The notes under the pieces: model-generated | What the model was told of the DNA's origin: nothing | The model's input: only the letters and a program-made list of their open reading frames with translations | The model's database searches: none | Made by a program: the position numbers and the translations under genes | Part shown: in pieces, positions 1 to 64,000 of the stretch | Layout of the letters: each line of letters starts with the position of its first letter | Position numbering within the stretch: position 1 is the first letter of the stretch | Source of the DNA: Candidatus Latescibacterota bacterium | GTDB lineage: Bacteria; Latescibacterota; UBA2968; UBA8231 | Direction of reading: 5' to 3' | Assembly (NCBI GenBank): GCA_965261395.1 | Contig: OZ253462.1 | Location: 5,248,001 to 5,312,000 of the forward strand | DNA length: 64,000 nucleotides

Positions 1-2
1 TC

Positions 3-653
3 CGCGAGCTGCGCGGCGGCGAGCGCGAGCGCACCTCGGGATGGTCGGGCGTTATGACCGTTCCGCGCCTGTTGTCGCTGGACCCCAGCGGTCACCTGCA
101 GATCGACCCAGCCCCAGAGTTGGAGGTGTTGCGGCTGGATCAGCACCGACATGGGTCCATTGACGTGGCCGTCGATTCCGAGGTAGTGGTCGAGAGAGTC
201 GGCGGTGACTGCTTGGAATTGGCCGTTGAGATCGATCCGCAGGAAGCGCGGGAAGTGGGGCTGAAGGTTCGGCGCTCCCCAGGGGGCGAGGAGGAAACAG
301 CCATCTCCTACGATGCCGCAGCCGCCGTGCTGCGGATTGACGTCAGCCGGTCGTCGCTCGACCGCGAGATACGCTACACCCGCTACCGCAGTCTCCAGCC
401 GCATCTGGCCGAGAGCGAGCAGTACGTCACCGCCCAAGAAGGGCCGTTCGAACTGGCCCCGGACGAACTGCTGACCCTGCGCATCTTCTTGGACCGTTCG
501 ATCCTCGAAGTCTTTGCCAATCGCCGACAATGCGTGACCCAGCGCATCTATCCGACGCGAACCGACAGCATCGGCGTTAGCCTGTTTGCACGCGGAGGTA
601 ACGCCAAGGTGCAGTCGCTGCAAGCCTGGACTCTGGCCCCGACGCGGATGTGA
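3..653 (+). CDS. Glycoside hydrolase family 32 (beta-fructosidase-like), C-terminal part; gene begins upstream of the window
   Basis: Frame is open from the window edge: RELRGGERERTSGWSGVMTVPR (GH32 GWxGxMxxPR motif), plus the C-terminal beta-sandwich motif LRIFLDRSILEVFAN...TQRIYP. Confidence 0.85.
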   Translation, partial: RELRGGERERTSGWSGVMTVPRLLSLDPSGHLQIDPAPELEVLRLDQHRHGSIDVAVDSEVVVERVGGDCLELAVEIDPQEAREVGLKVRRSPGGEEETAISYDAAAAVLRIDVSRSSLDREIRYTRYRSLQPHLAESEQYVTAQEGPFELAPDELLTLRIFLDRSILEVFANRRQCVTQRIYPTRTDSIGVSLFARGGNAKVQSLQAWTLAPTRM

Positions 654-750
654 TACCCTCCGTACTAAAGGGCACGTCCCAGCTCTCCGGTGGCGCGCAT
701 CCTGCGCAACAAACAGAGTCGTCTGAAAATGCACGAGTCCCCCAGAAGCG

Positions 751-1758
751 TTAATCAATCGCGTCCTGTTTCAAGTACTTGACCACCTCGTATAGGGTAG
801 TGCAGATGCGCTCGCCAGCCGCCGTGTAAAGCCGCCAAACCGTGCCGCCGTTGTCGTGGATGATCTCGACGCACGTCGGCGCGTCTTCCGCCACGCGAAA
901 CCCCGCCCGTTCCAACGCGCGCGCGGTCCACAGGGCATGGATCCCTTCCCCAACCAAGCCGATCTCTCCTTCCGGCTCTTGCGCCAGATGAAAAGAACCA
1001 ATGGCCGGGTCGAATTCCACGTCCGCAAACGTCCGTTGAAAAGCCCCGCTCAACACCAAGTCTTCCGGTGCCCCAGTTTGCAAAGGACCATCCAGCGGCA
1101 GCAGCCAGAGGCGGTCGGCACAGCGCAGGGCCAAGTCCAAATCGTGCGTAGAAAGCAAGACGGCGCGATCGCTATCGCCGACCAAGCGGCGCAACAACTG
1201 CACGATTTCTACCCGCCGCGGCAAGTCCAAAAAGGCTGTAGGCTCGTCGAGGAGCAGCACCGCTGGTTCCTGTGCCAAGGCGCGGGCAATCATCACCTTT
1301 TGCCGTTCGCCATCGCTTAGTTCGCCGACGCTGCGCGCGGCCAAGTCCCTAGCCCCCACTGCGTCAATAGCCCAGCGCACCACCTCTTCGTCCGCAGGGG
1401 AAAGGCTGCCGTCCCAGCCCGTGTACGGATAGCGACCGAGCGCCACGAGTGCATAGGCCGACAAGTTGCCCACATCCACCCGCTCGGTCAGGACTAAGCC
1501 CAAAAGCCGCGCCCGTTCGCTATCGGTCAGCCCGTGCAGGTCGCGGTCTTCGAGAAGCACCTCGCCAGCCAGCGGCTTTTGCAGGCCAGCCAGCGTGCGC
1601 ATGAGCGTGGATTTGCCAGCACCATTGGGTCCCAACAAGCAAACCAGTTCCCCCTTGAGCAATTCCACGCCAAGGTCCGCGGCCACGGTAATGCGCGGGC
1701 GTCGCTTGGGCGCGTAGCCAATGCACAGGCCGCGCGTTTGTAGGATGGTCGCAGCCAC
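751..1758 (-). CDS. Cobalamin/iron-siderophore ABC transporter ATP-binding protein (BtuD/FecE-like)
   Basis: Walker A GPNGAGKST, signature LSDGERQ, Walker B LLLDEPT, H-loop STHD; GTG start at 1758 chosen because the longer ORF overlaps the permease. Confidence 0.9.
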   Translation of the reverse strand: MAATILQTRGLCIGYAPKRRPRITVAADLGVELLKGELVCLLGPNGAGKSTLMRTLAGLQKPLAGEVLLEDRDLHGLTDSERARLLGLVLTERVDVGNLSAYALVALGRYPYTGWDGSLSPADEEVVRWAIDAVGARDLAARSVGELSDGERQKVMIARALAQEPAVLLLDEPTAFLDLPRRVEIVQLLRRLVGDSDRAVLLSTHDLDLALRCADRLWLLPLDGPLQTGAPEDLVLSGAFQRTFADVEFDPAIGSFHLAQEPEGEIGLVGEGIHALWTARALERAGFRVAEDAPTCVEIIHDNGGTVWRLYTAAGERICTTLYEVVKYLKQDAID

Positions 1759-1763
1759 GGCGT

Positions 1764-2840
1764 TCAGGCGGCAAAAGCCTGCCGCAGCGTGCGACGGCGC
1801 AAGATGATCCAAGTTACCACGGGCGCGCCGATCAGGGCGGTGACCGCGTTGAGCGGCAGGGTAGCTTCGCTGCCGGGCAAACGGGCCACCAGATCCGCAG
1901 TTAGAGCCAAAATGCCACCCAAAAGCACGCTGGCCGGCAGCAGTACGCGGTGGTCCGAGGTGTTGAAGAGAGCGCGGCACAAATGCGGCACGGCCACGCC
2001 CAAAAAGCCAATGGGACCGCAATAGGCCGTGACTGCGCCAGCCAGCAGCGCCGCACTGGCAATGATCCACAGCCGCGCCTGCCGCGCGCCCAAGCCCATA
2101 CTGCGCGCATAGGTTTCTCCGAGCAGCAGGGCATTGAGCGGTTTAACCAGCAATCCGGCAATCCCTAAACCAGCCAGCACCACCGGTGCTAAAAAGGTGA
2201 GTTGGCCCCAAGCGACCGCGCCAAAGCTGCCAAAGGTCCACAGGACGTAGGTCTGCACCTGTTCGGGAATGCTGAAGTAGAGCAATACGCTGACCACGGC
2301 ACTGGTCAGATAGCCGAACATCAGGCCGAGGATGAGCAAGGTCATGGTGTGCTGCACGCGCCGACCCACGAAAAGCACCAAGCCCAGCACTAGCGCCGCC
2401 CCAGCCACGGCCGCAACGACCACGCCGGCTTGGCCCAAAAGCCCCAGACCGGCCAAAAGCCCGCCCCCGGTGACGCCCGTGCCCAAGACGACCAACGCCA
2501 CGCCCAGACTAGCTCCGGCACTGATGCCGAGGATGAAGGGGTCGGCGAGGGGATTGCGGAACAGGGTCTGCATTTGCAAACCGCTGGCACTCAGGGCCGC
2601 GCCGGCCAATAGCGCGGTGAGCGCGCGCGGCAGGCGGATCGCGTAGATGATATGGCTCCAACTGGGCTTTTGGTCGGCTTCACCCCACAGGATGGCGACC
2701 ACCGCATCGAGGGGAATGGACACTGACCCCAAGCCTAGGCTGAGTGCAAAAAAGCCGAGTAAGGCCGCAGCCATCCCGAGGAAAAGTCCCCAGCGCGGAC
2801 CCAGTCGGGGCCATGCAGCAGTAGTGGAAGCAGATGCCAC
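1764..2840 (-). CDS. FecCD/BtuC-family ABC permease
   Basis: IRLPRAL, QTLFRNPLADPFILGISAGA, LGETYARSMG and GPIGFLGVAVPH motifs; multiple transmembrane segments. Confidence 0.92.
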   Translation of the reverse strand: MASASTTAAWPRLGPRWGLFLGMAAALLGFFALSLGLGSVSIPLDAVVAILWGEADQKPSWSHIIYAIRLPRALTALLAGAALSASGLQMQTLFRNPLADPFILGISAGASLGVALVVLGTGVTGGGLLAGLGLLGQAGVVVAAVAGAALVLGLVLFVGRRVQHTMTLLILGLMFGYLTSAVVSVLLYFSIPEQVQTYVLWTFGSFGAVAWGQLTFLAPVVLAGLGIAGLLVKPLNALLLGETYARSMGLGARQARLWIIASAALLAGAVTAYCGPIGFLGVAVPHLCRALFNTSDHRVLLPASVLLGGILALTADLVARLPGSEATLPLNAVTALIGAPVVTWIILRRRTLRQAFAA

Positions 2841-2847
2841 GGCGTCT

Positions 2848-4008
2848 TCAGTCCAGTTTCTGATAGAACTTGAACGCGTGTTCCGGCAGGCGGTCGGGAT
2901 ACAGGATTTTTATGAAATCGGCCAACACGATATGAGGTTCGACAAGGCCGCTTTCCCAGTAGTCGTTGCCACCGTGCGCGTTGAGCCGGGCATTGGCGTT
3001 GTACACTCGGCCGCTTTGGAATGCGGCGAACGCAGAGTAGCGCTCGTCCGCGGCCTGCACCTCGGCCAGCGAATGCCATTCGTTGCGCATGGTCAGCCAA
3101 ACGTCGGCCGCATGGGCCTTTTCGTACACAGCCTCAAAGTCCAAAGGCAGGCTTCCCCCGGAATCGTCGTCGGCCCATAGGTACGCGCCGCCGGCTGTGG
3201 CGACCAATTGCGCTGCGTAGCTCTTGCCGCCAGCGACGTGCCAAGTGTCGCGCCAGAGGGAGCCACCGAACACCGTGGGGCGTTGGTCGGTGGGTACATC
3301 CTGCACCAAAGCCGCGTATTGCTGGTACTGGGCCACAATGTCCGCAAAGCGTTTTTCAGCCAAGGCTTCCGCATTGAAAAAAGCCGCGGTGAACTTGAGC
3401 CATTCCGTGCGGCCCAAAAGCGAAGGCTCGGTGTACTCGGCGTTGATGGCCACGGCCACGCCAGCCTGCTGCAAGACCGGGTGGGCATTGTACTGGGATT
3501 GGGCCGAGGCCACCGTCATCACCACGTCGGTCTCCAATTCCAGCACTAATTCGAGATTGACCCCGGCACCGTGACCGATTTCGGCAATTTTGCCAGCCGC
3601 AAAGCGCTGGTTGACGCCGGGCGAATGCACCATCTCAATGTCGCTGACCGCGACCAAATTTTCGAGCGCGTCGAGCAATTCGAGGTGCGGCAATTGGGTG
3701 GTCGATAGCGCCGCGAGGCGGCGGATGGGTACTGTGACGAGCTGAACGCCGTCGTACCCGCCGGGTGCAGGGGTGCCGCACTGGACCAATAAATACTGGA
3801 CGGCTTCTTGCGCACCGGGCCAAGGAGTATGCACGGTGACTACTTTGTAGTTGTTGAAGTACTCAATCGCGAAACTCTCGGCGTATTGTAGTTCGGCCTT
3901 GTGGGGGAAATAGTCCTTCGCCGAATCGTAGGTATCGACGCAGTCGGCCCCATTCGCCGCCGACACGCCGAAGACCAGCCACGCCCAAAAACACACTTTG
4001 CGCATCAA
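2848..4008 (-). CDS. Periplasmic substrate-binding protein, class III (BtuF/iron-siderophore type)
   Basis: Signal peptide; VPIRRLAALSTT, EPSLLGRTEWLKF and NDYWESG motifs; operon context. Confidence 0.85.
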   Translation of the reverse strand: MMRKVCFWAWLVFGVSAANGADCVDTYDSAKDYFPHKAELQYAESFAIEYFNNYKVVTVHTPWPGAQEAVQYLLVQCGTPAPGGYDGVQLVTVPIRRLAALSTTQLPHLELLDALENLVAVSDIEMVHSPGVNQRFAAGKIAEIGHGAGVNLELVLELETDVVMTVASAQSQYNAHPVLQQAGVAVAINAEYTEPSLLGRTEWLKFTAAFFNAEALAEKRFADIVAQYQQYAALVQDVPTDQRPTVFGGSLWRDTWHVAGGKSYAAQLVATAGGAYLWADDDSGGSLPLDFEAVYEKAHAADVWLTMRNEWHSLAEVQAADERYSAFAAFQSGRVYNANARLNAHGGNDYWESGLVEPHIVLADFIKILYPDRLPEHAFKFYQKLD

Positions 4009-4044
4009 ACACCTCCACCAAAAATCGACACCACCAAGATCAAC

Positions 4045-4611
4045 TTACTCATTGGTCGCGCCCTCCCCCGGCTTCCACAACACATCCGCCTCCCCGCCGT
4101 CGTTGACGGCCCGAGCCATCGCGAACAGCAAGTCGGAGAGCCGGTTGAGATACAGCAGAACCGGCTGGCCGACCGACTCTTGCTCCGCTAGCTGCCAAGT
4201 TGCACGCTCGGCGCGCCGACACACCGTACGCGCCAAGTGGAGCCAAGCGGCGGAGAGCCGTCCCCCAGGCAAGATGAAGCTCCGCAAGGGAGCCAAGTCT
4301 TGCGTGAGGCGGTCAATCTGCTGCTCTAGGAAAAGGACCTGCTGCGGCTGCACGCGCAGGCGCTCTTCTGCGCCATCCGCCTGCGGGACGCACAAATCGG
4401 CCCCCAAGTCGAAGAGATCGTTTTGCACCCGGGCGAGGACGTCGTCGTGCTCCGTGCCACTGGCTCGGGCCAGCCCTATCACCGAGTTCAGCTCATCTAC
4501 ACACCCATAAGCGGCGATGCGGGGACTCGTCTTGGGCACTTGCGACATATCGCCCAGCCGCGTCATACCGCCGTCGCCTGTCTTGGTGTAGAGCTTAGAT
4601 AGCGTAACCAT
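4045..4611 (-). CDS. pduO: ATP:cob(I)alamin adenosyltransferase, PduO type
   Basis: KLYTKTGDGG, AYGCVDELNS, FILPGG, ARTVCRRAER and YLNRLSDLLF motifs. Confidence 0.93.
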   Translation of the reverse strand: MVTLSKLYTKTGDGGMTRLGDMSQVPKTSPRIAAYGCVDELNSVIGLARASGTEHDDVLARVQNDLFDLGADLCVPQADGAEERLRVQPQQVLFLEQQIDRLTQDLAPLRSFILPGGRLSAAWLHLARTVCRRAERATWQLAEQESVGQPVLLYLNRLSDLLFAMARAVNDGGEADVLWKPGEGATNE

Positions 4612-4623
4612 GCCTGTTGCCTT

Positions 4624-6033
4624 TCATTTTATCAACATCACCTTGCCCACAGCGCTTTGACTGCCAGCGCGCAACTGCACCAGATACGCGCCGTTGCCCA
4701 CCGGCTCACCTGCGGCATTGCGACCGTCCCAGTGAAGCACGTGTCGCCCGGAGCCCATCGGGCCGGAGGTCAGGGTGCGGATGGTGCGGCCCAAGACGTC
4801 GTGGACGGTCAATTCGACTGGGGTATTGGCCTGCCATACCGCAAAGGGAATCTGCACCGAGGCGTTGAAGGGATTGGGATAGGCCGCCTCCAAGGCGAAT
4901 TCCTGCGGCAAGCCGCTGTCGGCAGTCTCTTCCACGGCCGTGGGGACGGTCACACCGCCCAACACCACGATACCCTGCGGCGGCAGGCCAGTGTCGATTG
5001 GACCGCGCAGAAACGCGCCGGTGGCCGCGTCATAGAATTTGAGTCCGGCGGCGTCCGGGTCGGAGAAGGAGCCGCGGTCAGCGACAATCAAGCGGTCGCC
5101 ATCTACAGCCAAGCTGGGGATAAAACCGCCGCTGATGTTTTCCAAGGGTGCGCCCACACTGCCGCTGGATAACTCAAAGGACCGGACGCTGTTGGCAAAA
5201 TTCTCGTCCGTGACCACAGCATAGCCCCGGTTTTGATCGACGAGTACCATAGATGTAATATCCCCGCCCAAGTCCCCTTCGCTGACGGCCAATCCAAGGC
5301 TGCGGTTGGTCGCCGTATCGACGATTTCCACCCCGCCGGACCGGTCGCCAAAACCGACCACGACCCCCACGGCGATCTGCTCGCCGATCACGGCCATGCT
5401 GTTGGGATTGGCGGAGCTCAGGGCAATACCTTGTACCCCCTCGGTGTCCAGGTCCACGTCCACGAGGGTGTCGCTGTTGAGATCAACGACGATCAGATAG
5501 CTGACGTCGGCCGGTCCCCAGCCGCTGTTGCGGTCGAGGCGCTGGCAGTTCAAGTAGAGCCGGTCGCCCACGCGGACGATTTGCGATACTTCGGGCAGGC
5601 CATCCGCGTCGGCGAACGCGCTCAGATCAATTTCGCCCAATTCTGCGCCGTCCTGGGGATTGACGATCAGCAGGGATGCCGCGTCGTAGCGCGTCACATA
5701 CGCCTTGTCGGGTGCGACGATCTCAATGTCGTGCGGGTTGGCACCATTGCCCACCGAAAACTGAGTCAGAGGAGTGCGCAAATCCATCGCGTCCAGCACC
5801 AAGATATTATCCTGGCCCAAGCGGTTGACGATATAGACGCGGCCGTCGTGGTAGTGCCCCACTGCGTCCGAGTGGATGCCCAACAGATTCACCTCAGCCT
5901 CGGCAGCATCCGCGGCCAAAAAGGCCGTGCTACCAGTGGAAAAGTCCGTGGTGATGACGAAGAGGTCGCTCTGCGCCGACGACGAGTTCGCCAGCAGCAA
6001 GAGAGAGACGGCTAAAATGGAAATGCGGTACAC
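4624..6033 (-). CDS. Secreted YncE/BtuG-like beta-propeller protein with a C-terminal PNPFN/FlgD-Ig (T9SS-CTD-like) domain
   Basis: GTG start after the AAGGAGG RBS; signal peptide; NPHDI..KAYVTRY propeller blades; C-terminal AYPNPFN...WDGRNAAGEPVGNGAYLVQL. Confidence 0.72.
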   Translation of the reverse strand: MYRISILAVSLLLLANSSSAQSDLFVITTDFSTGSTAFLAADAAEAEVNLLGIHSDAVGHYHDGRVYIVNRLGQDNILVLDAMDLRTPLTQFSVGNGANPHDIEIVAPDKAYVTRYDAASLLIVNPQDGAELGEIDLSAFADADGLPEVSQIVRVGDRLYLNCQRLDRNSGWGPADVSYLIVVDLNSDTLVDVDLDTEGVQGIALSSANPNSMAVIGEQIAVGVVVGFGDRSGGVEIVDTATNRSLGLAVSEGDLGGDITSMVLVDQNRGYAVVTDENFANSVRSFELSSGSVGAPLENISGGFIPSLAVDGDRLIVADRGSFSDPDAAGLKFYDAATGAFLRGPIDTGLPPQGIVVLGGVTVPTAVEETADSGLPQEFALEAAYPNPFNASVQIPFAVWQANTPVELTVHDVLGRTIRTLTSGPMGSGRHVLHWDGRNAAGEPVGNGAYLVQLRAGSQSAVGKVMLIK

Positions 6034-6058
6034 GTAAATCCTCCTTAGTTCGTGGTTA

Positions 6059-6114
6059 GTAGGGGCGTCCCCTAGGGAGCGGGGCATTTGGACGCCTACA
6101 AGGGTTGCCCCTAC
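6059..6114. repeat. GTAG-type REP-like palindrome
   Basis: GTAGGGGC...GCCCCTAC inverted ends; related elements at 33741-33768 and 35486-35499. Confidence 0.6.
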
Positions 6115-8375
6115 TGGTACGCAGCATAGTGCACGGAAAGCCCATACGAGCGGCCCGGCAGCGGGTAGCCCCACAGATCGGCCACTTGATTGTCGGTCAG
6201 GTTGCGCAACTCCCAAGACAAGGAGATGCCCTCGACCAACGGCACAGTGCCGCCGAGGTTGTATAGGGCGCGGACGGGCACGGCGCGCAGATTGGCCCGG
6301 TCGAGAAAATGCCGGCTTTCACGGCTAAATTCGCCGTATAGCTCAGCACGGCCTAGGTCGAGGGAGACGCGCGTATTGAGCCGATGACGCGGCGCATTGG
6401 GCAGGTCGTTGCCCCGTTCAAAAGAGAACGGGGTGCGGTTTTCAGCGCGCTGGTATGCGTAATTCCCACGGAGCGCCAGCCTTGGCAACAGCCGCGCTTC
6501 GACCCGAGTCTCCGCGCCGCGCAGCAAGGCCCGGCCCATATTGTGGGGCCGCGACACCCGCTGTGAGTTTTGTATAAAGCGAATGAGGTTTTCAACGCGA
6601 TTGCGATAGTACACGACCTCGGTCAGAACCAGCCCCACTTCATCGGCGGGACCACGGAAAACCACGCCCAAATCCCAGTTGTGCCCTTCTTCACTGACGA
6701 GGTTGGTATTGCCGATCACCGCGCCCCGGTCGCCGAACAGTTCAAAGAAATTGGGCGCGCGCTGATAGCGGCCGTTGTGGGTCTTGAGGGCCAAGCCAGC
6801 ACCTAAATCCAGGGCCGCGCCCATGCGGTAGCCCCACAGGATTTCGCCGTTGTCCCGGCTCGGCAACACCGCACTAGGCACGAAGTTCTTCCGATCGAAA
6901 AAGCGGTCGTCAAGCCCTTCTGCCTGCGTGCCGGCGTTGAGGGTCAAGCGCTGCCCAAGCGCTACCTCCACCTCGGTCCCGACGGCCAACGCCCGGCGGC
7001 GACTGCGCAAGAACCGACTGTCGGGCCGGAGTAGATCGTCGGGCACAAAGGTTTCGTGCCGAGCCGCTACAAAAGCGGTCAGCAAGGACTGGTCGGGCAG
7101 GAGGGCATTCACTTCGCCGCGCAGGCCCAAGCCCTGAGTGATGTTGCGGTCGTGCTGGCGGCCCAAACCCACTTCGCCGCGCCGATCCCGGTATTCGTCT
7201 TTTTCGCGGGAGAGGTGGGCTTTGAGTCGGTACCCGGCGCGGCTGTGCCCCAGCGGGCCGAAGAGCGCCGCTTCGGCAATATGACGCCACGTGTCGTAGC
7301 GAGTGTGCAGCGATTGGTTGTTGCCAATGCCGGGGATGCCTTTGTAGCTCAGGTCAAAGGTGTTGTGAATCTGCAAGCGGCTGGCACCCAAGCTGCGCCC
7401 GATTTTGGCCAAGCCGCGCAAGCCGCGAAAATCGCTGTTGAGCCGTCGCGCCCAGCCGTCGTCCTGAGAGTTGTACTCGGTGCCGTTGTCGTCCCAAAAG
7501 CGGAAGTCGTTGCGGCTGGCTCGGTAGTTGACCAAGCCCAAGTACTCCCAGCCCTTATAGGGGCCGCTGAGCGAAGCACCCAGTTGGCGGGTGTCGTACG
7601 AACCGGTGGCCGTGTGCAAGCGCGTGCGGACTTTGCCACCGAGTGGCTGGGTGCGGATGTGGACCACACCCCCGAGGCTGTTGCCGCCAAAGCGCGCTGG
7701 CACCGCGCCCCGGTATATATCGACGCTTTCGACGCCGCCGATGGACAGGCCGCCTAGATCCACACCACCGCCCACGGCTTGGTTGAGCGGCACCCCATCG
7801 AGGAAAACTTGGACCTGTTCGGCGGTGGACCCGCGAATGGAAAGGGTGCTAAAACTGCCCAACCCGCCGTAGCGGCGGATGTTGACGCCGGTGGCGCGGT
7901 CGAGGGTCTGGGCCAAGTCCGCACCAGGGGCGCGCCGGTTGCCCAAGGCGATGGTTTCGACGAAGGAGGCAATATGCTTGCCCTCGGGGTCGCGGCGGGC
8001 GCGGACCACCAACTCGTCCATGAGCATGGGCAGGGATTGCAGGTGCAACTCAACTGAAGTGGGGGCTGCGCCGATCTGGATGTGGCCTTGCAGGGGCCGG
8101 TAGCCCAGCCGTTCCACGCGCAAATCCCAAGTGCCTGTTGATAGATTTTCGAGCCGGAAGGTGCCGGTCGTATCACTGCGGACGGAACGGACTGCGCCGG
8201 ATGGGGCGCTCAGCGCCAATACGGCCCCGGACACGGGACGTCCCGCGTCTGGGTCGAGCAACCGGCCCTGTAGCGACCCGGCCAAAAGAGCCTCGGGATA
8301 CAGGGCCAGTAAGAGAAAAACAATAAAAAAGCCCGTCCTCGAATGAGGGCGGGTCTGGGTGCTTGTACTAGGCAC
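6111..8375 (-). CDS. btuB: TonB-dependent cobalamin receptor (BtuB-like) with an N-terminal carboxypeptidase-regulatory-like domain
   Basis: Plug motifs SIRGS..QVQVFLDGVP and GGVVHIRT; RAPNFFELF; C-terminal NLTD...YPLPGRSY; downstream of a cobalamin riboswitch. Confidence 0.85.
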   Translation of the reverse strand: MPSTSTQTRPHSRTGFFIVFLLLALYPEALLAGSLQGRLLDPDAGRPVSGAVLALSAPSGAVRSVRSDTTGTFRLENLSTGTWDLRVERLGYRPLQGHIQIGAAPTSVELHLQSLPMLMDELVVRARRDPEGKHIASFVETIALGNRRAPGADLAQTLDRATGVNIRRYGGLGSFSTLSIRGSTAEQVQVFLDGVPLNQAVGGGVDLGGLSIGGVESVDIYRGAVPARFGGNSLGGVVHIRTQPLGGKVRTRLHTATGSYDTRQLGASLSGPYKGWEYLGLVNYRASRNDFRFWDDNGTEYNSQDDGWARRLNSDFRGLRGLAKIGRSLGASRLQIHNTFDLSYKGIPGIGNNQSLHTRYDTWRHIAEAALFGPLGHSRAGYRLKAHLSREKDEYRDRRGEVGLGRQHDRNITQGLGLRGEVNALLPDQSLLTAFVAARHETFVPDDLLRPDSRFLRSRRRALAVGTEVEVALGQRLTLNAGTQAEGLDDRFFDRKNFVPSAVLPSRDNGEILWGYRMGAALDLGAGLALKTHNGRYQRAPNFFELFGDRGAVIGNTNLVSEEGHNWDLGVVFRGPADEVGLVLTEVVYYRNRVENLIRFIQNSQRVSRPHNMGRALLRGAETRVEARLLPRLALRGNYAYQRAENRTPFSFERGNDLPNAPRHRLNTRVSLDLGRAELYGEFSRESRHFLDRANLRAVPVRALYNLGGTVPLVEGISLSWELRNLTDNQVADLWGYPLPGRSYGLSVHYAAYQ
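8325..8354 (-). terminator. Hairpin plus U-tract inside the first codons of btuB (possible riboswitch expression platform)
   Basis: Minus strand reads GACCCGCCCTC-ATTC-GAGGACGGGC-TTTTTT. Confidence 0.5.
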
Positions 8376-8417
8376 CGGTGGACCAACCTTTCTGCCGAAG
8401 GGTGTCGTTCACCTCGG

Positions 8418-8622
8418 TCGCAGGCAGGTCTCCTGACTTCCGGTTATGCGCCGTCCGACTCCTTCCCGATCCACATGGGGATCAGTGGCTGATGTCGGGG
8501 ACGCGACGGCTAGTGAGCCGTCAACCGTTCACAGTGGCGGGACCGCGGCAGATTTGCACTGCCTTCCCTATTCTTCCGCTGCCGTAGCCGTACAACAGCG
8601 GACACCTGCGCCGTTATTTGAT
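8418..8622 (-). promoter_or_regulatory. Cobalamin riboswitch
   Basis: Minus strand carries AGGTG..., AATAGGGAAGGCAGTGCAAATCTGCCGCGGTCCCGCCACTGTG, GCCACTG...GGGAAGG and the B12 box AGTCAGGAGACCTGCC; lies directly upstream of B12 uptake genes. Confidence 0.95.
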
Positions 8623-8628
8623 TTGGCT

Positions 8629-8657
8629 ATTAAAAGGGCTGCGTTGGATTTCGTCAA
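8629..8657 (-). promoter_or_regulatory. Sigma70-type promoter for the riboswitch/btu operon
   Basis: TTGACG-N17-TTTAAT immediately 5' of the riboswitch. Confidence 0.7.
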
Positions 8658-8667
8658 GGGCACGCTG

Positions 8668-8700
8668 AAAAAACCCGTCTTCAGACTCGCGGGCTTTTCC
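8668..8700 (-). terminator. Possible intrinsic terminator insulating the btu promoter
   Basis: Minus strand reads AAGCCCG...CGGGTTTTTT. Confidence 0.4.
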
Positions 8701-8792
8701 GCGGCGATCATGGCACGGAAGTCCTCGTACACGGCCGAACCCTAACGCTGGTGAAAGGCCGTGCGCCGTTCTAAGAGCAGTTTAGCCAGCAC

Positions 8793-8960
8793 TTATCTCT
8801 CTTGCGAAGTCTGTTTTCCGCGGAGTACTCTGGCCCGATACTTCTCGTCCAACTCCTGATAATGGCGGACGAGTCTCCCCGGATCGTTCCCAACTTCTTC
8901 GGATATCTTCCGGCGGATAGCTCGAACTCGATCTATCACATCTTTAGAGTGCTCAGACAT
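8793..8960 (-). CDS. Small hypothetical protein of the kind usually found directly downstream of PIN-toxin genes
   Basis: MSEHSKDVIDRVRAIRRKISEEVGNDP; GGAGG RBS; its start overlaps the stop of a PIN-like C-terminal remnant. Confidence 0.55.
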   Translation of the reverse strand: MSEHSKDVIDRVRAIRRKISEEVGNDPGRLVRHYQELDEKYRARVLRGKQTSQER

Positions 8961-9000
8961 CATCCTCACCTCCAAGGAGTTCCAAGGGCGTCACAAGATA
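8953..9000 (-). pseudogene. 3' remnant of a PIN-domain gene
   Basis: Reads YLVTPLELLGGEDDV*, resembling the xVTPxEL C-terminus of PIN proteins; no intact upstream PIN sequence. Confidence 0.4.
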
Positions 9001-9261
9001 CACTCTTCCGCTCACTGTAATCTTCCTTCATGAAGTGGGTTGACATGAAGCCGTCTCTGAACCTCCGGCGGCCTTCGCTTGTAGCTCACCCGGAATTTTA
9101 AGACGGCTTCTAACCAAGCCCGGCAAGGCCATGTTCATGGCGTGGTCGATGCCTAGGCAGTTCGCGCTGTTCGACGATTTCGCCGAACAGCCCCTACCGC
9201 TCCCAGCAAGTCTTTCCTGTGGCCCAACGCCACAACAAAGGGGTCGGATGACAAAGCACTG

Positions 9262-9936
9262 CTAGTCCCTCAGTAGGATGTTCTGCTCCTTCAGGCTCTG
9301 GATTAGTTGGCTAAATTTAGGCACCAATCGGATCACGATACGTCGGTTAGGGGACTGTTCATCCTTTGTTCCGGTTAGAACAACCAGCTCTCGCTCGCCT
9401 AAGCCAACCGGGACGATATCAAAATTTTCCCAAGTGAAGCCGACCTGCTCCCAATAGTCCACTATAGTTTGAGATCGTTTCAGGGATAGACTGCGGTTGT
9501 ATTCCTTCTCGCCGTAACTGTCGGTGTGACCCTCTACCACAATACTGAACAATTTACTGTCTTTTTTTTCTATAAACTGCTTTAATTTTTGACCTATTCG
9601 CCTGAGCCGATTTTGCCCTTCGACGGGAATATCATCCAGATCGGATTCATTAAAAGAGAACAAGATATCACTACGCATCACAATAGTACCCTCTTCCACG
9701 ACGACGTCTTCCCCCCCCATAAATTCCTCTAACTCATCGAGATCTTTCTCTATCTTACCCACCAACTCTTCTAGCGTCCGCAGACGGCTCAGATCCACAT
9801 AATTTTTGATCACCATCACGACGAGAAAAAAAGTGACGCAAATGAAAATAGCCGTGATTGCGTCCGTGAAAGAAGGCCAGAAATTGAGCCCACTATGGCT
9901 ACTGTGATTCCTTTTCATCCAGGGCTGCTTTCCCAA
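9262..9936 (-). CDS. ZorB/MotB-like membrane protein with an OmpA-like peptidoglycan-binding domain
   Basis: FWPSFTD transmembrane helix with the conserved Asp; EGHTD, NRSLSLKRS and NRRIVI OmpA_C motifs. Confidence 0.85.
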   Translation of the reverse strand: MGKQPWMKRNHSSHSGLNFWPSFTDAITAIFICVTFFLVVMVIKNYVDLSRLRTLEELVGKIEKDLDELEEFMGGEDVVVEEGTIVMRSDILFSFNESDLDDIPVEGQNRLRRIGQKLKQFIEKKDSKLFSIVVEGHTDSYGEKEYNRSLSLKRSQTIVDYWEQVGFTWENFDIVPVGLGERELVVLTGTKDEQSPNRRIVIRLVPKFSQLIQSLKEQNILLRD

Positions 9937-9957
9937 GCATTCAGCCGATGGGCCTGA

Positions 9958-11631
9958 CTATTCCTTGCTATTTTTCTTGAATAATCGACGAATCCAACCC
10001 CAATTTCTTCGCGGTCGTACGGTTACAACTTGCGGCGATTTCGCCATGCCGTCCAACTGTTTTTCTATAGCCTGCGCCGTCGCATGCATGTCTTCAAGCT
10101 GGGGGATTACCTGATCGATAGCTTTCAGTACTTGGAGATCCTCGTCCGTTTTTTTGAACCCTTGATTGATGGCTCCTACCATTTGATCTAGCTGGTTCTG
10201 CAACGCCCCTGTCGCTTTGCTCAATCCCTGTAGATCTTGGCGAAGCCCTTCCAAGCCATCTTGTACAGGTTGGTTAGCCCGTTCAAACGCTTCGCCTTGT
10301 TCCTTACCCAATCTTTGCAGATCTTGGCGAAGCCCTTCCAAGCCATCTTGTACAGGTTGGTTAGCCCGTTCAAACGCTTCGCCTTGTTCCTTGAGGCCAT
10401 TACTGACAGCACTGAGCAGGTTCTGGATATTCGTGAAATGGGGACGATAATCTGTGTCATTCAATCCTCTTATCGTCTCTAGAGTCTCCGCTAGGCCGTT
10501 TCCTAGAATCTCTATTCGCTCCTCAAATAACTTGGATTGTTTGTCTATCCGCTCATCAAAGGCTTGAAACTGTCGGGCCATCAGTCGCTCGCTCTCCTTG
10601 AGCATAGTATCGACGCTGTTCTTGAGCGCATTCAGAGGCCAGCTTAGCCGCTCAAAGTTCTCGATGTGTCGAGAAAACTCTATAGCCGCTCTCATTATTT
10701 TTTCCGCCCCCGCAGCTACCGTATCCTTGTGCTGCTCAAAAATCTCCGCGCTCTTCAGACTGGCCTCGCTACTTTCCTTGAGCTTCGTGCCGCTCTCTTC
10801 TATAAGTAAGACCATGCGGGCGTTACTATTGACAATCTCCTTGAGTCTTTTGTCTAAGTATTCGGAAAGAGCAGTGAAATACTTATCGTATAGGTCGTTT
10901 ACTGTTCGAGTAAAGGCGTGACTCAAGCGCAACTGAGGAGGGATTACAGCAAACTTGGGAGCGATCTTCGCGTTGAAGCACTCTTCCATGTTTGCCAATA
11001 ATGTGTTCCTACTGTGGAGTAGTGGGCTGTACAGAGCATTGAGGATTAAGGTGGAAAAAAGTCCTATTATACTGGTAATGAACGCCAGCGGCATCCCGCT
11101 TACGGACTGTCCTAATCCTTCTAGGATGGTACTAAATACATCCTCTATTTTTACCTCTTGGCTCAACGTCGGTGAAATCTGCGCTCCTTGGATAATACCT
11201 GGGATAGGTATGACCACGATTATTAAACCAACGAATGTGCCCAGTAGGCCCAATAGAATGAGGCTGCTGGTAAGTGAGCGGAATGCTTCGTCGTACCGGG
11301 CGAGTTCGTGTTCGATAGAGCCGATAAGACCGTCTACATCTGGAGCTTTATTTTGCCGGTATAAGGCCCTAAAATGTTCGAGCCAACGGACGGCTAGAGG
11401 ATGCTGAGCTTTCTTAAAAACTTCGGGAGATTGCTCAGTCTCTTCCTCCATATTGAAATTAGGATTGCTTTTCTCCCATCTCTCCATAGCATGCAATCCG
11501 CTGCGATATCGCCGCGTTTCTCTGCATCCTTGGACAAATAGGACAAGTGCAACTAGACCGACCAAGATAATGAGAACGATAAAAACGTCCCGAATCTGAT
11601 CGCTGTTTTGGGCTAAAAAGTCTAAACTCAT
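9958..11631 (-). CDS. ZorA-like MotA/TolQ/ExbB channel protein with a long cytoplasmic coiled-coil tail
   Basis: Three transmembrane helices, including LGLLGTFVGL and GMPLAFITSIIGL, followed by ~350 aa of helical heptad-rich sequence; directly upstream of the MotB-like gene. Confidence 0.8.
   Translation of the reverse strand: MSLDFLAQNSDQIRDVFIVLIILVGLVALVLFVQGCRETRRYRSGLHAMERWEKSNPNFNMEEETEQSPEVFKKAQHPLAVRWLEHFRALYRQNKAPDVDGLIGSIEHELARYDEAFRSLTSSLILLGLLGTFVGLIIVVIPIPGIIQGAQISPTLSQEVKIEDVFSTILEGLGQSVSGMPLAFITSIIGLFSTLILNALYSPLLHSRNTLLANMEECFNAKIAPKFAVIPPQLRLSHAFTRTVNDLYDKYFTALSEYLDKRLKEIVNSNARMVLLIEESGTKLKESSEASLKSAEIFEQHKDTVAAGAEKIMRAAIEFSRHIENFERLSWPLNALKNSVDTMLKESERLMARQFQAFDERIDKQSKLFEERIEILGNGLAETLETIRGLNDTDYRPHFTNIQNLLSAVSNGLKEQGEAFERANQPVQDGLEGLRQDLQRLGKEQGEAFERANQPVQDGLEGLRQDLQGLSKATGALQNQLDQMVGAINQGFKKTDEDLQVLKAIDQVIPQLEDMHATAQAIEKQLDGMAKSPQVVTVRPRRNWGWIRRLFKKNSKE
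10232..10392. repeat. In-frame tandem duplication (87-bp period, 74 bp identical) in the ZorA-like tail
   Basis: 10232-10305 is identical to 10319-10392 and encodes KEQGEAFERANQPVQDGLEGLRQDLQ twice. Confidence 0.95.
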
Positions 11632-11688
11632 GGGAGAGGATTTCTCTGCTGTAGTTACAATTCAGTCACAGGACAGGCACCCTTTTAC

Positions 11689-12639
11689 TCATTTCGCTAG
11701 CAAAATCCCGGACTTAACAATTACCTCAGTTCCCCGACGTAATCCAGGTGTAACAAATCGAATCACTTGACCGCGGCCTACCTGAGAATCTTCTCGCTCA
11801 TCGGAAATTTGGTGATCTTCTGGCGAGTATTTGTCCCCTTGCTCTGGCCAAATCAACTCAAAGTCGCGTTCTTGGGCAAATCTTTCCAATTTTGCGGGTT
11901 TCTGTTCTAGCGATTTTTCTTTGCCATCCAACTGTTTGATTAAACCGATCAGTGCAGAATCCCACGGACTGCTACAACTGTCTATCTTAGCTTGGATCGT
12001 CGTCCATTGATCTTTGAGAGCCGATCCCTCCGATATAAAAGAGACAAAATCCAATTTATTCACTGCCTCTTTGATCTTTTTGATGTCCTCGTCAATGGTC
12101 TCGGCATACTGTATCGACGGCATACTCTTTTCAGGTTCTAGTGGCAGTTCGTCGAGCATTTCTCGGAAACGATCTCGGGTATTTGTAATCTTTGAGTATT
12201 TTTTCATCCATTCTTCGGCAGCATCCCGTACTTCTTCTTGGAATGATCTTAGTCTCTTTTCCACATCAACCTCTAGCTTTTGCAGCTCTTGAAACTTGGT
12301 GTTGATAGGGATAGACTGGTAGAGATCTGCGTAATCGTCGTAGGAGGCTTGTATATTGTCGTGGAACTTTGTCAGCTTTTTTCTGAAGTTACTCAAATCG
12401 TTCAAAAACATGCCAACTTTCTTCACAAAGCTCTCTTCCGCTCCATCGAAGCCCTTGGCTACATCGAGGATATCCGAGAAGACGAGGCTGCCGAGATCGC
12501 CCTTGTGTAGTTTCTCGCGGATATGTCTTGTCTTATCGACCATTTCTCGCAGACCTTGGAGTTCTTTCTCCCAGCAGGCAACCTCGCTGCCTAGCGCGTC
12601 AACCTTTTCTTGAAATTCTGCCATTGATACCTTACCCAT
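11689..12639 (-). CDS. Coiled-coil protein with a C-terminal GrpE-like (nucleotide exchange factor) domain
   Basis: C-terminus IWPEQGDKYSPEDHQ...GQVIRFVTPGLRRGTEVIVKSGILL resembles the GrpE head (GexFDPxxH...GxVxxVxxxGY); next to an Hsp70-like gene. Confidence 0.7.
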   Translation of the reverse strand: MGKVSMAEFQEKVDALGSEVACWEKELQGLREMVDKTRHIREKLHKGDLGSLVFSDILDVAKGFDGAEESFVKKVGMFLNDLSNFRKKLTKFHDNIQASYDDYADLYQSIPINTKFQELQKLEVDVEKRLRSFQEEVRDAAEEWMKKYSKITNTRDRFREMLDELPLEPEKSMPSIQYAETIDEDIKKIKEAVNKLDFVSFISEGSALKDQWTTIQAKIDSCSSPWDSALIGLIKQLDGKEKSLEQKPAKLERFAQERDFELIWPEQGDKYSPEDHQISDEREDSQVGRGQVIRFVTPGLRRGTEVIVKSGILLAK

Positions 12640-12722
12640 TTAATGTTTTGCTGATCTTTACTTTTAGTGTCTTACCTGAATCTATCTCATAAATGCCATT
12701 GATACCGTAGGGACCGATTTAT

Positions 12723-12834
12723 GAGATGCTTCGACTCGGCTGCGCGGAGTTTATCTTGAGCGAAGCCGAAAGGCTCAGCATGACAGGGGCTAGCTCGGTC
12801 CGTGCTTATCATGCTGAGCGTAGCGAAACTTCCT
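12723..12834. repeat. REP/MITE-like palindromic element between the Hsp70-like and GrpE-like genes
   Basis: GAGATGCTTCGACTC...GCTCAGCATGACA and its inverse TCATGCTGAGCGTAGCGAA, with a nested TTTATCTTGAGCGAAGCCGAA unit. Confidence 0.6.
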
Positions 12835-12864
12835 GTCAGGTGCATTGGCATTGCTACAAGGCAT

Positions 12865-15800
12865 TCAACTGTAGTTAAAGTTCTTGCATTCCAAGTATTC
12901 ACCATAGATTTCTTCAAAATCACTTCCATCCTTTTTCTGCCCTACCGCGAAATTGTAATAGAGCCGACCGAGATTGTTTTCATCGCCTCGAAGCTCGAGC
13001 TTGTACTGCCAATAAGCGATCTGCCGAAAAGCCCTGTCCTCTATGTCCTCTAGCGGTATGGGAATATCCGCTACTTTATGCCGATCTGCTCTCCGATTTT
13101 TGTAGTTCCAATCGAAGAATTCGTACAGTGAGATCTGAGAAAGTCGATCCTTAGAGAAAACCTTGCTCGTATAGGGATGTACCTCTCCCTTATTTAGGGA
13201 AATCCAACGATCGAAAATGGGCCTGAAGCCTCGCATTGGATTGTAGGAACCTATCGGATAATTTAGCTTGTGTATCCCGAAGACTTGAAATCTGAACTCT
13301 GGATCGCGTTGAGACATGCCGTAAATAGCCGCTCCCGAAGCTACGCTCGCCTTCAAGTCATTATTGGAGCCTGCCTCTGAAAGAGCAGGGTCAGAAAACT
13401 TTTTAGCCTGTATCTCCTCTGAGGCGACTTCTTGCACAATCGGCAACTTGGACGAATTGCCGGCCAAGATCAGATGATCCAGCCGCATTTCTGATATAAT
13501 CCCCCGATCATAAAGTTCCTTCTGCATCATAGCTAGTTTTTTGAAACCCTGTTTCAATTCTCGGCTGAACACCGAGCGAATAGCCTCGTACTTCATAGGG
13601 CTAAGTTCCTCCGGCAAGGCTTCGTCCTTGTCCTTGATGCTGCGCTTTAATCCCTCCGTGACTTGAAATACATCGCCCCCATCCGGGCTGACCAATTCAA
13701 TTTTGGGCCACTTTAGTTCCTCGTCACTGGCTAGCAGGTCCAGCAATCCCTTATCTCTTGTCTTTTGTAGTTCCTCGTAGCGTTTTTGGGAAAAACATTC
13801 GTCGAACAACTCATAGCTCTTGCTGTTTGTCTTGATCCTCTCAGCTAACTGATAGAGGTGCAGAAAGTTCCTTTTCACACTGGTATCTTGGGTGCGTAAG
13901 CCATCTCGCAGATCTTTTGCAAAGGGATAGCGACTGCGGTACTGTTCCGGGACGAGTTCCTCGTAGAAGTATTTAGCCAAGTGAAATGTCAGCAGGTTCC
14001 CTCCCAGCAGATTGTCGCCATCGGAACCGAGAATTTTCACTTGCACTTCATTATCATCGCTAGTGTAACGTACGATAGACATATCGGTCGTTCCCCCACC
14101 GCAGTCGAATACCCCAATGATCTGTTCATCTCCCGGATTATCCTCCCCGAGCTTCCACACATAATACACCGCAATAGCTTCAGGTTCACTAATAGCTAGA
14201 TCTCGGTCGAACTTAATGTCGTGATCCTGCAAAGCCTGTTCGACCGCGTTCTGCAGAGCCTGTTTTTGGCGATTGAATATCGCCGGATAAGTTAGTACGA
14301 CCTCGCTAGGTGAATACCCGGATTCTCCGATGAAGTGCTCTACCATAAACCGGAGATAAATAGCTACTTGGTCCACCGGAGTCAGGCTGATATGCCGCCT
14401 ATTTATAGAGGGATGTCCATTGATCAAGATACCTTCCGACATCCCGGTAGAAATATAGAAATTCTGATCGTCGGGTTGGCTGAGAGCGTATTTGAAACTC
14501 CAGCAGATACTGCTCATAAAGTTCCAGAACTCATTGACGTCATTATTGTTATTGAGCGAAAGGTCATTCATCTGCCGAAATGGCTGACGACCAAAGCGCA
14601 TGATGGCTTCCTCGTTCTCGGTTGCAACCAAGTGATGCTCATTCGGCTCCAGAGAGTGGGTCAGTTCCAAACGTTCCGTTTTATTATTTATTGCCAGAAG
14701 CTGAAAGACAGTCGGTATTTCGACGCGAGGTTCATCGCTCTCGAGGTCTGCCAAGTGAGGCATCTCTCCATCTTCAACATAATAAGCCAAGCAGGAATTG
14801 GTTGTCCCAAAATCGATGCCAATGGGATAATCTAACGGTTTGGGAGGAATAACCTCGACAGGGAGCGAAAACCTCTCTTCGAACGCCGGATCTTCCGCTT
14901 CTATATCCTCAGCCTCTCCCTTGACTATGATCTCGGGTTCAAAATGCTTTGATTCTGTTGTCTGCGGGATATCGATAGTCTTCACTTGCAACTGCAACTG
15001 GAGATTCAGCACACTCTCCTCATCAGCACCCGCCGCTGCACTCTGAGAGTCAAGGAGGGCCTTCCTTGGGGGGTCAACGACCTGTAGCCAAGGCGTATCG
15101 CTGGTCACGCTATTTATGCGTAGTGGTGCGCCCCGTAAGTGCGTAATGGTGGCACTCACCTCTTTCGGTCTTCGACTTCCGCTGATAAGTGCCGTATCAC
15201 CGGATAAACTCAGCGGATTGAAGTCCAGCTTGAGCACCGGCTGACGAGTGTACTTTAGATTGAGACGAAATTCGACGTCACCTATGTTCTGGATGGGAAA
15301 AACGAGATGTACAGGATGTCCTTCTTCAGACAGATCTTGATGTCGGGTGAGCTCTACCGAAAAGGCTTTGTATGGGGCCAAGCGGAAGGGATAGTTTACC
15401 TCGTTTTCCAGCACCGCCACTTGCTCTTCCTGGGACAGACGGGGACACTTTCCCAAGACCACTTCGCTTGTAGCGTGCAGGGCCAGATTGTGCCTCCAGG
15501 CTTTCTCATTCACCGGCCACAACTGTGCGCCGTCAGTGCCTTGGTCAAACTCCCGCCCCTGCTCGTCAGCCAGCCAGATTCGGGGAGCCTTTTGGACCCG
15601 ATAATGAAATGAAATCGGTGACACCGTGGAGTGCAGGATCAACCGCTCCCGTTGGCCGTGAGACTCGGCATGCAGCCGACGTATTTCTATTGCTTCCCCT
15701 AGATCCAAGGAGACGGGCCAATTCGCTTCCGAAACCCATGCTCCCCATTCTACTCCATCGAGACGTTCCAGTTTCACGGGTATTTTCCCGGTATTCTCGA

Positions 15801-15996
15801 ACCGCATGATGACTGGAAAGCCTTCGAAAAGCGTCAACGACTCAACGGGCTTGGGAGATACCTCTAGACGGGCGAGTTGAGTCCCGCAACTGCTGCAAAA
15901 GATGATTCGGCTTCCACAAGGCCACTGACAAACAGGACAAGCACCCATCGCCTTATCGACCCGCTCTTGACTCGCTTCCCTAGGCATTGGCACCAT
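12865..15996 (-). CDS. Divergent Hsp70-family ATPase with an N-terminal zinc ribbon and Ig-like region (not DnaK)
   Basis: IGIDFGTTNS, ISEPEAIA, VFDCGGGTTD, LGGN, LAGNSSKLP and VASGAA Hsp70 ATPase motifs starting at about aa 390; N-terminal CPVC...FCSSCG; no DnaK substrate-binding domain recognisable. Confidence 0.85.
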   Translation of the reverse strand: MVPMPREASQERVDKAMGACPVCQWPCGSRIIFCSSCGTQLARLEVSPKPVESLTLFEGFPVIMRFENTGKIPVKLERLDGVEWGAWVSEANWPVSLDLGEAIEIRRLHAESHGQRERLILHSTVSPISFHYRVQKAPRIWLADEQGREFDQGTDGAQLWPVNEKAWRHNLALHATSEVVLGKCPRLSQEEQVAVLENEVNYPFRLAPYKAFSVELTRHQDLSEEGHPVHLVFPIQNIGDVEFRLNLKYTRQPVLKLDFNPLSLSGDTALISGSRRPKEVSATITHLRGAPLRINSVTSDTPWLQVVDPPRKALLDSQSAAAGADEESVLNLQLQLQVKTIDIPQTTESKHFEPEIIVKGEAEDIEAEDPAFEERFSLPVEVIPPKPLDYPIGIDFGTTNSCLAYYVEDGEMPHLADLESDEPRVEIPTVFQLLAINNKTERLELTHSLEPNEHHLVATENEEAIMRFGRQPFRQMNDLSLNNNNDVNEFWNFMSSICWSFKYALSQPDDQNFYISTGMSEGILINGHPSINRRHISLTPVDQVAIYLRFMVEHFIGESGYSPSEVVLTYPAIFNRQKQALQNAVEQALQDHDIKFDRDLAISEPEAIAVYYVWKLGEDNPGDEQIIGVFDCGGGTTDMSIVRYTSDDNEVQVKILGSDGDNLLGGNLLTFHLAKYFYEELVPEQYRSRYPFAKDLRDGLRTQDTSVKRNFLHLYQLAERIKTNSKSYELFDECFSQKRYEELQKTRDKGLLDLLASDEELKWPKIELVSPDGGDVFQVTEGLKRSIKDKDEALPEELSPMKYEAIRSVFSRELKQGFKKLAMMQKELYDRGIISEMRLDHLILAGNSSKLPIVQEVASEEIQAKKFSDPALSEAGSNNDLKASVASGAAIYGMSQRDPEFRFQVFGIHKLNYPIGSYNPMRGFRPIFDRWISLNKGEVHPYTSKVFSKDRLSQISLYEFFDWNYKNRRADRHKVADIPIPLEDIEDRAFRQIAYWQYKLELRGDENNLGRLYYNFAVGQKKDGSDFEEIYGEYLECKNFNYS

Positions 15997-18030
15997 CCAT
16001 CACATATATATCGTCTTTGCAGTGAGGATCGCTATAGTCTAGGGGTTTGGCAAAACCATCTTTGTTCTGCAAGTGTTTGCCGATACGGTCGTCCAATTCG
16101 CTGTCGCTAATGCCCAAGCGCTGCTGCACATCCTTGAAATTCTCTTTGAAAGCCTTGATAAGCAAACTGTGGAACAAGTCATCCACATTCACACTCTGGC
16201 CGTCTATTACAACTCTTCTTTTGGGATATACCTCACTCACTAGATGGCTTTGGAGGGCCAAGTACTGCTCAAAAACGAGGCCATTGCCATCCGATTTCCA
16301 GTTATCCCAAATCTTTTGCACCGCTTGGCGCAGCCTATTTCGTTTCTCCCGGTCTCGGGCCAAACTCCGGCGTGCCACCTCGATATTGGGTCCGTAATCG
16401 TCCGTGTGCTTTAGGCCCTGTTCTTGGTAAGTTCGGTAGAATCCCCGTCTGTCAAAAGTCACTACCTCGAGTAAGATACCATCAATGAGCGGCTGTAGGG
16501 CATCCACTAGCATCCGCGCTTCTTGGTCGTCCCTAGGCGGTAGTATCTCCGGATATTTGATATAGTCTTTGGTCATGTACCGACGGAATACATTCTGCGG
16601 CACTCTAAGGTTGTTTTCGTATGCTCTGTGCAGCTTCCTCAAATTGTCGATAGCGAACAGAGGAAAGGCCATCCATTGACTGACAAATATCACCGAATCG
16701 GGGGCGTGATACTCCGCTTTGTATCCTCCCACGTTTTGGTCGACTAGCTCCTCCCACCTTTTTTCATTTGGGGGAAGTCCTATGGTTTTCCGAGTGTGGT
16801 TCGACATACCCTGCGGGGCAGGTTTCAACTCGGACATCCGCGCTTCGGCTAGCCGTGCTCGTTTCTGCATCTCCTCTTTCTCGTTATGTTTCTGATTTTG
16901 CAACTCTTGAACGGCGTTTCTATCGGCATAGAACTCCTTAAATAGGTCAAACGCGAACCGACTCAGTGAATCCTCTACCTCTTCCCAATCACGAGGGGCA
17001 TTGTTCTTATTCGCCGAGCGATTGAAAATAATGCGGGTACAATCTCGTATGGCATCGATCTCTGTCCCTTCGAGATTAGCGTACTCAGCAAACAGCGGCT
17101 TGGCTTCTTCCGAGCGGAAATACCTCCTCAAAATATCTTGCAAAATTTCCTTGAAACCGGCACCTGTCAGTCCTCTTTTTTCGAGCTCCTTCCTTATTGC
17201 CTCCTCATAGTTAAGTTCGGGCATGAGACTGAGGTTGCGTACACTAGGCATCCGCTTTCTATAAGAATTATGGAACCCCTCAAATCGGCTAGCCAGATCT
17301 TGGAGATGTTTTTGAAATTCCTCTACCTTGGCCAGCAAACCGCTGAATTCCACATGGAGTTCACCATCTGCACCCCGGACTTCGGTCTGTTGGCCGACAA
17401 AGCCGATCATATTGTCAAGCAAGCCCTTTTCCTGCACCCGTCCCCCGGAATTGGGATTGAGCAGACGCCCAGCCGCTTCCTTCTCATAGCGAGTGGTGAC
17501 CCATTCCTTGAGTTGCTTCTCGACAGCCTTCACCTGCTGCACCAGATTACGGGTGATAAGCTCGGCGTTCTGCTTAAGGGATTGCTTTTTGCGTCCTTTG
17601 TAATGGTTGATAGCAATGCGTTTAGTTGAGAAGGCAAAGGGCATCTCCTCCCTAGCCGCTTTTAGGCGAGCCTCGTATTTCTCGTAATCTTCGGTAAATT
17701 CGATTTCGAGCGGCGGTGCCTCTAGTGCTTCTATGTCCTGATTCTCCCTAGCCTGCAATTCCTCTTTGATGCGCTCCAGTTCGCGGACGGCGATCTTCAG
17801 CCACTCAACCATAAACTTGGGGCCGAAATTCAAGGGGTCGCACAATAATTCAAGACACTCATCCTCTACCCGCTTTTCGAGCTTGGGACGATCCAAGCCG
17901 ATATTTTCCAGGATCTGCGTCACACCATCGCCCTTTTTGGTGCCTTGCTGTAACAGTCTTTCCCCTACTCGTTCCTTCACCTCGCGGACTAATCTACCCA
18001 TATCCTGCCGCGTTTTTTCCACTAGGTGAT

Positions 18031-19215
18031 GGCTTTGGTGCATGAATTGGTGTTTTTTTCGGTTGATCGGTTGAATAAAAACAGGCTCCTCAGTAGATTG
18101 AGCACGACTTTCGCCAAAAAACCCATGCTTTCTCGTCCAAGGAACCTGTCATGGCCAACCTATCGTCTTGCCCCTCTTCCGTCAAGCCTGGTCGCTCGCC
18201 TCGCCGTCGCTCCAACGTCGTGTACCGGGTACGTAATTGGGCCGACTATGAGGCCGGGCTGCAACAGCGCGGTAGTCTGACGGTGTGGTTCACGCCCCAG
18301 GCCGTCGAAGCTTGGTATTATCAAGGGCCGCCTCAGCGGGGGGCGCAATATACCTTTTCGGAGGTCGCCATCCAAACGGCGTTGACGCTGCGTCTTTTGT
18401 ATCACTTGCCCCTACGCCAAACCGAGGGGTTTGTCGCTTCGGTGTTGGCCCTGATGGGCTTGGATCTGCGGGTGCCCGATCACACGACCCTGTCGCGCCG
18501 TCAGGCGGGTTTAGCCGTGGCGTGGCCGCCCCAGCGGGGAGACCAACCGATGCACTTGGTGGTGGATTCGACCGGGCTGAAAGTGTATGGCGAAGGCGAA
18601 TGGAAGGTGCGTCAGCACGGCTGGAGCAAGCGGCGCACGTGGCGCAAATTGCACCTCGGGGTTAATGAAGCCACCGGCGAGATCGTCGCGCAGACCTTGA
18701 CGACGAATAGCCACGATGATGCGGGGCAGGTGGAGCCGTTGCTGGCACAGATCGAGGCCCCCGTGGAGGCGTTGGGCGGCGATGGGGCCTATGACAAACG
18801 CAAGGTGTTCAAGGCGTTGGCCGCGCCCGAGCAGGGGGCACCTATTCATCCGATCATTCCGCCGCGCAAGGACGCCAAAATCGAGCAACATGGCAACACC
18901 AACGCCGAGCCGTTGCCCCGCGATGAGACGATTCGAGCCATCCGCAAACGGGGCCGTCGAGGTTGGAAACACGAGAGCGGCTATCATCGACGCTCGGTAG
19001 CCGAAACGCAGATAGGCCGCTACAAACAGATACTTGGTGACACCTTGCGCACCCGAACCCTAACCAACCAACAGACCGAAGCGCGGTTGGGCTGTGCCTT
19101 GCTCAACCGGATGCGGGCGTTGGCGAAACCTGAGTCCTATCCGCTAACCAAAAAAGCGTAAATCACACGCGAAAGAAGCCAACACGGCCCCGACCGGTTT
19201 TCATGCAACAAAGCC
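18031..19215 (+). mobile_element. IS5-family insertion sequence, IS903 group (1185 bp)
   Basis: Terminal inverted repeats GGCTTTGGTGCATGAA / TTCATGCAACAAAGCC; perfect 9-bp target duplication CTAGGTGAT at 18022-18030 and 19216-19224. Confidence 0.95.
18151..19161 (+). CDS. IS5-family (IS903 group) DDE transposase
   Basis: YRVRNW..Y..GL..RGSLTVWF, PDHTTLSRR, VDSTGLK, WRKLHLG, DGAYD and GYHRRSVAET motifs. Confidence 0.95.
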   Translation: MANLSSCPSSVKPGRSPRRRSNVVYRVRNWADYEAGLQQRGSLTVWFTPQAVEAWYYQGPPQRGAQYTFSEVAIQTALTLRLLYHLPLRQTEGFVASVLALMGLDLRVPDHTTLSRRQAGLAVAWPPQRGDQPMHLVVDSTGLKVYGEGEWKVRQHGWSKRRTWRKLHLGVNEATGEIVAQTLTTNSHDDAGQVEPLLAQIEAPVEALGGDGAYDKRKVFKALAAPEQGAPIHPIIPPRKDAKIEQHGNTNAEPLPRDETIRAIRKRGRRGWKHESGYHRRSVAETQIGRYKQILGDTLRTRTLTNQQTEARLGCALLNRMRALAKPESYPLTKKA

Positions 19216-20728
19216 CTAGGTGATCCAAATCCTTTTGATCCTCTACCGCCGATGCCGTGTGCAACTCGTTCTGCAACTCATTGAAAGCCGGTTCGATCAA
19301 CTCGTTGACGACCTCATCAATCAAGGTGAAATCCTTTCCCGGCTTGGCCAAGCAGCGTTGCAAAAAGAGTTTCTCAGTTAGGCCCATCCCCTCTAAGCGG
19401 GGTTTGACATCGGCATCATCATAGCCCTGAGGGATTCTGTTGTCCTTGGCCATGATAAGTTCTACCAGATACTGAGCGCAACGGTTAGCAGCCGCATTGG
19501 CCAGACGAGGCTGATTCAATTCAATCTGGGAGAGCCCGAAAGATGCATATCGGCATGGAAAATACTGGACATAGCTTCCGTTGTGGTAGCCTGTCACATC
19601 CTGTAGGTACTGCTCCATATTGGAACGTACGCTGCGCTTTTGAGCGGCAAATCTAGTCCGGTCGAAATCCAGCAGCAGAAACTCAGCAATCATCTGGAAC
19701 GTATCGGTAAATTCGGTGATGCGTTCGCCAGCCACATTCTCGTTGTCGAGCATATAGACCGTATCAAAAGGCGGTGCTGGCACCGGCCGAGGGCTACCAC
19801 CACCCCAATTAAATTCGTGGGTGGAGTATTCGCTTGTCTCCTTATCCTCGTCGGCGACAAACCGGGGCTGCATGAAGTATTCGAGTTCCTTGAGGGCGGC
19901 AAAGCCATTGGCATGGACGGCTTCTGTCCCGGCGGATCCCACTACATCGTCGAAAACCGTGGGCATGGCAAGAAAAGCCGTGCGCGTAGAAGTTGGGAAC
20001 AAAACTCGACACAGAAATCCGACATCGATAAAGCAGCCAGACCCCGTTCCACCGCCGAGAGACGATATAATAATGATATCGAAGGCCCTAGTATCTACCG
20101 TATAATCTGGGTAATCGCGGTTCATGTCCGCGAAGGCCTCTTGGGCAGTTACTTTTCTCCCCAATCTTTCGATGGCGTCGTGAATTTCCGTGTAATGGTG
20201 GAAGAAAGCCAATCGCCCGAAGGAACGGATCTGCCCAGCACCTTGCATGATGGCATTAGCAGGCAGCGCGTCCAGTTCGCTGGGAAACCAGTCCCATATA
20301 TGCGGATAGGCATTCTTGTTGAGCCGGTATCCAGCCAACTCCTCGGGCTGGACCCGTCCATCAATTTTCTGTGGAGCGGTAAGGTCAATGCGCTTGTCCA
20401 ACTCGTCGGGCACCTCTCCGCTCAGGGACTGATTGCGGATATCAGTATCAAACCATAGGTACTCCATGATGGGTAAACCCGCTACTCTGTACTTCTCGTA
20501 GAACATCCGTCGCAGCCGCCGCAGTACTTCCTTTCCCGTACCTCCCAAGCCGATCAAAAGCGTGGGACGGATATCGATCGTTTGGCTTCCTTCTTTTGCT
20601 GTACCTATAGTAGTTATCTCAACCATGGTGTTCTCCTTCAATGTTGATCCAACTCAGTCATTAGATGCTTTTCAGGTCGAAGCCCCCGACGGCTGTCGTA
20701 CGAGGGCATTGGGACTCACTCGGAATTC

Positions 20729-21760
20729 TCAGCGGCGGCTTGGCCGGGTGACAAGTTTTGCTATCACCACAATGCAGAGGATCACCATCCCAAAGATGAG
20801 GATTCGCCATTCAATTTGCGAACTTGACTCCCAGCCCATCAAAAAATCAAAAAATCCGCTCAACCCCAAAGAGGCGATCAGCGCAATGCCTCCCCACAAC
20901 ACGAGGGCGGACCAACCAAAAGCTGTGGCCGGGTGCATGTCTCGGGTCTTGATGAGTCCGCTAAAAAGTAAGACCGAAAGGATATAGACGATTACAGAAA
21001 GTACCAAAATCCAGACTATGCGCCCAACCTCCACATAGCGAAAGGTGCCCTTCGATCTAGTCTCCGGCGGAGGTACCCCTACCTCGACAGGTTCATATTG
21101 GTCCGAGGAGATGCCCAGCAGCGGTTTAGCTTCATCAATTGAGACCGCAAAGTTGAGATTCTGCCCCTCGTCGTGGCTAGAGCTTAGATTAAAACTTACC
21201 ACGCCAATTACCTCTCCGTTCTGGTCGAATAAAGGCCCGCCGCTATTGCCCGGCGATACGGCGGCATCCGTCTGAATCAGTCTGAGGCCCTCCGGGGTAG
21301 TGCGAACCTCGGAGATAATCCCTTCGGTGACCGAGTATTCTAGCCCCAAGGGGTTGCCTATTGCCACCACGGGATCGCCCGAGCTCATATATTCTCCTGA
21401 CCCAAGCCTAGACGGCTGTAGGTGTTGGCCGCGCGGATCGACGTTTATCACCGCCAGGTCTTTGAGTTCGTCTTGGGCGACAACGCCCGTAATCGGCATC
21501 CAAGTTCCTTTGAAAGGCTTGGCCCATCCTTCTTTGATGCCCTTGATTACATGGTGCGCCGTGAGAATTTGGCCCGTTGACTTGATGATGATTCCGCTCC
21601 CCAGCCCTTCTCCCTCATTGGTAGAGACCTTGAGGAATACTACGCTTCCCTTCTCTTCCTTGGCAATCCGCTGAGTAAACGTGGAGCCGCTTTGTCCCGA
21701 CCCGCCACACCCCATCCAGCCGATAGCCAGTATGAATCCGAGCGTGATGTGCCGTTTCAT
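20729..21760 (-). CDS. Trypsin-like (S1C) serine protease with a lipoprotein-type signal and ~3 C-terminal transmembrane helices, no PDZ domain
   Basis: Catalytic triad motifs TAHHV, DLAV and GNSGGP; IQTDAA; N-terminal ...GWMGC; hydrophobic C-terminus. Confidence 0.88.
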   Translation of the reverse strand: MKRHITLGFILAIGWMGCGGSGQSGSTFTQRIAKEEKGSVVFLKVSTNEGEGLGSGIIIKSTGQILTAHHVIKGIKEGWAKPFKGTWMPITGVVAQDELKDLAVINVDPRGQHLQPSRLGSGEYMSSGDPVVAIGNPLGLEYSVTEGIISEVRTTPEGLRLIQTDAAVSPGNSGGPLFDQNGEVIGVVSFNLSSSHDEGQNLNFAVSIDEAKPLLGISSDQYEPVEVGVPPPETRSKGTFRYVEVGRIVWILVLSVIVYILSVLLFSGLIKTRDMHPATAFGWSALVLWGGIALIASLGLSGFFDFLMGWESSSQIEWRILIFGMVILCIVVIAKLVTRPSRR

Positions 21761-21775
21761 CTTGACTCCCTAGTG

Positions 21776-23404
21776 TTATTTGAGGCGTTCCAGTTCAAAT
21801 TCATTGCCCTTGTGTTTGAAAACCCATTTTTCATCCTTTTCAAAAGCCATCCCCTCCTCACCGACTGGATCGTCCATCCGATTTCTTAGTTCGGCCCTTT
21901 CGTCGCCCTCTTCGGCCGGCAGTAAGCGGTATTTGCATTTGAACAGGCCGTCTCGCCGCAAATATCCCAAAACGATATCCTTTCCGCTTTGGTTTGTGTA
22001 CTCCAATTCCTTTTGACCGCCGGGGCGCATCCAGTACTTGTACTCGACGTCTGCCAGCCGATAAACGAGCCTCCTGAAATAAACCATTCCCCCGGCAGCT
22101 ACCACAGCGATGGGTAGCAAGATCACCACGACCCAAGCCCGCCACAGATAGAGAGGGGAACGGACTTGCAACCTGCCTCTTATGGCTCCTCCCTTGGGCA
22201 CCACTTCCAAACCCTCTCGGTCTCGGTGCAGGAAGTGTATCAGATCGTCTGGCGTATAGATACGCTCGACCTCTTGGGGGTTGTCGGTAAAGTACTTCTC
22301 CTGATAAAGAGGAGTCATGCGAAACGAGCCAGGCGGTATTTCCAAGACAACCTTGGACATATATTGCATCGGAATCGGGCTGGTACGCGCCATGTCAAGC
22401 TGGTCGAAGAAGCCAACCTCGTTGGGCTGGAACGGGCCTAGGCGGATCCGGCACGAATAGCGGTATTTGTTCTGGGTATTGTGCTCCAGTTTCTCTTCAA
22501 GGCGGGGTGGAGTAACTCGTCCTCTCCCACTGGCTCGAATCCAGTACCGCCGGTCTTCGGGCTGCATGGGAACGATCCTAGGCTGACTCACCTTCAACCG
22601 CACCGGATTACCATGCTCATCTGTCGGCTCGATATTCAGGTAGCTCAATTGCGACTCTAGAGTAAAGGAGAAATCGACCGACTCGGATTCGTCCATGCCG
22701 ATATCACTTAGCTGGTCCGAAGGTGTCCTGCGTTTGCGATGTAGAACAATGCGGTGGTCTAGCGGTTTCATCAGCATCGGTTCCAAGCCGCCAGCCTTGA
22801 GTTGGGAGATGAGTTTGCCGAATCTAGCGCGCTGATCTTCTTCTGTGAGATAGGCATACAGGACCACCCCACGCGGACCTTGGTGGTACGCCTTGTCCGG
22901 GTGATTGAACAACCGCCCGTCAAAGGGCAGACTCAGCGGCACGGCATATAGTACTTGTACCACATCCTCCGCAAAACGCGCATAGAGCCCCCGAACATCC
23001 TCGTCATTGGTGGTCGCCTGCACATTATCGGTTAAGAAAAAAGTAATCGGCGCCCATCCAAGCCCTTCTTCAAAAGCCCTGAGCAAATTAGTATAGCTGC
23101 CCCAGCGTGCGTCTTGGGTCTCCTCGATCCACACTAGCGAATCCGGGTGTTGGGATACAAAAAATAAAGTGCCCGCCTCCAGTTGCTGGTCTTGGCAGGC
23201 TTTTTCCAACGAGGTCAGCAATTTCTGTAGCTCACCTGTCTGCTGGAAGCCCTCCATTGAACCAGAGCCATCGACCAATATGCTGACATCCATCCCAGCG
23301 GCGGCACGAGGGCCGCCAAGCCCTAGGCAGCACAGCAGAGCAGCGTACCAGAATGACCGGCTTTCAAACGGCCAATAGGTCATAGCGATACAGATGGTAC
23401 TCAT
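21776..23404 (-). CDS. vWA-domain single-pass membrane protein
   Basis: Signal peptide, MIDAS-like ILVDGSGSM ... T ... FLTD, C-terminal transmembrane helix (AWVVVILLPIAVVAAGG) and a short cytoplasmic tail. Confidence 0.7.
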   Translation of the reverse strand: MSTICIAMTYWPFESRSFWYAALLCCLGLGGPRAAAGMDVSILVDGSGSMEGFQQTGELQKLLTSLEKACQDQQLEAGTLFFVSQHPDSLVWIEETQDARWGSYTNLLRAFEEGLGWAPITFFLTDNVQATTNDEDVRGLYARFAEDVVQVLYAVPLSLPFDGRLFNHPDKAYHQGPRGVVLYAYLTEEDQRARFGKLISQLKAGGLEPMLMKPLDHRIVLHRKRRTPSDQLSDIGMDESESVDFSFTLESQLSYLNIEPTDEHGNPVRLKVSQPRIVPMQPEDRRYWIRASGRGRVTPPRLEEKLEHNTQNKYRYSCRIRLGPFQPNEVGFFDQLDMARTSPIPMQYMSKVVLEIPPGSFRMTPLYQEKYFTDNPQEVERIYTPDDLIHFLHRDREGLEVVPKGGAIRGRLQVRSPLYLWRAWVVVILLPIAVVAAGGMVYFRRLVYRLADVEYKYWMRPGGQKELEYTNQSGKDIVLGYLRRDGLFKCKYRLLPAEEGDERAELRNRMDDPVGEEGMAFEKDEKWVFKHKGNEFELERLK

Positions 23405-24653
23405 GATCGCGGGTCATCACGTACACGTATTTGCCGAAACCCGCTGGCGGCACAACCGGATCTTCGCCTAAAGGCCAGCCGCGCAAGAAAGGTTCCCCTC
23501 CTCGTTCATCAAGACGGGAAAGACGAAATTCCGTATTAGCTCCCACTCCTCTTTGGAAGTTGGCGACCAAGCCGCCCAAGCCTTTGGTCTGATCAATGTG
23601 CCTCATGGAATATCCGAGACTACACTCCAATTTGGACGTAACTTGCCGATTCAATGGATCGAACAATAGCATAAAATTAGACCCTATCGCCATATAGCAA
23701 TAGCCGGACTCGATCCGCAGTGCCTGTAGGGCCTGTACCTCTACCTCGGTTCGGCTCGGAATTTCTTTTAGCACCTGTTGGCCGACTAACTGTAGGGCAC
23801 ACAAGCCCCCTTCTTGAGTCAATAGCCATATTGACGGATCCTCGCCGCGCATCACGCCCGCCGAAGCGGCTAATGGACCGCCGCGGGCATCCTCATCCTC
23901 ATACGAGATTTTCTTGCCCTGTTCCAAATCCAAGAAAACAACCCTGTTTTCCTCTTCTATTAAGCCCAGATAGGTCTCGCTTCCCCGAATTGGGATCATT
24001 TCTTGGATAGGCAACGAATTTTTGTCTAGCTCTTGCTTTTGCAATTCGTCGAAAATGCGGTTTTCGCTCTTCCAGTATCGATCGCAACTTGCTTTATCTA
24101 CCTTATATACATGAATAGTCAACGCCTCTTGGTCCAGCAGGAAAAGCCGATTCCGGCCTAAGGCAATCTTCTCGACGCGCTCACATTCCACGGCAAGCGG
24201 CTTCCATGAAGCAGCTTTCAGCATATCGTCGTTCAACAACGAAGAGGTCGGAAACACCTGCAGCGTCCCCACCTCCGTGAGCGCGTAAATCCACCAGCGG
24301 TCAAAATCCACCTGACGCAAGGAAGTCGAATCCCCTTTGAGTGGAGGCAGGTCGTGTGGCTCGTTCTCTATGTAGGTACTCATTTCTCCGCTGGATTTAT
24401 CCACTAATAAAGGCTGGCCGAATACGTTAAAGAGGTCGTCGACTTGGTCCATAATGACCGGCAGATTCCTGACAGCACTGTCTTTACTCTCTCCGGAAGG
24501 TATGTCGGCCATGTAATCGACAGGTTTGCTCTCGACAGCACCGCCGCAAACGGCGCAAAAATTAGCGAGCGCATGATGCTCGCGGCCATCTTTAGAACAC
24601 GTCCAAGCGTTCTTATGCCAATTCCAGTCTTGCATCATTTCTCGCATCCTCAC
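23364..24653 (-). CDS. Hypothetical protein with an N-terminal zinc-ribbon-like motif and a probable beta-propeller
   Basis: C...FCAVCG at the N-terminus; repeated IYALTEVGTL / IWLLTQEGGL / VYVMTRD blade-like strands; first gene of the island operon. Confidence 0.6.
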   Translation of the reverse strand: MRMREMMQDWNWHKNAWTCSKDGREHHALANFCAVCGGAVESKPVDYMADIPSGESKDSAVRNLPVIMDQVDDLFNVFGQPLLVDKSSGEMSTYIENEPHDLPPLKGDSTSLRQVDFDRWWIYALTEVGTLQVFPTSSLLNDDMLKAASWKPLAVECERVEKIALGRNRLFLLDQEALTIHVYKVDKASCDRYWKSENRIFDELQKQELDKNSLPIQEMIPIRGSETYLGLIEEENRVVFLDLEQGKKISYEDEDARGGPLAASAGVMRGEDPSIWLLTQEGGLCALQLVGQQVLKEIPSRTEVEVQALQALRIESGYCYMAIGSNFMLLFDPLNRQVTSKLECSLGYSMRHIDQTKGLGGLVANFQRGVGANTEFRLSRLDERGGEPFLRGWPLGEDPVVPPAGFGKYVYVMTRDHEYHLYRYDLLAV

Positions 24654-24726
24654 CCTATCTCAATCCCGCGTACCGCTTCCGATCTCGGTTATAGACTTGT
24701 CCCCGTAGGGCGGTCGGCGGCACTCT

Positions 24727-24754
24727 AAAATAGAGGGCCACTTTGTAACGTCAA
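24727..24754 (-). promoter_or_regulatory. Candidate sigma70 promoter of the island operon
   Basis: TTGACG-N16-TATTTT about 75 bp upstream of the first island gene. Confidence 0.4.
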
Positions 24755-24781
24755 TGACAGAATACCGCCCCGCTCCAGCCC

Positions 24782-26717
24782 CTAAATCCCAGCTTCCCAC
24801 ACATCCTCCACCCCAGCCCGCAACAACTCGGCCACGCTCCACGCCTGGGCGATGCAGCCGCGAGGCGCAAAAGGCGGCTCGGCGTCAAATATCTCCGAGA
24901 CCGTGCCCAAGCCCGCTTCGTTCAAGTGCACAGCAAAGCCGTCGAGGAGGGCACGAGAACGCTGGCGACCCGCGCGACCGTGGCAACGGCAGAGGGCGGT
25001 AATGTACGGGCCGATGAGCCAGCCCCACACCGTGCCCTGGTGATACGCGCTATCGCGCTCCCAAGGGCTACCCACATACTGGGCGCAGTACGCCGGATCG
25101 CTCGGCGAAAGGCTGCGCAGGCCGCGCGGGGTCAGCAAGTGTTGGTCAATCACGGATAAGATTCGCCGCGCCTGCTCGCCCTCAATGAGCGGGAAGGGCA
25201 GCGAGAGCGCGAAAATTTGATTGGGGCGGATCGCCCAATCCGGCCCCTCGGGAGCGACCACGTCGCATAAATACCCGCGCTCTTCGCACCAGAACAGACG
25301 CTCAAAGGACGCGCGCACCTCAGCGGCGCGCTGGCCGTACTCGGCGTGCTGACCAAATGTCTCGGCCAAGTGCTGCAAAATTTTGAGCGCGTTGTACCAG
25401 AGGGCATTGACCTCCACGGGCTTGCCCATGCGCGGCGTGATCACCCAATCGACGACCTTGGCGTCCATCCACGTCAGTTGCACCCCCGGCTCCCCAGCCG
25501 CGAGCAGGCCATCGACATCAACCCGGATCTGATAGCGCGTGCCGCGTTCGTGCCAAGCCGCTATGTCCTCTAGCGTCGGCCACAGCTCGCGGGCAAACTC
25601 GTAGTCTTGGGTGTATTGCAAATACTTGTAGAGCGCGACAAAAAACCACAAAGTCGCGTCCACCGCGTGGTATTCTGGAACCTCTCCCGCGTCGGGAAAG
25701 CGGTTGGGTATCATGCCCTCGCTGACGTGCTCGGCAAACGCCGCGAAGATGCCCCGTGCCTCGGCAAAGCGCCCGGTGACCAAGCACAGGCCGGGCAGGG
25801 CGATCATGGTGTCGCGGCCCCAGTCCGTGAACCAGTGATAACCCGCGACAATGGTGTGCAGACCGTCGCTGCGCCGCACCAGAAACTGATCGGCCGCCCG
25901 CGCCAGCGATTGCAGCAAAGGGTCGGTGGTCCAAGGGGCGCGCACCACCACCTGCTGACGGCGGTCGCTCTCGCCGGCGAGAAGTGCGAGAGGGTCGCGG
26001 CAGGCGGGAAGCTCGGTGGCCGCAAGTACGCCAACGGTGGCCCCGGGGTCGAGTTGCAGACGCAGGCGACCGGGCGTGAACAGGTCCTCGCTGTAGTCGA
26101 AGCCGCGCTCTTCCTCGCGCGGATATTGGAAGTTGTAGTACCAGTCCGGGGCGGCCTCCCAGCACGCGCCCGGGGCGAGAATGTGAGCGGTGGGCTGCCC
26201 CCGATAGGGGCGATAGACCAGCGTATCCTCAGTCCAAACGGCCGTTGGAGCCACCTGATCGTTGGCCTGCATCAAGTGGTGATAGTCCCGACCCGCGAAA
26301 AAGGGCCGCAACTCCAAACAAAGCGGGTCAGGTGCCTTCTCCAGCTCGTACGCGACGACCAAGGCGTGCTCGTCCGCGAGCAAGGCCAGCCGCTTGCGCA
26401 ACACCCACCCATCCCCCGCGTACGTCCACGTCGGCACCGGCTCGGACGCGAAGGCAGTTAGCCATTGGTCGCCCCGTGGATGAATGACCCCGGGAAAAAT
26501 GCTGCAACTTAGCTCGACGCGGGCCGTGGGCAGGACCAAGGTCTCGTCGAGCCGCGAGAGCAACACCACCCGACCGACCGGCGGCTGAGTGGCGACGACC
26601 AACAGACCGTGATAGCGCCGGGTGTGCGCGCCGCTGACCGTGGAAGAGGCCCAGCCGCCCAAGCCATTGGTCTCCAACCACTCGCGGGAGAATTTGTACT
26701 CGCTGCCTTCAGGTAGT

Positions 26718-26731
<14 letters not shown>
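24782..26731 (-). CDS. Amylo-alpha-1,6-glucosidase / glycogen debranching enzyme (GDE, archaeal-type)
   Basis: [48 protein letters not shown] and QAWSVAE motifs. Confidence 0.92.
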
Positions 26732-28673
<1,942 letters not shown>

Positions 28674-28720
28674 GCGAGCTAACTCCTCATTAGGGTGTAA
28701 ATAGCCATCAATAGCGCAAA

Positions 28721-29506
28721 CTACTTACTGCCGGCCACCGGTGGCAAGGGCCACTCGTCGCCGGCCATGAAGCCGCCATCAACGTAGATGCACTGCCCGG
28801 TGACGTAATCCGAAGCTGGCGCGGCGAGAAAGACGGCTGTGCCGACCAAATCTTCGGGCGTCCCCAAGCGGTTGAGCACAACCCGCCCCTCGCCCCAAGC
28901 CCGCATGGTGTCGTCGGCCCACAGCTTCTCACTGAGCGAGGTGAGTATAAAGCCCGGGCAGATGGCGTTGACCTGGATGTTGTGCGACCCGAACTCAATG
29001 GCTTGGCCCTTGGTGAGCTGGCCCACGGCCCCCTTGGTCGCGGTGTACACCGATACTTTGGCGAGGGCATAGCCCGTGGTCAGCGAGCCGATGTTGATGA
29101 TCTTGCCGCCTTGGCCGCGCTCGATCATCTGGCGGCCGACCTTCTGGCTGAGGAAGTACAGGCCCTTGAGATTGACGGCCATGATCTGGTCGTAGTTTTC
29201 CTCCGAGACCTCGACGATGGGCTGGCGGATGTTCATGCCGGCATTGTTGAACAGGATGTCTATGGGGCCGCATTGCTCCAAGGCCGCGTCCATGCCCTCT
29301 AGGTCGGCCATGTCCAATTCGACCGCACGGGCCTTGCCGCCGGCGGCCTCAATGGCAGCGACAGCTTCGTCGAGCTGGCTGCGGGTGCGAGCGGCGCAGA
29401 TGACCGTGGCTCCAGCCGCAGCCATACCTGCGGCCACGCCGCGACCAATGCCGCGACTAGCACCAGTGACAAGGGCAACTTTTCCCTCTAGCGAAAATAG
29501 ATTCAC
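28721..29506 (-). CDS. SDR oxidoreductase (gluconate 5-dehydrogenase/KduD-like)
   Basis: [12 protein letters not shown] and YTATK motifs; GTG start after the AAGGAG RBS. Confidence 0.88.
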
Positions 29507-29577
29507 AATACACTCCTTCGTTGTTTGTGGTTGCGTTGGTTTAATGATAAGCGGGGTTGGCGTTCCAGCAAGGCTTT

Positions 29578-30534
29578 TCAAGTGGGGACGGAAGCGATTA
29601 GATACTCCAATTTTTCGCCTCCCAGCGGCGAGATCTCGCAAACGCGCCCAGCCGGTACTAACGCAGTCGCGCCCGTACCCAAGGCGCACTCACCCACGCG
29701 CGCCAGACCGCGGACGACCGTCAGCGACAGAAACGATCCCTCGGCCCGATGCTCGGCCCGACCCCCGTCTAAGCCACAGCCGCGCAGCACAAAGTGCTCG
29801 GACTCTACCAGCACTTGGCCGCGCAGCACGGGATGCGGCACCGGCCCGGGTAGGTGCTGGGCAAAGTCGATGACCTCAAGGGCCTGCTCCCAGTGCAGGG
29901 CGCGCGGCCGGCCGTAGTCGTAAATGCGGAAGGTCAGGTCGCTCGTTTGCTGCACCTCGTACAGGACGACCCCCCGGCACAGGGCGTGTACTGTGCCCGG
30001 CGGCACAAAGAGCACGTCCCCTTGCGCGACCGGGTAAAAGCGGACGACCTCGGCGACGCGATTGGCCGCGTGGGCGGCGACAAACTCCGCGCGGCCCACG
30101 CCCTCGGCCAGCCCACAAGCTACGCGGCCGCCGTCTGATTGCAGCACGTACCAAGCCTCCATCTTGCCGCTGTCCACCAACCCATTGCGCTGGGCGTACT
30201 CGTCGTCGGGGTGCACTTGGATCGACAGATCTTGCTGGGCGTCGAGGAGCTTAATAAGCAGAGGAAAGCGCCCACCGTAGCGCGCCCACACCGCAGCACC
30301 GACCAAGTCGGCGCGATGCGTTTCCACCAACTCGCGCAGCGAGCGACCATCCGCCGCCCGGCTCTCGCGGCCCTCGTACGCCGACAGCTCAAAGGACTCG
30401 CCAATGAGCGCATCGCCCGGCAGGGCCTTGCCGTAGAGCGCGGCTAAGCGGCGACCGCCCCACACCATCTCCCGGTAATAGGGCGTCAAGGGAATGACAT
30501 CGGGCAATTTATCCATCGGCTGCAACACGTTCAC
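29578..30534 (-). CDS. manA: Mannose-6-phosphate isomerase, class I
   Basis: VWGG, FPLLIKLLDA, LSIQVHPDD, KMEAWY, GTVHA and EVQQTSDLTFR motifs. Confidence 0.9.
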   Translation of the reverse strand: MNVLQPMDKLPDVIPLTPYYREMVWGGRRLAALYGKALPGDALIGESFELSAYEGRESRAADGRSLRELVETHRADLVGAAVWARYGGRFPLLIKLLDAQQDLSIQVHPDDEYAQRNGLVDSGKMEAWYVLQSDGGRVACGLAEGVGRAEFVAAHAANRVAEVVRFYPVAQGDVLFVPPGTVHALCRGVVLYEVQQTSDLTFRIYDYGRPRALHWEQALEVIDFAQHLPGPVPHPVLRGQVLVESEHFVLRGCGLDGGRAEHRAEGSFLSLTVVRGLARVGECALGTGATALVPAGRVCEISPLGGEKLEYLIASVPT

Positions 30535-30728
30535 AGCAGTCTCACAAATTGTTCTCCAGGAACCGCTAGCCCATCCTCCTCAAGAGAAACAATGTATCCT
30601 TCAATCGCCTCTCTGATGTTGGTGATCGCTTCTTGCTTTGTTTTCCCTTGGCTGATACAACCGGGCAAGCTAGGACACTCAGCAACCCAATAGCCATCTT
30701 CACCTCGATAAATAAGCGCTTGTCTCAT
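30531..30728 (-). CDS. hicB: HicB-family antitoxin
   Basis: EDGYWVAECPSLPGCISQGKTKQEAITNIREAI; own GGAGG RBS before the ATG at 30728. Confidence 0.85.
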   Translation of the reverse strand: MRQALIYRGEDGYWVAECPSLPGCISQGKTKQEAITNIREAIEGYIVSLEEDGLAVPGEQFVRLL

Positions 30729-30769
30729 TGTCTCATCCTCCTCACCTAATGATCGGGCACCAAGTTCAG

Positions 30770-30812
30770 TTAAGCGTTTTAGTCCTTTATGACGAATAGA
30801 ACGGATGAACAT
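30770..30812 (-). pseudogene. 5' remnant of a HigB-type (plasmid maintenance killer) toxin, in frame with hicB
   Basis: MFIRSIRHKGLKRL matches the HigB N-terminus IxSxxHKGLxxL; the rest of the toxin is absent. Confidence 0.55.
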
Positions 30813-30849
30813 TTAACTTAGGATTTCTAACAAGAATTGTCTCACCTCC

Positions 30850-31857
30850 CTAACGCCCCAACACCAACTCCCGCGAGGTCGCCAACAGCGCCTCCTTGCG
30901 CGACAGATCCGCAGCCAGCGGCAACTGAGCCACGCCGATGAGCCGCCGCATAATCTCCATGCCGGCAAATTGCAGTGCCAAGCTATGGGAAAGCGAGGAG
31001 TTGGCACCGTAGTGGGCAAACACCGACTGCGCCAGTTCCAAGGGGCGACCGGCGAGCAACAAGTGGCCGACGAGAATGCCCACGTCGAATTCCGGCGGGC
31101 CAAAGAAGCAAAACTCCGGGTCGATGATCCACACGCCCCCGCCGGCGCGCACCCAACTTCCCGGATAGAAGTCTCCGTGCAACAGGCAGGGGCCGTTTTC
31201 CAAGTAGAGCGCGCCCAAGCTTTGCAAGGCTTTGCAATACGCCGCGTCGCCTTGCAAAGCTTGGGCGACCCGCGCCAGCCCAGGCGTGATCGCGTCGAGG
31301 TCGAGGCCGTTGTCCGGGCGCAGTGGGAAGCAGTACAGATGCTCGTGGTTGAGCTGGCGCATGGCGCGGTTTTCCAAGCGCGTCCGGGTCGGCTCGTCAA
31401 AGGCCGCTTGGTGCAAGGCCGCCAACCACTGGCACAGACCCGGCAAGGATGCAAACGCAGCTTCGCCATCATTGTACAAATCGGTACAATCCGCAGTCTC
31501 CCCCAAGTCTTCAAACGCGGCAACAAAATTCTCCTCGTCCCAGCCCAAGAAGCCGGGCATGCGCTCGGCCACCAACGGGCAGCCGGCAACGGCTCGGTAA
31601 AAGGCAGCCTCCACCAGCACCCGCTCCTCGGGCGCGGGGATGGCTGGGTATTTCTCGACCCAGGGACGCGATTGCTTGAGTATGAAGGAACGCTCTGCGG
31701 TCTGCACGCGCAGGGTGAGGTTCATGTTGCCTTCGCCAGCGCGGCCTAGCGCACACACCGATTCCGCGGGCAAAAGCCATCCTCGGGAGCGCACGTACGC
31801 GGCCAGCTCTTCAGGCCGGTCGATGTGCAGCAACGTGTAATTCGCTCGGTTTTCCAT
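30850..31857 (-). CDS. 5-methylthioribose kinase-like phosphotransferase
   Basis: GEGNMN, KQSRPWV, LLHGDF and IIDPEFCFFG motifs. Confidence 0.78.
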   Translation of the reverse strand: MENRANYTLLHIDRPEELAAYVRSRGWLLPAESVCALGRAGEGNMNLTLRVQTAERSFILKQSRPWVEKYPAIPAPEERVLVEAAFYRAVAGCPLVAERMPGFLGWDEENFVAAFEDLGETADCTDLYNDGEAAFASLPGLCQWLAALHQAAFDEPTRTRLENRAMRQLNHEHLYCFPLRPDNGLDLDAITPGLARVAQALQGDAAYCKALQSLGALYLENGPCLLHGDFYPGSWVRAGGGVWIIDPEFCFFGPPEFDVGILVGHLLLAGRPLELAQSVFAHYGANSSLSHSLALQFAGMEIMRRLIGVAQLPLAADLSRKEALLATSRELVLGR

Positions 31858-32075
31858 TTTATATCGCGTTCGTCTTTTTGCTTGCCACTAAGGTATAAGA
31901 CGACGGGGGCGAGACAATACCAAGGGCGGGATGCGCACACTCCAATCGGCTTGATAGCACCCCCACCAGCTTGACATCAAGCGAGCAAACCCTATCAATT
32001 GAGGCATGTCCCATCGCGCAGTGCGAGTCAAAGCCGCGATTCCACAACCAAGCTGCACCGGCGACCTCAGAATCT

Positions 32076-33566
32076 ATGACACCTGCTGACCTTGATATCC
32101 TCATTCAGCAAGGCGAAGGCACCACGCTTGAGTTCAAAGAGAGCCTCTCGTCGTCGTTCTCGCGAGAGCTCGTGGCTATGGCCAACACAGTCGGGGGCAA
32201 GCTCCTGCTCGGGGTGCGCGATGACGGCACGGTGATCGGCGTCAAAGACTCCAACGCCCTGCGCGCCCGTATTCAGGACATCGCCCGCAACTGCGACCCT
32301 CCGGTGAAGGTACTGGTGGAGCCAGTGGATGACGTATTAGCAGTTCATGTACGGGAAAGCGACGCCAAGCCAGTGCAGTGCAGCGAGGGCTTCTTTTGGC
32401 GTCAGGGCGCGGGGACCCAAAAGCTCAGCCGCGACGAAATCCGCGATTTCTTCCGCAGCGAAGGCGTGATCCGGTTCGACCTCTCGCCCTGCCCCCGTTT
32501 CAGCTACCCAGAGGACTTCGACCGCGCGAAGTACGACGCTTGGCTCAAGCTGTCCGGCATCACTGGACAACCGCCGGTTGAAGACGTGCTGGTCAACATC
32601 GAGGTCGCCGAGCGAGCGGGCGACAAGCTGCTCTTCCGCAACGCGGGCGTGCTCTTCTTCGCCAAGAACGTGCGCCACTTCTTCCCGGAGGCATACATCA
32701 CCTGCCTGCTGGGCAAGGGCGCGGACAAAGTGCATATCCTCGACCGACGAGACTTTGACGGCGGCATCGTAGCCGACATTGAGGACACCCTGAGCTTCAT
32801 TGAGCGCAATACCCGCACGGCCTATCGCATTGAAAGCCTGCGCCGCGAGAACATCCCGGAATACCCGATGAAGGCGCTGCGCGAGGCCATCACCAACGCG
32901 GTCATGCACCGCGATTGGTTTTTCGAAGGTGCCAATGTCTTCGTCGAGATCTACGCCAATCGCATTGAGGTGATAAGTCCCGGTACATTGCCAACGGGAC
33001 TGAAGTTGGCCGAACTCGGCCGCGAGAGCATCCGCCGCAATCCACTAATCGCCGATCTGCTCCACCGCATCGAATTTATCGAGAAGGCGGGCACTGGCAT
33101 TCGCCGCATTCGGGACGAGGCGCGGGAACAGGGCTGCCCAGAACCGGAATTTAAGATTCGGGGAGCCTTTTTCGTCGTTGTTTTCCGGCCGGACCCCGAG
33201 GTGCGGGCACTAGAAGATCAAGTTACCGGGGAAGTTACCACGCAAGATACCCCCCATGATACCATGCAAGTTACCCCCCATGATACCCCCCATGATACCA
33301 TACAAGTTACCCCCCATGATACCGGAATAGTGCGTCTGTTAGAGGTAATATCGAGCGAGATGAACAGAAGACAGATCCAAGAAGCCTTGGGCCTTAAGAA
33401 TACCAAACACGTCCGCAAAACCTACCTATTGCCCGCCCTGCAAGCCGGCCTGATCGAAATGACCATCCCCGACAAGCCGCGTAGCAAAAAGCAGCGTTAC
33501 CGCCTAACGACGGCGGGACGCGAATATTTGCACAAATTCAAAGGGCAGGATAATGGCGAAGACTGA
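32076..33566 (+). CDS. Schlafen/AlbA_2 + HATPase_c_4 + C-terminal HTH protein
   Basis: GEGTTLEFKE...VAMANTVGG..GVRDDG; ALREAITNAVMHRD; RNPLIA; EKAGTGI; TIPDKPRSKKQRYRLT. Confidence 0.88.
   Translation: MTPADLDILIQQGEGTTLEFKESLSSSFSRELVAMANTVGGKLLLGVRDDGTVIGVKDSNALRARIQDIARNCDPPVKVLVEPVDDVLAVHVRESDAKPVQCSEGFFWRQGAGTQKLSRDEIRDFFRSEGVIRFDLSPCPRFSYPEDFDRAKYDAWLKLSGITGQPPVEDVLVNIEVAERAGDKLLFRNAGVLFFAKNVRHFFPEAYITCLLGKGADKVHILDRRDFDGGIVADIEDTLSFIERNTRTAYRIESLRRENIPEYPMKALREAITNAVMHRDWFFEGANVFVEIYANRIEVISPGTLPTGLKLAELGRESIRRNPLIADLLHRIEFIEKAGTGIRRIRDEAREQGCPEPEFKIRGAFFVVVFRPDPEVRALEDQVTGEVTTQDTPHDTMQVTPHDTPHDTIQVTPHDTGIVRLLEVISSEMNRRQIQEALGLKNTKHVRKTYLLPALQAGLIEMTIPDKPRSKKQRYRLTTAGREYLHKFKGQDNGED
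33219..33326 (+). repeat. Coding minisatellite of 12-bp units (~9 degenerate copies)
   Basis: CAAGTTACCCCC/CATGATACCxxx units encoding QVTG EVTT QDTP HDTM QVTP HDTP HDTI QVTP HDTG. Confidence 0.9.
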
Positions 33567-33639
33567 GGCTCACTACCGCGTACACCGCAGGCGTCTTCGC
33601 GAACACTTCTTTAAGAGCGGCTTGGCTGAACAGTGCTAA
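33553..33639 (+). pseudogene. Probable radC (UPF0758) 5' remnant
   Basis: MAKTEAHYRVHRRRLREHFFKSGL resembles the RadC N-terminus HYxGHRxRLRxRFxxxG; stops after 28 aa. Confidence 0.55.
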
Positions 33640-33686
33640 GAAGCATTCTTAAAACTCACGTCGGATGTCAGGTATCGGCACATGCA

Positions 33687-33721
33687 AAAGCGCCCGATGC
33701 CGAGGAGACATCGGGCGCTTT
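33687..33721. terminator. Hairpin between convergent genes, probably a terminator
   Basis: AAAGCGCCCGATG-N9-CATCGGGCGCTTT, a perfect 13-bp stem. Confidence 0.75.
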
Positions 33722-33740
33722 GCAGGGGTCGAAGAATGGA

Positions 33741-33768
33741 GTAGGCGCGACCGGCCGGTCGCCCCTAC
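33741..33768. repeat. GTAG-type REP-like palindrome
   Basis: GTAGGCGCGACCGGCCGGTCGCCCCTAC, a near-perfect palindrome. Confidence 0.7.
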
Positions 33769-34778
33769 TTGAGGTAGAGTAGGCGCTGAGTCTGCACCCC
33801 ACCCGGATAGTGCAGCCGCACCAGATACATCCCCGCCGACACCATCGCGCCGCGCCGATCGCGCGCATCCCAGCGAACCTTATAGAAGCCAGCGTCCTGG
33901 TATTGATCGACCAGGGTGCGCAGGGGTTGTCCGAGGAGGTTGTAAATCTCCAGTCGCACCGCGCCGGGCGTGGCCAAGCGGTAGGGGATGAGGGTGCGGC
34001 TGTTGAAGGGGTTGGGGAAATTGGGTGCCAAGCCGGACGACGCGGCCACCACCTTGGCCGCTGCGGCCGTCACGTTGACATAGTTGGATCGGTTGCCCAC
34101 GCCAGCAGAGTTGATGGCCTTCACCCGGTAGGCGTGCCGCACCTCCGGCGTCGCCTCCGTATCGGTGTAGCTCGTCGCCGTGCTGCCGGTGTCGGCCACG
34201 TAGATTAGCAGTTCGTCCTCGCCGAGGGATGGGCGTCGCCGCAGGATTTGGTAGCCGGTGATCGTATCGTCGTCGGGCGCGTCCCAGCTCAGGGTGATCG
34301 AGCCGTCGCTGTTGGCGACTCCCGTCAGGTTCTGCGGTGCCGGCGGCGGCTCTTGGGGCTGTTCTTCCTCCGGCTCCGCCGCTTCTTGCGCCGGGCCCAG
34401 CACTATGGCCGCAATGCTCACCGACAACGGCCGCCCGGCACCGGTGCAGATCGCGCCCGTCTCGTCGCAGGCCTGTGGTGGCGAGAGCGAGACGGACACC
34501 GCCGCGTCCGACGCCGGCTCCACGGTGATCTTCCACAGATCCCGCCGCTTGTCGACCCGCCGCGCCTTCGTCACCGCGCCGCCGCTCACCCCCACGCTGT
34601 GGTCGCGGAACGCCTCGTAGCCGATCACGATCGCCTCGCTGAAGGCGATCCGGAAGGTGAACGCGGTCTCCCCGTCGTGCGTCGCCGGCAGCCCCTCGAA
34701 CGCCGCCGTCAGCGGCTCCGCCACGCTGGCTTGGGCGCCACCGGCTCCCGAATCGCCCGACGAGTCATCCTCGTCCAT
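33765..34778 (-). pseudogene. 5'-truncated surface protein: Ig-like module, fibronectin type III domain and PNPFN/FlgD-Ig C-terminal domain
   Basis: PLTAAFEGLPATHDG..FTFRIAFSE module; FN3 PPAPQNL...LSWDAP...YRVKAINSAG; NFPNPFN...WDARD; no signal peptide. Confidence 0.7.
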
Positions 34779-35489
34779 CACGAGTTTCAAACCACCGACA
34801 GTAGCCCGCCCATGCCGCACCGCATGGCCGGCTATATCGGGCGCGGCATTGAGCAGCACGGCCTGCCCATTTACTCCAACGTCATCTATCTGCGTCCTGA
34901 CGCCGGCCGCACCGATCCGGGGCACTATCTCCAAGAGCGGCACGGCTACCGCGTCCTAGTGCAATACAAGGTGATTCGGCTGATTGAACTAGATGGCCAA
35001 CGCATTCTCGACGCGAGGCATTCGGGCTTGCTGCCGTTTGCCCCGTTGATGCAGCGGCCGACGGGAGTGGATGCCGAGGCGTGGTTGCGCCAGTGTGTCC
35101 ACCGGGCGCAAGAGGTACCGATGGACGAGACCGTCAAGGCCAATTACTTGGCCAATCTTGCGATTTTGAGCGGATTGGTGTATAACTTAGAAACGATTAG
35201 GACCATCATCTCGGAGGAGACTATGTACGAATCGTCGGTAGTGCAGTATTTTACGGAAAAGGCCCTTGAGCAAGGCATCGAGCAAGGCATCGAGCGAGGA
35301 GGCCGAGAACGCGCCATTGAAGATCTGCTCGACGTGCTGGCGATTCGCTTTGCGCTGGCCGCGTCGGATCCGTTGGCCGCCCGCATTGGGGCCATTGACG
35401 ATTTGCAGCGCCTCAAGCAGTTGTTTCGGGCGGCTGTACAGGTGCCGAGCCTCGAAGCCTTTAGGCACCTGTTAGATGCCGCAGAGTAG
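34764..35489 (+). pseudogene. 5'-truncated Rpn/YhgA-like (PD-(D/E)xK, transposase-like) gene
   Basis: ILVHHEFQT...MPHRMAGY, LLPFAPL, MYESSVVQ, EQGIEQGIERG and I.DLQRLKQL motifs; the N-terminal region is replaced by the antisense of the FN3 gene. Confidence 0.72.
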
Positions 35490-35516
35490 GGGCACGGCGT
35501 AACGTCAGTAAGTAAT

Positions 35517-35565
35517 CGTCTTCGCCAACACTTCTTCAAGAGCGGCTTGGCCGAACAGTGCTCAG
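35517..35565 (+). repeat. 49-bp direct repeat of 33592-33640 (4 mismatches)
   Basis: CGTCTTCGC(G/C)AACACTTCTT(T/C)AAGAGCGGCTTGGC(T/C)GAACAGTGCT(A/C)AG. Confidence 0.9.
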
Positions 35566-35584
35566 GCGTCCCTCTCTCGGTTAG

Positions 35585-38500
35585 CTAAACCCCCACCCCC
35601 GTCCCCTGCGCCAACTTCTCGCCCTCAATCAAGTATTCCTCCCGCACCTCGGGCGCAATCGTCCGCCAGACCAAGAAGCGCTTGCGCAGCACGTTGAGGA
35701 AGCTGGTGTTGAGCCGCTGCCAGCTCACCACATCGCCGCTGATGCGCTGCAAGTGCATCTCGATGCGGTAAATGCCCGGAATATCGTCGGTCGGCAAGGT
35801 GCGCAGGAACACCCGCTGGCTCACTCCCAAGTCGTAGGGCGCGAGCCACACCATCAGTTCCAGCAAATAGACCGGCTGCGCGCCGCCCTGCTCCAAGTGG
35901 AAATCCACGCCCTCGGTCATAAAGTCACCCACCGATCCCTCGCCATACGACGAGAAAACACGATGCAGGTACGCGCACGAGCCCAAGGCATCGCCCTTGG
36001 CCAGCGTAAAGGGAAAGTCAAAGCGCCAGTCGTCGCCGTCGGGCGGCGGAAACTCCCAGCGCCGCGTCACGTCGGGCACGGCCATGGCCGCGGCCTTGCG
36101 CGCCGGATACAGGGTCGAGAGCACCACCACCACCATCACGATCAAGGTCGAGAAGATCGCCGACAGCGACGAGTAATTGAGAAACATCCCACCCAAAAGC
36201 GCATAGTGCGCCAGCAGCAAAGTCGTCGTCTGCCCGACCAAATAGCCCAGCACCGCGCCGACAATGGCAAACACGAGAGCCTCGGCCATGAACAGCGAGG
36301 CAATGTGACTCGGTGCCAGCCCCACCGACGAATACACCCCGATCTCACCGGAGCGCTCGTACACGGCTCCGAGCATGGTGTTGAGCACGATCAGCGAGGC
36401 GATCAACAAGGGCACGAAGAGATTGCCAATCCCCGCCAAAGACGCCGATCCCATAGACGTGTACACCCGCACGCGATCACCAGCGCCGACAAAAAGCGGC
36501 ACGGCAACCCGCGACACGAATTCCTCAACCTCAGCGAGCAAGGTCTCCCGATCGGCAAAGCCGGCGATGGCAATCGAGCGCAGCGTACCACCCAAATCGA
36601 CGACCTGCTGGTAGGGCAAGAACGCCACGTTGTTGGCCAGCAGGTGAGTAAAGGTCTCAATCGCGGCCGTATCCATTAGGCGCGGGTCCAACCCGGCCAT
36701 TTCCTCCATCTTCTTGGCCTCGGCAACCGTATCCACGGGCATTAGGCTCTCGTTGTCCAAATCGCGCAGCCGGTCGATGGCCTCGCCGTCGATTAAGCCA
36801 ATGACCCGATAGGAGCGCCCCATCAGGCCAATGTGGGCCGTGCCCACATCCTCCGGGCCAATGCCCAAGATCGCCGCCATAGCCACCGGCAGGATGCACA
36901 CGTCGCGCTCGCCATCCGCAAACCAGCGGCTCGCCGGCCCCACCAACAGCCCTTCCAGCCCCATCACCGCGCCCTCGCCGGGGGTCACCCCGAGGATGGC
37001 TGAGGCAAAGCTCTTCTTTTGCACCAGCTTGTGTTCAATGTCGATATAGGCCCGCTCGCCAATGACCTTAGACGTCACCCACGACCTCGGCAGCACGTGT
37101 GCCTGGTCGCCAAACGCGCTCTCCGCATAGTCGAGCACCGATAGCTGCAAGCCCTTCCAGCCGCGGTCGCGCAGCAGGGCACCCTCGTAGCTGGGCACAT
37201 TCGGGCGGGGAATCTGATAGAACTTGAGATAGCTCTGCACCGAGGTGAAGGCCTGGGCAGTAAAGGTCAACAGCGTCAGGGTGACAACCGTCAGCGCGGT
37301 GCGCAGCTTGCGCTTGCGGAGGTTGGAAATCCCCAGCGATGCGGCCGCGGCCGTGGCGCTGAGGCGACCGATGTCCGCTTCGTGGACGCCGGATGCGGCC
37401 CGCTTGCGCTGGCCGACGGCGCGGGTAAAGCGACCCATAATCATCAGCAGGGCCGTGCCGCCGATGGCGAAGATGACAAAGGCCAAAAAGATGATGTACG
37501 GCGACGAGCTCAGCTTGAAGGCCGGGTGGATAAAGCGCATGATGAGGAAGATCGCCAAAAAGAAAAACGCTGCGCCCGCCACTTGGCGGCGGATGTCGGC
37601 AAAGCCGAAGAACAGCCGCTCGCAGCAAAACGAAAACGGCAGCAACAGCGCGAAGTAGAAGATCACCCCATAGACCGTGTCGTCCGCGGTCGATTTGATG
37701 TCTGGGTAGCCCCGCCCTTCAAGGCCCCACGCCTTGCGCGTGGCCCGCTTGAACTCGCTGTAGCGCCGCGCCTGTAAATGCTCTTCGGCCTCCAACAGGG
37801 CCAAGCGCGCCTCTTCGTGCAGGCGCATGAACTTGTCGTTGCGCACCCCGTAGCGCGCCAACTGCTTGATCCGCACGTCGTCGAGGACCCACATGTCGCG
37901 CGCAGCCGCGTACCCGGGGCGCAACACCACGCCTTGATCCACCAGATAGCCGCGGCCGAGGGCCTGCTTTATCGTCGCCTCATCCACGTCTTCAGGGCGC
38001 ACCGGCTCGGCCACCCATTCGGCGGGCGCGCCGCTCAGCAGGTAGCGCACGCCGAAGAGGCTGGTACTCATCAGGACTTTGACTCGGGTGCCGGGTTGGG
38101 CATACACCACCGAAGCGAGCGTTACCTTGCCCTCCTCATTGCTCTGCCTTTCGACGAAGTCGGCCCCCCACGACTGCGGCACGCCGTCGCGCTCGTCGAG
38201 TACGGTCACGTGGTCCAAGACCGACAGGTAGCGCGAGTCAACGGTCTCGAACAGACTCAGCGCCCGGCACTCGAAGAGCACTTGCAGCATCTCGTTTTCC
38301 CACCAGCCCCACGGATGCACGGTCGGGTACGTCTCGTCGCCCTCTTGGCCCATGTCCGGCGCTGAGATAATCGCGCCGTAGGGATCGAGTTCGTACGCGC
38401 GGATCGCATTGTCTAGCTTGTTGCGCATGATGTCAAAGTGGAAGCGACCCGCGTCGTCGGCTTCTTGTGCGATCAAGGTGCGGACCCCGCCGACCGAGTT

Positions 38501-40186
38501 CGGGCCGAGTTGTTGATAGGTCACCAACGCCTGCGGCACCGGCTTCTTGGGCACGGCAAAATTGACGTCGCGGTCGAACCAATAGATCGCGCCCGCCAAG
38601 CTGTGGCCGTAGTCTTCCAGCTCCAACTTGGTCGGCTTGAGCAGCTCGGCGTCGCGGCCAGCCCACGCCAACATGGCCGCCAGCGTCTGGATCTGCCGCG
38701 TGAGGTTTTGCATGTCCACGGCTTCCGGCAGGTCGAGCGGCGTGTCGACCCGCTCGCGCGCATCGTTGGCCGTAGCCAGAGCGAGGGCCTTTTGACCGAC
38801 AAAGGCCGCGGCCTCGCTGGCAAAGGCGAGCGGGATGGACATGAAGTTTTTCCACGTGCGCTTAGGCGGGGCAATGCCCTCGTAGTGGCGCGTGGTGTCG
38901 CCAAAGGTCTCTTCGACCGCGAGGCTTAACCGCTTGGAATAGGGCGTCAACATGTATTTGATGTAGTTGTCGGTGCGCCACTTGGGATTGTAGAAGGTGC
39001 CCATCCCAAAGCTGGCCGTGCGATCGGCGTGGCTCGACAGATCCAGCGATAGCATCAGGTCGAAGTCGATGCGCTCGGCCGGGTTCATGCGCTCGCGGAA
39101 ATAGTCGCTGCGGCGGCTGTGCCGATAGAGGAAATCATTGATCCCGGACAGGCCCTCAAAGTGCCCGGAGGTCGCTAAAAATAGCACCGAGTAGTGAGGG
39201 CGATGTTCTTTGAACAGCTCCACTAGCTGGAGCAGGGCGACGATCCCGGCCGCGTTTTCCGCTCCGGGGGCGAGGGCCGGCACGACCGAGATGGCGTCGT
39301 AATAGGCTTGGATGACGATGGTTTGGTCCTGCCACGCCTGTGGCTGTTCTCGGCTCTTGGCAGGCAGCATCTCTGGCGACCCAGGCAGGTAGCCATACAC
39401 ATTGTGCGCTTCCACGCCTTCCCAATCCATCCGTGCATTTAAGTGGACAGCGACCGGCCCGTCTTGCAGGCGCGCCAGCAGGTCGAGCGCGTCTTGCCGC
39501 TCGAGCCAAAATCGCGGAATGTCAACCGGCACCTTGAGGAACTTGTCGGCGGCTTGCTCGCGGTTGACGCCGCCATTGTCGAAGAAGACGATGGCCTTGG
39601 CCCCCAGCGATGCGGCGTGGAGGTAATTTTGACCGCTGGCAAAGTCCAAGAGCACGACGCTGCCCTGCACGGGCTGACCGTCCAGCGCTTTGAGTCTCCC
39701 TTGACCTCCGTAGATCAGGGGGCCGCGCACGCCGTCCGGCCCCAGCGAGGACGTGCGCACGCCATTGGGCCACAAGCTATAGAGCCGCTTGCTGTCACCG
39801 CCTTGCACCACCAGTTCGCCGCCGCGATCTATGGGCACGGCCACTTCAAATGCCTCGCTCTGCACGTCCTCCAGCCCCAGCGCCTCAAACCGCTGGCGCA
39901 CGTAGTCGCGGGCCTGCCGCTCTCCTGCATAGCCCGGCACCCGCGAGCCGAAGGCAGCAAAGCGCGCGATCTCAGCGGCAATGTCCGCCTCGTCAATGCC
40001 GGCGGCCAAGGCGCGAAGCTGGGCGGCTTGCGCAGGATCCACCATCCGCGCTTCTACGGGCGGGTTGGGTGCCCAGCCGAAGAAGTCGTTTACCGCGCGA
40101 TTGATTGCGCCCGGATCGCCGAAACCGACGACCACAATCATAGCAGCGGCGAATAGCAAGAAAAACGCATTGAGTAGTTTGGCCAT
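35585..40186 (-). CDS. Very large membrane protein: M28-peptidase-like/PA domain fused to an FtsX/MacB-type permease
   Basis: SRVPGYAGE, HNVYGYLPG, AYYD...PGAENAAG; SNLRKRKLRTALT and VYERSGEIGVYSSVGLAP FtsX motifs; many transmembrane segments. Confidence 0.78.
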   Translation of the reverse strand: MAKLLNAFFLLFAAAMIVVVGFGDPGAINRAVNDFFGWAPNPPVEARMVDPAQAAQLRALAAGIDEADIAAEIARFAAFGSRVPGYAGERQARDYVRQRFEALGLEDVQSEAFEVAVPIDRGGELVVQGGDSKRLYSLWPNGVRTSSLGPDGVRGPLIYGGQGRLKALDGQPVQGSVVLLDFASGQNYLHAASLGAKAIVFFDNGGVNREQAADKFLKVPVDIPRFWLERQDALDLLARLQDGPVAVHLNARMDWEGVEAHNVYGYLPGSPEMLPAKSREQPQAWQDQTIVIQAYYDAISVVPALAPGAENAAGIVALLQLVELFKEHRPHYSVLFLATSGHFEGLSGINDFLYRHSRRSDYFRERMNPAERIDFDLMLSLDLSSHADRTASFGMGTFYNPKWRTDNYIKYMLTPYSKRLSLAVEETFGDTTRHYEGIAPPKRTWKNFMSIPLAFASEAAAFVGQKALALATANDARERVDTPLDLPEAVDMQNLTRQIQTLAAMLAWAGRDAELLKPTKLELEDYGHSLAGAIYWFDRDVNFAVPKKPVPQALVTYQQLGPNSVGGVRTLIAQEADDAGRFHFDIMRNKLDNAIRAYELDPYGAIISAPDMGQEGDETYPTVHPWGWWENEMLQVLFECRALSLFETVDSRYLSVLDHVTVLDERDGVPQSWGADFVERQSNEEGKVTLASVVYAQPGTRVKVLMSTSLFGVRYLLSGAPAEWVAEPVRPEDVDEATIKQALGRGYLVDQGVVLRPGYAAARDMWVLDDVRIKQLARYGVRNDKFMRLHEEARLALLEAEEHLQARRYSEFKRATRKAWGLEGRGYPDIKSTADDTVYGVIFYFALLLPFSFCCERLFFGFADIRRQVAGAAFFFLAIFLIMRFIHPAFKLSSSPYIIFLAFVIFAIGGTALLMIMGRFTRAVGQRKRAASGVHEADIGRLSATAAAASLGISNLRKRKLRTALTVVTLTLLTFTAQAFTSVQSYLKFYQIPRPNVPSYEGALLRDRGWKGLQLSVLDYAESAFGDQAHVLPRSWVTSKVIGERAYIDIEHKLVQKKSFASAILGVTPGEGAVMGLEGLLVGPASRWFADGERDVCILPVAMAAILGIGPEDVGTAHIGLMGRSYRVIGLIDGEAIDRLRDLDNESLMPVDTVAEAKKMEEMAGLDPRLMDTAAIETFTHLLANNVAFLPYQQVVDLGGTLRSIAIAGFADRETLLAEVEEFVSRVAVPLFVGAGDRVRVYTSMGSASLAGIGNLFVPLLIASLIVLNTMLGAVYERSGEIGVYSSVGLAPSHIASLFMAEALVFAIVGAVLGYLVGQTTTLLLAHYALLGGMFLNYSSLSAIFSTLIVMVVVVLSTLYPARKAAAMAVPDVTRRWEFPPPDGDDWRFDFPFTLAKGDALGSCAYLHRVFSSYGEGSVGDFMTEGVDFHLEQGGAQPVYLLELMVWLAPYDLGVSQRVFLRTLPTDDIPGIYRIEMHLQRISGDVVSWQRLNTSFLNVLRKRFLVWRTIAPEVREEYLIEGEKLAQGTGVGV

Positions 40187-40353
40187 GAAATTCGCTTTGT
40201 CTGTAGAATGGGACGAGCGGCTGTCAAGATATGGCATCGACGGGGGAGGTTCAAGCGCGAAAGGAGATCAGTCGGTCCCCAAGTCTCAACACCGTACCAG
40301 AATAAGCGGAAAGAGCGTCTTTCCCAACGATTACTTCTCACGGCTTGATTTGC

Positions 40354-40382
40354 TTGACATGGCTAAACATGGGAAGTAAAAT
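40354..40382 (+). promoter_or_regulatory. Sigma70 promoter
   Basis: TTGACA-N17-TAAAAT upstream of 40457. Confidence 0.75.
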
Positions 40383-40456
40383 GTGAGAAAGTCGCTACGG
40401 GATCGTTAGCTAAGAATCTATTTGAGAGCTTCTCAAGAGATTGTAGCCAGTCATAC

Positions 40457-40939
40457 ATGGAGGTTCATACTGTGGAAACTCATACAATAAGACGCGTCGA
40501 TATTGCAGTGTACAGTCCAGATAGGAAACTCCAACTTGTCGTCGAAATCAAAAATAAACTTGGTGCATCCGCTGAGTGGGTCACCCGTATGCGTCACAAT
40601 TTATTGGTTCATTCGTTCATACCGCATGTGCCTTACTTCTTCCTCGTGCTCCCTGACTTTTTCTATCTGTGGACAGACACCACGCCTATGAATAATCTGG
40701 CAAAACCTGACTATAAAATAGAGGCCGCGAAAATACTGGCACCATATCTTAAGCCAACCCGCTCTCTTAACAACCTAAGTGGGTATGGACTCGAACTGCT
40801 TACGATTTCGTGGCTGGAAGATATGGTTCGTACAGATTTGCAACAAAACTCAGTTAACCCAAATCTCCAATGGCTCTTTGACTCAGGTTTATACGAAGCG
40901 ATTGCACACGGTTCTGTTGCGATCGAAGATACGGTATGA
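40457..40939 (+). CDS. Hypothetical protein with a restriction-endonuclease-like (PD-(D/E)xK) motif
   Basis: RVDIAVY...LVVEIK; AT-rich; ATGA overlap with the next gene. Confidence 0.6.
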   Translation: MEVHTVETHTIRRVDIAVYSPDRKLQLVVEIKNKLGASAEWVTRMRHNLLVHSFIPHVPYFFLVLPDFFYLWTDTTPMNNLAKPDYKIEAAKILAPYLKPTRSLNNLSGYGLELLTISWLEDMVRTDLQQNSVNPNLQWLFDSGLYEAIAHGSVAIEDTV

Positions 40940-41538
40940 TTGTGTATGTAGAATCAAATTTTGTCCTTGAACTTGCTTTTCTTCAAGAAGAACATGAAAG
41001 TTGCCTGGAACTCTTGAGCCTATCAGAGTCAGGAGATATTTGCTTGGTGTTACCCGCCTTCAGTATTGGAGAGCCGTATGAAGCGTGGGTGCGTCGCTCA
41101 AAGCAAAGACGAGGACTGCATGAACAACTCATTACGGCTATTCATGAACTCTCTCGTTCGAGACCATACCAAGGATCATCGGATGAGTTTCAGGAGCTCA
41201 CGGATTTGTTGCTCAGAAGTGATGAAGAAGAGAAACGCCGACTCGATGATACTCTGCAAAGAATATTGCAGACGGTTGGAGTGATACCCATAGGTTTAAG
41301 CATCATCAGAGCCGCGATAACATTCCAAGAGAGTCGCAGTCTTTCGCCGCAAGATTCGATAGTCTATGCATCGATTCTCGACCACCTGACTACAGCATCC
41401 GAGGAGCTTCGCTGTTTCATTACCAAGAACTCCAAAGATTTTGCGAATCCGGATATTGAAAACGAACTGACGACGCACCATTGCCAATTTCTGACAAAGT
41501 TCGCTGATGGCTTGGGGTATATCCGTAGTCAGTTGTAG
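40936..41538 (+). CDS. PIN-domain protein
   Basis: VYVESNFVLE, SPQDSIVYAS and FITKNSKDF motifs. Confidence 0.82.
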   Translation: MIVYVESNFVLELAFLQEEHESCLELLSLSESGDICLVLPAFSIGEPYEAWVRRSKQRRGLHEQLITAIHELSRSRPYQGSSDEFQELTDLLLRSDEEEKRRLDDTLQRILQTVGVIPIGLSIIRAAITFQESRSLSPQDSIVYASILDHLTTASEELRCFITKNSKDFANPDIENELTTHHCQFLTKFADGLGYIRSQL

Positions 41539-41603
41539 ATGAGTACGCGCGCTTGGAACCTGACTATAAGGAAGGCGACGAGCAGACGAAGAAAGAGTCC
41601 ACT

Positions 41604-41629
41604 AGCCCAATAAGGCCGGTGGGCTTTTT
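41604..41629 (+). terminator. Intrinsic terminator
   Basis: AGCCCA-loop-TGGGCT followed by TTTT. Confidence 0.55.
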
Positions 41630-41699
41630 GCATGAGAGTTACTGAATAGCGTTAAAACGACAAAGCATGGCGAATTCACTAGCTGTCGTCATACGCCAC

Positions 41700-43604
41700 T
41701 CAACCATGAAAATAGGCGTGCCCCTCGCCCATAAACCAGAAAATATCCACCAAATACGACAACCCAATCCCCAAGAAATATCCGGCGATCAACCCCATGA
41801 AAAACGGCCGCGCCTGACGGTAGGCCGCGATCCCCCCATAGCGCATAATCGCACTCTTGGCCACCCACGCCAGAAAAACCGAAAACGCGATGAGTCGCGT
41901 CATCCACAGCGGGGCAACCGCAATGCCCACCGGATGCAGCGGCCACCAGTGCAAGCGATACTGGAGGAAGGCCAAAAGTGAGTACGCCACCATCCCGACC
42001 CCAAAGTAGGACAGCTTGTTCCAATCGGTCGGCCACGGATCGTTGAAGTGGCGGATCACTCCATTGTACGCCATGCCGCCCGCGCCACCGCCAGCGATGA
42101 AGTACCAGGAGCCAAAATTGCCCGCGCCGTATTTGTAGCACAGCGAGAGAACGAAGTAAAGACAGGTAGTGAAGCCCACGACCGCGGCAAGGCCCAGCGC
42201 CAAGGCCATCGACCGGCGAATCCGGTACAGTTCGCCGAGCCGTGCGCCGTGCGCCGCCGCCGGCATAAAGAGCGATTGCACGTCCCCAAACCAGGTATAG
42301 GAAACCCCCAGCGCCACCAAATTGTGCCCCCCGACACTCGTGCCGGTTATCGCCAGCGCAAAAGCCTGAGCACCCACCGGCGGCGTCAAAAAATAGACCC
42401 CGGCCTGCACCACCAGCCGCGTGATGCCGTAGTAGGCGACCAATACGCCAAAGACAAAGAGCGCGGCGATGTGAAGATCCATCCCAGACCGCCACAGCCA
42501 GCCGAGGATATAGACCAACGCGGCCATGAATCCGCAAACCGCCGTGCGATAGGAAACCATTTCCTCGCGATCGTCTATCGTCCGCCGTCCCCCCAAGGCT
42601 TGGCGCACGACCGCCACTAGATGGCCCCGCGCCATCCACAAGCTCAACAGCACCATCGCCGTAAACCCACCCCAAGCCTGCCAAGAAAGCGACTGCATCC
42701 CCCAAACGAAGGCGTCGGGTCGCGTCACGTCGTAACCGATGCGATTGGTAATCCCCTCTTGCACCACGGCTACCAAATAAAAGAACACGATGCTGAACGA
42801 AACGCTGGTGCTGACCAAGTACATAAAGCCGATCACCGGGAAGTAGAGCATCAGGCTGATGGTGGGAAACTCCCGGCTCAGTTGCAGATTGACGGCGTGA
42901 TTGAAGTTGATCTTGGGAAAGCCGATGTAGAACGAGCCAATAATATTGAAGAGGATCATCACCAGTGGAATCGCCGCGCCGATCCAAAACCCCTTAGAGC
43001 GCACAATCGCCCGCCCGTCGTCGTCAATCAGCAACCGAGGCATCTCCATCAGAGGAAAGACCAGCCGCTCGTGCTCGACCCACTGGCGGCGAAAAATCAC
43101 CACCAAGCAGAAGCAGGCGAAGTACACGGCCAGGATCAGACTCAACAACCAAAACAGCGGCCCGATCCAGGCCTCGAACGGCAGGGCTTGGCCCTTGGGC
43201 AGTCCCTCGTAAAACCAGCGCATGGCATCGCCATCGGCGCGGGGCACGATCCAATCGGGCAGGTAGGGATGGATGTTACCCGCCCAGTCGTTTTCCGGGG
43301 TAGCTCCGTAGTACGGCGATGAAATGATCGCCAGCAAGGTCCCGACGATAAAGGTCGGAATCCCGGTCGCCGCCAAGCCCATGATCACAATGGTAGCCAG
43401 CTCGGCAGGCCGCAACGCCCACGTGGGCCGCACCCACCGCACCAGTGCATTCGCCAGCAGAATCACTACAAAGCAAAAGCCGGCGCTAGTCGGAAAATAC
43501 GACCAAGTAATCTCCGATGAGCGCACCATCCAAATCGAATAGGGTGCCCCTATGACAATGGCCATCACGACCACAATCCCCAGCACGGCCGAGCGAAAAG
43601 TCAC
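41700..43604 (-). CDS. Polytopic membrane protein, DUF6785/DUF6784-like (putative transporter)
   Basis: RRQWVEHERLVFPL, WWPLHPVG and RYGG...YRQARPFFMGLIAG motifs; about 15 or more transmembrane segments; family assignment from memory. Confidence 0.65.
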   Translation of the reverse strand: MTFRSAVLGIVVVMAIVIGAPYSIWMVRSSEITWSYFPTSAGFCFVVILLANALVRWVRPTWALRPAELATIVIMGLAATGIPTFIVGTLLAIISSPYYGATPENDWAGNIHPYLPDWIVPRADGDAMRWFYEGLPKGQALPFEAWIGPLFWLLSLILAVYFACFCLVVIFRRQWVEHERLVFPLMEMPRLLIDDDGRAIVRSKGFWIGAAIPLVMILFNIIGSFYIGFPKINFNHAVNLQLSREFPTISLMLYFPVIGFMYLVSTSVSFSIVFFYLVAVVQEGITNRIGYDVTRPDAFVWGMQSLSWQAWGGFTAMVLLSLWMARGHLVAVVRQALGGRRTIDDREEMVSYRTAVCGFMAALVYILGWLWRSGMDLHIAALFVFGVLVAYYGITRLVVQAGVYFLTPPVGAQAFALAITGTSVGGHNLVALGVSYTWFGDVQSLFMPAAAHGARLGELYRIRRSMALALGLAAVVGFTTCLYFVLSLCYKYGAGNFGSWYFIAGGGAGGMAYNGVIRHFNDPWPTDWNKLSYFGVGMVAYSLLAFLQYRLHWWPLHPVGIAVAPLWMTRLIAFSVFLAWVAKSAIMRYGGIAAYRQARPFFMGLIAGYFLGIGLSYLVDIFWFMGEGHAYFHG

Positions 43605-43682
43605 GTTATACCGCCCTTGTGCAATCGATAATTCACAGCGTTCATTTATATATATTTAATGTTTCGCATCAACGTACTGACT

Positions 43683-44855
43683 ATGTCCACTAACGGCCTC
43701 ATGCCCCTCATCCTCGCACTGCTGCTGACGGCTTGCTCCAAAAGCACCGGCCCGGATAGCGGCCCGCAATCCCGCTGCACGGACGCGCCCGGCACCATTT
43801 GCACTTGGGCCGGCACGGGCGAAGCCGGCTTCAATGGCGAGGACCAGCCGCTGCTGGCCGCCACCCTCTACTGGCCAGTCGATCTCACCTTCACCCCCTC
43901 AGGCCAGATCTACCTCCTCGACTGGAACAACCACCGCGTGCGCCGCGTGACCCCGGAGGGCACCCTCGTTACCGCCATTGGCACGGACTTCGTCGGCGAC
44001 GGCCCCTACGACGAATCCGACCAAGTGCCCCCCGGCGCGCCCGGCACCGAAGTCCACCTCAACCACCCGACCCACCTCCTACCGCTGGCCGATGGCACCC
44101 TGCTGCTAACGGCTTGGCACAATCACAAGCTGCGCCTTTACGACCCGCAAACCGGGCTCGTCCAAGTCATCTGCGGCGCGGGTCCGGGATTTGCCGGTGA
44201 TGGCGGTCCGGCCCGCGACGCGCTTCTGAGCCAGCCGCCGCAGACGGTCTTAGGCCCCGACGGCGGGCTATACATCCTCGACCAGCGCAACCAGCGGGTG
44301 CGCAAAATAGACCCCGACGGCATTATCACCACCGTCGTCGGCAGCGGCGTGGCCGGGTTTGCTGGCGACGGCGGCAGCCCGCGCGAAGCCCAGCTACAGC
44401 TGCCAGCCGGGGCCAACCCACCGCCGGCCGGGGGCTTGGTCTTTGGTCCGCAGGGCCGACTCTATATCGCCGACGCCCTCAACCACCGCATCCGTCGCGT
44501 TGACTTTGACCTAGACCGGATCGAAACAGTGGCTGGTACCGGCGCGGCCGATGGTGGTGGCGACGGCGGACCGGCCCTCAGTGCAGCCCTCAACAACCCA
44601 CGTGACTTGGCCTTTGGTCCCGACGGCCGACTCTACATTGCCGACGAACTTAACCACCGCATCCGCGCCCTCGACCTAGCGACCGGCATCATTGAAACCG
44701 TTGTCGGTAGCGGCGCGGAGGGCTTTGCTGGCGATGGCGGACCGGCCCTCAGCGCAGCCCTCAACCGACCTGCCGGGCTTGACTTCGACCCGCAGGGGCG
44801 GCTCTATATCGCCGACACGTACAACCACCGCATCCGCCGCGTCATCTTGCCATGA
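43683..44855 (+). CDS. NHL-repeat (teneurin-like) lipoprotein
   Basis: Lipobox LLTAC; repeated GFAGDGGPA..A.LNxP...GRLYIAD..NHRIR. Confidence 0.88.
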   Translation: MSTNGLMPLILALLLTACSKSTGPDSGPQSRCTDAPGTICTWAGTGEAGFNGEDQPLLAATLYWPVDLTFTPSGQIYLLDWNNHRVRRVTPEGTLVTAIGTDFVGDGPYDESDQVPPGAPGTEVHLNHPTHLLPLADGTLLLTAWHNHKLRLYDPQTGLVQVICGAGPGFAGDGGPARDALLSQPPQTVLGPDGGLYILDQRNQRVRKIDPDGIITTVVGSGVAGFAGDGGSPREAQLQLPAGANPPPAGGLVFGPQGRLYIADALNHRIRRVDFDLDRIETVAGTGAADGGGDGGPALSAALNNPRDLAFGPDGRLYIADELNHRIRALDLATGIIETVVGSGAEGFAGDGGPALSAALNRPAGLDFDPQGRLYIADTYNHRIRRVILP

Positions 44856-45976
44856 TCTACCTAGCCTTCTTGCTCATCGCCCTGTCCGCTTGCGGGGAAG
44901 CACCCATTGGCCCTAGTAGCCCCTACGAACGCATCGAAACCTTTGCCGGCACCGGCGACGCGGGCAAAGGCCCCGAAGAACCAACGCTGCGTCAAGCGCT
45001 CTTCTACCTGCCGCAAGATCTGACCTATGGTCCCGACGGGCGGCTCTACATCCTCGACTGGAACAACCACCGCGTCCGCGTGGTCACCGACGGCCGCATC
45101 AGCACCCTGATCGGCACCGGCGAACTCGGCGACGCCCCGGCCGGCCGAGCGCGCGAGATCGGCCTCAATCATCCGACCCACATCTCCTTCGACCCGTTCG
45201 GACGCCTGATACTCTCGGCTTGGCACAATTCGATAATCCTGCGCTACGACTTTGCCACCGACTATATAGAGCCGGTCTGCGGCACCGGCGAGCGCACCTA
45301 CAGCGGCGACGGAGGGCCCGCCGGCCAAGCGACGGTCAACCTGCCAAGCGCTACCGCCTTCGACCCGCTCGGACGCATGTATATCTCCGACCAGGAAAAC
45401 CAGCGCATCCGCATGGTCGATATAGACGGCACGATTTCCACGGTCGTCGGCACCGGTGAGCCGGGTTTTTTCGGCGACGGGGGTCCCGCCGACCAAGCCC
45501 GGATCTACGCTCCGATAGGCCAAGCGGCCCCTCCTACCAGCCGCATCGCCACCGACGAATTCGGCAACCTCTACATCGCCGACACCTTCAACAACCGCAT
45601 CCGCAAGGTTGACGCAGCAACCAACATCATCACCACCATCGCCGGCAGTGGAGCCTTCCCCCCCATGCCCGGCGGCGAGCGCGACGAGGGGGCCGCGGCG
45701 ATCGACGTTTCGCTCTATTGGCCCTGCGACGTGGGCATCGACTCCGAAGGCCGGGTCTTTTTCGCCGACACCTTCAACCACTGCGTGCGCTACATCGACC
45801 TCGACGGTGCGCTCTATACCGTGGCCGGTCAGTGCGGCAAATCCGGCGATATGGGCGATGGCGGCGATCCGCAGGCCGCCCTACTCAATCGCCCCTACGG
45901 CATCGAACTCGACCCGGACGACAACCTCTACATCGCCGATACCCGCAACCACCGCATTCGCCTAGTGCGCAAATGA
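44852..45976 (+). CDS. NHL-repeat lipoprotein, paralog of the upstream gene
   Basis: Lipobox LSAC; YILDWNNHRVR, GDGG and LYIADT.N.RIR repeats. Confidence 0.88.
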   Translation: MIYLAFLLIALSACGEAPIGPSSPYERIETFAGTGDAGKGPEEPTLRQALFYLPQDLTYGPDGRLYILDWNNHRVRVVTDGRISTLIGTGELGDAPAGRAREIGLNHPTHISFDPFGRLILSAWHNSIILRYDFATDYIEPVCGTGERTYSGDGGPAGQATVNLPSATAFDPLGRMYISDQENQRIRMVDIDGTISTVVGTGEPGFFGDGGPADQARIYAPIGQAAPPTSRIATDEFGNLYIADTFNNRIRKVDAATNIITTIAGSGAFPPMPGGERDEGAAAIDVSLYWPCDVGIDSEGRVFFADTFNHCVRYIDLDGALYTVAGQCGKSGDMGDGGDPQAALLNRPYGIELDPDDNLYIADTRNHRIRLVRK

Positions 45977-45995
45977 AAGGCGACCGCGACGGCCG

Positions 45996-46793
45996 CTAAT
46001 CATCTAGGTTGCCCTGGACTATCACCGCTCCTGCAAATCCCTCGGCCACCATCCGCTCGGCAAAGGCCCACACCTCGGATTGGGGCAGCAGCGCGTTGTT
46101 GCTGATGATCAAATCCGCCCCCACGTGGCCGATGCCGCGCAACCCATCTATACTTTGCAGCGCGCCGTTGCCGCTGACTTCCAAAAAGTCCCGCACTCTG
46201 GCCAAGTAGTGCAGGCCCTCTAGGCTTTGCAGTGCGTCGTTGAACCAAATGTCCACGCTACCTTCGATCTCCACGAGGTGCGGCATATCCGTCAGGGACG
46301 TAAGCGACTCATTGCGGACGAGCGACAAGCCCCCGCTGACAGAGGCCAAGTTTTCCAGCCCTTTAAGCGAGCGCAGGGCCTTGTTTTCAAAGATCAACAG
46401 TCCTTCCACCACGTGAGCGGCTTTGCCAGCCGCCGGTGTGGGCAAGGGCGGCGGTGCGGCCGCCGGACCTAGCCCAGCGCCGACGCTTTCAAGCCCTTCC
46501 AGCCCCGTTAGGCTTTCCAAGCGGTCGTTAAACCAAATCTCGACGCTGCCCTCGACGCGCCTCAGCCCCTCCAAACCCGTCAGCGCGACTAAGCTGCTGC
46601 CGACGATCTGCAAGTCGCCGTCGATGATGTACTCAGCGCCCCCTCTTTCCCTAAGGGCAGCGACATCCGCCGCCGACGCAATGACAACGCCCTCTGCCAA
46701 GATGACCGGTGCTACCGGCTCTTTGCCACAACCCGCCAGCGCGACCAGCAACGGCAAGATCGACCTAGCGCACGGCTCAAAAATCCCGCGCAC
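45996..46793 (-). CDS. Receptor-L-domain (LRR-like) lipoprotein
   Basis: Lipobox LAGC; repeats of N..L.SL.GLE.L..V.G.(L/V).I. Confidence 0.75.
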   Translation of the reverse strand: MRGIFEPCARSILPLLVALAGCGKEPVAPVILAEGVVIASAADVAALRERGGAEYIIDGDLQIVGSSLVALTGLEGLRRVEGSVEIWFNDRLESLTGLEGLESVGAGLGPAAAPPPLPTPAAGKAAHVVEGLLIFENKALRSLKGLENLASVSGGLSLVRNESLTSLTDMPHLVEIEGSVDIWFNDALQSLEGLHYLARVRDFLEVSGNGALQSIDGLRGIGHVGADLIISNNALLPQSEVWAFAERMVAEGFAGAVIVQGNLDD

Positions 46794-47607
46794 ACCGGAA
46801 CCCAATGTCAATATCGGTCAACAGCGGAAGATAGGCTTCTCGATTCGCCGCGGGCAGGGACTCCTTCTCAAACCACCACGACCCACCCCGCAGCACCCCG
46901 AACTCCCCGCGCAACGGCCCCTGCGGATTGTCCCGTGGACTCTCTGCATAGTAAGTGTCCCCGTACCAATCGGCCACCCACTCCCACACATTGCCCGCCA
47001 TGTCGTGTGCCCCATACGGCGACACTCCGGCGGGACGGCTGCCCACCGGCTCGGTCGCTCCGGCAATAAAGCGAAAGTTGGCCTCGTCTCCTTCCAACTC
47101 GTATCCCCAAGGATATATGCGCCCATTAGTTCCACGCGCGGCCTTCTCCCACTCGGCCTCCGTCGGCAGCCGCAGACCAGCCCACGCGCAATAGTCGAGC
47201 GCGTGTTGGCGGTTCGCGCAGTTGATGGGATGAGTGTCCTCTATATCTTTGTCCCAGCTACAGTTAGGGGCATAGGCTGGCTCGTCGCAGGCGTCGGCCT
47301 CCACGCAGCGCCGGTACAGTCCTATGGTGACCTCGAACTGGTCTATGTAGTACGCGGAAAGAAATACTTGGTGCGGCGGCTGCTCGTCCGGCTCGCCCGC
47401 GTCCCAACCCATCACAAAGAGGCCTTCGGGCACGAGCACCATGGCGTGCTCGGCTTTGTTGATCTCGGCGACTGGAGTAGAATCTTCGGTAGCGGGAGCC
47501 TCGCCGGGCGAGGTGGGCGCAACCACGCGAGTCCCGCTCACTTGCCCCGGGTCCTTTTGGCCGCAACCAAGTGCCCACAGGGCCATGCACACTAGCGCGC
47601 GACTCAA
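46777..47607 (-). CDS. FGE-sulfatase (SUMF1-like) domain lipoprotein, probably non-catalytic
   Basis: RLPTEAEWEKAARG, DMAGNVWEW, RGGSW and GFRCA motifs; the catalytic CxxxxC is not seen; lipobox ALGC. Confidence 0.85.
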   Translation of the reverse strand: MSRALVCMALWALGCGQKDPGQVSGTRVVAPTSPGEAPATEDSTPVAEINKAEHAMVLVPEGLFVMGWDAGEPDEQPPHQVFLSAYYIDQFEVTIGLYRRCVEADACDEPAYAPNCSWDKDIEDTHPINCANRQHALDYCAWAGLRLPTEAEWEKAARGTNGRIYPWGYELEGDEANFRFIAGATEPVGSRPAGVSPYGAHDMAGNVWEWVADWYGDTYYAESPRDNPQGPLRGEFGVLRGGSWWFEKESLPAANREAYLPLLTDIDIGFRCARDF

Positions 47608-47618
47608 CGTGCGGCCCC

Positions 47619-49610
47619 TTAGAACACGACCTGCGACACGGCCTTGGAAATCAGCGCAACGGCAATGGACGTCATGCCGATCAGACCCACGCCGCACGAG
47701 TACCCGGCCAGCACGATGGGCGCGTACGCGTACCAGCGCTCGGGGCCAAAGCGCTTTTGCAAGTAGAAGCGGCCCAGCAGGGCACCGACGAAGTTGAGGA
47801 TGGCAAAGTGCGGCCACCCGCCGAGGCCGGCGACAAAACCATAGAAGATCCCCAGCGGCGCGCTGAGTGCGCTCAGCAGCGCGTACAATGCGCCGCTAAA
47901 GGCCAGTCCAATCCCGATGTAATCCCAGCGAATAATTTGGGTCACCAAGCTCTGGCCCGCGCCCGGCAGGGTGGACTTGGCCCAGAACGCCTGCATGGTG
48001 GCGTGGAAGGGCCACATCTTTTGCACGAACGGGTACGCCGAGGAAGGAATCGGCCCGAGCTTCCATATCAGTGACCAAAACAGAAAGCTACACACAAACA
48101 TGACGGCCAAGGTCAGGGCCGTCATCTTGACGATGCTGCCAAAGCGGGTGCGCGTCAGTTCTAGCTGCTTGAACACTTGCGCCTCGTAGCCCCACTGGAA
48201 AATCGGCACCGGCGCGAACCAAATCCCGGCCCCTTGGTAGCCAGACAAATAGAAGCTGGCCTCGCGCAAATAGGGGAAAGTCACCCCCTGCGGCGATCCT
48301 GTTAGGCCGATCATCCGCGTGCCGATGTACGAGTAGATCGGCGTCCACACAAAACCGAAGAACGCCGTGATCCACCAGGGAAAATCGGGCACCAAATAGT
48401 ACACCATCAGCACGAAGCCCAGCGTGCTTACTGCCCAGATCCCCAAGGCCATGACAACGCGGATGTCGCCGCGCTCGGGGCCGGGCCCTTGGCTAGGCTC
48501 CCGAGTTGGCGCGCGCTCCTTGCTGACGGCGAGCAAGACCTTGCCCGCCGTATAGAAGCCTACGGCCGCGACCACGATGGCCCCGCCCAGCGAAAAACTC
48601 AGCCAAAAGTCAAAGGTATTGGCAATCTGGGTGGGGATCGACGACATGCCCGGCTCCCAGGTATGCAGGATGCCGTAGGCATAGAGGATGGGGTTGGCGA
48701 CCAAGTTGACCAAGATCGACGAGGCAAACACCCCTACTACGACCCAGAACGGCAGCACGAGGCCGAATAGCACGTGGATCAAATCCGTGGCCAAGCCGAT
48801 GACCGCGGCGGGCAAAACCGCCTTTAGCGGCACGGTGAAGTCGATGAAGGGAATCGGCAAAATCGACACGGTCTCGGTCAGAAAAACCGACGACAGCGTT
48901 GGCACCACCACGTAGAATACGCCCCACACCGCCCCGATAAAGGCCCCCGTGCTAAACACGTGCCAGCGCCAGCCCTCCTGCTTGGCCGAGGTCTCGGCGA
49001 GGGCAGTGGCACCGCCGGCCTGCACATAGGCCATGGGAAAGGGCAAGCGCTCAATGTCGTGGGTGATGCGGAAGAGCACATAGCCCAACGACAGGGCGTT
49101 GACCCGCTGCAATGCAACGGCGCAGAGGAGGATGACGATGGGCCTAAGCCACGCGCTGTCTAGAAAGCTGCGCTCTAAGAGTGCCTCCGACCCACGCGGG
49201 GGCACGACCCAAGTTGGAATGTGTTCGGCCAGCCCGTCGGCTTGGGGCGATTGGATCAGATATTGATCCCAGATCAACACGCCGAATGGGCCGCCGAAGA
49301 GATCGGCCCCAGTGCCCAGCTTGCCGCCCATCATCACCAAGCCGCCGGCCACCCAGTAGAGGATGATGATCTCCTGAGTCCGCAGATACACGAAGGTGCG
49401 CTTGGCCATTTCGATAAACAGAATCAGGGTCACCCACTCGGCACCCCCGGCCATGCTCATCCCGGTCACCAGCCCGAGGTAAATCGCGCCCGGCAGCATC
49501 ACGAAGCCGACGAAGAGCGCCGCCCACAGGGTCTTTGTATTAAAGCCCGGTTCAAAGGGGGCGTCGGCGGGCATAACCGCGAAGCGCTCTTGGGTGTTAG
49601 CCTGTGACAA
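47619..49610 (-). CDS. OPT-like polytopic membrane protein (putative peptide transporter)
   Basis: AEWVTLILF.E, DIERLPFPMA and PIPSSAYP motifs; many transmembrane segments. Confidence 0.65.
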   Translation of the reverse strand: MSQANTQERFAVMPADAPFEPGFNTKTLWAALFVGFVMLPGAIYLGLVTGMSMAGGAEWVTLILFIEMAKRTFVYLRTQEIIILYWVAGGLVMMGGKLGTGADLFGGPFGVLIWDQYLIQSPQADGLAEHIPTWVVPPRGSEALLERSFLDSAWLRPIVILLCAVALQRVNALSLGYVLFRITHDIERLPFPMAYVQAGGATALAETSAKQEGWRWHVFSTGAFIGAVWGVFYVVVPTLSSVFLTETVSILPIPFIDFTVPLKAVLPAAVIGLATDLIHVLFGLVLPFWVVVGVFASSILVNLVANPILYAYGILHTWEPGMSSIPTQIANTFDFWLSFSLGGAIVVAAVGFYTAGKVLLAVSKERAPTREPSQGPGPERGDIRVVMALGIWAVSTLGFVLMVYYLVPDFPWWITAFFGFVWTPIYSYIGTRMIGLTGSPQGVTFPYLREASFYLSGYQGAGIWFAPVPIFQWGYEAQVFKQLELTRTRFGSIVKMTALTLAVMFVCSFLFWSLIWKLGPIPSSAYPFVQKMWPFHATMQAFWAKSTLPGAGQSLVTQIIRWDYIGIGLAFSGALYALLSALSAPLGIFYGFVAGLGGWPHFAILNFVGALLGRFYLQKRFGPERWYAYAPIVLAGYSCGVGLIGMTSIAVALISKAVSQVVF

Positions 49611-49630
49611 GAATCTCTTCCCTCGTCTGC

Positions 49631-51283
49631 TCAGTTCTGCACCAACTCGTCGTCGAAATACCGCAAGTGCTCTTCGTACACGTCAATCTGCTCGGCATAT
49701 TTTTTGTGCAAATCCAGCAGATAGCCGTTGAAGTACTCTCGCTCGGTGCGCTCCCCCACGTCCCGCATCACTGCATCCCGCACCCGCTCTAGCTCTAGGC
49801 CGTGATAAATCTCTGGATATCGTTCGATAACCCGGAAGATCGAGTAGCCTCCCCTCGTTTGGATCGGCCCTTGGAGCTGGTTTAGCTCGGCGTTCATCAC
49901 CGCGTTCATCCAAGCCTCCCCTAAAAAGGGAGCCTGTGATTCAGAGACGTACAGGAGGCCATCTTCGGCGGCGCGGCGCCGGCTGTGGGCACGCGCTAGC
50001 TCTGCCCACTCGGCACCCGCCTCAAGCTGAGCCGCGATCTGACGCGCCTCGCTCGGGGTTTCGAGCAAAATTTCCTCCAATTGTGCATGGGGGGGGCTGC
50101 GAAAGCGGTGCTTGTGCTCCTCGTAGAAGGCCCGTAGCTCGTCCTCCGTCGGCGCGGGAGCCTCCGCCAAGATCTGCTCGCGCAGTTTTATCAGCATCAG
50201 GTTGCCCAACGCCAGAGCCTGCGACCGCGCGAAAGCCTCGGTTTTGTCAAGGCCCTTGCGCCGGGCGTCGTGGGCCATGATGCGGGTGGGGAAGTGGCTT
50301 TCAGATAGTTTCTCGTTGACCGCGTCGGCTGTGGCTTCCGGCCACAGCCGGCCCGATGGCCGCACGGCCTCTAAGACCTCTGCCACATCCATCTGCAAGC
50401 CCTCGAAAGCATAGACTGGGTGCTGGCGCTGGGCCTCGTCCAAATCCGCATAACGGACCGCGCCCTGTAAGACGCCGACCACTATATCCATGCCCTCGGC
50501 GTCAAAAACCGTGTCCAAATCCCACTTGAGGTGCCGCAGGTATGATTCGCGCAGTTGCTTTTGCTGCTCGTCGCCGAGTGCTTCGCGGATGCCGTCCTCA
50601 ACCTCGACCAATGCGGCGCGGCGACGCTCCGCCACTTTGGCAATGACGAATCCCCCGTGCAAGGGGAGCGGCTCGGTCTCGCCGCCCACGGGCAGGGCGA
50701 AGACCGCTTGCGCCAAGTCGGGGGGGCTGTCGAAGGGCGAATAGGCCAACCGCCGGATTTCACCGGTATGCACGCCGTAATAAGGGTCGGCGGTGAATTG
50801 GCGACCAGCTTCCGCAAAATCCTCGCCCTGTGCCAAAAGCGCTTGTACCTGACGCGCCTGTTCCCGGCTAGGCACAAAAATCTCCATAGTAGTGACCTTT
50901 TCTCCCCACCCTGGCCGCGCGTAGGCTTTTTCGATATCGTCCTCCGTCACCGCGACGTTGGCCGCGACGTTGCGCCGCAACATCGCGTCGGCGAGAGCCT
51001 TAGTTTCGCGCTTGGCAAGTTCGGCTAAGACCGCTTCGTCGCGCTGCAAACCCCGCCCGTTAGCCGCCAAAAGCAACACCTCGCGGTCAATGAGCGTCTG
51101 CAAGTTGTCCCGGTGCTGCGCGCGCATAGCGGCCGTTTTGAGATTGGCCTCAAAGGTACGCAGATCGGACGCAGTAATTTCGACCTCGCCGACCTTGGCC
51201 AGCAGCGAGGCGTTGTCTGGCCGCTCATCGCCACAGCTAATGCAGGCCCCGACTAGCAGCCCGGCCAACAGCGATTTGTGCAT
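49631..51283 (-). CDS. PpiC/parvulin-type foldase lipoprotein (SurA/PrsA-like, two PPIase-like domains)
   Basis: Lipobox CISC; LAKVGEVEIT; GEDFAEA and GAEWAELARAHS; GPIQTRGGYSIF. Confidence 0.75.
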   Translation of the reverse strand: MHKSLLAGLLVGACISCGDERPDNASLLAKVGEVEITASDLRTFEANLKTAAMRAQHRDNLQTLIDREVLLLAANGRGLQRDEAVLAELAKRETKALADAMLRRNVAANVAVTEDDIEKAYARPGWGEKVTTMEIFVPSREQARQVQALLAQGEDFAEAGRQFTADPYYGVHTGEIRRLAYSPFDSPPDLAQAVFALPVGGETEPLPLHGGFVIAKVAERRRAALVEVEDGIREALGDEQQKQLRESYLRHLKWDLDTVFDAEGMDIVVGVLQGAVRYADLDEAQRQHPVYAFEGLQMDVAEVLEAVRPSGRLWPEATADAVNEKLSESHFPTRIMAHDARRKGLDKTEAFARSQALALGNLMLIKLREQILAEAPAPTEDELRAFYEEHKHRFRSPPHAQLEEILLETPSEARQIAAQLEAGAEWAELARAHSRRRAAEDGLLYVSESQAPFLGEAWMNAVMNAELNQLQGPIQTRGGYSIFRVIERYPEIYHGLELERVRDAVMRDVGERTEREYFNGYLLDLHKKYAEQIDVYEEHLRYFDDELVQN

Positions 51284-51370
51284 AAAAAGAGGAGCTAGAC
51301 GGAAGGTCCAGCTCCTCGTAACGAGATATCCTGTCATACGCGTTATCCAGATGCGAAGCAGCGTCGGGAC

Positions 51371-52138
51371 TCAACCCGCCCCGTCCGCTCCGGCCTTTTT
51401 CCTCGTTCCTTGGTCCACCGCAAAGCGGAACTCGACGTCGATGGTTTCTTCCGGATTGCCACTGGCGTCAAACGAAAGCACGAATTCGTGGAAGGTGAGC
51501 AGCAACTCGTCGTTTTCCGGCAGCAACGGGTCGAAGACCAACATGCCTTTTTGGCTGCTGTCGCGGAAGATCGGTCGATGGCGGTGAAAGACCGTCTTGT
51601 AGATAATGCCCATGCGCTCCAAGTTGATTTCGCGCTCGTTACCCGAAGTGCCGATCTCCATTTTGTAGTACTTGGTGAAACTGTTGCCCCCCAACACGAC
51701 GGCTCCCTCGCGCCCCGGATCGTAGTAGCGATAGGTCTCGCCGCCCGATTCCATGGTCGCCTTGGCCGGGTCGAATTCGATCTTGGCATAGGTCTTGTTT
51801 ATGACCTCGACTTCAAAAACGGTAAACTGGGGTGGGGTATAGCCCTTTTCGGGATCGATGTCGTCCCGGGTATAGGGATTGACGTGACGACCGTCGTACA
51901 GAGGTGGGAAGCGCTCGTTGAGCTCGGGGTCGCTCAGGTGCCGGATCTTAATCAAAAGCCCCTCTTTGCTAAAGACCATCGAGCTGTCGTCCGGGTCAAT
52001 GGTGTAATCGCCGCGGCCCTCGGGCAGGACGGGCATCACGTGCAGATCGTACTCGAGTTGGGGCGGCACCAGCCCCCCGCAACTCCAGACTAGCCCGAGT
52101 ACCACTACTCCGAGGAGTGCCGCATACCTCGCTCTCAT
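51371..52138 (-). CDS. Hypothetical lipoprotein, paralog of 63185-63964
   Basis: Lipobox VWSC; shares IDP.DSS, YTPP..TVFEV.VIN.T and F.VD.G with 63185-63964. Confidence 0.7.
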   Translation of the reverse strand: MRARYAALLGVVVLGLVWSCGGLVPPQLEYDLHVMPVLPEGRGDYTIDPDDSSMVFSKEGLLIKIRHLSDPELNERFPPLYDGRHVNPYTRDDIDPEKGYTPPQFTVFEVEVINKTYAKIEFDPAKATMESGGETYRYYDPGREGAVVLGGNSFTKYYKMEIGTSGNEREINLERMGIIYKTVFHRHRPIFRDSSQKGMLVFDPLLPENDELLLTFHEFVLSFDASGNPEETIDVEFRFAVDQGTRKKAGADGAG

Positions 52139-52169
52139 AAAATTACAACTCCCTTTTTGCTAGCTGCCG

Positions 52170-52589
52170 TCAATTGGTTGGTTCTTCGGTTTCAATGTCG
52201 ATCTGTCCTATGCCCGCCATGGTAGCCGATTCCATTGCGTCGATGATATGGCCGTGCGCAGCATCGGCGTCCGCGGTGATAATCAGCGTCGATGAGCCGG
52301 TGCGGACCTTTTCGCGCTCTAGCCAGCTCGCTAGCTGCCCCATGGCCACTAGCTGCCCGTTGATCTCGAGCTGGCCCTCGCTCGAGATCCGCAGATTCAG
52401 CTTCTTCTCTGCCTTGAGCTGGTCGTAGTGCACCGAGTCGGGCAGCTCAATCCTGAGCTGAGTGGCCTTGATGAAGACCGTGGTGGTCATAAAGAAGATC
52501 AGCAGCAAGAACACCGCGTCTATCATCGGCGTCAGGTTCAGTTCAAATTCGCCGGCTTTTTCGGCCAGCGACTGTCTCCGTTTAGCCAT
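52170..52589 (-). CDS. exbD: ExbD/TolR family protein
   Basis: LNLTPMIDAVFLLLIFFM and ADADAAHG motifs. Confidence 0.9.
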   Translation of the reverse strand: MAKRRQSLAEKAGEFELNLTPMIDAVFLLLIFFMTTTVFIKATQLRIELPDSVHYDQLKAEKKLNLRISSEGQLEINGQLVAMGQLASWLEREKVRTGSSTLIITADADAAHGHIIDAMESATMAGIGQIDIETEEPTN

Positions 52590-52596
52590 GCCGCTT

Positions 52597-53016
52597 TTAT
52601 CCTTCTCCGCTCTTGGCGAAAGCAATGGCCTCAATGCCCTCGCCGCGGGCGATGTCCATCACCTGCACCACATAGGAGTGAGGCACTGAACGCGCGGACT
52701 CCAAGATCACGTTCTTGGTGTTGTCGGCCTCGATGACTTGACGGATCTTTGCCGCCAAGCGCGCCTTATCCGTGACCTCGCCGTTGACTTGGATCGTCTG
52801 ATCCGGATCAATCACGATGTTCATGTCCTTGGTCGCTCTCGACTCACCCTCGCCGCCCGGCAAATCTACGCTCAGGCCCTTGGGGTTGACGAAAGTAGTC
52901 GCCACCATAAAGAAGACCAACAGCAAGAACATGCAGTTGATAAGCGGAGTCAGATCCGGGTTCTCCGTGGTCTTGAAGGCACTTTTGCCGAATCCGCTCT
53001 GTCGTCTCTGCCGCAT
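52597..53016 (-). CDS. exbD: ExbD/TolR family protein with Asn in place of the conserved transmembrane Asp
   Basis: DLTPLINCMFLLLVFFMV; VVQVMD.ARGEG. Confidence 0.85.
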   Translation of the reverse strand: MRQRRQSGFGKSAFKTTENPDLTPLINCMFLLLVFFMVATTFVNPKGLSVDLPGGEGESRATKDMNIVIDPDQTIQVNGEVTDKARLAAKIRQVIEADNTKNVILESARSVPHSYVVQVMDIARGEGIEAIAFAKSGEG

Positions 53017-53034
53017 TGCAGCGTCTCTTTCTGC

Positions 53035-53709
53035 CTAGCTGGCCTCCCGCTGGCTGGCCTGGAAGCGCACCAACAGGGTATTGGCGAAGGCGTGACAGTA
53101 CAGCTCCACGCTCTTGAAGACCTTTTCCGCGCGACCGGAGAGGTAGCGGTGGAAGACGATAGTCGGAATGGCGACGATGAGGCCACTGGCCGTCGTAATC
53201 AGGGCCTCGGAAATGCCGCTGGCCACGGCCGCCGGATCGCCGGCCCCGGCGCGGGCAATCGCGTCAAAGGCGTTAATCATACCCATGATCGTGCCCAACA
53301 GCCCCATCAGTGGAGAGAGGACGCCAATCGTTCCAAGCGCGTTGAGCAAGCGGCCGAGATACATCTCGCCGGCCTCCTCCGTGGCCAAGATCAATTCCTG
53401 GCGCATGTCCTCTAGGTCCGTGCGATTTTCCAACACTAAGGTGTCGTAGCGCTTGACCAAGGCGGCGAAGACGAAGTTGAGCACGCCGCTGCCCTGCCGG
53501 AATAGTTCGACGGCTCCGCCTTCGCCTTGGCTTCTGAGCACTTCTTCTGCCTCGTTGAGCTGCTGTTCGGCCTCCTGTTCGCCCGGGACCGTCAGCAGGC
53601 GCCACAGCCGTTCTATAATGATGGCTAGAGCGATCAGCAAGCAGAGCAACAGGGGCCACATGATAGGCCCGCCTTTGAAAAATTGGTCAACTAAAAAATT
53701 TTGCTCCAT
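53035..53709 (-). CDS. exbB: MotA/TolQ/ExbB proton channel
   Basis: GGPIMWPL, SPLMGLLGTIMGMI and GISEALITTASGL motifs. Confidence 0.9.
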   Translation of the reverse strand: MEQNFLVDQFFKGGPIMWPLLLCLLIALAIIIERLWRLLTVPGEQEAEQQLNEAEEVLRSQGEGGAVELFRQGSGVLNFVFAALVKRYDTLVLENRTDLEDMRQELILATEEAGEMYLGRLLNALGTIGVLSPLMGLLGTIMGMINAFDAIARAGAGDPAAVASGISEALITTASGLIVAIPTIVFHRYLSGRAEKVFKSVELYCHAFANTLLVRFQASQREAS

Positions 53710-53757
53710 TACAACCTCCCAGTATTGTGTCCTACCTTGCGTTGCGTTGAAAGCTCG

Positions 53758-56700
53758 CTATAGCCGGTTTTCCACGATCCATTCTCGGTGCATCTTGGCA
53801 AAACTGACTACGTCGGCGTTTTCCGGCTTGTCCCCACCCCTTTCTTCCACTACCTGATAGTTTTCCACGGCCTGCGGCCACTGGCGCGCGATTTCATAGG
53901 CCAGCCCTAGGTTGCAGTACGCGGCCAATTCGGTATAGGTGCCGGGGTACTCGCGAATAATCTCCTGTAGGGCTAGCACAGCCCGGTCGTATTCTTTGGC
54001 TTCAAAGAGCTTCATAGCCTCATTGTAGCTAAAGCTGGCTTGGATCTCGCTTAGCTCTCCCACCAAGGCTGTGGCCCTCGACGCCTCCTCGGAGTCTGGA
54101 TATCGCTCGAGCACTCGCTTGTAGGCCGCCATGGCCTCGTCATAAGACTGGATATTGTAGTAGTAGTCGCCGATGGTAAACTGCGCTTTCGGAGCGAACT
54201 CGCTATTAGGGTAATTGGCGACTAGGTCTTGCATCGCGCCTACTGCTTGCTCCATCTGCTCTTGTTCGACGAAGGACCAAGCCAACGCGTACTGCGCCGA
54301 TCCGCCGTATCGGCCTTGGGGATATTTGGCCAAGAGTGCTTGGTATGCCGGCACAGCCTCGGCAAAGGCCTGCTCGTTGTAGTGGTTTTCGCCAATGAGG
54401 AAAAGCGCTTCTTCCTCGTATTGGGACTGGAGATAGCGCTCGACGAGCGCGGCAAAAGCGGCCGCAGCCTCCTTGAACTGGGTCAGGGCCTGGAGGCTGT
54501 GGGCTAGATAGTACTGGCCGTGAATGCGGTTGGCATTGCGCGGATATTTGTCGACAAAGGCCCTGAAGCTCTTGGCGGCGGTGGCATAGTCGCCGTAGCT
54601 GATTTCGGCAAAGCCCTTGGAGAAGGCCAAGTTGCCACTCTCGCCCGAATTCGGATAGCGCTTGAGACCTTGGGCGAAGATGCGGGCGGCTTCCTCGTAT
54701 TTCTGCTGCTGCAGCAGCGCGTTGCCGATGATGGAATAGGCGCGTTCTTTGCGGTAATAACCAGCTTGATTGTCGTCTTCAAACTGCATCTCGAGGAGCT
54801 GGCGAGCGAAGTTCTCGGCTTGGACGAAGTCCTGCTGATCGTAGTACAGCTCGGTCAGCAGCATGCTAAAGGTGGCCTGCTCCTGGAGGTCGTCCGACGC
54901 GGCGATGAGCTCTCGGTAGTAGCTGGCCGCCTCTTCTTGCCGCCCCAAGCGAATCATACCAGCCCCCAGCGTGCGGAAGGCGCTGTCCTTTATCTGGGGC
55001 GCGGGATCGCTTTCGAGCAGGGCCTTCATATCCTCCAGCGATGTCTCATAGCTTATGCGGGCCTTGGCCGTGTCGCCGACGGCGTCTTGCTGTTTGGCGA
55101 CCTCGTAGTACGCACCGCCGCGGGCCAGCAGCGAATTTTGCAGGATGTGCACGGGCGGATTCAGCGCAATGGCCTGACCCCAAGAGTCAATCGCACCCGC
55201 GAGATTGTCCTCGGCGAAATGCACCCGAGCCAAGGTGTAGTGCATCTGGCCTCTTAGGGTGTCGTCGTCGGCTCGATCCAAGGCGCGAGATAGGGCCTTG
55301 CGCGCCTTTTCGTACTCTTGTTTGCCCATGTAGAACTCGGCCAACTCGACCTGCACAGTCGGCCACTTGTCCCAATCCGCTTCCACCATCTCATAGGCGG
55401 CGATGGCGCTGTCTTGATCCTGGAGGCGCTTGTAGGTAAGGCCCAGCTCCATCCGCGTCGTATTGCGCAGTTCCGAATCCGGAAAGCGGTCAAGGAAGGA
55501 CGTATAGATCTCCTCGGCCCGTTTGAGATCGGATGCAGCATAGGCTATGCGGGCCAACTGCAAAAGGCCGTTGGGGGCCGCCGGATGGTCCGCATACTCA
55601 TCGACTAATCGCTGGTACAGCGGCTGAGCCGCTTCGTTTTTCTTTAGGAGTTGATTGGCAAAGCCGGCGTTAAAAAGCACATCCGGTATCAGGGAATTGT
55701 CCTCGTGCTGGGTCAAGAGCTGATCGTAGCCCTTGAGCGCCTCGGCGATTTCCGCGTTCGCTCTAGCCGGGTCCTCGCTGCGGACCTGCCGCCCATATTC
55801 TTGGTGGCACTGGGCAATGCGAAAGAGAACCTTGTAGCGGTCAAAGCCAATGCGCTGGGCCACATCGCCGTAGGCATTGAGGTAGATCTCGTATTCTTGT
55901 GCCGACTTGAGGTACTCGTCTTGGTCGAAAAGCATCAGGGCAACCGTTAGCTGTGTGCGAGCCTGAAAGAGCTTGTCCTCGACCTTTTCGATGGCGTCCT
56001 TGTACGCGGCGATGGCCGCTGTCGTGCCCTGTTCCTTCTGCACCAACTCGGCGGTGCGGATATAGCTGTTTTGCACCAAGACCGGCTCAGCCACGTATTC
56101 GGCCGGGAGTACGGCATAGGCGGCGAGGGCCTTGGCGACCTCGCCGTTGAGTGCGTAGATATCGCCCTTTTTCAGGTGGGCCTTGGCGACTAGCTCGCGC
56201 GCAGTCTCCTTGACCAAACCCTTGAGCTTGAGGGTGGCCATCTCGATGATTTCTTCCTCGGTCATCTGCGCGAAGTCGTAGCGGGCGATGAGGCGGTCGA
56301 GGTAACTCAGCGCATCTTCGTACTGCCCGAGCTTGTCGTAGCTCTCGGCAATCTGGAAGAGCGAGCGATCGGCGTTGGAGCCTCTCGGGGCCAAGACCAA
56401 CACCTGCTTGAAGCTGGCGATGGCCTCCTCATAGCGCTCCAATTCAAAATAGGACCACGCTCGGTCGTAGTGAACGGACGCCTCGTAGAGGCTGTGGGGG
56501 AAGCTGTGCAGCAGCGCGTCCCCCTCCTCAATGACCTGATCGTACTCCTTGAGTTGGTAACTCGTCTGGATCATCTGGTACTGCGCCATCACTCGAGTGC
56601 GGTCATCGACGCGCTCGTCCGCGGCTAGGCTGCGGAAGTGGTCGCGGCTCTTGTTGAGATCTTGCAGCGCCTCCTCGTAGCGAGCGTCGGCCTCGGTCTC

Positions 56701-57030
56701 CTTTTGCTCTGAGCGCAAAAACTGCGAGCGCTGCAATTTTTCGAGACCCAGCTTGTTGTAGGTATTGCCTAGCTGATAGGTGGCACCCACGCGCACCGGC
56801 AGGATGAACTCGTCAACCGCTACGGTTACATCCTCCACGCTGATCATGGAGTTGCTCTCGGTGGAGAGAATAACCTCATAGCGCTCAATAGCTTTGTCAT
56901 AGGCCCCGAGCGCATAGAGCTTCTGACCTTCCTCAAAGCGGTCTTGCAATTCCACCGGCGAGAAGAAGCGCGTACTCAGGCTGGCGGCCACGCCGACCGC
57001 TGCGACCAGCAGCAGATTTACCAGAATCAT
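53758..57030 (-). CDS. Large tetratricopeptide-repeat periplasmic protein (YbgF/BamD-like repeats)
   Basis: N-terminal hydrophobic segment; many A...Y......YP.S....A.F.IG repeats. Confidence 0.85.
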   Translation of the reverse strand: MILVNLLLVAAVGVAASLSTRFFSPVELQDRFEEGQKLYALGAYDKAIERYEVILSTESNSMISVEDVTVAVDEFILPVRVGATYQLGNTYNKLGLEKLQRSQFLRSEQKETEADARYEEALQDLNKSRDHFRSLAADERVDDRTRVMAQYQMIQTSYQLKEYDQVIEEGDALLHSFPHSLYEASVHYDRAWSYFELERYEEAIASFKQVLVLAPRGSNADRSLFQIAESYDKLGQYEDALSYLDRLIARYDFAQMTEEEIIEMATLKLKGLVKETARELVAKAHLKKGDIYALNGEVAKALAAYAVLPAEYVAEPVLVQNSYIRTAELVQKEQGTTAAIAAYKDAIEKVEDKLFQARTQLTVALMLFDQDEYLKSAQEYEIYLNAYGDVAQRIGFDRYKVLFRIAQCHQEYGRQVRSEDPARANAEIAEALKGYDQLLTQHEDNSLIPDVLFNAGFANQLLKKNEAAQPLYQRLVDEYADHPAAPNGLLQLARIAYAASDLKRAEEIYTSFLDRFPDSELRNTTRMELGLTYKRLQDQDSAIAAYEMVEADWDKWPTVQVELAEFYMGKQEYEKARKALSRALDRADDDTLRGQMHYTLARVHFAEDNLAGAIDSWGQAIALNPPVHILQNSLLARGGAYYEVAKQQDAVGDTAKARISYETSLEDMKALLESDPAPQIKDSAFRTLGAGMIRLGRQEEAASYYRELIAASDDLQEQATFSMLLTELYYDQQDFVQAENFARQLLEMQFEDDNQAGYYRKERAYSIIGNALLQQQKYEEAARIFAQGLKRYPNSGESGNLAFSKGFAEISYGDYATAAKSFRAFVDKYPRNANRIHGQYYLAHSLQALTQFKEAAAAFAALVERYLQSQYEEEALFLIGENHYNEQAFAEAVPAYQALLAKYPQGRYGGSAQYALAWSFVEQEQMEQAVGAMQDLVANYPNSEFAPKAQFTIGDYYYNIQSYDEAMAAYKRVLERYPDSEEASRATALVGELSEIQASFSYNEAMKLFEAKEYDRAVLALQEIIREYPGTYTELAAYCNLGLAYEIARQWPQAVENYQVVEERGGDKPENADVVSFAKMHREWIVENRL

Positions 57031-57047
57031 GGTGTCAGTCTCCTAGC

Positions 57048-59972
57048 CTAGAACCCGGCCACGATATCAAAGAAGAGGCGCGCGTTGTCAAAGCTATCGG
57101 AAGCGCGCGTGGCATCGTCGTACTCCCGGCTACTTTTGATAAAGCCGAACTGGGAGGCGAGGTTGTAGCCGTAGTGATCTGAGCGGTTGCTCATCATCAG
57201 CACTAGCGTCCACTCCTTAAAGTTATTGTTGTTATCTTTCAGGTCTATATAGGTGTGCCGCCAAAAAGGGAGGCCCTGAAATCCCAGTTGCAGATTGGAC
57301 TTGGCCGTCAGGTCGAAGCGGGTCCTGACAATCGGTGCGTAAATCGAGTACGACTCAATGATGCCGTTGTCTTCGTCCCCCGCGTCTTCGAGTACACTCC
57401 AATGCTCGCGCAACAACAGGTGCTTGAACATCGGGCGGATGTTCAGGTTGCCGGCGTTGATCGTATAGTCGAGCCGGTTGACCATCGTAAAGGTCGAGAG
57501 CACACCCGCTTCCTGTTGGGTGCCGTCGTCGAACTCGTCCTCAGCTTGGCTGTTGCGGATCCACTGGACGTTGTTGATGACGTTGAGGTTGGAAAACTGC
57601 CTAAAGGTCGAACTGATGAACAGGGTATTGACCAAACTATTGCGCATGTTCAGCGGATCGACATCCGGCGGAAAAATCTGCGAATTGAGATCCCGAGCCT
57701 CAATCATTGGACCTTTCAAGTGCGGGACGGGACTGGGTATCCGCTGGGAAAAACCCACGTCTTCCCAGATGTACACGTCGTCGCGGATGTCGTCTTGGAC
57801 CTGCTTGATGTCCTCGTTGATGCGAATTTTCCCCAGATAGGGCGAGATAAAGTTGTGCTCGTAGCGGGCGTACATGGCCTTGGCTTCGCCGCCGCCGGTC
57901 GGCTCCTTCATGGTGTAATAGCCGACAGAAGCCCATTTGCCCCAGCGCCCCAAGCCTTTCTTGGTGGCCACCAAATGGACCCCTTGGCGGTCCCGTGGGT
58001 AGGGATAGTCAGGCAGCGCGTCGTTTTCGCGGTAATCGACTATGCCGTTGTTGTTGAAGTCGATGCCGTAGATGAAATCCGGCGGATCGGCGTCGTAAAA
58101 GAGAATCGGCTCGGTCCAGTCGGGAATGCCGTTGAAATTCTGGTCGCTGTCCGGGATTAGGTCGTTGTTTTCGTCCAGTCCAGGGAAAATGCCCGAATCC
58201 GACTTCTCCGAACTGGGCAGTTCGTTGAGCATCTCGTCTGGCCATTGGTCGTTGTCGTCGTTATCGGTCATCACGGACATTTCCTGCATCTGTGGACACA
58301 CGAAGCAATCGTCGCTGAAGAAGGCCACGCCGCCGCGATCGCTATCGTAGTTGCCGCTGTAGTCCGAGTCTAGGTTGAAAATTTCGCCACCGATCTCGAT
58401 CGGGCCTACTTCCTTTTCGGCCGTGAGGAAATAGCCGAGGGCCTGCTTGCCAAAGCGCTTGCCGGCATTGCTGCCCACCGGGAAGAGGAAGTATTGGGGA
58501 TTGGCGACCAATTCGCCCTTTAATTTTAGCCCTTTGAGGCTTAAGTCCCAGTCCAACCCATAGAGCGCCTGACCGGTGGGGATGCCATAATCAAACTCGA
58601 CCACCTTGCGGCCCGAGTCACTGCCTACGGAGCGCAGGACCGTATAGCCTACCCGGGTCGGATCGAGCAGATCCCACTTGTATTGCAAAAACGGCTGAGC
58701 CTGGGTAGTGAACGGATCGGGCACCACCGGCCACTGATTGAAGGCGTCGGGATTTTCTACCAGCACATCTTCGAGCGGTTTGATTGCGTCGTCAGCTCTC
58801 AGCCCGGTAAAAGGATTGACGTACCGGCTGCCACCCGGAGCGTAGTTGTCGTTCCCTTCGGCCACTTCGTCCACGTTCTTTTGGTGGGCCCGCTGATCGA
58901 AGAACAAGTGCTGTTGGCGCACCAAAATGCGATAGTCGCCCTCGACATCGGCCAAGAAGCGCACGGACTTCATCGTCAGCCCCGGAGCAAGTTCGTTGGG
59001 ATCTGCGGAGTACCCCGCGTCATCCGGCAGGTTGAATTGCGGCATTTGGAAGCGGAAGACCACTTGGTCGCCGCCGGCTATGGTCAGCCCGCCCTCGGCC
59101 CCGCCAACCGGATCAATCATCTTCAGGCTCGAGTCGTACTCGGGATCGCCTTCAATGCTGGTCAGGCGCACCCGCTGCCCCTGCGACTCGCCGATGATCA
59201 CCACATCTACGTCATAGACGGTGGCCGGCCGGCCTATATCGTCGGGCGAATCGTCTTCGACAATGACTTCGATAAAAGAGGGCGGCAGCATGCTGTAGGG
59301 AGTATCTCCCTTGAGAAAGGAGCCATTCTCGTCGGCGGTATTGGCCATGTGCTGATTGAAGTACGTGGCGCCCATGCGCAGCACATTGCCCAGCTTGGTC
59401 TCCCAGTGGCCGCCAAAGATCAACACCGGCGAGGTCTCCCTAGTCGCTTTGAAGGTCGAAAACTTGGCGGCGTTCAACAGGTCGCCGCCTTGGCTCAGCA
59501 TCAGGGTAAACTTGTTGTCCGAGGAAGCGCCGTCGAGTAGAATGCCAAAGAAGCGCGGGTCGCTAAAGGTCAGGTCTGAAAACTTGGCGCGGATATCCTC
59601 ACCTAAGGTCACTCGGTAATTCCAGCCCTTGTACGAGTCGTTGAGCATCACCAAGTTGGCGAACCACCCTAAGTACTGGGCCGTGCGGGTGTTGATATTA
59701 CTTTCTCCAGGGCGGGAAAACTCCCAAGTAAAGACATTGAACCCGCGCGACAGGTAATTGCCTAAGCGGTCGTAGCGATTGCGTGCGTTGATCACCGAAG
59801 GATAGGGATCGTACTCCTTGCGCCCGTAGTTCAAATAAGGTTCGGGATGGCCGAGGTTGAGGAAATCCCGGTTGCGCAGAAAGGTCTGCGCTTCGGCTTC
59901 GGCGCCCAGCATACCCAACCCAACAAACGCTAGTAGCGCGGTCCTCACCAGGCTTTTTCTCGCATTACTCAT
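57048..59972 (-). CDS. Large exported protein, probably outer-membrane, with acidic DxNxDG-type Ca-binding motifs
   Basis: Signal peptide AEA-Q; DNDDNDQWPD, DENNDLIPD, DQNFNGIPD and DFNNNGIVD; C-terminal beta-signal-like RLFFDIVAGF. Confidence 0.6.
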   Translation of the reverse strand: MSNARKSLVRTALLAFVGLGMLGAEAEAQTFLRNRDFLNLGHPEPYLNYGRKEYDPYPSVINARNRYDRLGNYLSRGFNVFTWEFSRPGESNINTRTAQYLGWFANLVMLNDSYKGWNYRVTLGEDIRAKFSDLTFSDPRFFGILLDGASSDNKFTLMLSQGGDLLNAAKFSTFKATRETSPVLIFGGHWETKLGNVLRMGATYFNQHMANTADENGSFLKGDTPYSMLPPSFIEVIVEDDSPDDIGRPATVYDVDVVIIGESQGQRVRLTSIEGDPEYDSSLKMIDPVGGAEGGLTIAGGDQVVFRFQMPQFNLPDDAGYSADPNELAPGLTMKSVRFLADVEGDYRILVRQQHLFFDQRAHQKNVDEVAEGNDNYAPGGSRYVNPFTGLRADDAIKPLEDVLVENPDAFNQWPVVPDPFTTQAQPFLQYKWDLLDPTRVGYTVLRSVGSDSGRKVVEFDYGIPTGQALYGLDWDLSLKGLKLKGELVANPQYFLFPVGSNAGKRFGKQALGYFLTAEKEVGPIEIGGEIFNLDSDYSGNYDSDRGGVAFFSDDCFVCPQMQEMSVMTDNDDNDQWPDEMLNELPSSEKSDSGIFPGLDENNDLIPDSDQNFNGIPDWTEPILFYDADPPDFIYGIDFNNNGIVDYRENDALPDYPYPRDRQGVHLVATKKGLGRWGKWASVGYYTMKEPTGGGEAKAMYARYEHNFISPYLGKIRINEDIKQVQDDIRDDVYIWEDVGFSQRIPSPVPHLKGPMIEARDLNSQIFPPDVDPLNMRNSLVNTLFISSTFRQFSNLNVINNVQWIRNSQAEDEFDDGTQQEAGVLSTFTMVNRLDYTINAGNLNIRPMFKHLLLREHWSVLEDAGDEDNGIIESYSIYAPIVRTRFDLTAKSNLQLGFQGLPFWRHTYIDLKDNNNNFKEWTLVLMMSNRSDHYGYNLASQFGFIKSSREYDDATRASDSFDNARLFFDIVAGF

Positions 59973-60023
59973 GGCAGCTATCCTCATTCAGTATAGAGAT
60001 TCCGTCTTCAGTCGCATTCCAAC

Positions 60024-60884
60024 TCAGCGCTGGCGATAACCAACGCTGAACCGATGTACACCTCCATAGCCGGAGAGGTGTAGCGGGTAGGAATAAGCAT
60101 AATCGAAATGCCATTGCTTATAGTTGTGGCCAAGGCCCACATTGAACTCTCTGTTGTCAAAACCTGTACCAACCGCCGCCCCGCCCATGCGGAACCGAGC
60201 GCCGTTGAGACTCACCGTCCGCGTCTCGAAACCCACTCTGAACTCGGTTTGCCCATCGCGGCGCTCAATGTCGAGTAGGACTTCCCGCCCCGTCAAGTTG
60301 AGCAAGGCCGCTGCGACCACGGCCGGCTTTTCTTTGCCTGCAGCTTGGCCACCCGCTGCGATATTCGCGCCGTTTAAGCCTTTGGCGACCAACCCCAAGC
60401 GCAGGTACGCTCGCGGGTGAATGAAACCCACTTCCCAAGTCGCCCCTACATCGAGGTGCCAAGCCCGGTGCGACAGATCGCCAGCTTTCCAAGCGCTGGT
60501 GCGCAAGCCGCCGCCTAAGGCGAATCGCTCGTTCAACGGCCGGCCATAGCCCAAGGCAATTACTTCTTCGCGCCAGCCATCGGCACCGAGAAACGAAAGG
60601 CCCAGTTGCAAACCGCCGCCCCGCAAGGGGCCGGTTACCGACAAACCGTTTAAGGCTGGGCTTTGGTCCAACCCGGGATAGAGCAACGCGTGCGTCGTGC
60701 CTGCCTGCCATTTTTGCTGCTGGGCATTGCCGGCCGGATTGTACCAAACGGCCTCAGCCGTCTGAATACTGGCGGCGAAAGCCCCGCCCAACGCCGTGCT
60801 CTGGGCCCCCTGTGCCGCAAATTCAAAAGCAGCACCAACCGGGGAGACGAGAGCCAGCAATAGGACGCTAGTACGCCACCACAA
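60024..60884 (-). CDS. PorV/FadL-like outer-membrane beta-barrel
   Basis: GAQSTALGGAF...WYNPAG at the N-terminus; DYAYSYP...HRFSVGY at the C-terminus. Confidence 0.7.
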   Translation of the reverse strand: MWWRTSVLLLALVSPVGAAFEFAAQGAQSTALGGAFAASIQTAEAVWYNPAGNAQQQKWQAGTTHALLYPGLDQSPALNGLSVTGPLRGGGLQLGLSFLGADGWREEVIALGYGRPLNERFALGGGLRTSAWKAGDLSHRAWHLDVGATWEVGFIHPRAYLRLGLVAKGLNGANIAAGGQAAGKEKPAVVAAALLNLTGREVLLDIERRDGQTEFRVGFETRTVSLNGARFRMGGAAVGTGFDNREFNVGLGHNYKQWHFDYAYSYPLHLSGYGGVHRFSVGYRQR

Positions 60885-62526
60885 AAGTGCCCCGGCGCGC
60901 CTTGCCGCTTTCTTCTATCATAACCTCGTACAGATAAAGCCCCGGCACGACAACGCGACCGCTGCCATCGCGGCCGTCCCACTCGAACTGATAGGTGCGG
61001 GCGCTTCCTGTCTGCGCTAATTGGCGAACCGGCCGACCGGTCAAATCGTAAATTTTTAGCACGACTTCCCGGCCCGCTTCGATATTGCCGACGACCAAGG
61101 CAAAGCGCGCATACTCGTCGGCAAACGGCGAGAACGGGCGCGGCTGCACCTGCACTGCTCCCAAAAGCTGCAACGGCGTCCCCGCAGCCAGTACCGTCCA
61201 ACTGGTGCCCGGCATTTCCCGCCCCTGCTGCCAGTTCACGTAGCCGTCTCTGTCGCCTTGGGCCTTGTTGCCGGCCGAGAAACGCATCGCGGTCTTGTCG
61301 CGCACAAAGAGCGCCGGCCCCTCTATTTCGACGGTCGCCATTGCGCTGATTTGCTCGCTAGGTGCAAGCTCTATCAGCATCCCCTCCCGATCCGGCGTCG
61401 GGCCCCAGGTGTAGTCGTCTGTGGGCACGAGTTCTCGACCATCGACGCGCACGGCTGCTACGCGGAGCAAGGGTCCTTGTACGCGCAAGAGATCCACCCC
61501 GTAATCATCGACGCCAGCCGCGATTTCTACTCGGTAGATCAGCGTCGCTTCCTCGCCCTTGCGCAGCGCATCGGATGCGACCACCTCCCCCATGAGCTGT
61601 TGGGCGACCAAGACGGGATCATAGTCAATGGCCATGCGCTTGAGCGCCGGGCTGACAAAGGGGGCTGAGTTCGTCAGGCGAGCCCGATATGCCAACCGCG
61701 CAACCGGTTCGTCCCCGCTATAGAAAAATTTCCCGTCCGTGTGCGCCGCAACCCTTCCCCAAGGCTCCTCTGCTCCCTCTGCAGCGGCTCCGCGCACCTG
61801 CAGCTCAATGCCCGTGCGCTCCGGGCGATCTAGTTGCCAGCGGATCTGCCCTACGTTGACCGGAGTAGGCAGAGCGAAACTGTCCTCTATGAAGCCTTCG
61901 CTAACATAGCCCACGCCAAACACCTCGATTTCCCCGATAGCGACCCAATTGCTGCGGTCTTGGCGGATCAGTGTCAGCCGCACGAAGCGACCCTCGCGCG
62001 GAATCGCCGCGCCGCGCTCGTCGGTTGCGGCCCAAGTAGAATCTGCGCTCGTATCTACATTGAGGACGAAATTGTCCGGCTGCTCCGCCAAGAGGTGCCA
62101 GACTTGCGGCGCCGCTTGGGTGGCTGTTTCGAGCCTGTACCCACGCACGAAGTACTCGGGCTGGTTCAGCGCCGTCTCGCCGGCTAGCACTCGCACCCGC
62201 TTGATCGCCCGGTCCAAGCCGAGATCGACGGTAAACTGCTTGTCGAACACGTGATTGGTACCCGAAATCCACTCGCTCCGCACGAGGTCAATCGCGCCGT
62301 CGGTTAGGGGCACAGGCTTGTCAAAATCGTCTATCACCGATCGTCCTAAGGCCACGTTTACATCCTCGTCCAAATGCGCCAGAATGACGAGGCTATCTGG
62401 ATGCACCTGTACGCCTTGGGTCGTTCCCAAGGCAAATGTATCGACCGCATCCACTATCCAAGTGTTTAACTCAGCACGGCACGGACTGAATTCAAGCAAT
62501 AGCAAGAGTGCGCCCAGCTTCAGCAC
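60868..62526 (-). CDS. Secreted protein with a discoidin-like domain and a C-terminal FlgD-Ig (CTD-like) domain
   Basis: FTVDLG...GRFVRL...IGEIEVFG; PRPFSP...IYDLTGRPVR...WDGRD.SG..V.PGLYLY. Confidence 0.7.
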   Translation of the reverse strand: MLKLGALLLLLEFSPCRAELNTWIVDAVDTFALGTTQGVQVHPDSLVILAHLDEDVNVALGRSVIDDFDKPVPLTDGAIDLVRSEWISGTNHVFDKQFTVDLGLDRAIKRVRVLAGETALNQPEYFVRGYRLETATQAAPQVWHLLAEQPDNFVLNVDTSADSTWAATDERGAAIPREGRFVRLTLIRQDRSNWVAIGEIEVFGVGYVSEGFIEDSFALPTPVNVGQIRWQLDRPERTGIELQVRGAAAEGAEEPWGRVAAHTDGKFFYSGDEPVARLAYRARLTNSAPFVSPALKRMAIDYDPVLVAQQLMGEVVASDALRKGEEATLIYRVEIAAGVDDYGVDLLRVQGPLLRVAAVRVDGRELVPTDDYTWGPTPDREGMLIELAPSEQISAMATVEIEGPALFVRDKTAMRFSAGNKAQGDRDGYVNWQQGREMPGTSWTVLAAGTPLQLLGAVQVQPRPFSPFADEYARFALVVGNIEAGREVVLKIYDLTGRPVRQLAQTGSARTYQFEWDGRDGSGRVVVPGLYLYEVMIEESGKARRGTFVVAY

Positions 62527-62527
62527 T

Positions 62528-63184
62528 TCAGAATAGCAGTTTCCGCGTCAGGCTGGTCACCACGGCAATCGCGAGGGCCTCCTCCAACTCCCGCGAGTTG
62601 AAGGTCATTACAATGCCGGCATCAATCGGACTTTTCTTTTTCACTTTGCCGGTTTTAAGATCCCTGACTGAAATCTCGACCTGCACTCTCTGCGTTTGCG
62701 GAGAGAATACTTTGCGCACCCGCTGACTGGTAATCACAGCCGTGCCGCTAATTTCCAAGTCGGCCTCGTCCGAGTCCGCGGCAACTAACGCGAAGGGATT
62801 ACTCACTTGTCGCACGCTGTCTCCGTCTAGCACCTCGACCCGATCCGTCTGGGTGAAGATCCGCACCTTGTCCTTGCGCAGTTCGCGCAACAAAGCCCCC
62901 GACAAATCCTCGATGCGCGAAGGCCGAGTAATCTGCACCAGTTTATTTCCCTGGCTGGCGAGGGCATTAGTAACGTACTGGGTGCCCTGGCTACTGGCCG
63001 AATTGGCGGCCCTCGGATCAACCACGTTGGCCTTGCTCTCGACCGGGAATTCCTTGACGTATATTTTGATCGGCATCGACGGCGGATTGGGCAAACTGGT
63101 GTCCCTGAGTGCCTCGTATTTCAAGGCACAGCCCGTCGAGCCGACAAGCAGCGTCACCCCGAGGTATTTGACCATCTTTTTCAT
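62528..63184 (-). CDS. Hypothetical lipoprotein
   Basis: Lipobox STGC; tightly packed in the operon. Confidence 0.65.
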   Translation of the reverse strand: MKKMVKYLGVTLLVGSTGCALKYEALRDTSLPNPPSMPIKIYVKEFPVESKANVVDPRAANSASSQGTQYVTNALASQGNKLVQITRPSRIEDLSGALLRELRKDKVRIFTQTDRVEVLDGDSVRQVSNPFALVAADSDEADLEISGTAVITSQRVRKVFSPQTQRVQVEISVRDLKTGKVKKKSPIDAGIVMTFNSRELEEALAIAVVTSLTRKLLF

Positions 63185-63964
63185 CTACTTATTCTCCACC
63201 CAACGCACTCCGTGATCGACATTGAAGTTGAATCTCAGATCGGTAAATTCCACTGGATTGCCGTATCCTACTTGAAATTGATCAAAGGCCAGAATGAAGT
63301 CGTTTACTTCGAGAGTGAGTGACTTCGTCTCTGCGGGCAGCGGTGGAAAGGTCAACTTGCCGCTGTATCTGGAGCCTTTGCGCACGGGCTTTTCCCGGTA
63401 GTACTCGCTCCTGGTCCAGATCGGATTGCGGTCCAAGCTGGCGTGATAGCGCACATTGCCTTCTTGTCCCCCCCACTTCAAATAGGAATAGTCGAAGAAC
63501 TCGTCCTTGTCGTACCAACCTCCTGCCCCTTGGCGACAGAGCAGTCGGCTGCCGTCGTCCAAGCGCAGAATGGTCTGCGTGGGATCTAGTTCCACCCGCT
63601 CTCGAGTGCGATTGATAACCGTCACTTCAAAAACGGTCCACAGGGGCGGCGTATAGTCCAAGCCGGAAATTTCGACTCCCGTGAGCGTATAGGGCGTGAA
63701 GCGAGGGTCGTATTCGGCGTCGAGCATGGCATCGTCGTAGAACTTGACCTTGACTTGCACCCCTTTCTCGCTCCACACGACCGAGCTGTCGATCGGGTCG
63801 ATGTAATAGGTCTCCCCATCGGGCAGGATCGGCTCCAACTTGATAAAGTACTCCCGCTGCGAATGCGATTCGAGAGATTTGATGGTAGCGCATCCTCCAG
63901 TAGCCAACGCCAAGCACAGAAGGACGTGAATGTATTTTGCGATTGGTCTCATCTGCATTCGCAC
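63185..63964 (-). CDS. Hypothetical lipoprotein, paralog of 51371-52138
   Basis: Lipobox TGGC; shared motifs as listed for 51371-52138. Confidence 0.7.
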   Translation of the reverse strand: MRMQMRPIAKYIHVLLCLALATGGCATIKSLESHSQREYFIKLEPILPDGETYYIDPIDSSVVWSEKGVQVKVKFYDDAMLDAEYDPRFTPYTLTGVEISGLDYTPPLWTVFEVTVINRTRERVELDPTQTILRLDDGSRLLCRQGAGGWYDKDEFFDYSYLKWGGQEGNVRYHASLDRNPIWTRSEYYREKPVRKGSRYSGKLTFPPLPAETKSLTLEVNDFILAFDQFQVGYGNPVEFTDLRFNFNVDHGVRWVENK

Positions 63965-63965
63965 C

Positions 63966-64000
63966 TTAGAAGGGTGATATCAGCTCCACGAAGAGAATGC
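63966..64000 (-). CDS. 3' end of an upstream gene ending ILFVELISPF (possible outer-membrane protein)
   Basis: Terminal Phe and alternating pattern similar to the end of 57048-59972; only 11 codons are visible. Confidence 0.4.
   Translation of the reverse strand, partial: ILFVELISPF

Follow-up and report, generated by a model that had tools for sequence, protein, structure and literature searches.

At the bacterial divisome, FtsZ-FtsA and Tol-Pal bring together a tubulin-fold GTPase, an actin/Hsp70-fold ATPase, a proton motor of 5:2 type and a peptidoglycan binder of the OmpA family. The same pairing of folds, with a motor and a peptidoglycan binder, would appear to recur in the system described here, which differs in having no known sequence relationship to those proteins beyond the superfamilies and in being accessory, patchily distributed and not essential.

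Zorya systems I-III combine ZorAB with ZorCD, ZorE or ZorFG. As described in PMC11946911, ZorA has three transmembrane (TM) helices followed by a long tail (residues 223-729 in E. coli), while ZorB has an essential Asp in its TM helix and a peptidoglycan-binding spacing of Y-N-x-x-L-x-x-x-R. The pair encoded here matches these features, with three ZorA-like TM helices before a long coiled-coil tail and, in the ZorB-like subunit, a TM Asp and a short linker leading to a domain for peptidoglycan binding; its best matches in the libraries searched were ZorA/ZorB models and the solved E. coli ZorB. It differs in its remote sequence similarity, in its shorter tail (~355 aa) and in its partners, which are tubulin-like, Hsp70-like, GrpE-like, MIDAS/vWA-like, protease and propeller proteins. 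Since ZorC, D, E, F and G are all absent (no PADLOC match), membership of Zorya I-III is, judged by gene content, excluded.

In 2010, Makarova and Koonin (PMC2875224) reported operons that join FtsZl1/Tubulin_2 to vWA and OmpA-family genes; in their main text, Tubulin_2/FtsZl1 proteins with large extensions stand beside membrane vWA-type and OmpA-family proteins, many partners being uncharacterised membrane proteins. The present system, which shares these features, is a variant of this operon class with a ZorAB-like motor. It differs from the main-text descriptions, in which MotA/ExbB-type, Hsp70 and trypsin partners have 0 occurrences each, OmpA proteins are read as outer-membrane barrels and not as MotB/ZorB-type stator subunits, and GTPase and kinase partners are described that are absent here. 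Additional files 5 and 6 of that paper (families B1-B9) may already list the gene set.

The conflict systems described in 2020 by Kaur, Burroughs, Iyer and Aravind (PMC7159879) offer a further precedent in their tubulin+vWA and HSP70+GrpE themes. Among DO-GTPase/GAP1-N2 systems, that study includes tubulin carrying a helical domain at its C-terminus, a membrane protein whose vWA domain is extracellular, zinc ribbons, trypsin-type peptidases, and HSP70 with GrpE, including HSP70 lacking the peptide-binding domain. There, however, the tubulin and HSP70/GrpE themes do not overlap and are restricted to Firmicutes and Actinobacteria, whereas here they share one operon in diderm lineages; a MotA-type motor goes unmentioned in that paper ('MotA' has 0 occurrences and 'Zora' appears only as an author name).

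In the literature searched, including the main text of PMC2875224, we found no description or experimental test of the eight-gene set and no paper naming a ZorAB/MotA-type motor or an Hsp70/GrpE link in Tubulin_2 operons. The preliminary description of this locus had not recognised the combination as a named system. That view stands for the combination with the motor and needs qualifying for tubulin+vWA+OmpA, known since 2010, and for the tubulin+vWA and HSP70+GrpE themes, known since 2020.

A low-GC accessory island and its genes

The window is the whole 64,000-nucleotide stretch analysed, from an uncultured Latescibacterota genome. Positions 9262-24653 (minus strand) contain eight co-oriented genes in a low-GC accessory island of ~16 kb (Table 1). 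In all five complete same-genus genomes without the system, only 296-673 bp separate the genes that flank it here. GC content ranges from 0.455 to 0.567 over 9-25 kb and from 0.59 to 0.64 in the flanks (roughly 0.51 against 0.62), and is uneven inside the island, at 0.455-0.474 in windows spanning 10-15 kb and 0.52-0.54 over 19-25 kb. The genes run in the order zinc-ribbon beta-propeller, MIDAS/vWA-like protein, HtrA-like protease, Tubulin_2, Hsp70 nucleotide-binding domain protein, GrpE-like, ZorA-like and ZorB-like, with a 41-nt overlap between the first two, a 17-nt overlap between the C-terminal part of the tubulin gene and the Hsp70-like gene, and intergenic gaps of 15-225 nt. The preliminary description of an AT-richer segment with eight co-oriented, abutting or overlapping genes was therefore correct, each gene being recovered where it had been placed.

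Table 1. Coordinates of the island, its genes and associated elements within the window.
Feature	Position	Strand	Basis or remark
Accessory island	8625..24781	.	cobalamin riboswitch/TonB-receptor gene to glycogen-debranching-enzyme gene
Cobalamin riboswitch	8406-8624		flanks the island
g9, ZorB-like subunit, 224 aa	9262..9936	-	TM with Asp25, short helical linker, OmpA-type peptidoglycan-binding domain
g8, ZorA-like subunit, 557 aa	9958..11631	-	three MotA/ExbB/TolQ-type TM helices, then coiled-coil tail
87-bp (29-aa) tandem repeat in ZorA-like tail	10232..10392	-	1.9 copies, 100% identical; Tandem Repeats Finder
g7, coiled-coil protein with GrpE-C-terminal-like beta domain, 316 aa	11689..12639	-	weak GrpE, hhalign
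g6, zinc ribbon, beta-rich region, Hsp70/actin-fold nucleotide-binding domain, C-terminal domain, 1,043 aa	12865..15996	-	
Tubulin-like gene, C-terminal part: helical domain, ~680 aa	15980..18030	-	no known family
IS5-family insertion sequence, 1,185 bp	18031..19215	+	transposase ORF 18151-19161; splits tubulin-like gene
Tubulin-like gene, N-terminal part (g4): Tubulin_2/FtsZl1 GTPase domain	19225..20641	-	ORF extends to 19163 inside the IS
g3, periplasmic HtrA/DegP-like serine protease, 343 aa	20729..21760	-	Trypsin_2, motifs
g2, exported MIDAS-bearing (vWA-like) protein, 542 aa	21776..23404	-	MIDAS-like pattern, topology
g1, cytoplasmic zinc-ribbon and WD40-like (~8-blade) beta-propeller, 429 aa	23364..24653	-	motif, AF2, Foldseek

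The ZorB-like protein matched the PADLOC ZorB1 model over its full length (5.6e-21), at the only ZorB1-model match site in the host genome, and Pfam OmpA (1.1e-12), and reached 33-35 bits against the NCBIfam ZorB1 model (cut-off 400). Its PDB profile matches to E. coli ZorB (8qyd_F, 1.3e-7; 8vvn_B, 2.8e-7) spanned the TM helix and linker, with MotB, ExbD and TolR chains absent among the matches listed, and residues D25, N147, L150 and R154 are invariant. The ZorA-like protein scored 4.6e-10 to 2.7e-3 against the PADLOC ZorA1/2/3 models, many such matches falling in the coiled coil, where composition may mislead. Its sole NCBIfam motor-model match was antiphage_ZorA_2 (0.0029), it scored 19.5 bits against Pfam MotA_ExbB (cut-off 22.9; positional orthologues 22.9, 27.6 and 36.5 bits), and a PDB profile search did not find the solved ZorA. 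The motifs LLGTFxGL and AFxTSxxGL are invariant, and the similarities point to a remote relationship to ZorA. The proposed ZorAB-like pair, lacking the Zorya effectors, thus withstood these searches. A flagellar or Tol/Exb-like motor pair was ruled out, the PADLOC, NCBIfam and PDB-profile searches favouring ZorA/ZorB.

The Hsp70-like protein matched Pfam HSP70 (8.6e-14) at profile positions 115-239 only, which belong to the nucleotide-binding part. Its motifs DFGTTNS, DCGGGTTD and GNSS are invariant in nine orthologues; the beta-rich region spans ~340 aa and the C-terminal domain ~140 aa. Among 1.84 billion representatives, 54 clusters belonged to the family at E<=1e-30, rising to 925 at E<=1e-10. 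The coiled-coil protein encoded directly downstream matched Pfam GrpE below the cut-off (2e-4) and in the coiled coil only, a PDB profile search of it did not return GrpE, and its AF2 model was unusable (pLDDT 46). By hhalign, its residues 255-315 aligned with the positional analogues L046:12636-13418 and L044:7392-8921 (E 3.6e-5 and 7.5e-5), which exceed the Pfam GrpE cut-off of 25.8 at 30.8 and 26.7 bits. The Hsp70/GrpE pair originally described thus holds for its first member and is, for its second, suggested indirectly through positional analogues. Compared with DnaK-GrpE, the Hsp70 nucleotide-binding motifs are kept and a GrpE-C-like domain follows, but in the Hsp70-like protein nothing matched the substrate-binding part of Hsp70, and it carries ~390 extra N-terminal residues. 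Its partner falls under every GrpE threshold; the two distant analogues pass that of Pfam.

The N-terminal part of the tubulin-like gene (ORF 19163-20641) matched Tubulin_2 at 9.1e-66 (Pfam, residues 28-393), bears the GGGTGSG signature and covers positions 1-472 of our own tubulin HMM; the C-terminal part had no match in Pfam or the Atlas. The full protein has 1,155 aa, and all 15 other full orthologous loci encode it in a single ORF of ~1,142-1,189 aa. Here it shows up as two ORFs (19163-20641 and 15980-18043, the latter starting at an ATG within the IS end) because an IS5-family element splits the gene, a correction to the gene list in which the GTPase was first, and rightly, identified. 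The element has 16-nt inverted repeats (18031-18046 and 19200-19215), a 9-bp target-site duplication (CTAGGTGAT; copies 18022-18030 and 19216-19224) and a transposase matching DDE_Tnp_1_5 (7.3e-39) and transpos_IS5_2 (2.5e-93); the host genome holds 20 identical full-length copies. In 3 of 4 runs, contigs from a close relative pass directly from 18021 to 19216, with the 1,194 nt between them missing. With its tubulin gene interrupted by an active IS, the system probably does not function in the host genome. RNA-library contigs of a close relative span the genes from the MIDAS protein to the GrpE-like protein.

The propeller protein, without a match in Pfam, NCBIfam or PADLOC, has an N-terminal zinc ribbon (CxxxxC...CxxC, read from the sequence) and an all-beta AF2 model (18 sequences; pLDDT 87.4, pTM 0.90), for which Foldseek returned from the PDB Cdc4 WD40, BamB and designed 8-blade propellers (E 1e-8 to 6e-10, TM <=0.56). 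In the next protein, residues D45 G46 S47 S49 M50, T105 and T125 D126 N127 are invariant among 12 diverse family members; one TM helix (425-443) precedes a cytoplasmic tail of ~100 aa, and orthologues carry a signal peptide immediately N-terminal to the DGSGSM strand and a TM helix at ~420-500. Searches with Pfam, PDB profiles and hhalign yielded no confirmation of a vWA domain, and the ESM Atlas gave unnamed clusters at 0.93 and VWA_2 clusters only at 0.83. The earlier 'vWA-TM' label thus holds for the MIDAS-like pattern, signal peptide and TM helix, and the vWA assignment is indirect. The protease matched Trypsin_2 (3.9e-29, Pfam) and, under that model's full-length cut-off, degP_htrA (4.8e-41, NCBIfam); a lipoprotein-type signal, three C-terminal TM helices and the motifs TAHHV, DLAV and GNSGGP were read from its sequence. 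At distant loci its position is occupied by a 152-186-aa protein with only a signal peptide and three TM helices, the protease domain being missing from most distant versions. By sequence comparison, a small, conserved 3-TM protein has acquired the protease domain in this lineage specifically, and the sensing and processing roles first given to the vWA-like protein and the protease are putative.

Distribution, mosaicism and decay

The whole set, in the same order and at the same chromosomal site, is present in 7 of 24 other genomes of the genus; 4 of 12 genomes in another family carry it at 25-58% identity. Across the phylum, the Hsp70-like gene was found at E<=1e-30 in 16/168 genomes, from 4/49 genera. 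Among 80 metagenome loci kept, 21 had this gene at the same threshold, with Tubulin_2 directly upstream in 12 and a contig edge at 6 of the remaining 9. ZorA- and/or ZorB-like genes were present in 11 of the 12 metagenome loci reaching at least 3.6 kb downstream, and these 11 represent 9 lineages at <60% identity (GC 0.28-0.50). The core found in at least nine divergent metagenomic lineages consists of the MIDAS protein, Tubulin_2, and the Hsp70-, GrpE-, ZorA- and ZorB-like proteins. Three loci (L085, L092, L102) have Tubulin_2 and the Hsp70-like gene without ZorAB; the motor is therefore not obligatory.

Relative to G022, the genes from the propeller through the tubulin are 96-99.6% identical, against 69% for the Hsp70-like and 70% for the GrpE-like gene. 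Identity of the Hsp70-like gene was at most 81% in eight comparisons (flanks 81-97%). The ZorA-like tail repeat has one copy in L011, L014 and L020, two in the window, L012, L013 and L015, and three in L016. Four of 16 full Latescibacterota-type loci are damaged: by the IS in the window, a ZorA-like frameshift in L028 (possibly introduced during assembly), truncation of the ZorB-like gene in L024, and, in L042, where ZorAB is undetectable, three copies of an IS.

In the flanks of 11 loci, scanned with Pfam, the defence-island setting that the preliminary description had raised was not seen. Housekeeping functions predominate there (topoisomerase, ABC transporters, tRNA synthetase), with scattered mobile or defence-like genes (integrase, TnpB-like, AlbA_2/HATPase_c_4, PARG, and SNase 3' of ZorB at two loci). 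The system was not found in plasmids searched with the Hsp70-like protein or in the 80 viral contigs kept, which gave DnaK-like matches only. Other plasmid-borne Tubulin_2 genes neighbour caspase, CHAT, OmpA and vWA genes. The genes almost certainly make up a genuine multi-gene system that is horizontally mobile and spans the envelope.

Competing readings of function

We tentatively favour an envelope-triggered conflict system (probability roughly 0.45) over a membrane-remodelling machine. Predicted topology places the MIDAS/vWA-like ectodomain and, in this lineage, the HtrA-like protease in the periplasm; the ZorB-like subunit is predicted to bind peptidoglycan, with the ZorA-like tail projecting into the cytoplasm, the likely location of the propeller, tubulin-like GTPase, Hsp70-like ATPase and GrpE-like protein. 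The proton-driven 5:2 motor would stay idle, as in Zorya, and only a local disturbance of the envelope, for example by phage entry or damage to the cell wall, would allow ZorB to attach to the peptidoglycan. The ZorA tail, by rotating or rearranging, would then signal to the cytoplasmic proteins, and the tubulin-like protein would assemble with GTP at the disturbed membrane site, in place of nuclease recruitment, its polymer being loaded, remodelled or dismantled by the Hsp70-like ATPase and GrpE-like exchange factor. The invader might thereby meet a local barrier, sequestration or a membrane-sealing response. Presence and absence with empty sites, low GC, mosaic alleles, the variable tail repeat and damaged copies suggest conflict-like evolution. 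The conserved gene set, the ZorAB likeness and the plasmid neighbourhoods of other Tubulin_2 genes also count in favour of this reading. Counted against this reading are the lack of a recognised toxin or nuclease effector in the operon (Pfam, PADLOC, NCBIfam), the housekeeping flanks, the plasmids and kept viral contigs without the system, the remote ZorA relation, the indirect vWA and GrpE assignments and the ZorAB-less subtype.

Possible, though less probable than an envelope-triggered conflict system, is a non-immune machine for membrane remodelling or envelope maintenance, the reading reached in PMC2875224 for FtsZl1 operons with vWA and OmpA genes. A small divisome-like module would pair a tubulin-fold GTPase with an actin/Hsp70-fold ATPase, like FtsZ with FtsA, and a Tol-like 5:2 motor with a Pal/OmpA-like peptidoglycan binder would bring about constriction, vesicle formation or repair of the envelope in particular states of growth or stress. 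The folds would parallel FtsZ-FtsA and TolQR-Pal, no effector-type enzymes (Pfam, PADLOC, NCBIfam) or defence neighbours (Pfam) were found, the island keeps a fixed chromosomal site within the genus, and the relative's RNA-library contigs would fit expression without known infection, though they may instead reflect DNA carry-over. Less easily accommodated are the patchy phylum-wide distribution with clean empty sites, GC low relative to the host genome, mosaic alleles with hypervariable Hsp70-like, GrpE-like and tail modules, repeated disruption of copies, and the phage-defence role of the motor pair's sole characterised relatives (PMC11946911).

Regulated suicide (abortive infection), of the NTP-dependent kind of Kaur et al. 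2020, is unlikely. Tubulin-like and Hsp70-like assemblies would set a threshold, and death would come through uncontrolled ZorAB-like proton flux or HtrA-like proteolysis. Frequent inactivation of the loci suggests a cost to the cell, and in the window's Latescibacterota lineage the conserved 3-TM protein carries the fused protease. However, the operon has no DO-GTPase, the defining component, none of the nine ORFs having a Walker A motif. Pfam contains GAP1-type models, none of which matched in the operon. By these searches the DO-GTPase/GAP1 core is lacking. PMC7159879 describes tubulin and vWA proteins of the kinds noted above, HSP70 and GrpE as variable modules and proteolytic activation steps; against this, most distant versions here lack the protease domain, and depolarisation has been refuted for E. 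coli Zorya (PMC11946911).

More improbable still is a surface machine powered by the motor and serving gliding, secretion or adhesion (compare AglRQS-Glt and GldLM), in which a cytoskeletal track would be driven along by the 5:2 motor. Non-flagellar 5:2 motors do power gliding, as in the case of AglRS, which PMC12505986 lists among generic ion transporters, and the exported MIDAS/vWA-like protein could act as an adhesin; yet the operon has no outer-membrane or secretion components (Pfam, NCBIfam), the ZorB-like protein is nearest to ZorB, and the distribution is accessory, patchy and decaying. Chance juxtaposition of unrelated genes in a horizontally acquired island, which heterogeneous GC and mosaic alleles might suggest, is highly improbable. 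Overlapping coding regions count against it, and it is effectively refuted by a gene order kept within the genus, across families and, for the core, in the divergent metagenomic lineages, as expected of the unit first proposed.

An accessory island carrying eight co-oriented genes

An ORF listing of positions 9262–24653 gave nine minus-strand ORFs (g1 to g9, in transcription order) and one plus-strand ORF, to which identities were assigned using family scans (Pfam, PADLOC and NCBIfam) together with a reading of the translations. Neighbouring genes overlap or are separated by 15–225 nt. This agrees with the preliminary description, which had listed eight co-oriented, mostly abutting or overlapping genes in this order within an AT-rich segment (GC 0.455–0.567 across the set versus 0.59–0.64 in the flanks), with the correction that the tubulin-like gene is present as two ORFs, g4 and g5, around an insertion sequence (IS). 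Since the IS splits a gene that is single elsewhere (both halves form one open frame of ~1,142–1,189 aa in 15 of 15 other full loci), the set consists of eight genes, not nine.

Features of the window, with the ORFs of the gene set in transcription order
Feature	Position	Strand	Description
Island, approximate extent	~8625-24781		
g1	23364-24653	-	429 aa; zinc ribbon, then all-beta domain
g2	21776-23404	-	542 aa; N-terminal hydrophobic leader, DGSGSM, TM helix 425-443, tail of ~100 aa
g3	20729-21760	-	343 aa; Trypsin_2 3.9e-29, HtrA-like, three C-terminal TM helices
g4	19163-20641	-	Tubulin_2 (PF13809) 9.1e-66, profile positions 1-355 of 356
IS5-family element	18031-19215		1,185 bp, 16-nt inverted repeats
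IS5-family transposase	18151-19161	+	family scan
Direct duplication beside IS	18022-18030 and 19216-19224		9 bp, on both sides
g5	15980-18043	-	687 aa; helical, without family
g6	12865-15996	-	1,043 aa; zinc ribbon, beta-rich region, Hsp70 nucleotide-binding domain (HSP70 8.6e-14, Pfam)
Repeated segment, g6-g7 intergenic	12725-12786		~60 nt
g7	11689-12639	-	316 aa; coiled coil
g8	9958-11631	-	557 aa; long helical tail after three TM helices; PADLOC ZorA 4.6e-10
Tandem duplication in g8 tail	10232-10392		87 bp, perfect, two copies
g9	9262-9936	-	224 aa; PADLOC ZorB1 5.6e-21, OmpA 1.1e-12
Cobalamin riboswitch	8406-8624	-	110 bits; precedes TonB-dependent receptor gene
TonB-dependent receptor	6111-8375		
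Cobalamin adenosyltransferase	4045-4611		
Periplasmic binding protein	2848-4008		
ABC ATPase	751-2070		
AlbA_2 protein	31971-33566		AlbA_2 (Schlafen), HATPase_c_4 and Fic-like C-terminal domains
Peptidase/permease protein	35585-40237		1,550 aa; Peptidase_M28 and FtsX-like permease domain
Second low-GC patch	40457-41538		GC 0.49
PIN_12-domain protein	40936-41538		overlaps a 160-aa ORF without family

The gene set is an accessory island. Its two borders in the window are a glycogen-debranching-enzyme gene and a TonB-dependent receptor gene, which lie 296–673 bp apart in five of five complete same-genus genomes that are free of the system, and its extent is set accordingly, because these border genes nearly adjoin where the system is absent. 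The riboswitch, the receptor gene and the genes that follow look like a B12-uptake operon at the island border. A candidate island gene, ‘orf99’ (8446–8745, plus strand), was rejected as spurious, as it lies on the opposite strand of the riboswitch. In one same-genus genome a debranching-enzyme fragment (locus L020, 1172–1412), rather than the TonB receptor gene, borders the ZorB side of the island, a possible sign that the insertion site has been rearranged. A promoter and terminator scan gave counts no different from the shuffled expectation.

The genome of the window (6.5 Mb) holds 20 identical full-length copies of the IS, together with 7 at 81% identity. The element has therefore been recently active, and these copies indicate a recent burst of transposition. 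With its tubulin gene split, the window copy of the system is probably inactive. In four metatranscriptome runs from one study, 24–27% of sampled words were present, and in three of the four runs contigs of a 95–99% identical relative ran from 18021 straight on to 19216, leaving out exactly 1,194 nt; parts without contigs (e.g. 10.6–11.7 kb and 22.9–24 kb) are no sign of absence, and cover in an RNA library does not equal transcription. The repeated segment between g6 and g7 is common to many RNA-library contigs with unrelated flanks, where it forms a depth spike with loose ends on both sides. It folds as a hairpin (z -2.35), has only 26-nt partial matches elsewhere in the genome, and may represent a REP-like element that has spread between organisms.

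Conservation and distribution of the gene set

The g6 protein was searched against 41 related genomes, which yielded full-length orthologues in 7 of 24 other same-genus genomes and in 4 of the 12 that belong to another family. All genes stood in the same order in the fetched loci, at identities of 62–99.6% within the genus and 25–58% in the other family. In the Latescibacterota as a whole, a g6-type gene (E<=1e-30) is present in 16 of 168 genomes and, counted by genus, in 4 of 49. A g6 family profile, searched against 1.84 billion representatives, matched 54 clusters at E<=1e-30; at <=1e-10 the number was 925, and most were 850–1,100 aa long.

Metagenomes were scanned with an alignment of diverse g6 proteins, and the 80 loci kept were scored with HMMs from our own alignments; 21 of these contained a g6-type gene at E<=1e-30. 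Tubulin_2 was found directly upstream of this gene in 12 of the 21, six others were at a contig edge, and the remaining three (L046, L047 and L052) had 8 kb upstream without Tubulin_2. Genes for ZorA-like and/or ZorB-like proteins were present in 11 of the 12 loci that reach at least 3.6 kb downstream, and these 11 represent nine lineages below 60% g6 identity, with GC of 0.28–0.50. The exception is L042, where ZorAB-like genes were undetected; in the distal half of its orthologous operon (13573–19089) an IS that encodes an rve-type integrase occurs three times, with two GrpE-like copies between these insertions.

Pfam scans of L049, L053 and L060 revealed a shared core made up of a zinc-ribbon protein (~400–425 aa), an exported MIDAS protein, a small 3-TM protein (~150 aa), Tubulin_2 (~1,140–1,160 aa), an Hsp70-like protein (845–872 aa), two or three proteins that no family matches strongly, a tailed protein of the MotA_ExbB family, and an OmpA-domain protein. 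The MotA_ExbB match reached 27.6 bits in L053 and 36.5 bits in L049 (cut-off 22.9); the L060 protein was matched by our own ZorA-like HMM only. The preliminary description had allowed for a chance mosaic, and the recurrence of the same order in another family and of the core in nine metagenomic lineages argues against this. The gene set is a conserved, mobile, envelope-spanning system.

There is also a second subtype with one or two Tubulin_2 genes and a g6-type gene, in which the motor is absent over 6–9 kb downstream (L085, L092 and L102); downstream sequence is limited to ~3 kb in L096, and the contig edge cuts off L082 and L094. A Desulfarculaceae MAG has MIDAS-like, membrane and tubulin genes only. 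Directly after the ZorB-like gene, two metagenomic lineages have a staphylococcal-nuclease-family gene (L055, 15630–16466; L060, 16761–17432) and L067 has an HflX-type GTPase gene in place; the gene in this position could be an added effector. A tblastn search of g6 against plasmids gave no match, and in a search of viral contigs the 80 loci kept there showed DnaK-like nucleotide-binding-domain matches only, with the other families of the system absent.

Compared with the related genome G022, the genes from g1 through the tubulin gene are 96–99.6% identical, with g6 at 69% and g7 at 70%; compared with G127, g7 is 94% and g6 77% identical. In eight comparisons g6 reached at most 81% identity, with flanks at 81–97%. 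The alleles are mosaic, which we count among the signs of conflict-type evolution together with the presence/absence polymorphism, the low GC, the variable repeat in the g8 tail and the damaged loci. Among 16 full Latescibacterota-type loci, four are damaged, one of them by a frameshift that could be an assembly error. The g6 matches in G025 and G112, considered as gene breaks, proved to be a single open frame in each.

A ZorAB-like motor pair and its partners

As judged from their sequences, g8 and g9 are a ZorAB-like pair, as had been proposed. The g8 protein has predicted TM helices at ~15–33, ~123–141 and ~182–200 followed by a helical tail of ~355 aa, which is the architecture of ZorA (three TM helices and a long C-terminal coiled-coil tail), and it matches PADLOC ZorA models. 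Its Pfam MotA_ExbB score is 19.5 bits, under the cut-off of 22.9 that its positional orthologues reach, and its LLGTFxGL and AFxTSxxGL motifs are invariant. A PDB profile search with g8 returned coiled-coil proteins only, leaving solved ZorA unmatched; in sequence, the relation to ZorA is remote. The tail carries an 87-bp repeat with a copy number of 1, 2 or 3 across species of the genus, so that its length differs in 29-residue steps. In E. coli Zorya, every tail truncation abolishes defence, according to the available text of PMC11946911.

For g9, the best full-length match is PADLOC ZorB1 (residues 8–218). A profile of seven g9 orthologues, searched against the PDB, matched solved E. coli ZorB (8qyd_F, 1.3e-7) and 8vvn_B (2.8e-7) over the TM helix and linker, and MotB, ExbD and TolR chains were absent from its matches at E<=0.001, which argues against the alternative, foreseen in the preliminary description, that the pair belongs with flagellar or Tol/Exb proteins. 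g9 is the single gene in the whole genome that matches the NCBIfam ZorB1 model, at 33–35 bits and so far under the cut-off of 400. The aspartate of its single TM helix (D25) is invariant, as are E145, N147, L150 and R154, and ~40–50 residues separate the TM helix from the OmpA domain, without a long MotB-type linker. The spacing of Y146-N147-x-x-L150-x-x-x-R154 is the same as that of the ZorB peptidoglycan-binding residues Tyr151/Asn152/Leu155/Arg159 in the available text of PMC11946911. In a second Latescibacterota family (L017, 16393–17385; L018; L019; L021), the ZorB-like protein has 304–376 aa and a second OmpA-like stretch.

The Hsp70-like assignment of g6 held for its nucleotide-binding part. 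Matches to DnaK and HscA models (8e-16 to 5e-10) were all far under their cut-offs, and the phosphate- and adenosine-site motifs are invariant (D395-G397-T399, D631-G633-G635-T637-D638 and G846-N847-S848). The Hsp70 substrate-binding domain was unmatched, since Pfam and NCBIfam alignments end at about profile position 240–275 of ~600, and the C-terminal 140 aa had no family match in either database. For g7, the evidence for the proposed GrpE likeness is transitive. In hhalign, residues 255–315 align with the C-termini of the proteins encoded after the g6-type genes of L046 (E 3.6e-5) and L044 (E 7.5e-5), both of which exceed the Pfam GrpE cut-off, but g7 itself is under every GrpE threshold (Pfam GrpE 21.5 bits versus 25.8, aligned on the coiled coil), and a PDB profile search with g7 did not find GrpE. 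An AlphaFold 2 model of g7 (pLDDT 46) was too poor for a fold search, and a complex prediction of the g6 nucleotide-binding domain (385–905) with g7 (100–316), run without controls, scored 0.14 (mark 0.32) and carries no weight either way. Distant loci have two GrpE-like genes each, one with an N-terminal TM helix; the GrpE-like protein of the second Latescibacterota family (L017, L018, L019 and L021) has such a helix and that of the window's genus does not. In L046 (7018–14572), as in L047, a 1,226-aa g6-type Hsp70-like gene and its GrpE-positive neighbour occur without tubulin, so the pair is a module also used in other contexts; beside the L046 pair lie genes for an ECF sigma factor, a TonB_C-domain anti-sigma protein and a protein with WG repeats.

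At the upstream end of the operon, an AlphaFold 2 model of g1 from 18 sequences (pLDDT 87, pTM 0.90) predicts that it is a beta-propeller, with Foldseek matches to WD40 and 8-blade propellers; a PDB profile search with g1 gave zinc-ribbon noise only. In every member of the g2 family the DGSGSM strand comes straight after a signal peptide and a TM helix lies near residue 420–500, and the ectodomain is predicted to be periplasmic because the signal peptide precedes DGSGSM and the TM helix comes after it. The vWA assignment of g2 had a mixed outcome: D45, S47, S49, T105 and D126 are invariant in 12 of 12 diverse members with vWA-MIDAS-like spacing, but the vWA fold was unmatched by Pfam, PDB profiles and hhalign, so that g2 is a putative, unconfirmed vWA-like protein. 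VWA_2 clusters in the ESM Atlas reach 0.83 at best for g2, and an hhalign comparison of the family with a Nostoc plasmid vWA protein was discarded, as the MIDAS strand alone aligned (probability 0.7%). The best matches of g1 and g2 in the PDB, both insignificant, fall in the same entry, 8s05 (chain C, E 0.34, for g1 and chain A, E 0.68, for g2); this could point to an already known pair of zinc-ribbon and vWA proteins. In g3, the conserved part is a signal peptide with a 3-TM module, and the protease domain is a lineage-specific insertion. An ESM Atlas search with the tubulin C-terminal part returned no usable match.

Relation to known systems and possible function

The system shares a ZorAB-like pair with Zorya I–III but lacks the cognate ZorC and ZorD, ZorE, or ZorF and ZorG, as had been noted previously: none of the ZorC–G models matched at E<=0.01 in a PADLOC scan of all ten ORFs. 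By gene content, then, it is not Zorya I–III. It fits the FtsZl1 (Tubulin_2) operon class of PMC2875224, the available text of which describes operons that also contain vWA genes, OmpA-family genes and the unnamed families B1–B9, and proposes membrane remodelling. Tubulin_2 and an OmpA-family peptidoglycan-binding protein (g9) are present here, and the adjacent MIDAS protein is a putative vWA-like one; that text is without a MotA, Hsp70 or trypsin partner, and the window operon has a gene resembling each of the three. On plasmids, other Tubulin_2 genes have caspase, CHAT, OmpA and vWA genes around them, a setting that we also count among the signs of conflict-type evolution. In the DO-GTPase/GAP1-N2 conflict systems of Firmicutes and Actinobacteria, tubulin with vWA and HSP70 with GrpE form separate, non-overlapping themes in the available text of PMC7159879. 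Here both themes occur in one operon with a motor added, and the P-loop GTPase is absent: the motif [AG]xxxxGK[ST] was missing from the nine operon ORFs and the transposase, and tubulin was the sole GTPase family matched in Pfam and NCBIfam. No GAP1 domain (GAP1-N, -M or -C) was among the Pfam matches. Our literature searches turned up no ZorAB-type motor joined with tubulin or Hsp70; such an architecture may be listed in the supplementary files of PMC2875224 or among the PMC7159879 source data. The available text of PMC12505986 excludes ZorAB from its phylogeny and leaves tubulin and Hsp70 unmentioned. Of the described systems, then, neither Zorya I–III nor the DO-GTPase core fits, and the set is best filed under the FtsZl1/Tubulin_2 operon class, as a version with a ZorAB-like motor.

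Beyond topology and homology every mechanistic step is inference; our favoured reading, at a probability of roughly 45%, is a conflict system triggered at the envelope, where the motor would direct the assembly of tubulin, aided by the Hsp70-like/GrpE-like pair. Three observations count against a role in defence. No nuclease or toxin was recognised in the operon. The flanks of 11 loci, in a Pfam scan, hold mostly housekeeping genes. Finally, the system is missing from the plasmid and viral searches. A non-immune remodelling machine comes second and seems less likely to us; if it were true, the set would be a portable divisome-like module. If the conflict system is the correct reading, it would represent a new effector principle in immunity, namely regulated cytoskeletal assembly where the envelope is breached.

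A broader proposal, which we make tentatively, is that the set represents a widespread, undescribed ZorAB-coupled class. Its members would use a rotary, ion-driven motor to sense a breach of the envelope and to govern local assembly of a prokaryotic tubulin polymer, a control in which an Hsp70-like ATPase and a GrpE-like exchange factor, both dedicated to the system, would participate; the effector, acting in defence or repair, would be cytoskeletal rather than a nuclease, and the hypervariable Hsp70-like/GrpE-like modules and the repeat-variable tail would be under arms-race selection.

The function of FtsZl1/Tubulin_2 has been unresolved since 2010, and the sole characterised role of a ZorAB-type motor is nuclease recruitment in Zorya. 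An operon that unites the two with a dedicated Hsp70-like/GrpE-like pair offers a concrete, testable system for both, and raises the questions of what a non-FtsZ bacterial tubulin does and which further partners a ZorA tail can address. Under either reading, related genomes whose alleles are intact, such as G022 and G018, offer candidates for expression studies.

Elsewhere in the window, the second low-GC patch, with its PIN_12-domain protein and overlapping ORF, may be a toxin-antitoxin-like or defence pair. The window also encodes the large Peptidase_M28/FtsX-like protein and the AlbA_2/HATPase_c_4 protein, and a protein similar to the latter flanks the system in L025.

Follow-up and report, generated by a model that had tools for sequence, protein, structure and literature searches.

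The window, a 64,000-nt stretch of contig OZ253462.1 from a Candidatus Latescibacterota bacterium, carries an eight-gene, low-GC operon on the minus strand that spans the cell envelope and has as its last module a pair of genes resembling zorA and zorB. The first gene of this pair (9958-11631, minus strand), confirmed as an open reading frame, encodes a 557-aa protein referred to here as the A subunit. It is followed by the gene of the B subunit (9262-9936, minus strand), also confirmed, which reads as 224 aa from a TTG at 9936. For the B subunit, an ATG at 9918 is the more likely start, giving 218 aa, because database homologues begin there. Both reading frames are real genes rather than chance ORFs, since their proteins are conserved in eight other genomes at 76-99% identity.

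The A subunit shows only three hydropathy peaks (TM1 aa 15-33, TM2 aa 123-141, TM3 aa 182-205), with a cytoplasmic loop of ~85 aa between TM1 and TM2 and a periplasmic loop of ~35 aa between TM2 and TM3. This spacing and the motifs GLLGTFVGL in TM2 and GMPLAFITS in TM3, invariant across 18 homologues, are those of a MotA/ExbB-type three-TM core. The Pfam MotA_ExbB profile gives 19.5 bits, under its cut-off of 22.9, and the sole MotA-superfamily model among the NCBIfam matches is antiphage_ZorA_2, whose cut-off of 100 bits is far above the 16.7 bits obtained. The PADLOC models ZorA1, ZorA2 and ZorA3 match with E-values from 4.6e-10 (best) to 2.7e-3 and jointly cover aa 21-530. A profile search of the PDB with the A-subunit family returned nothing significant, ZorA (8qyy_A) appearing at E 0.25 over the tail only, and a tblastn search of 72,556 plasmids with the A subunit gave zero matches at E 0.01.

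After TM3 follow 353 residues (aa 205-557; nt 11019-9961), so that the original prediction of a three-TM MotA-type protein with a helical tail of ~350 aa is borne out. The hydrophobic periodicity of this segment is 3.58 residues, a value matched by none of 300 shuffles, and it is predicted to form a long C-terminal, cytoplasmic, amphipathic helical tail of the kind found in ZorA. Its C-terminal end is a basic and aromatic tip, RPRRNWGWIRRLFKK, conserved among the 18 homologues. Insertions and deletions in the tail of these homologues measure 11, 22 or 29 aa only, all whole helical turns, in agreement with an uninterrupted coiled coil under a constraint on length; tail length matters in E. coli ZorA as well (PMC11946911). 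The longest of these steps is visible in the window itself as an 87-nt tandem duplication (10217-10390, minus strand; repeat search, 94% identity) that encodes two copies of a 29-aa unit, which the 18 homologues carry once, twice or three times.

The B subunit was expected to be a MotB-type protein with the motif FWPSFTD and an OmpA domain, and both features were found. D25 of the motif opens the single N-terminal TM segment (aa 25-43) and is invariant in all 15 aligned sequences. A short coiled linker leads to an OmpA-type peptidoglycan-binding domain at aa 93-198 (Pfam OmpA E 1.1e-12; no ExbD match), which contains the peptidoglycan motif N-x-x-L-S-x-x-R. Within this domain, the candidate binding residues Y146-N147-x-x-L150-x-x-x-R154 follow the pattern of Y151, N152, L155 and R159, the peptidoglycan-binding residues that were mutated in E. 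coli ZorB (PMC11946911). The PADLOC ZorB1 model matches at E 5.6e-21 (aa 8-218 against profile positions 7-228 of 232); the PADLOC matches to ZorA and ZorB models run collinearly over core and tail. The E. coli ZorB chain of known structure, 8qyd_F, aligns at E 4.8e-6 (aa 7-159 against 8-164); since that alignment begins at 7 against 8, D25 should correspond to Asp26 of E. coli ZorB. When the first 85 aa were searched against the PDB for an alignment of this Asp, nothing useful came back. The NCBIfam ZorB1 model spans the TM segment and linker but stays at 34.7 bits, far from its cut-off of 400, while the NCBIfam MotB models reach only the OmpA part. The proposed kinship with ZorA and ZorB thus holds as a likeness of both proteins, but not as membership of the Zorya families by curated cut-offs.

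The window also encodes a true ExbB (53035-53709, minus strand), which scores 100.5 bits with Pfam MotA_ExbB and has two ExbD genes after it. It shares the three-TM spacing (14-32, ~124-145, ~166-187) and the GLLGT motif with the A subunit, but pairwise similarity is restricted to the TM2 motif, and the partners of this ExbB have the ExbD fold and no OmpA domain. The long tail had been named as the feature that separates the A subunit from this 224-aa protein, and indeed the latter stops ~37 aa past its TM3. An ExbB-ExbD or TolQ-TolR identity is at odds with the 353-aa tail and with a B subunit that has an OmpA domain and no ExbD match. Flagellar MotA has four TM segments and a large cytoplasmic domain between TM2 and TM3; a MotA-MotB identity is at odds with the three TM peaks and with the absence of flagellar genes from the operon.

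Gaps of 21 and 57 nt flank the zorA-like gene, and the genes upstream of it encode cytoplasmic and envelope proteins. Next to it lies the gene of a 316-aa coiled-coil protein (11689-12639, minus strand) with a conserved C-terminal domain of ~70 aa, kept in all eight related loci. This protein is possibly GrpE-like: Pfam GrpE gives two collinear, sub-threshold matches, one at E 2e-4 (aa 117-164 against profile 7-54) and one to the last 99 aa at E 0.13 (profile 105-157), and a PDB profile search retrieved no GrpE. The preceding gene (12865-15996, minus strand) encodes a 1043-aa Hsp70-like ATPase (Pfam HSP70 8.6e-14). A zinc-ribbon-like Cys4 motif stands at the N-terminus of this protein, and its N-terminal region of ~380 aa has no recognised fold. 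Its PDB matches are structures of the DnaK nucleotide-binding domain (best 1dkg_D, E 3.1e-13), and the NCBIfam DnaK and HscA models score far under their cut-offs.

Further upstream lies a tubulin-like gene in two parts. The N-terminal 475 aa (19216-20641, minus strand) match Pfam Tubulin_2 (FtsZl1) at 9.1e-66 and include the GGGTGSG signature, and the C-terminal ~680 aa (15980-18030, minus strand), without a match in Pfam, NCBIfam or the PDB, correspond, at 99% identity, to aa ~476-1154 of the unbroken gene in the related locus L001. A gene for a 343-aa HtrA/DegP-family trypsin-like serine protease (20729-21760, minus strand; Pfam Trypsin_2 3.9e-29; NCBIfam DegP/HtrA E 4.8e-41, under cut-off) precedes it. 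This protein starts with a signal-like segment and has three TM peaks towards its C-terminus, and a periplasmic location is predicted for its protease domain. The 542-aa membrane protein encoded before it (21776-23404, minus strand) begins with a hydrophobic stretch, contains the motif DGSGS (DxSxS) and has one TM segment (aa 425-443). Its last ~400 aa are preserved in all eight related loci, and searches with it against Pfam, NCBIfam, PADLOC and the PDB gave no match, vWA included. A 429-aa protein with a Cys-rich, zinc-ribbon-like N-terminus (23364-24653, minus strand), in which neither a family match nor a Walker A motif was seen, is probably encoded by the first gene of the operon, because this gene overlaps the next by 41 nt and shares the low-GC stretch. 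No PADLOC system model covers these upstream genes, and they include no recognisable toxic or nuclease effector.

Gene order was compared from the 542-aa protein gene through the zorB-like gene, the related loci ending before the 429-aa gene. It is the same in all eight related Latescibacterota genomes: 542-aa protein, HtrA-like protease, Tubulin_2 protein, Hsp70-like protein, coiled-coil protein, ZorA-like and ZorB-like proteins. The tubulin-like gene is intact in each of them (1150-1158 aa; 1154 aa in L001, Tubulin_2 E 7.2e-67). In the window, a 1185-bp IS element (18031-19215, plus strand) with a DDE transposase (Pfam DDE_Tnp_1_5 7.3e-39, DDE_Tnp_1 1.2e-22) divides it; the boundaries of the element were set by comparison with L001. 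Its termini are 16-nt inverted repeats, flanked by a 9-bp target duplication, CTAGGTGAT, at 18022-18030 and 19216-19224. Because of this split, the operon is probably disabled in the window's genome. A second lesion is suggested in another relative, L005, where the ZorA-like reading frame appears frameshifted.

The operon also evolves as a mosaic. Its DNA is 99-100% identical between the window and L001 outside a block of ~3.7 kb, where identity falls to 62-89%; this block, comprising most of the Hsp70-like gene and the entire coiled-coil gene, is a cassette swapped between otherwise near-identical operons. The operon island has a GC content of 0.49-0.50 against 0.60-0.70 in its flanks in all nine genomes (the window and eight relatives), and neither tRNA genes nor direct repeats were found at its ends. 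It occupies a common chromosomal site in at least seven of the eight species-level relatives, which looks more like stable vertical inheritance than like a typical mobile defence island.

More distant relatives show how the pair is used elsewhere. Searches found 25 such A-subunit relatives in other phyla, and the seven loci scanned among them hold stand-alone MotA-like/OmpA pairs in housekeeping contexts, none of them accompanied by genes for tubulin, Hsp70 or vWA proteins, so that the motor family as such is not bound to tubulin. Bdellovibrionota are among the carriers of stand-alone pairs of this kind. A Deinococcus plasmid record has a tubulin-like gene followed by genes for a 411-aa MotA-like and a 200-aa OmpA protein, both weak matches to ZorA and ZorB, with 25% identity to the TM core of the window's protein. 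In a survey of plasmid Tubulin_2 genes, eight records were found and six examined. The gene lies directly upstream (one gene away) of BrxL in two of the six, with a HEPN gene near one, and close to caspase or CHAT proteases in two others.

In comparison with Zorya, the A subunit likewise combines three TM segments with a long cytoplasmic helical tail, and the B subunit likewise combines a TM Asp, essential in Zorya, with an OmpA-like peptidoglycan-binding domain (PMC11946911). The B gene directly follows the A gene in both, and tail length is apparently constrained in both. The tail is shorter here, however, with 353 aa where E. coli ZorA has about 500 (PMC11946911), and the periplasmic TM2-TM3 loop is longer. 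ZorC/D, ZorE and ZorF/G are absent from the window operon, and its tubulin- and Hsp70-family NTPases are encoded upstream of the pair, whereas the partners in Zorya are DNA-binding or nuclease proteins. Zorya systems are anti-phage systems.

The second relevant comparison is with FtsZl1 operons, described by Makarova and Koonin in 2010 as encoding vWA and OmpA-like proteins and proposed to act in membrane remodelling (PMC2875224). The linkage of tubulin, MotA-like and OmpA genes in Deinococcus was tabulated there in supplement file 5 (DR_0538-DR_0536); the main text refers to OmpA-like proteins only, and the word MotA is confined to the supplement table. A Tubulin_2 gene and a membrane-associated gene set are common to these operons and the one in the window. 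The Deinococcus version also shares the large size and the long C-terminal extension of the Tubulin_2 protein, and the genes that come next, for a MotA/TolQ/ExbB-like protein and an OmpA protein of ~200 aa. In contrast, the window operon has Hsp70-like and coiled-coil genes between tubulin and motor as well as a protease gene, and its A-subunit tail, at 353 aa, exceeds the Deinococcus one of about 210 aa. Of a possible vWA domain, the 542-aa protein shows only the DGSGS motif, and neither HMM nor PDB searches supported such a domain; the gene of this protein stands roughly at the place of the vWA gene in FtsZl1 operons.

Conflict systems with tubulin, HSP70 and vWA components were predicted by Kaur et al. 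in 2020 (PMC7159879). In that paper, tubulin and HSP70 belong to separate themes, in Firmicutes and Actinobacteria, and the terms MotA, MotB, ExbB and TolQ have no occurrence. Its DO-GTPase/GAP1 systems, as the window operon, bring together tubulin and HSP70 homologues, a possible GrpE and TM components, and join constant parts with parts that vary among close relatives (PMC7159879). In the operon, however, no P-loop GTPase or GAP1 was recognised, and a search for a DO-GTPase gave no GTPase-domain match in any operon protein. No printed link between ZorAB and tubulin-like or FtsZl1 systems was found in the literature, and a text search of PMC11890865 for further Zorya types or orphan ZorAB-like pairs gave only an unrelated reference-list entry.

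The region downstream of the pair bears on whether it could be a decayed Zorya system, with zorC/D/E deleted from 8.4-9.3 kb. The ~880 nt past the zorB-like gene hold no long ORF, as such a deletion might leave, and 8.7-9.2 kb had been called a scar region. The stretch of 8.4-9.3 kb proved instead to be conserved non-coding DNA: it is 95.7% identical to L001 over 1 kb, and ~220 nt of it form a cobalamin riboswitch (8406-8624, minus strand) serving the TonB-dependent receptor gene downstream. The pair does close the operon, with no helicase or HNH gene after it, and a TonB-dependent receptor follows the zorB-like gene within about 0.3-1.4 kb in seven of the eight related loci. PADLOC matched none of the ZorC-G models in the 41 window ORFs scanned, in keeping with the prediction of a pair without zorC/D/E, and no gene matching Zorya parts follows zorB in any of the eight relatives, where the presence of zorC/D/E would have counted against that prediction. 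Zorya partner genes come after zorB; here the partners precede zorA. A decayed Zorya is accordingly refuted as far as the examined related loci show and is extremely improbable overall; by the same loci, zorC/D/E appear never to have been partners of the pair. Somewhat less remote, yet still improbable, is the idea that the pair is a mere neighbour, a self-contained membrane module of two genes that happens to follow a tubulin/Hsp70 operon unrelated to it. The seven scanned loci with tubulin-free pairs speak for it, but it fits poorly with the identical order in eight of eight loci on one strand, the short gaps, the low GC common to the pair and the rest of the island, the tubulin-like gene that adjoins such a pair in Deinococcus too, and the failure to find a terminator-like site after the zorB-like gene.

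A more serious competitor, though we consider it rather unlikely, is an outward energy transducer like ExbBD-TonB or TolQR-TolA, which would power the HtrA-like protease and the 542-aa protein as a housekeeping envelope machine with no defence role. In its favour, predictions place the protease domain and the bulk of the 542-aa protein beyond the inner membrane, the island keeps to one chromosomal site in seven of the eight relatives, no nuclease or toxin was found in the operon, the distant relatives of the pair stand in housekeeping contexts, and membrane remodelling by FtsZl1 operons has been proposed in print (PMC2875224). Such a machine, however, has no obvious need for a long cytoplasmic tail with register-preserving length steps and a conserved tip, and the B subunit has a peptidoglycan anchor in place of an ExbD/TolR fold. 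The low GC, the cassette swapping and the inactivation by IS insertion and frameshift point, moreover, to a dispensable accessory system.

The reading preferred here, with a probability of roughly 0.6, is that the pair is an intact, strongly diverged ZorAB-type stator unit that serves as the membrane module of a conserved FtsZl1-type operon, with an output in defence or conflict or in envelope remodelling. As judged from their sequences, the A subunit would be a MotA/ExbB core with a coiled-coil tail of ~350 residues, and the B subunit would supply the proton-carrying Asp and the peptidoglycan anchor; the two may assemble in a 5:2 stoichiometry. By analogy with E. coli Zorya, the B subunit would bind peptidoglycan upon envelope disturbance, proton flow would turn the A pentamer, and the tail would relay the signal to the cytoplasmic NTPases, which would gather at the motor in the place of the nuclease. 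Recruitment of the upstream cytoplasmic proteins by contact with the tail is what we infer from this arrangement, and the outcome would probably be a response in conflict or defence or, failing that, a local remodelling of the envelope. A functional link between the motor pair and the upstream genes is likely, because the linkage within the operon is tight and conserved and because a second operon, in Deinococcus, joins tubulin, MotA-like and OmpA genes. Low GC, cassette swap, IS and frameshift lesions and the plasmid neighbours suggest conflict-like evolution. Weak ZorA similarity, the lack of a recognisable nuclease or toxin effector, the stable chromosomal site, the vWA and GrpE assignments that HMM searches did not bear out and the distant pairs that stand apart from tubulin count against this reading.

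A more specific version, to be held only tentatively, makes the ZorAB-type proton-driven rotary motor the envelope sensor of a nuclease-free system, whose output would be assembly of the tubulin-like GTPase and the Hsp70-like ATPase at the membrane; the tail would act as a ruler in whole helical turns and the Hsp70-like/coiled-coil cassette as the specificity module. If it holds, ZorAB-like motors would be a general signal-input device for several unrelated effector sets, and direct tests would open up for the FtsZl1 systems, which have lacked an explanation since 2010.

To our knowledge, cytoplasmic signalling by a stator-type motor is established for Zorya only, where the outputs identified so far are DNA-binding proteins and nucleases. 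A ZorAB-like motor is hard-wired to tubulin-family proteins in both Latescibacterota and Deinococcota, and in the former to an Hsp70-family protein too. Were the link not functional, the pair would be one more diverged relative of MotAB and ZorAB. If it is functional, the range of things that such motors control grows, the "membrane remodelling" operons of the FtsZl1 type gain a concrete input device, and the natural tail variants (11, 22 and 29 aa) and cassette swaps provide ready-made experiments. The place of a diverged ZorAB-like motor at the end of a conserved operon with a tubulin-like GTPase and an Hsp70-like ATPase, and no nucleases, suggests that motors of this kind serve another membrane system besides Zorya.

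Across about 8.5-24.7 kb of the window, GC content drops to ~0.45-0.54 from ~0.62 in the flanks, and this low-GC stretch contains a single tight string of minus-strand genes. In transcription order, it encodes a zinc-ribbon-like protein of 429 aa (23364-24653), a membrane protein of 542 aa (21776-23404), an HtrA-like protease with three C-terminal transmembrane (TM) segments (20729-21760), a Tubulin_2 (FtsZl1-type) protein whose gene is split by an insertion sequence (IS) element (20641-19216 and 18030-15980), an Hsp70-like ATPase of 1043 aa (12865-15996), a coiled-coil protein of 316 aa (11689-12639), the ZorA-like A protein (9958-11631) and the ZorB-like B protein (9262-9936). Within the operon, some neighbouring genes overlap (by 17 and 41 nt) and others lie up to 225 nt apart; zorA is flanked by gaps of 57 and 21 nt. 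At a probability of about 0.6, an intact ZorAB-type motor would serve here as the membrane module of a tubulin/Hsp70 operon, a reading that covers both the module and its linkage to the upstream genes.

The anatomy of both subunits confirms the original prediction of a three-TM protein with a long helical tail and a MotB-type partner. Hydropathy peaks of the A protein lie at aa 15-33, 123-141 and 182-205, spaced as in the true ExbB of the window, and hydrophobicity along the tail repeats with a period of 3.58 residues, a value reached by none of 300 shuffles. The tail also separates the A protein from ExbB, as had been proposed: 353 aa follow TM3 in the former, compared with ~37 aa in the latter. 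That ExbB (53035-53709, minus strand), rightly recognized as ordinary, is followed by two ExbD genes (52597-53016 and 52170-52634, both minus strand), and these genes presumably constitute the TonB energising system for the TonB-dependent receptor of the window. In the B protein, the FWPSFTD motif opens the only TM segment, and an OmpA domain is also present. Across 15 aligned B subunits, among them a 60-67% identical sister group, the Deinococcus protein and two stand-alone pairs, neither the Asp nor the OmpA-type N-x-x-L-S-x-x-R residues vary. In E. coli ZorB, Asp26 is essential and mutation of the Y-N-x-x-L-x-x-x-R pattern abolishes peptidoglycan binding (PMC11946911); the B protein carries this same pattern. 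Database homologues of B start at the 9918 ATG, which makes a protein of 218 aa the likelier form.

The resemblance to Zorya, a phage-defence system with a ZorA/ZorB membrane motor, is weak. PADLOC ZorA models match the A protein with E values of 4.6e-10 to 2.7e-3, jointly spanning the TM core and the tail, and the ZorB1 model matches the B protein over nearly its full length (E 5.6e-21). Among 18,950 NCBIfam models, antiphage_ZorA_2 is the sole MotA-superfamily match of the A protein, at 16.7 bits (cut-off 100), and ZorB1 reaches 34.7 bits with the B protein (cut-off 400). The B protein matches the solved E. coli ZorB chain (E 4.8e-6); a PDB profile search with the A protein gave no significant match to ZorA. 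Only 289 proteins in a library of 1.84 billion representatives match A at E 0.001, and only 14 at 1e-10. ZorA models matched 34 of 36 scanned relatives, with E values no better than 5e-16, and the remaining two had no match. These weak model scores, together with the scan of 36 relatives, place the pair in a diffuse group of ZorA-like proteins with long tails that lies beyond Zorya types I-III. Judged by sequence, the pair is only weakly Zorya-like: ZorAB-like in every feature that can be read, yet below curated membership scores.

A one-genome-per-species scan with the A protein yielded 33 loci, eight of which, all from Latescibacterota, share 76-91% identity with it. All eight keep the gene order from the 542-aa protein to ZorB, and in seven the same TonB-dependent receptor as in the window lies downstream of zorB. 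The 1 kb following zorB is 95.7% identical to that of L001, a related Latescibacterota locus, and contains no extra gene; small indels occur in the other loci. A full-length cobalamin riboswitch (8406-8624, minus strand; Rfam RF00174, 110 bits) lies directly upstream of the receptor gene (6111-8375), whose product probably imports B12 or a corrinoid. PADLOC models for ZorC-G matched none of 41 ORFs scanned in the window. Given the conserved order, the extra-gene-free 1 kb and the lack of ZorC-G matches, a loss of zorC/D/E from the region after zorB, which would have refuted the original reading, is not borne out by the 64-kb window or the 21-kb related loci. In a second related locus, L002, 3'-end fragments of a glycogen-debranching-enzyme gene lie just past zorB (12535-12795), and in the window the debranching-enzyme gene (24782-26761) borders the opposite end of the island; the fragments may be a trace of island insertion or rearrangement.

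The tubulin gene is intact in all eight relatives (1150-1158 aa; Tubulin_2 in L001, E 7.2e-67), its alleles falling into two groups with a mutual identity of ~70-76%. The window copy is interrupted by an IS element of 1185 bp (18031-19215), which encodes a DDE transposase, has inverted ends of 16 nt and is flanked by a 9-bp target duplication. With an ATG supplied by the end of the IS, the C-terminal piece could still yield a 687-aa fragment. Disabling of the system is probably limited to the window's genome. Searches with the Hsp70-like protein found the nucleotide-binding domain of DnaK. In the 316-aa protein, two collinear GrpE matches are both sub-threshold and a PDB profile search did not find GrpE, so the name GrpE is a guess. 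The 542-aa protein carries a DxSxS motif, and HMM and PDB searches gave no support for a vWA domain.

GC content of the island is 0.49-0.50 in all nine copies against 0.60-0.70 in the flanks. Between the window and L001, the protease, tubulin and ZorB are 99% identical and ZorA 96%, compared with 72% for the Hsp70-like protein and 70% for the 316-aa protein, whose best matches lie elsewhere (82% in L002 and 94% in L005, a third related locus, respectively). At the DNA level, identity falls from 99-100% to 62-89% across L001 ~6260 to ~9950 and then becomes high again. This block of ~3.7 kb (window 12639-15500) begins ~165 codons inside the Hsp70-like gene, covers most of it and the entire 316-aa gene, and stops just short of zorA. 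Such a drop and return within an otherwise 99-100% identical operon indicates cassette exchange by recombination. Homologues of the A protein range from 528 to 594 aa, and apart from a single-residue indel soon after TM3, their tails differ solely by blocks of 11, 22 and 29 aa, equal to 3, 6 and 8 turns at ~3.63-3.67 residues per turn. The 29-aa unit is encoded by an 87-nt tandem repeat, present in two copies in the window; natural tails have one, two or three. In E. coli, any truncation of the ZorA tail abolishes defence (PMC11946911). In L005 (10001-11601), the ZorA-like frame is broken near codon 88-96: tblastn aligns it as two pieces that lie in different frames, and the longest ORF is 450 aa. 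The cause is a frameshift or else a mistake in the assembly.

FtsZl1 operons that include vWA and OmpA-like proteins were defined by Makarova and Koonin, who proposed a role in membrane remodelling; the Deinococcus trio DR_0538 (FtsZl1), DR_0537 (MotA/TolQ/ExbB, 411 aa) and DR_0536 (OmpA) appears in their supplement, along with the same trio on a D. deserti plasmid (PMC2875224). ZorA and ZorB models give weak matches to the A and B proteins of that plasmid, whose A core aligns to that of the window at 25% identity. Conflict systems built around DO-GTPases, with tubulin, HSP70-GrpE and vWA components, were predicted by Kaur et al., whose paper makes no mention of MotA, MotB, ExbB or TolQ (PMC7159879); no such GTPase was found in the window operon. 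No literature link between ZorAB and tubulin-like systems was found. Tubulin_2 genes occur in eight plasmid records. In the six whose neighbourhoods were examined, Tubulin_2 immediately follows vWA genes in three and lies near caspase or CHAT proteases in two; in the Thermus and Meiothermus records, BrxL is encoded one gene downstream of it, and the Meiothermus record has a nearby HEPN gene as well.

Other genes of the window lie outside the operon. A 531-aa protein (31971-33566, plus strand) with Schlafen AlbA_2, HATPase_c_4 and Fic-like C-terminal domains matches a PADLOC pAgo model (E 3.3e-25), probably because the two have a domain in common. The C-terminal part of a 439-aa protein (751-2070, minus strand) matches PADLOC mad3 (2.5e-28) and AriA (3.1e-14); this protein, encoded outside the island, is a candidate defence-type ATPase. 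A 1550-aa protein (35585-40237, minus strand) has PA, M28 peptidase and FtsX permease domains, and beyond its gene lies a second low-GC patch (40000-42000, GC 0.49), where two small ORFs lie on the plus strand.

A further 25 relatives of the A core are distant and come from Bdellovibrionota and Pseudomonadota. In the seven such loci scanned (54 ORFs), they form pairs that stand alone in a housekeeping context, the OmpA partners being elongated, and no tubulin, Hsp70 or vWA was found there. Five loci from Bdellovibrionota and relatives (L009, L011, L016, L025 and L027) pair MotA-like proteins of ~380-400 aa with OmpA proteins of 615-825 aa that carry long coiled linkers. They represent a stator-like, stand-alone family that is as yet uncharacterised. 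The N-termini of these long-OmpA-type B proteins match the NCBIfam PRK09039 'peptidoglycan-binding protein' models, and the window B protein matches them too. The main rival reading, that the pair is an outward Tol- or Ton-like energiser within a housekeeping envelope machine, is considered unlikely. A role in defence, taken by itself, is a tentative assignment. As the membrane module of the tubulin/Hsp70 operon, the ZorAB-type motor would signal through the tail of the A protein to the cytoplasmic NTPases.

Follow-up and report, generated by a model that had tools for sequence, protein, structure and literature searches.

The window, a 64,000-nucleotide stretch of a Candidatus Latescibacterota genome (contig OZ253462.1, positions 5,248,001 to 5,312,000), carries an operon of eight genes on its minus strand. 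In order, these encode a ZnR protein, a MIDAS-motif membrane protein, a trypsin-like protease, an FtsZl1/Tubulin_2 protein of ~1154 aa, an Hsp70-like protein, a GrpE-like protein, and ZorA/MotA-like and ZorB/MotB-like proteins. The first gene (23364–24653) encodes a cytoplasmic protein of 429 aa with an N-terminal zinc-ribbon-like Cys pattern and a remainder that belongs to no known family: no Pfam match was obtained at E≤0.01 (Zn_ribbon_NUD was weak, E 0.24), and neither a Walker A motif nor a hydrophobic segment was found. Each of the 10 related loci has an ortholog at this position in the operon. The second gene (21776–23404) specifies a membrane protein of 542 aa that has a signal-like segment at its N-terminus, a MIDAS-like DxSxS motif, and one C-terminal TM helix (residues 416–434). 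The motif residues D45, S47, and S49 are invariant in all eight sequences compared; searches with Pfam and PDB profiles did not find a vWA domain, and we regard the protein as, at most, putatively vWA-like. Distant counterparts lie upstream of Tubulin_2 in loci L155, L156, L224, and L229. The third gene (20729–21760) encodes a 343-aa trypsin/HtrA-like serine protease (Pfam Trypsin_2, E 3.9e-29; NCBIfam Do-family 141 bits, under the 416-bit cut-off); it carries a signal of the lipoprotein type and, toward the C-terminus, three TM segments.

The tubulin-like gene is interrupted. Its 5' part (19216–20641, minus strand; Pfam Tubulin_2, E 9.1e-66) is separated from its 3' part, which encodes the helical C-terminal region (15980–18030, minus strand; listed as ORF 15980–18043, 687 aa), by an IS element of 1185 bp on the plus strand (18031–19215). 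This element has 16-nt terminal inverted repeats, is flanked by a 9-bp target-site duplication (18022–18030 and 19216–19224), encodes a DDE transposase (18151–19161; Pfam DDE_Tnp_1_5 and DDE_Tnp_1), and is present in 20 identical copies in the genome. The break point was mapped against the intact allele at locus L014. The ORF that contains the 5' part (19163–20641) derives its 17 terminal codons from the IS, and relatives align to it only over residues 1–474/475; in 10 of 10 related loci, the Tubulin_2 part and the 3' part form a single ORF of 1142–1156 aa. The initial annotation had noted that the Hsp70-like start overlaps the stop of the tubulin-like gene, and indeed there is a 17-nt overlap between the ATG at 15996 and the stop of ORF 15980–18043, that ORF being the 3' part of the split gene. 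Because the IS element splits the tubulin-like gene, the system is probably disabled in this genome and this copy cannot be taken to have a function; both the Hsp70-like gene and the GrpE-like gene are still intact.

The last two genes resemble stator subunits. The A subunit (9958–11631, minus strand; 557 aa; PADLOC ZorA1, E 4.6e-10) has three TM segments; its tail is long and helical and carries a perfect 87-bp tandem duplication (10232–10392). It scores 19.5 bits against Pfam MotA_ExbB, for which the cut-off is 22.9, while its counterparts in L155 and L156 reach 36.5 and 27.6 bits. The B subunit (9262–9936, minus strand; 224 aa; Pfam OmpA, E 1.1e-12; PADLOC ZorB1, E 5.7e-21 over residues 8–218) has an Asp within its single TM segment (21–39), in addition to a peptidoglycan-binding domain of the OmpA type. 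Apart from these ZorA/ZorB-like proteins, the operon has no convincing match to known defense families, and neither Pfam nor PADLOC found a classical defense effector, such as a nuclease, in it.

The Hsp70-like protein (P0001; 12865–15996, minus strand) is 1043 aa long and, as first described, its Hsp70 motifs begin only after ~390 residues: the first, the phosphate-1 motif DFGTTNS, starts at residue 395. The zinc ribbon and β-rich sequence reported ahead of it were also recovered, the former as CxxC...CxxC at residues 18–40 (nt 15877–15945; weak Pfam matches to DZR, E 0.06, and Zn_Ribbon_1, E 0.22), and the latter as three β-sandwich domains (nt 14848–15867) in an AF2 model (pLDDT 82) in which residues 44–383 are entirely β. 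The nucleotide-binding domain (NBD; nt 13306–14829) is Hsp70-type and retains all catalytic residues: the equivalents of the DnaK residues, D395, K502, E604, D631, and D638, are invariant in 23 sequences, and T636 is nearly so. The DnaK NBD 1dkg_D matched residues 392–421, 551–685, and 821–862 (E 3.1e-13), Pfam HSP70 scored 51.1 bits (cut-off 20.6) with coverage limited to residues 545–682, and in an hhalign comparison with 53 DnaKs, the family aligned over residues 388–1015 with DnaK 1–495 (probability 99.9). Full-length identity is 69–95% in relatives and 32–47% in a second clade, and because the entire protein is conserved in both, its architecture is not due to chance.

Whether a substrate-binding domain (SBD) follows the NBD depends on the kind of evidence considered. 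The initial annotation recognized none, which holds at the level of sequence, where residues 900–1043 align with DnaK at E 0.35 and do not support an SBD, but not for the AF2 model, in which a β domain at residues 903–1040 (nt 12868–13290) superposes on the SBD-β of ATP-state DnaK. Chain 4b9q_A aligned over 477 residues (Z 29.1, rmsd 4.7), pairing model residues 389–1042 with DnaK 2–505. Full-length ATP-state chains of DnaK and BiP aligned over ~472–480 residues and reached model residue ~1042, as compared with ~350–368 residues for chains that are NBD-only or undocked. The helical lid is absent from the model. On the strength of one AF2 model, then, with a sequence E of 0.35, the C-terminal domain models as a lidless SBD-β.

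The adjoining gene (P0002; 11689–12639, minus strand) encodes a mostly helical protein of 316 aa, described earlier as a coiled coil ending in a GrpE-like head. In its model, 112 N-terminal residues of low-confidence helices precede a long helix (residues 113–162; nt 12154–12303) and a helical bundle; the GrpE-type β-domain (residues ~250–316; nt 11692–11892) was assigned by profile homology. When 24 operon proteins linked by HMM were compared, over their last 100 aa, with 27 GrpEs of the phylum, residues 250–316 matched GrpE 147–212 (probability 95.2, E 2.5e-8), as against E 0.41 for reversed GrpE and E 0.26–0.7 for four unrelated alignments. The strength of this signal depends on pooling P0002 with a paralogous subtype, to which it connects in a single HMM step (E 3.2e-5 among 491 ORFs); the close family by itself gave a weak profile signal, E 0.0016, or 0.003 with two paralogs added, in the correct register both times. 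A profile of 17 of these C-termini had a single PDB match, GrpE 4ani_A (E 0.093), and 333 matches at E≤0.001 among 1.84 billion proteins; of 150 matches listed, 137 were scanned, 88 of which carried PF01025 above cut-off, and PF01025 was the only family covering the C-terminal domain in these 137. P0002 alone falls under the Pfam GrpE cut-off (21.5 vs 25.8 bits) with two colinear segments, residues 117–164 on profile positions 7–54 and 254–308 on 104–157, and a language-model neighbor carries the label 'GrpE family' (score 0.90). For the helical part (113–240), similarity to GrpE was not significant (E 0.035 vs 0.089 for the reversed control). Together, these sequence comparisons support homology of the last ~70–90 residues to the GrpE β-domain and bear out the earlier description.

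The Hsp70-like NBD can also be aligned with chains of MreB, ParM, and FtsA (Z 17–24, with MreB at 24), as would be expected if the protein were a structural or polymerizing ASKHA ATPase of the actin/MreB kind, or formed a decoy or effector assembly, instead of being a cycling chaperone, with the GrpE-like protein serving mainly as a coiled-coil scaffold. The missing lid and J-protein, the low-confidence N-terminal helices of P0002, and the suggestion, in the available portions of PMC7159879, that tubulin and HSP70 are multimer-forming effectors are in keeping with that alternative. We nevertheless consider it improbable: Hsp70/Hsp110 chains score higher (Z 28–31) and align through the linker and SBD-β, the Hsp70 catalytic set is invariant, and a GrpE-type domain is kept beside the Hsp70-like gene at only ~25% identity, which suggests selection on nucleotide exchange.

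Gene order is identical in 10 of 10 related loci, and the Hsp70-like gene was always embedded in this same operon among the loci compared. Loci L155, L156, and L229, whose Hsp70-like proteins are only ~25% identical, all keep the MIDAS-like protein, Tubulin_2, Hsp70-like, MotA_ExbB, and OmpA genes, and in L155 and L156 HMM-supported GrpE-like genes separate the Hsp70-like gene from the stator genes; divergent metagenomic operons retain the tubulin–Hsp70–GrpE–stator order. Across the phylum, 16 of 168 genomes (4 of 49 genera) have the Hsp70-like gene, and the operon forms a 16.4-kb island of low GC (0.46–0.57 vs ~0.62), the site of which is empty in all five checked relatives that lack the gene. 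Elsewhere, this genome encodes an hrcA-grpE-dnaJ cluster and a separate DnaK-like gene. These observations give good support to the earlier proposal that the pair is not a housekeeping chaperone. Its converse, that a diverged paralog (an HscA/HscC-like Hsp70 with a second GrpE) came to neighbor the tubulin and stator genes by accident, could draw on the best NCBIfam names, DnaK and HscA, and on one source that names the relatives 'molecular chaperone DnaK'. We disfavor this explanation as very improbable, as the NCBIfam scores are far under the equivalog cut-offs (57 vs 648 bits), the order of genes is fixed and includes a start/stop overlap, the gene's occurrence is sparse, conservation throughout the family extends to the ~390 extra residues at the N-terminus, and the linkage recurs in distant metagenomic operons.

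Judged from sequence, the parts of the operon would fall into three groups: periplasmic or membrane proteins (the MIDAS-motif protein and trypsin-like protease), a proton-driven, ZorAB/MotAB-like stator whose long tail lies in the cytoplasm, and cytoplasmic NTPases (the FtsZl1 GTPase and Hsp70-like ATPase). We think it probable, with some reservation, that P0001 is an Hsp70-type ATPase specific to this system, that P0002 is its dedicated GrpE-type exchange factor, and that the two, as fixed parts of an accessory, envelope-spanning operon, drive a tubulin-like/stator assembly cycle; the pair probably drives or resets assembly rather than serving general protein folding. That it may be a nucleotide switch, or may disassemble the tubulin-like protein, is a reasonable proposal. 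PF00226 matched none of the 11 proteins of the region and none of the 35 proteins of related operons, in line with the observation that no J-domain protein was visible; the zinc ribbon and three Ig-like domains may replace one, docking on a fixed client. The likeliest candidate would be the tubulin-like protein, by way of its helical C-terminal region, or else the tail of the stator. The lidless SBD-β would clamp this client, the GrpE-like partner would recycle the Hsp70-like protein, and ATP turnover would assemble, disassemble, or reset the tubulin-like polymer once the stator/sensor module was triggered, possibly by an envelope breach in phage attack. The overall role would be that of a J-independent, dedicated Hsp70/GrpE cycle in an envelope-triggered conflict or membrane-remodeling system.

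A less likely, though not negligible, reading places the operon outside conflict, as a membrane-remodeling or cytoskeletal system in which an FtsZl1 polymer shapes or constricts the membrane, Hsp70/GrpE is an assembly chaperone, and the stator supplies force or an anchor. Makarova and Koonin (2010; PMC2875224), in the available portions, interpreted FtsZl1 operons that encode vWA and OmpA/MotB proteins as membrane-remodeling machines, the island is flanked by ordinary metabolic and transport genes, not defense genes, and the operon yielded no nuclease or other classical effector. However, its patchy distribution with empty sites, low GC, and tolerated IS knock-out are easier to reconcile with an accessory system that cells can dispense with than with a core function in cell biology; a facultative one is also compatible.

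The initial annotation did not take in the SBD-β-like model, the wider envelope-spanning operon with its ZorAB/MotAB-like stator, the IS break, or the related modules that, as far as the available portions of the papers extend, are already published: FtsZl1–vWA–MotB operons in 2010 and Hsp70–GrpE conflict modules in 2020. Supplement 5 of PMC2875224 presents vWA-FtsZl1-B7-MotB operons, and the FtsZl1 neighbors in the supplement include one protein annotated as DnaK (1626 aa) and one as GrpE (1083 aa); the main text, in its available portions, does not mention Hsp70, DnaK, or GrpE. Like the operons in that material, the present one has a long (~1100 aa) FtsZl1, an upstream MIDAS-type membrane protein, a downstream protein of ~520–550 aa ('B7' there, MotA/ZorA-like here) followed by a MotB/OmpA protein of ~215–230 aa, and an accessory, patchy distribution. 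It differs in having Hsp70-like and GrpE-like genes fixed between the tubulin and stator genes, in its trypsin-like protease and ZnR protein, and in that the vWA protein there corresponds here to a MIDAS-like protein of unconfirmed vWA identity.

The available text of Kaur et al. (2020; PMC7159879) describes DO-GTPase/GAP1-N2 conflict systems with either a tubulin theme or an HSP70+GrpE theme, two themes that do not overlap and occur mostly in firmicutes or actinobacteria; DnaJ there is fused to an FNIII protein. The operon shares with those systems, as described there, the pairing of a private Hsp70 with a dedicated GrpE in an accessory system of several genes that depends on NTP, along with tubulin homologs with helical C-terminal extensions, zinc ribbons, and vWA (putative here) and peptidase components; some of their Hsp70 copies lack the peptide-binding domain. 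In contrast, tubulin, Hsp70, and GrpE here occur together, with a MotAB/ZorAB-like stator and without a J-domain, in Latescibacterota-titled genomes, and no Walker-A GTPase was found in the operon.

Compared with canonical DnaK-GrpE-DnaJ (PDB 1dkg, 4ani, 4b9q), the pair shares the NBD fold, the catalytic residues, a GrpE-type C-terminal β-domain in the adjoining gene and, in the model, a linker and docked SBD-β like those of ATP-state DnaK. It is unlike that system in its ~390 extra N-terminal residues (zinc ribbon and three β-sandwich domains), enlarged NBD inserts, missing lid, an operon without a J-protein, and a GrpE-like protein with an N-terminal helical extension of ~110 residues and a diverged helical core; moreover, the pair is neither universal nor essential.

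Zorya, which the available portions of Hu et al. (2024; PMC11946911) describe as a ZorAB motor-with-tail plus ZorC-G effectors, provides the best PADLOC matches of the stator genes, at the E values given above; the NCBIfam Zorya cut-offs were missed (16.7 vs 100 bits and 34.9 vs 400 bits), and PADLOC found no ZorC, D, E, F, or G homologs in the operon. On that description, the two systems share a MotA-like subunit whose cytoplasmic tail is long and helical, as well as a MotB-like subunit that has an Asp in its TM segment and a domain for binding peptidoglycan. Whereas the cytoplasmic partners in Zorya are DNA-binding and nuclease proteins, those here are a tubulin-like GTPase and the Hsp70/GrpE pair, and by analogy a sensor-motor logic common to Zorya and this operon is plausible.

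The initial annotation had described a Hsp70-GrpE pair with unusual architectures at these coordinates, and this observation was confirmed (HSP70, 51.1 bits; GrpE-like C-terminus, E 2.5e-8). The two genes belong to a run on the minus strand that spans window positions 24653 down to 9262 and has a GC content of 0.46-0.57, versus ~0.62 on either side. From its 24653 end, the run encodes gene 1 (429 aa, with a zinc-ribbon-like N-terminus), gene 2 (542 aa, a membrane protein), a trypsin-like protease as gene 3 (Trypsin_2, E 3.9e-29), a 492-aa Tubulin_2 ORF (PF13809, E 9.1e-66), a 687-aa ORF that matched no family, the Hsp70-like protein (1043 aa; 12865-15996), the GrpE-like protein (316 aa; 11689-12639), a MotA/ZorA-like protein (557 aa; PADLOC ZorA1, E 4.6e-10) and a MotB/ZorB-like protein (224 aa; Pfam OmpA, E 1.1e-12; PADLOC ZorB1, E 5.7e-21). 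A DDE transposase gene on the plus strand lies between the two parts of the tubulin gene. The tubulin-like, Hsp70-like and GrpE-like proteins are cytoplasmic, as is the gene 1 product, which has no hydrophobic segment, and hydrophobic segments place the others in the membrane. No excess of promoter-like sites (15 vs. 13.1 in shuffles) or terminator-like sites (19 vs. 16.0) was detected. One flank (window 1-8375) carries a cobalamin-type uptake cluster comprising a TonB-dependent receptor, a periplasmic binding protein, a FecCD permease, an ABC ATPase and a cobalamin adenosyltransferase, and the opposite flank (24782-30534) a glycogen debranching enzyme, an acetyl-CoA synthetase and an SDR protein; both flanks are ordinary and conserved.

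A single gene encoding 1142-1156 aa covers both the Tubulin_2 part and the 687-aa ORF in all ten related loci. In the window, a 1185-bp IS element (18031-19215) lies between the two parts; it encodes a DDE_Tnp_1_5/DDE_Tnp_1 transposase, is bounded by 16-nt inverted ends and has a 9-bp target duplication. Counting the one in the window, this element occurs in 20 identical full-length copies in the genome, with seven more at 81% identity, a pattern that points to a recent burst of transposition. As the IS splits the tubulin gene, the tubulin-like gene previously noted to overlap the Hsp70-like start is not an intact gene, being a 3' fragment; the overlap itself stands and measures 17 nt, or 8 nt should translation begin at the conserved Met4. 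The break probably disables the system in this genome.

Gene order was identical in the ten relative loci, seven of which come from the same genus (Hsp70-like identity 69-81%) and three from another family (34-36%). Full-length matches in the genome collection numbered four, all labelled Candidatus Latescibacterota, and within the phylum sample the gene was present in 16 of 168 genomes and four of 49 genera (E<=1e-30). The five same-genus genomes that lack the gene all have the glycogen-debranching and TonB-receptor flanks 296-673 bp apart, compared with 16.4 kb here, and the carriers that were checked share the island site (debranching-enzyme flank at seven of ten loci, receptor flank at six of ten). 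This is a conserved accessory operon whose origin predates the lineage.

More distant versions were found in three loci (L155, L156 and L229) whose Hsp70-like protein is only ~25% identical to that of the window. In order, these operons carry a gene-2-like protein, a small transmembrane protein that replaces the protease, a Tubulin_2 protein (E 1e-43 to 6e-59) and a Hsp70-like protein 858-964 aa in length, whose zinc ribbon can be seen in L156. After the Hsp70-like gene come one or two proteins ending in a GrpE-like domain, of which the only L229 candidate was picked by eye, without HMM support; the L156 protein at 11874-13022 matched Pfam GrpE over profile positions 8-162 (16.8 bits). Next comes MotA_ExbB, which passed its cut-off in two of the three loci, and then an OmpA/MotB protein, identified in L155 and L156 with Pfam OmpA and in L229 by a ZorB-like tblastn match. 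Three fragments (L162, L224 and L190) also join Tubulin_2 to a Hsp70-like gene. A further locus, L154, has three GrpE-like genes. Interleaved with these, downstream of its Hsp70-like gene (L154 13213-18786), are three 324-aa ORFs on the opposite strand with identical C-terminal ends; the one that was scanned had no Pfam match, and these ORFs may be another repeated mobile element that broke up the operon. The ~423-aa Hsp70-like ORFs of Desulfuromonadales type (L081, L093, L099 and L104) appeared unrelated to the operon and were dropped. On viral contigs, the 31 loci recovered were all DnaK-like, with 22-43% identity to parts of the Hsp70-like protein and none full length; there is no true orthologue among them.

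The Hsp70-like protein matches Pfam HSP70 (PF00012) above the 20.6-bit cut-off, over a span limited to residues 545-682. It has the actin-like nucleotide-binding fold of Hsp70s, including their phosphate-1, phosphate-2 and adenosine motifs. The nucleotide-binding domain (NBD) of E. coli DnaK (1dkg_D) aligned with it in three colinear stretches, 392-421, 551-685 and 821-862 (E 3.1e-13), and a profile of 23 family members equated residues 388-1015 with DnaK 1-495 (hhalign, probability 99.9). The equivalents of the DnaK catalytic residues, D395, K502, E604, D631 and D638, are invariant in the 23 sequences, and T636 is at least 90% conserved. The protein does not qualify as a DnaK/HscA orthologue by NCBIfam, its best score being 57.4 bits against an equivalog cut-off of 648.

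An AF2 model of the protein (pLDDT 82, pTM 0.69) comprises a zinc ribbon (residues ~18-40), three beta-sandwich domains (44-135, 140-260 and 278-383), an NBD with enlarged inserts (390-897) and a C-terminal beta domain (903-1040). Its top structural matches were Hsp70/Hsp110 chains (Z 28-31), followed by MreB, ParM and FtsA (Z 17-24). ATP-state chains of full-length DnaK, BiP and Ssb aligned over ~472-480 residues, up to model residue ~1042; the alignment spanned ~350-368 for chains that comprise only the NBD and for ADP-state ones in which the substrate-binding domain (SBD) is undocked. For 4b9q_A (Z 29.1, rmsd 4.7, 477 residues aligned), model residues 389 to 1042 corresponded to DnaK 2 to 505. 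Because the ATP-state chains align further than the others, the C-terminal domain appears in the model to occupy the place of a docked SBD-beta, which we treat as a structural lead. The initial annotation had reported no recognisable substrate-binding domain; this holds for the sequence, residues 900-1043 having no significant similarity to a DnaK alignment (E 0.35), but probably not for the fold, given the superposition of the model on SBD-beta. The helical lid (SBD-alpha) is missing: the protein ends at residue 1043, the last elements of the model are strands (995-1004 and 1010-1019), and alignments to full-length DnaK end at ~residue 505, so that in the model the protein stops where the lid would start.

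The N-terminal 385 residues yielded only weak zinc-ribbon matches and sub-threshold language-model leads (0.75-0.77) to Ig-like families of the BACON/HYDIN type; judging by the model, the domains here would be Ig-like beta-sandwiches. The earlier remark that no J-domain protein is visible was borne out, as neither the 11 region proteins nor 35 proteins encoded in related operons gave a DnaJ-family match. This absence concerns the operon only. A dnaJ-like gene adjoins the housekeeping grpE elsewhere in the genome, and the Hsp70-like protein could conceivably use its product.

The GrpE-like protein is mostly helical in its predicted model, with residues 1-116 at low confidence, a long helix at 113-162 (pLDDT ~90), helices at 177-239 continuing to 256, and five or six short strands at 261-314. 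Against Pfam GrpE (PF01025) it scored 21.5 bits, short of the 25.8-bit cut-off, the match lying in the long helix (117-164, profile 7-54). When the last 143 residues were scanned alone, residues 254-308 also matched, colinearly with the first segment (profile 104-157) and again below threshold (E 0.12). A precomputed PF01025 label is attached to seven of 35 homologue clusters.

For profile comparison, the GrpE reference was an alignment from 27 genomes of the phylum. With the close family and three positional counterparts, hhalign equated residues 241-316 with GrpE 142-212 (E 6.7e-5; residues 240-316 alone, E 1.3e-5), compared with E 0.23-0.39 for the reversed control. With 24 HMM-linked pooled sequences, residues 250-316 corresponded to GrpE 147-212 (probability 95.2, E 2.5e-8); reversed GrpE gave E 0.41 and four unrelated alignments E 0.26-0.7. 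This test left out L155:11271-12569 and L229:12788-15085, which had been judged GrpE-like by eye and had no HMM support; with both included, the pooled test gave E 3e-9. The signal is uneven, at E 0.0016 for the close family alone, 0.003 with two L154 paralogues added, and 1e-5 from four sequences of a second subtype present in the other genus. One HMM step joins the subtypes: searched against 491 ORFs, the HMM of the close family matched L154:14488-15798 at E 3.2e-5.

A profile of 17 C-termini matched a single PDB chain at E<=10, GrpE 4ani_A (E 0.093). Searched against 1.84 billion representatives, the same profile recovered 333 proteins at E<=0.001, and in nearly all of them the match lay at the C-terminal end. 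In a Pfam scan of 137 of the 150 matches listed, PF01025 was above its gathering score in 88 and no other family covered that domain; the remaining 49 had no Pfam family at E<=1e-5. The scanned matches include ordinary GrpEs of ~200 aa, such as P0199 (139.9 bits; library E 4.9e-8). In a language-model neighbour search with residues 240-316, the second-ranked cluster (score 0.90) was labelled 'GrpE family'. Because profile comparison, PDB match, library scan and language-model neighbour agree, the C-terminal ~70-90 residues are, on sequence grounds, a GrpE beta-domain, and the GrpE-like head of the initial annotation is upheld. The helical part (113-240) gave E 0.035 against GrpE, compared with 0.089 for the reversed control (hhalign), and this core appears too diverged to assign.

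Other searches with this protein were negative or uninformative. BLASTP against the genome's own GrpE found nothing, and a six-frame whole-genome scan with Pfam GrpE detected the housekeeping copy only, as it did in four other operon carriers (G025, G029, G035 and G038). PDB sequence searches with the protein alone or with its full-length alignment gave chance-level helical matches. The whole model had no Foldseek match in PDB at E<=0.001, and the top Z in a VIA wide search was 9.2; both searches yielded generic helical proteins and no GrpE, and both barely probed the beta-domain, since helices crowd it out of the results. Co-folding of the Hsp70-like NBD (385-900) with two copies of residues 113-316 scored 0.00 in a run without controls, and is evidence neither way.

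Many of the library matches (P0168-P0300) are 400-650 aa in length, with the GrpE domain only at the extreme C-terminus behind long unannotated N-terminal regions, and one such protein also carries a LysM domain; this 'long GrpE' class may mark other private Hsp70 systems. The gap between the Hsp70-like and GrpE-like genes is 225 bp here versus ~67 bp in two relatives. Within it, at 12773-12833, is a hairpin-forming segment of ~60 nt with a fold z-score of only -2.0 and six further copies in the genome (77-83% identity). It is a small dispersed repeat, possibly of MITE/REP-like type.

Gene 2 has an invariant DxSxS motif with a T-D pair further on, but no Pfam vWA match at E<=1 and no PDB profile match; for gene 1, the PDB profile search returned weak zinc-finger matches only. 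The ZorA/MotA-like protein of the window scored 19.5 bits against MotA_ExbB, for which the cut-off is 22.9, and its L155 and L156 counterparts scored above it. Neither protein of the pair reached the curated NCBIfam Zorya cut-offs (ZorA_2, 16.7 vs. 100 bits; ZorB1, 34.9 vs. 400 bits), and the PADLOC effectors ZorC/ZorD, ZorE and ZorF/ZorG had no match among the 11 region proteins. Orthologues of the ZorA/MotA-like protein range from 529 to 633 aa, indicating that the length of the stator tail varies between relatives; in the window, its helical tail contains a perfect 87-bp tandem duplication (10232-10392; 1.9 copies, 29 aa). The MotB/ZorB-like protein, of 224 aa in the window, is longer in a second genus (304-376 aa in L015, L016 and L017); in L015 it gave a second OmpA-like tblastn match, which indicates an extended or duplicated peptidoglycan-binding end in that locus.

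An intact Hsp70-type catalytic centre is encoded next to a gene for a GrpE-type domain, and this pair is in fixed linkage with a tubulin-like GTPase and a stator-like motor. The view that the pair forms a system-specific nucleotide switch or disassembly factor, and not a housekeeping chaperone, is partly supported. Hsp70s are normally general chaperones, aimed at their clients by J-proteins. We postulate that here the zinc ribbon and Ig-like array would stand in for J-protein targeting, tying the ATPase to one client that the lidless SBD-beta would clamp, with the private GrpE setting the rate of the cycle. The output would be an FtsZl1 polymer or a tail complex that is assembled, disassembled or reset once the envelope module fires. 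Its island-like distribution and Zorya-like stator incline us toward a conflict system, rather than facultative membrane remodelling, as the purpose of the operon.

In its fullest form, this proposal would have the Hsp70/GrpE pair drive the coupling within a new kind of immune or remodelling machine that is triggered at the envelope. A rotary sensor, ZorAB-like and powered by protons, would signal via its tail to a J-independent, lidless Hsp70 whose zinc ribbon and Ig-like domains already hold it on the bacterial tubulin, and GrpE-paced ATP cycles would release or assemble FtsZl1 polymers that wall off or constrict the invasion site. That all of these steps hold together is, in our estimate, improbable; if they did, chaperone-gated tubulin dynamics would be serving as an effector in a prokaryote. 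The conserved Hsp70-like protein, with lid and J-protein swapped for a built-in zinc ribbon and Ig-like array, a private GrpE, and a position wired between a tubulin gene and a stator-like motor, would show that the Hsp70 cycle can be converted into a dedicated molecular switch. FtsZl1 tubulins, known since 2010 and uncharacterised in the literature searched, would gain a concrete set of partners, and the Zorya-type logic of a tailed motor recruiting cytoplasmic partners would be extended to non-nuclease partners. The relatives carry intact alleles that can be used for reconstitution.

Searches of part of the literature for this combined architecture led only to two comparative-genomics papers; neither experiments on FtsZl1 nor an account of the architecture came to light. 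ZorAB is a 5:2 proton-driven motor with a long tail that recruits cytoplasmic effectors (Hu et al. 2024; PMC11946911); the window operon has the ZorA1 and ZorB1 matches of PADLOC, but the effector genes ZorC-G are without counterpart among its 11 region proteins. Kaur et al. (2020; PMC7159879) describe GTPase-centred conflict systems with a tubulin theme or a HSP70-plus-GrpE theme, and suggest NTP-driven multimeric effectors. The DO-GTPase/GAP1 systems of that account hold one or two TRAFAC DO-GTPases and GAP1. A motif search for Walker A ([AG]xxxxGK[ST]) in the nine operon ORFs and the intact tubulin gave no match, and Pfam matched no GTPase family. Makarova and Koonin (2010; PMC2875224) defined FtsZl1 and the operons that it forms with vWA and OmpA/MotB proteins, and proposed membrane remodelling. 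The main text of that paper does not contain the terms Hsp70, DnaK or GrpE, and its table includes one DnaK-annotated and one GrpE-annotated FtsZl1 neighbour. The same table gives a cyanobacterial pattern of vWA-FtsZl1-B7-MotB and a Deinococcus pattern of FtsZl1-MotA/TolQ-OmpA; we equated the ZorA/MotA-like protein of the window with 'B7' by size and position in supplement 5, not by sequence comparison. Those operons share with ours a Tubulin_2 protein of ~1000-1200 aa (1142-1156 aa in the intact orthologues, 10 of 10 loci) and a MotA-like and MotB/OmpA-like pair downstream of FtsZl1.
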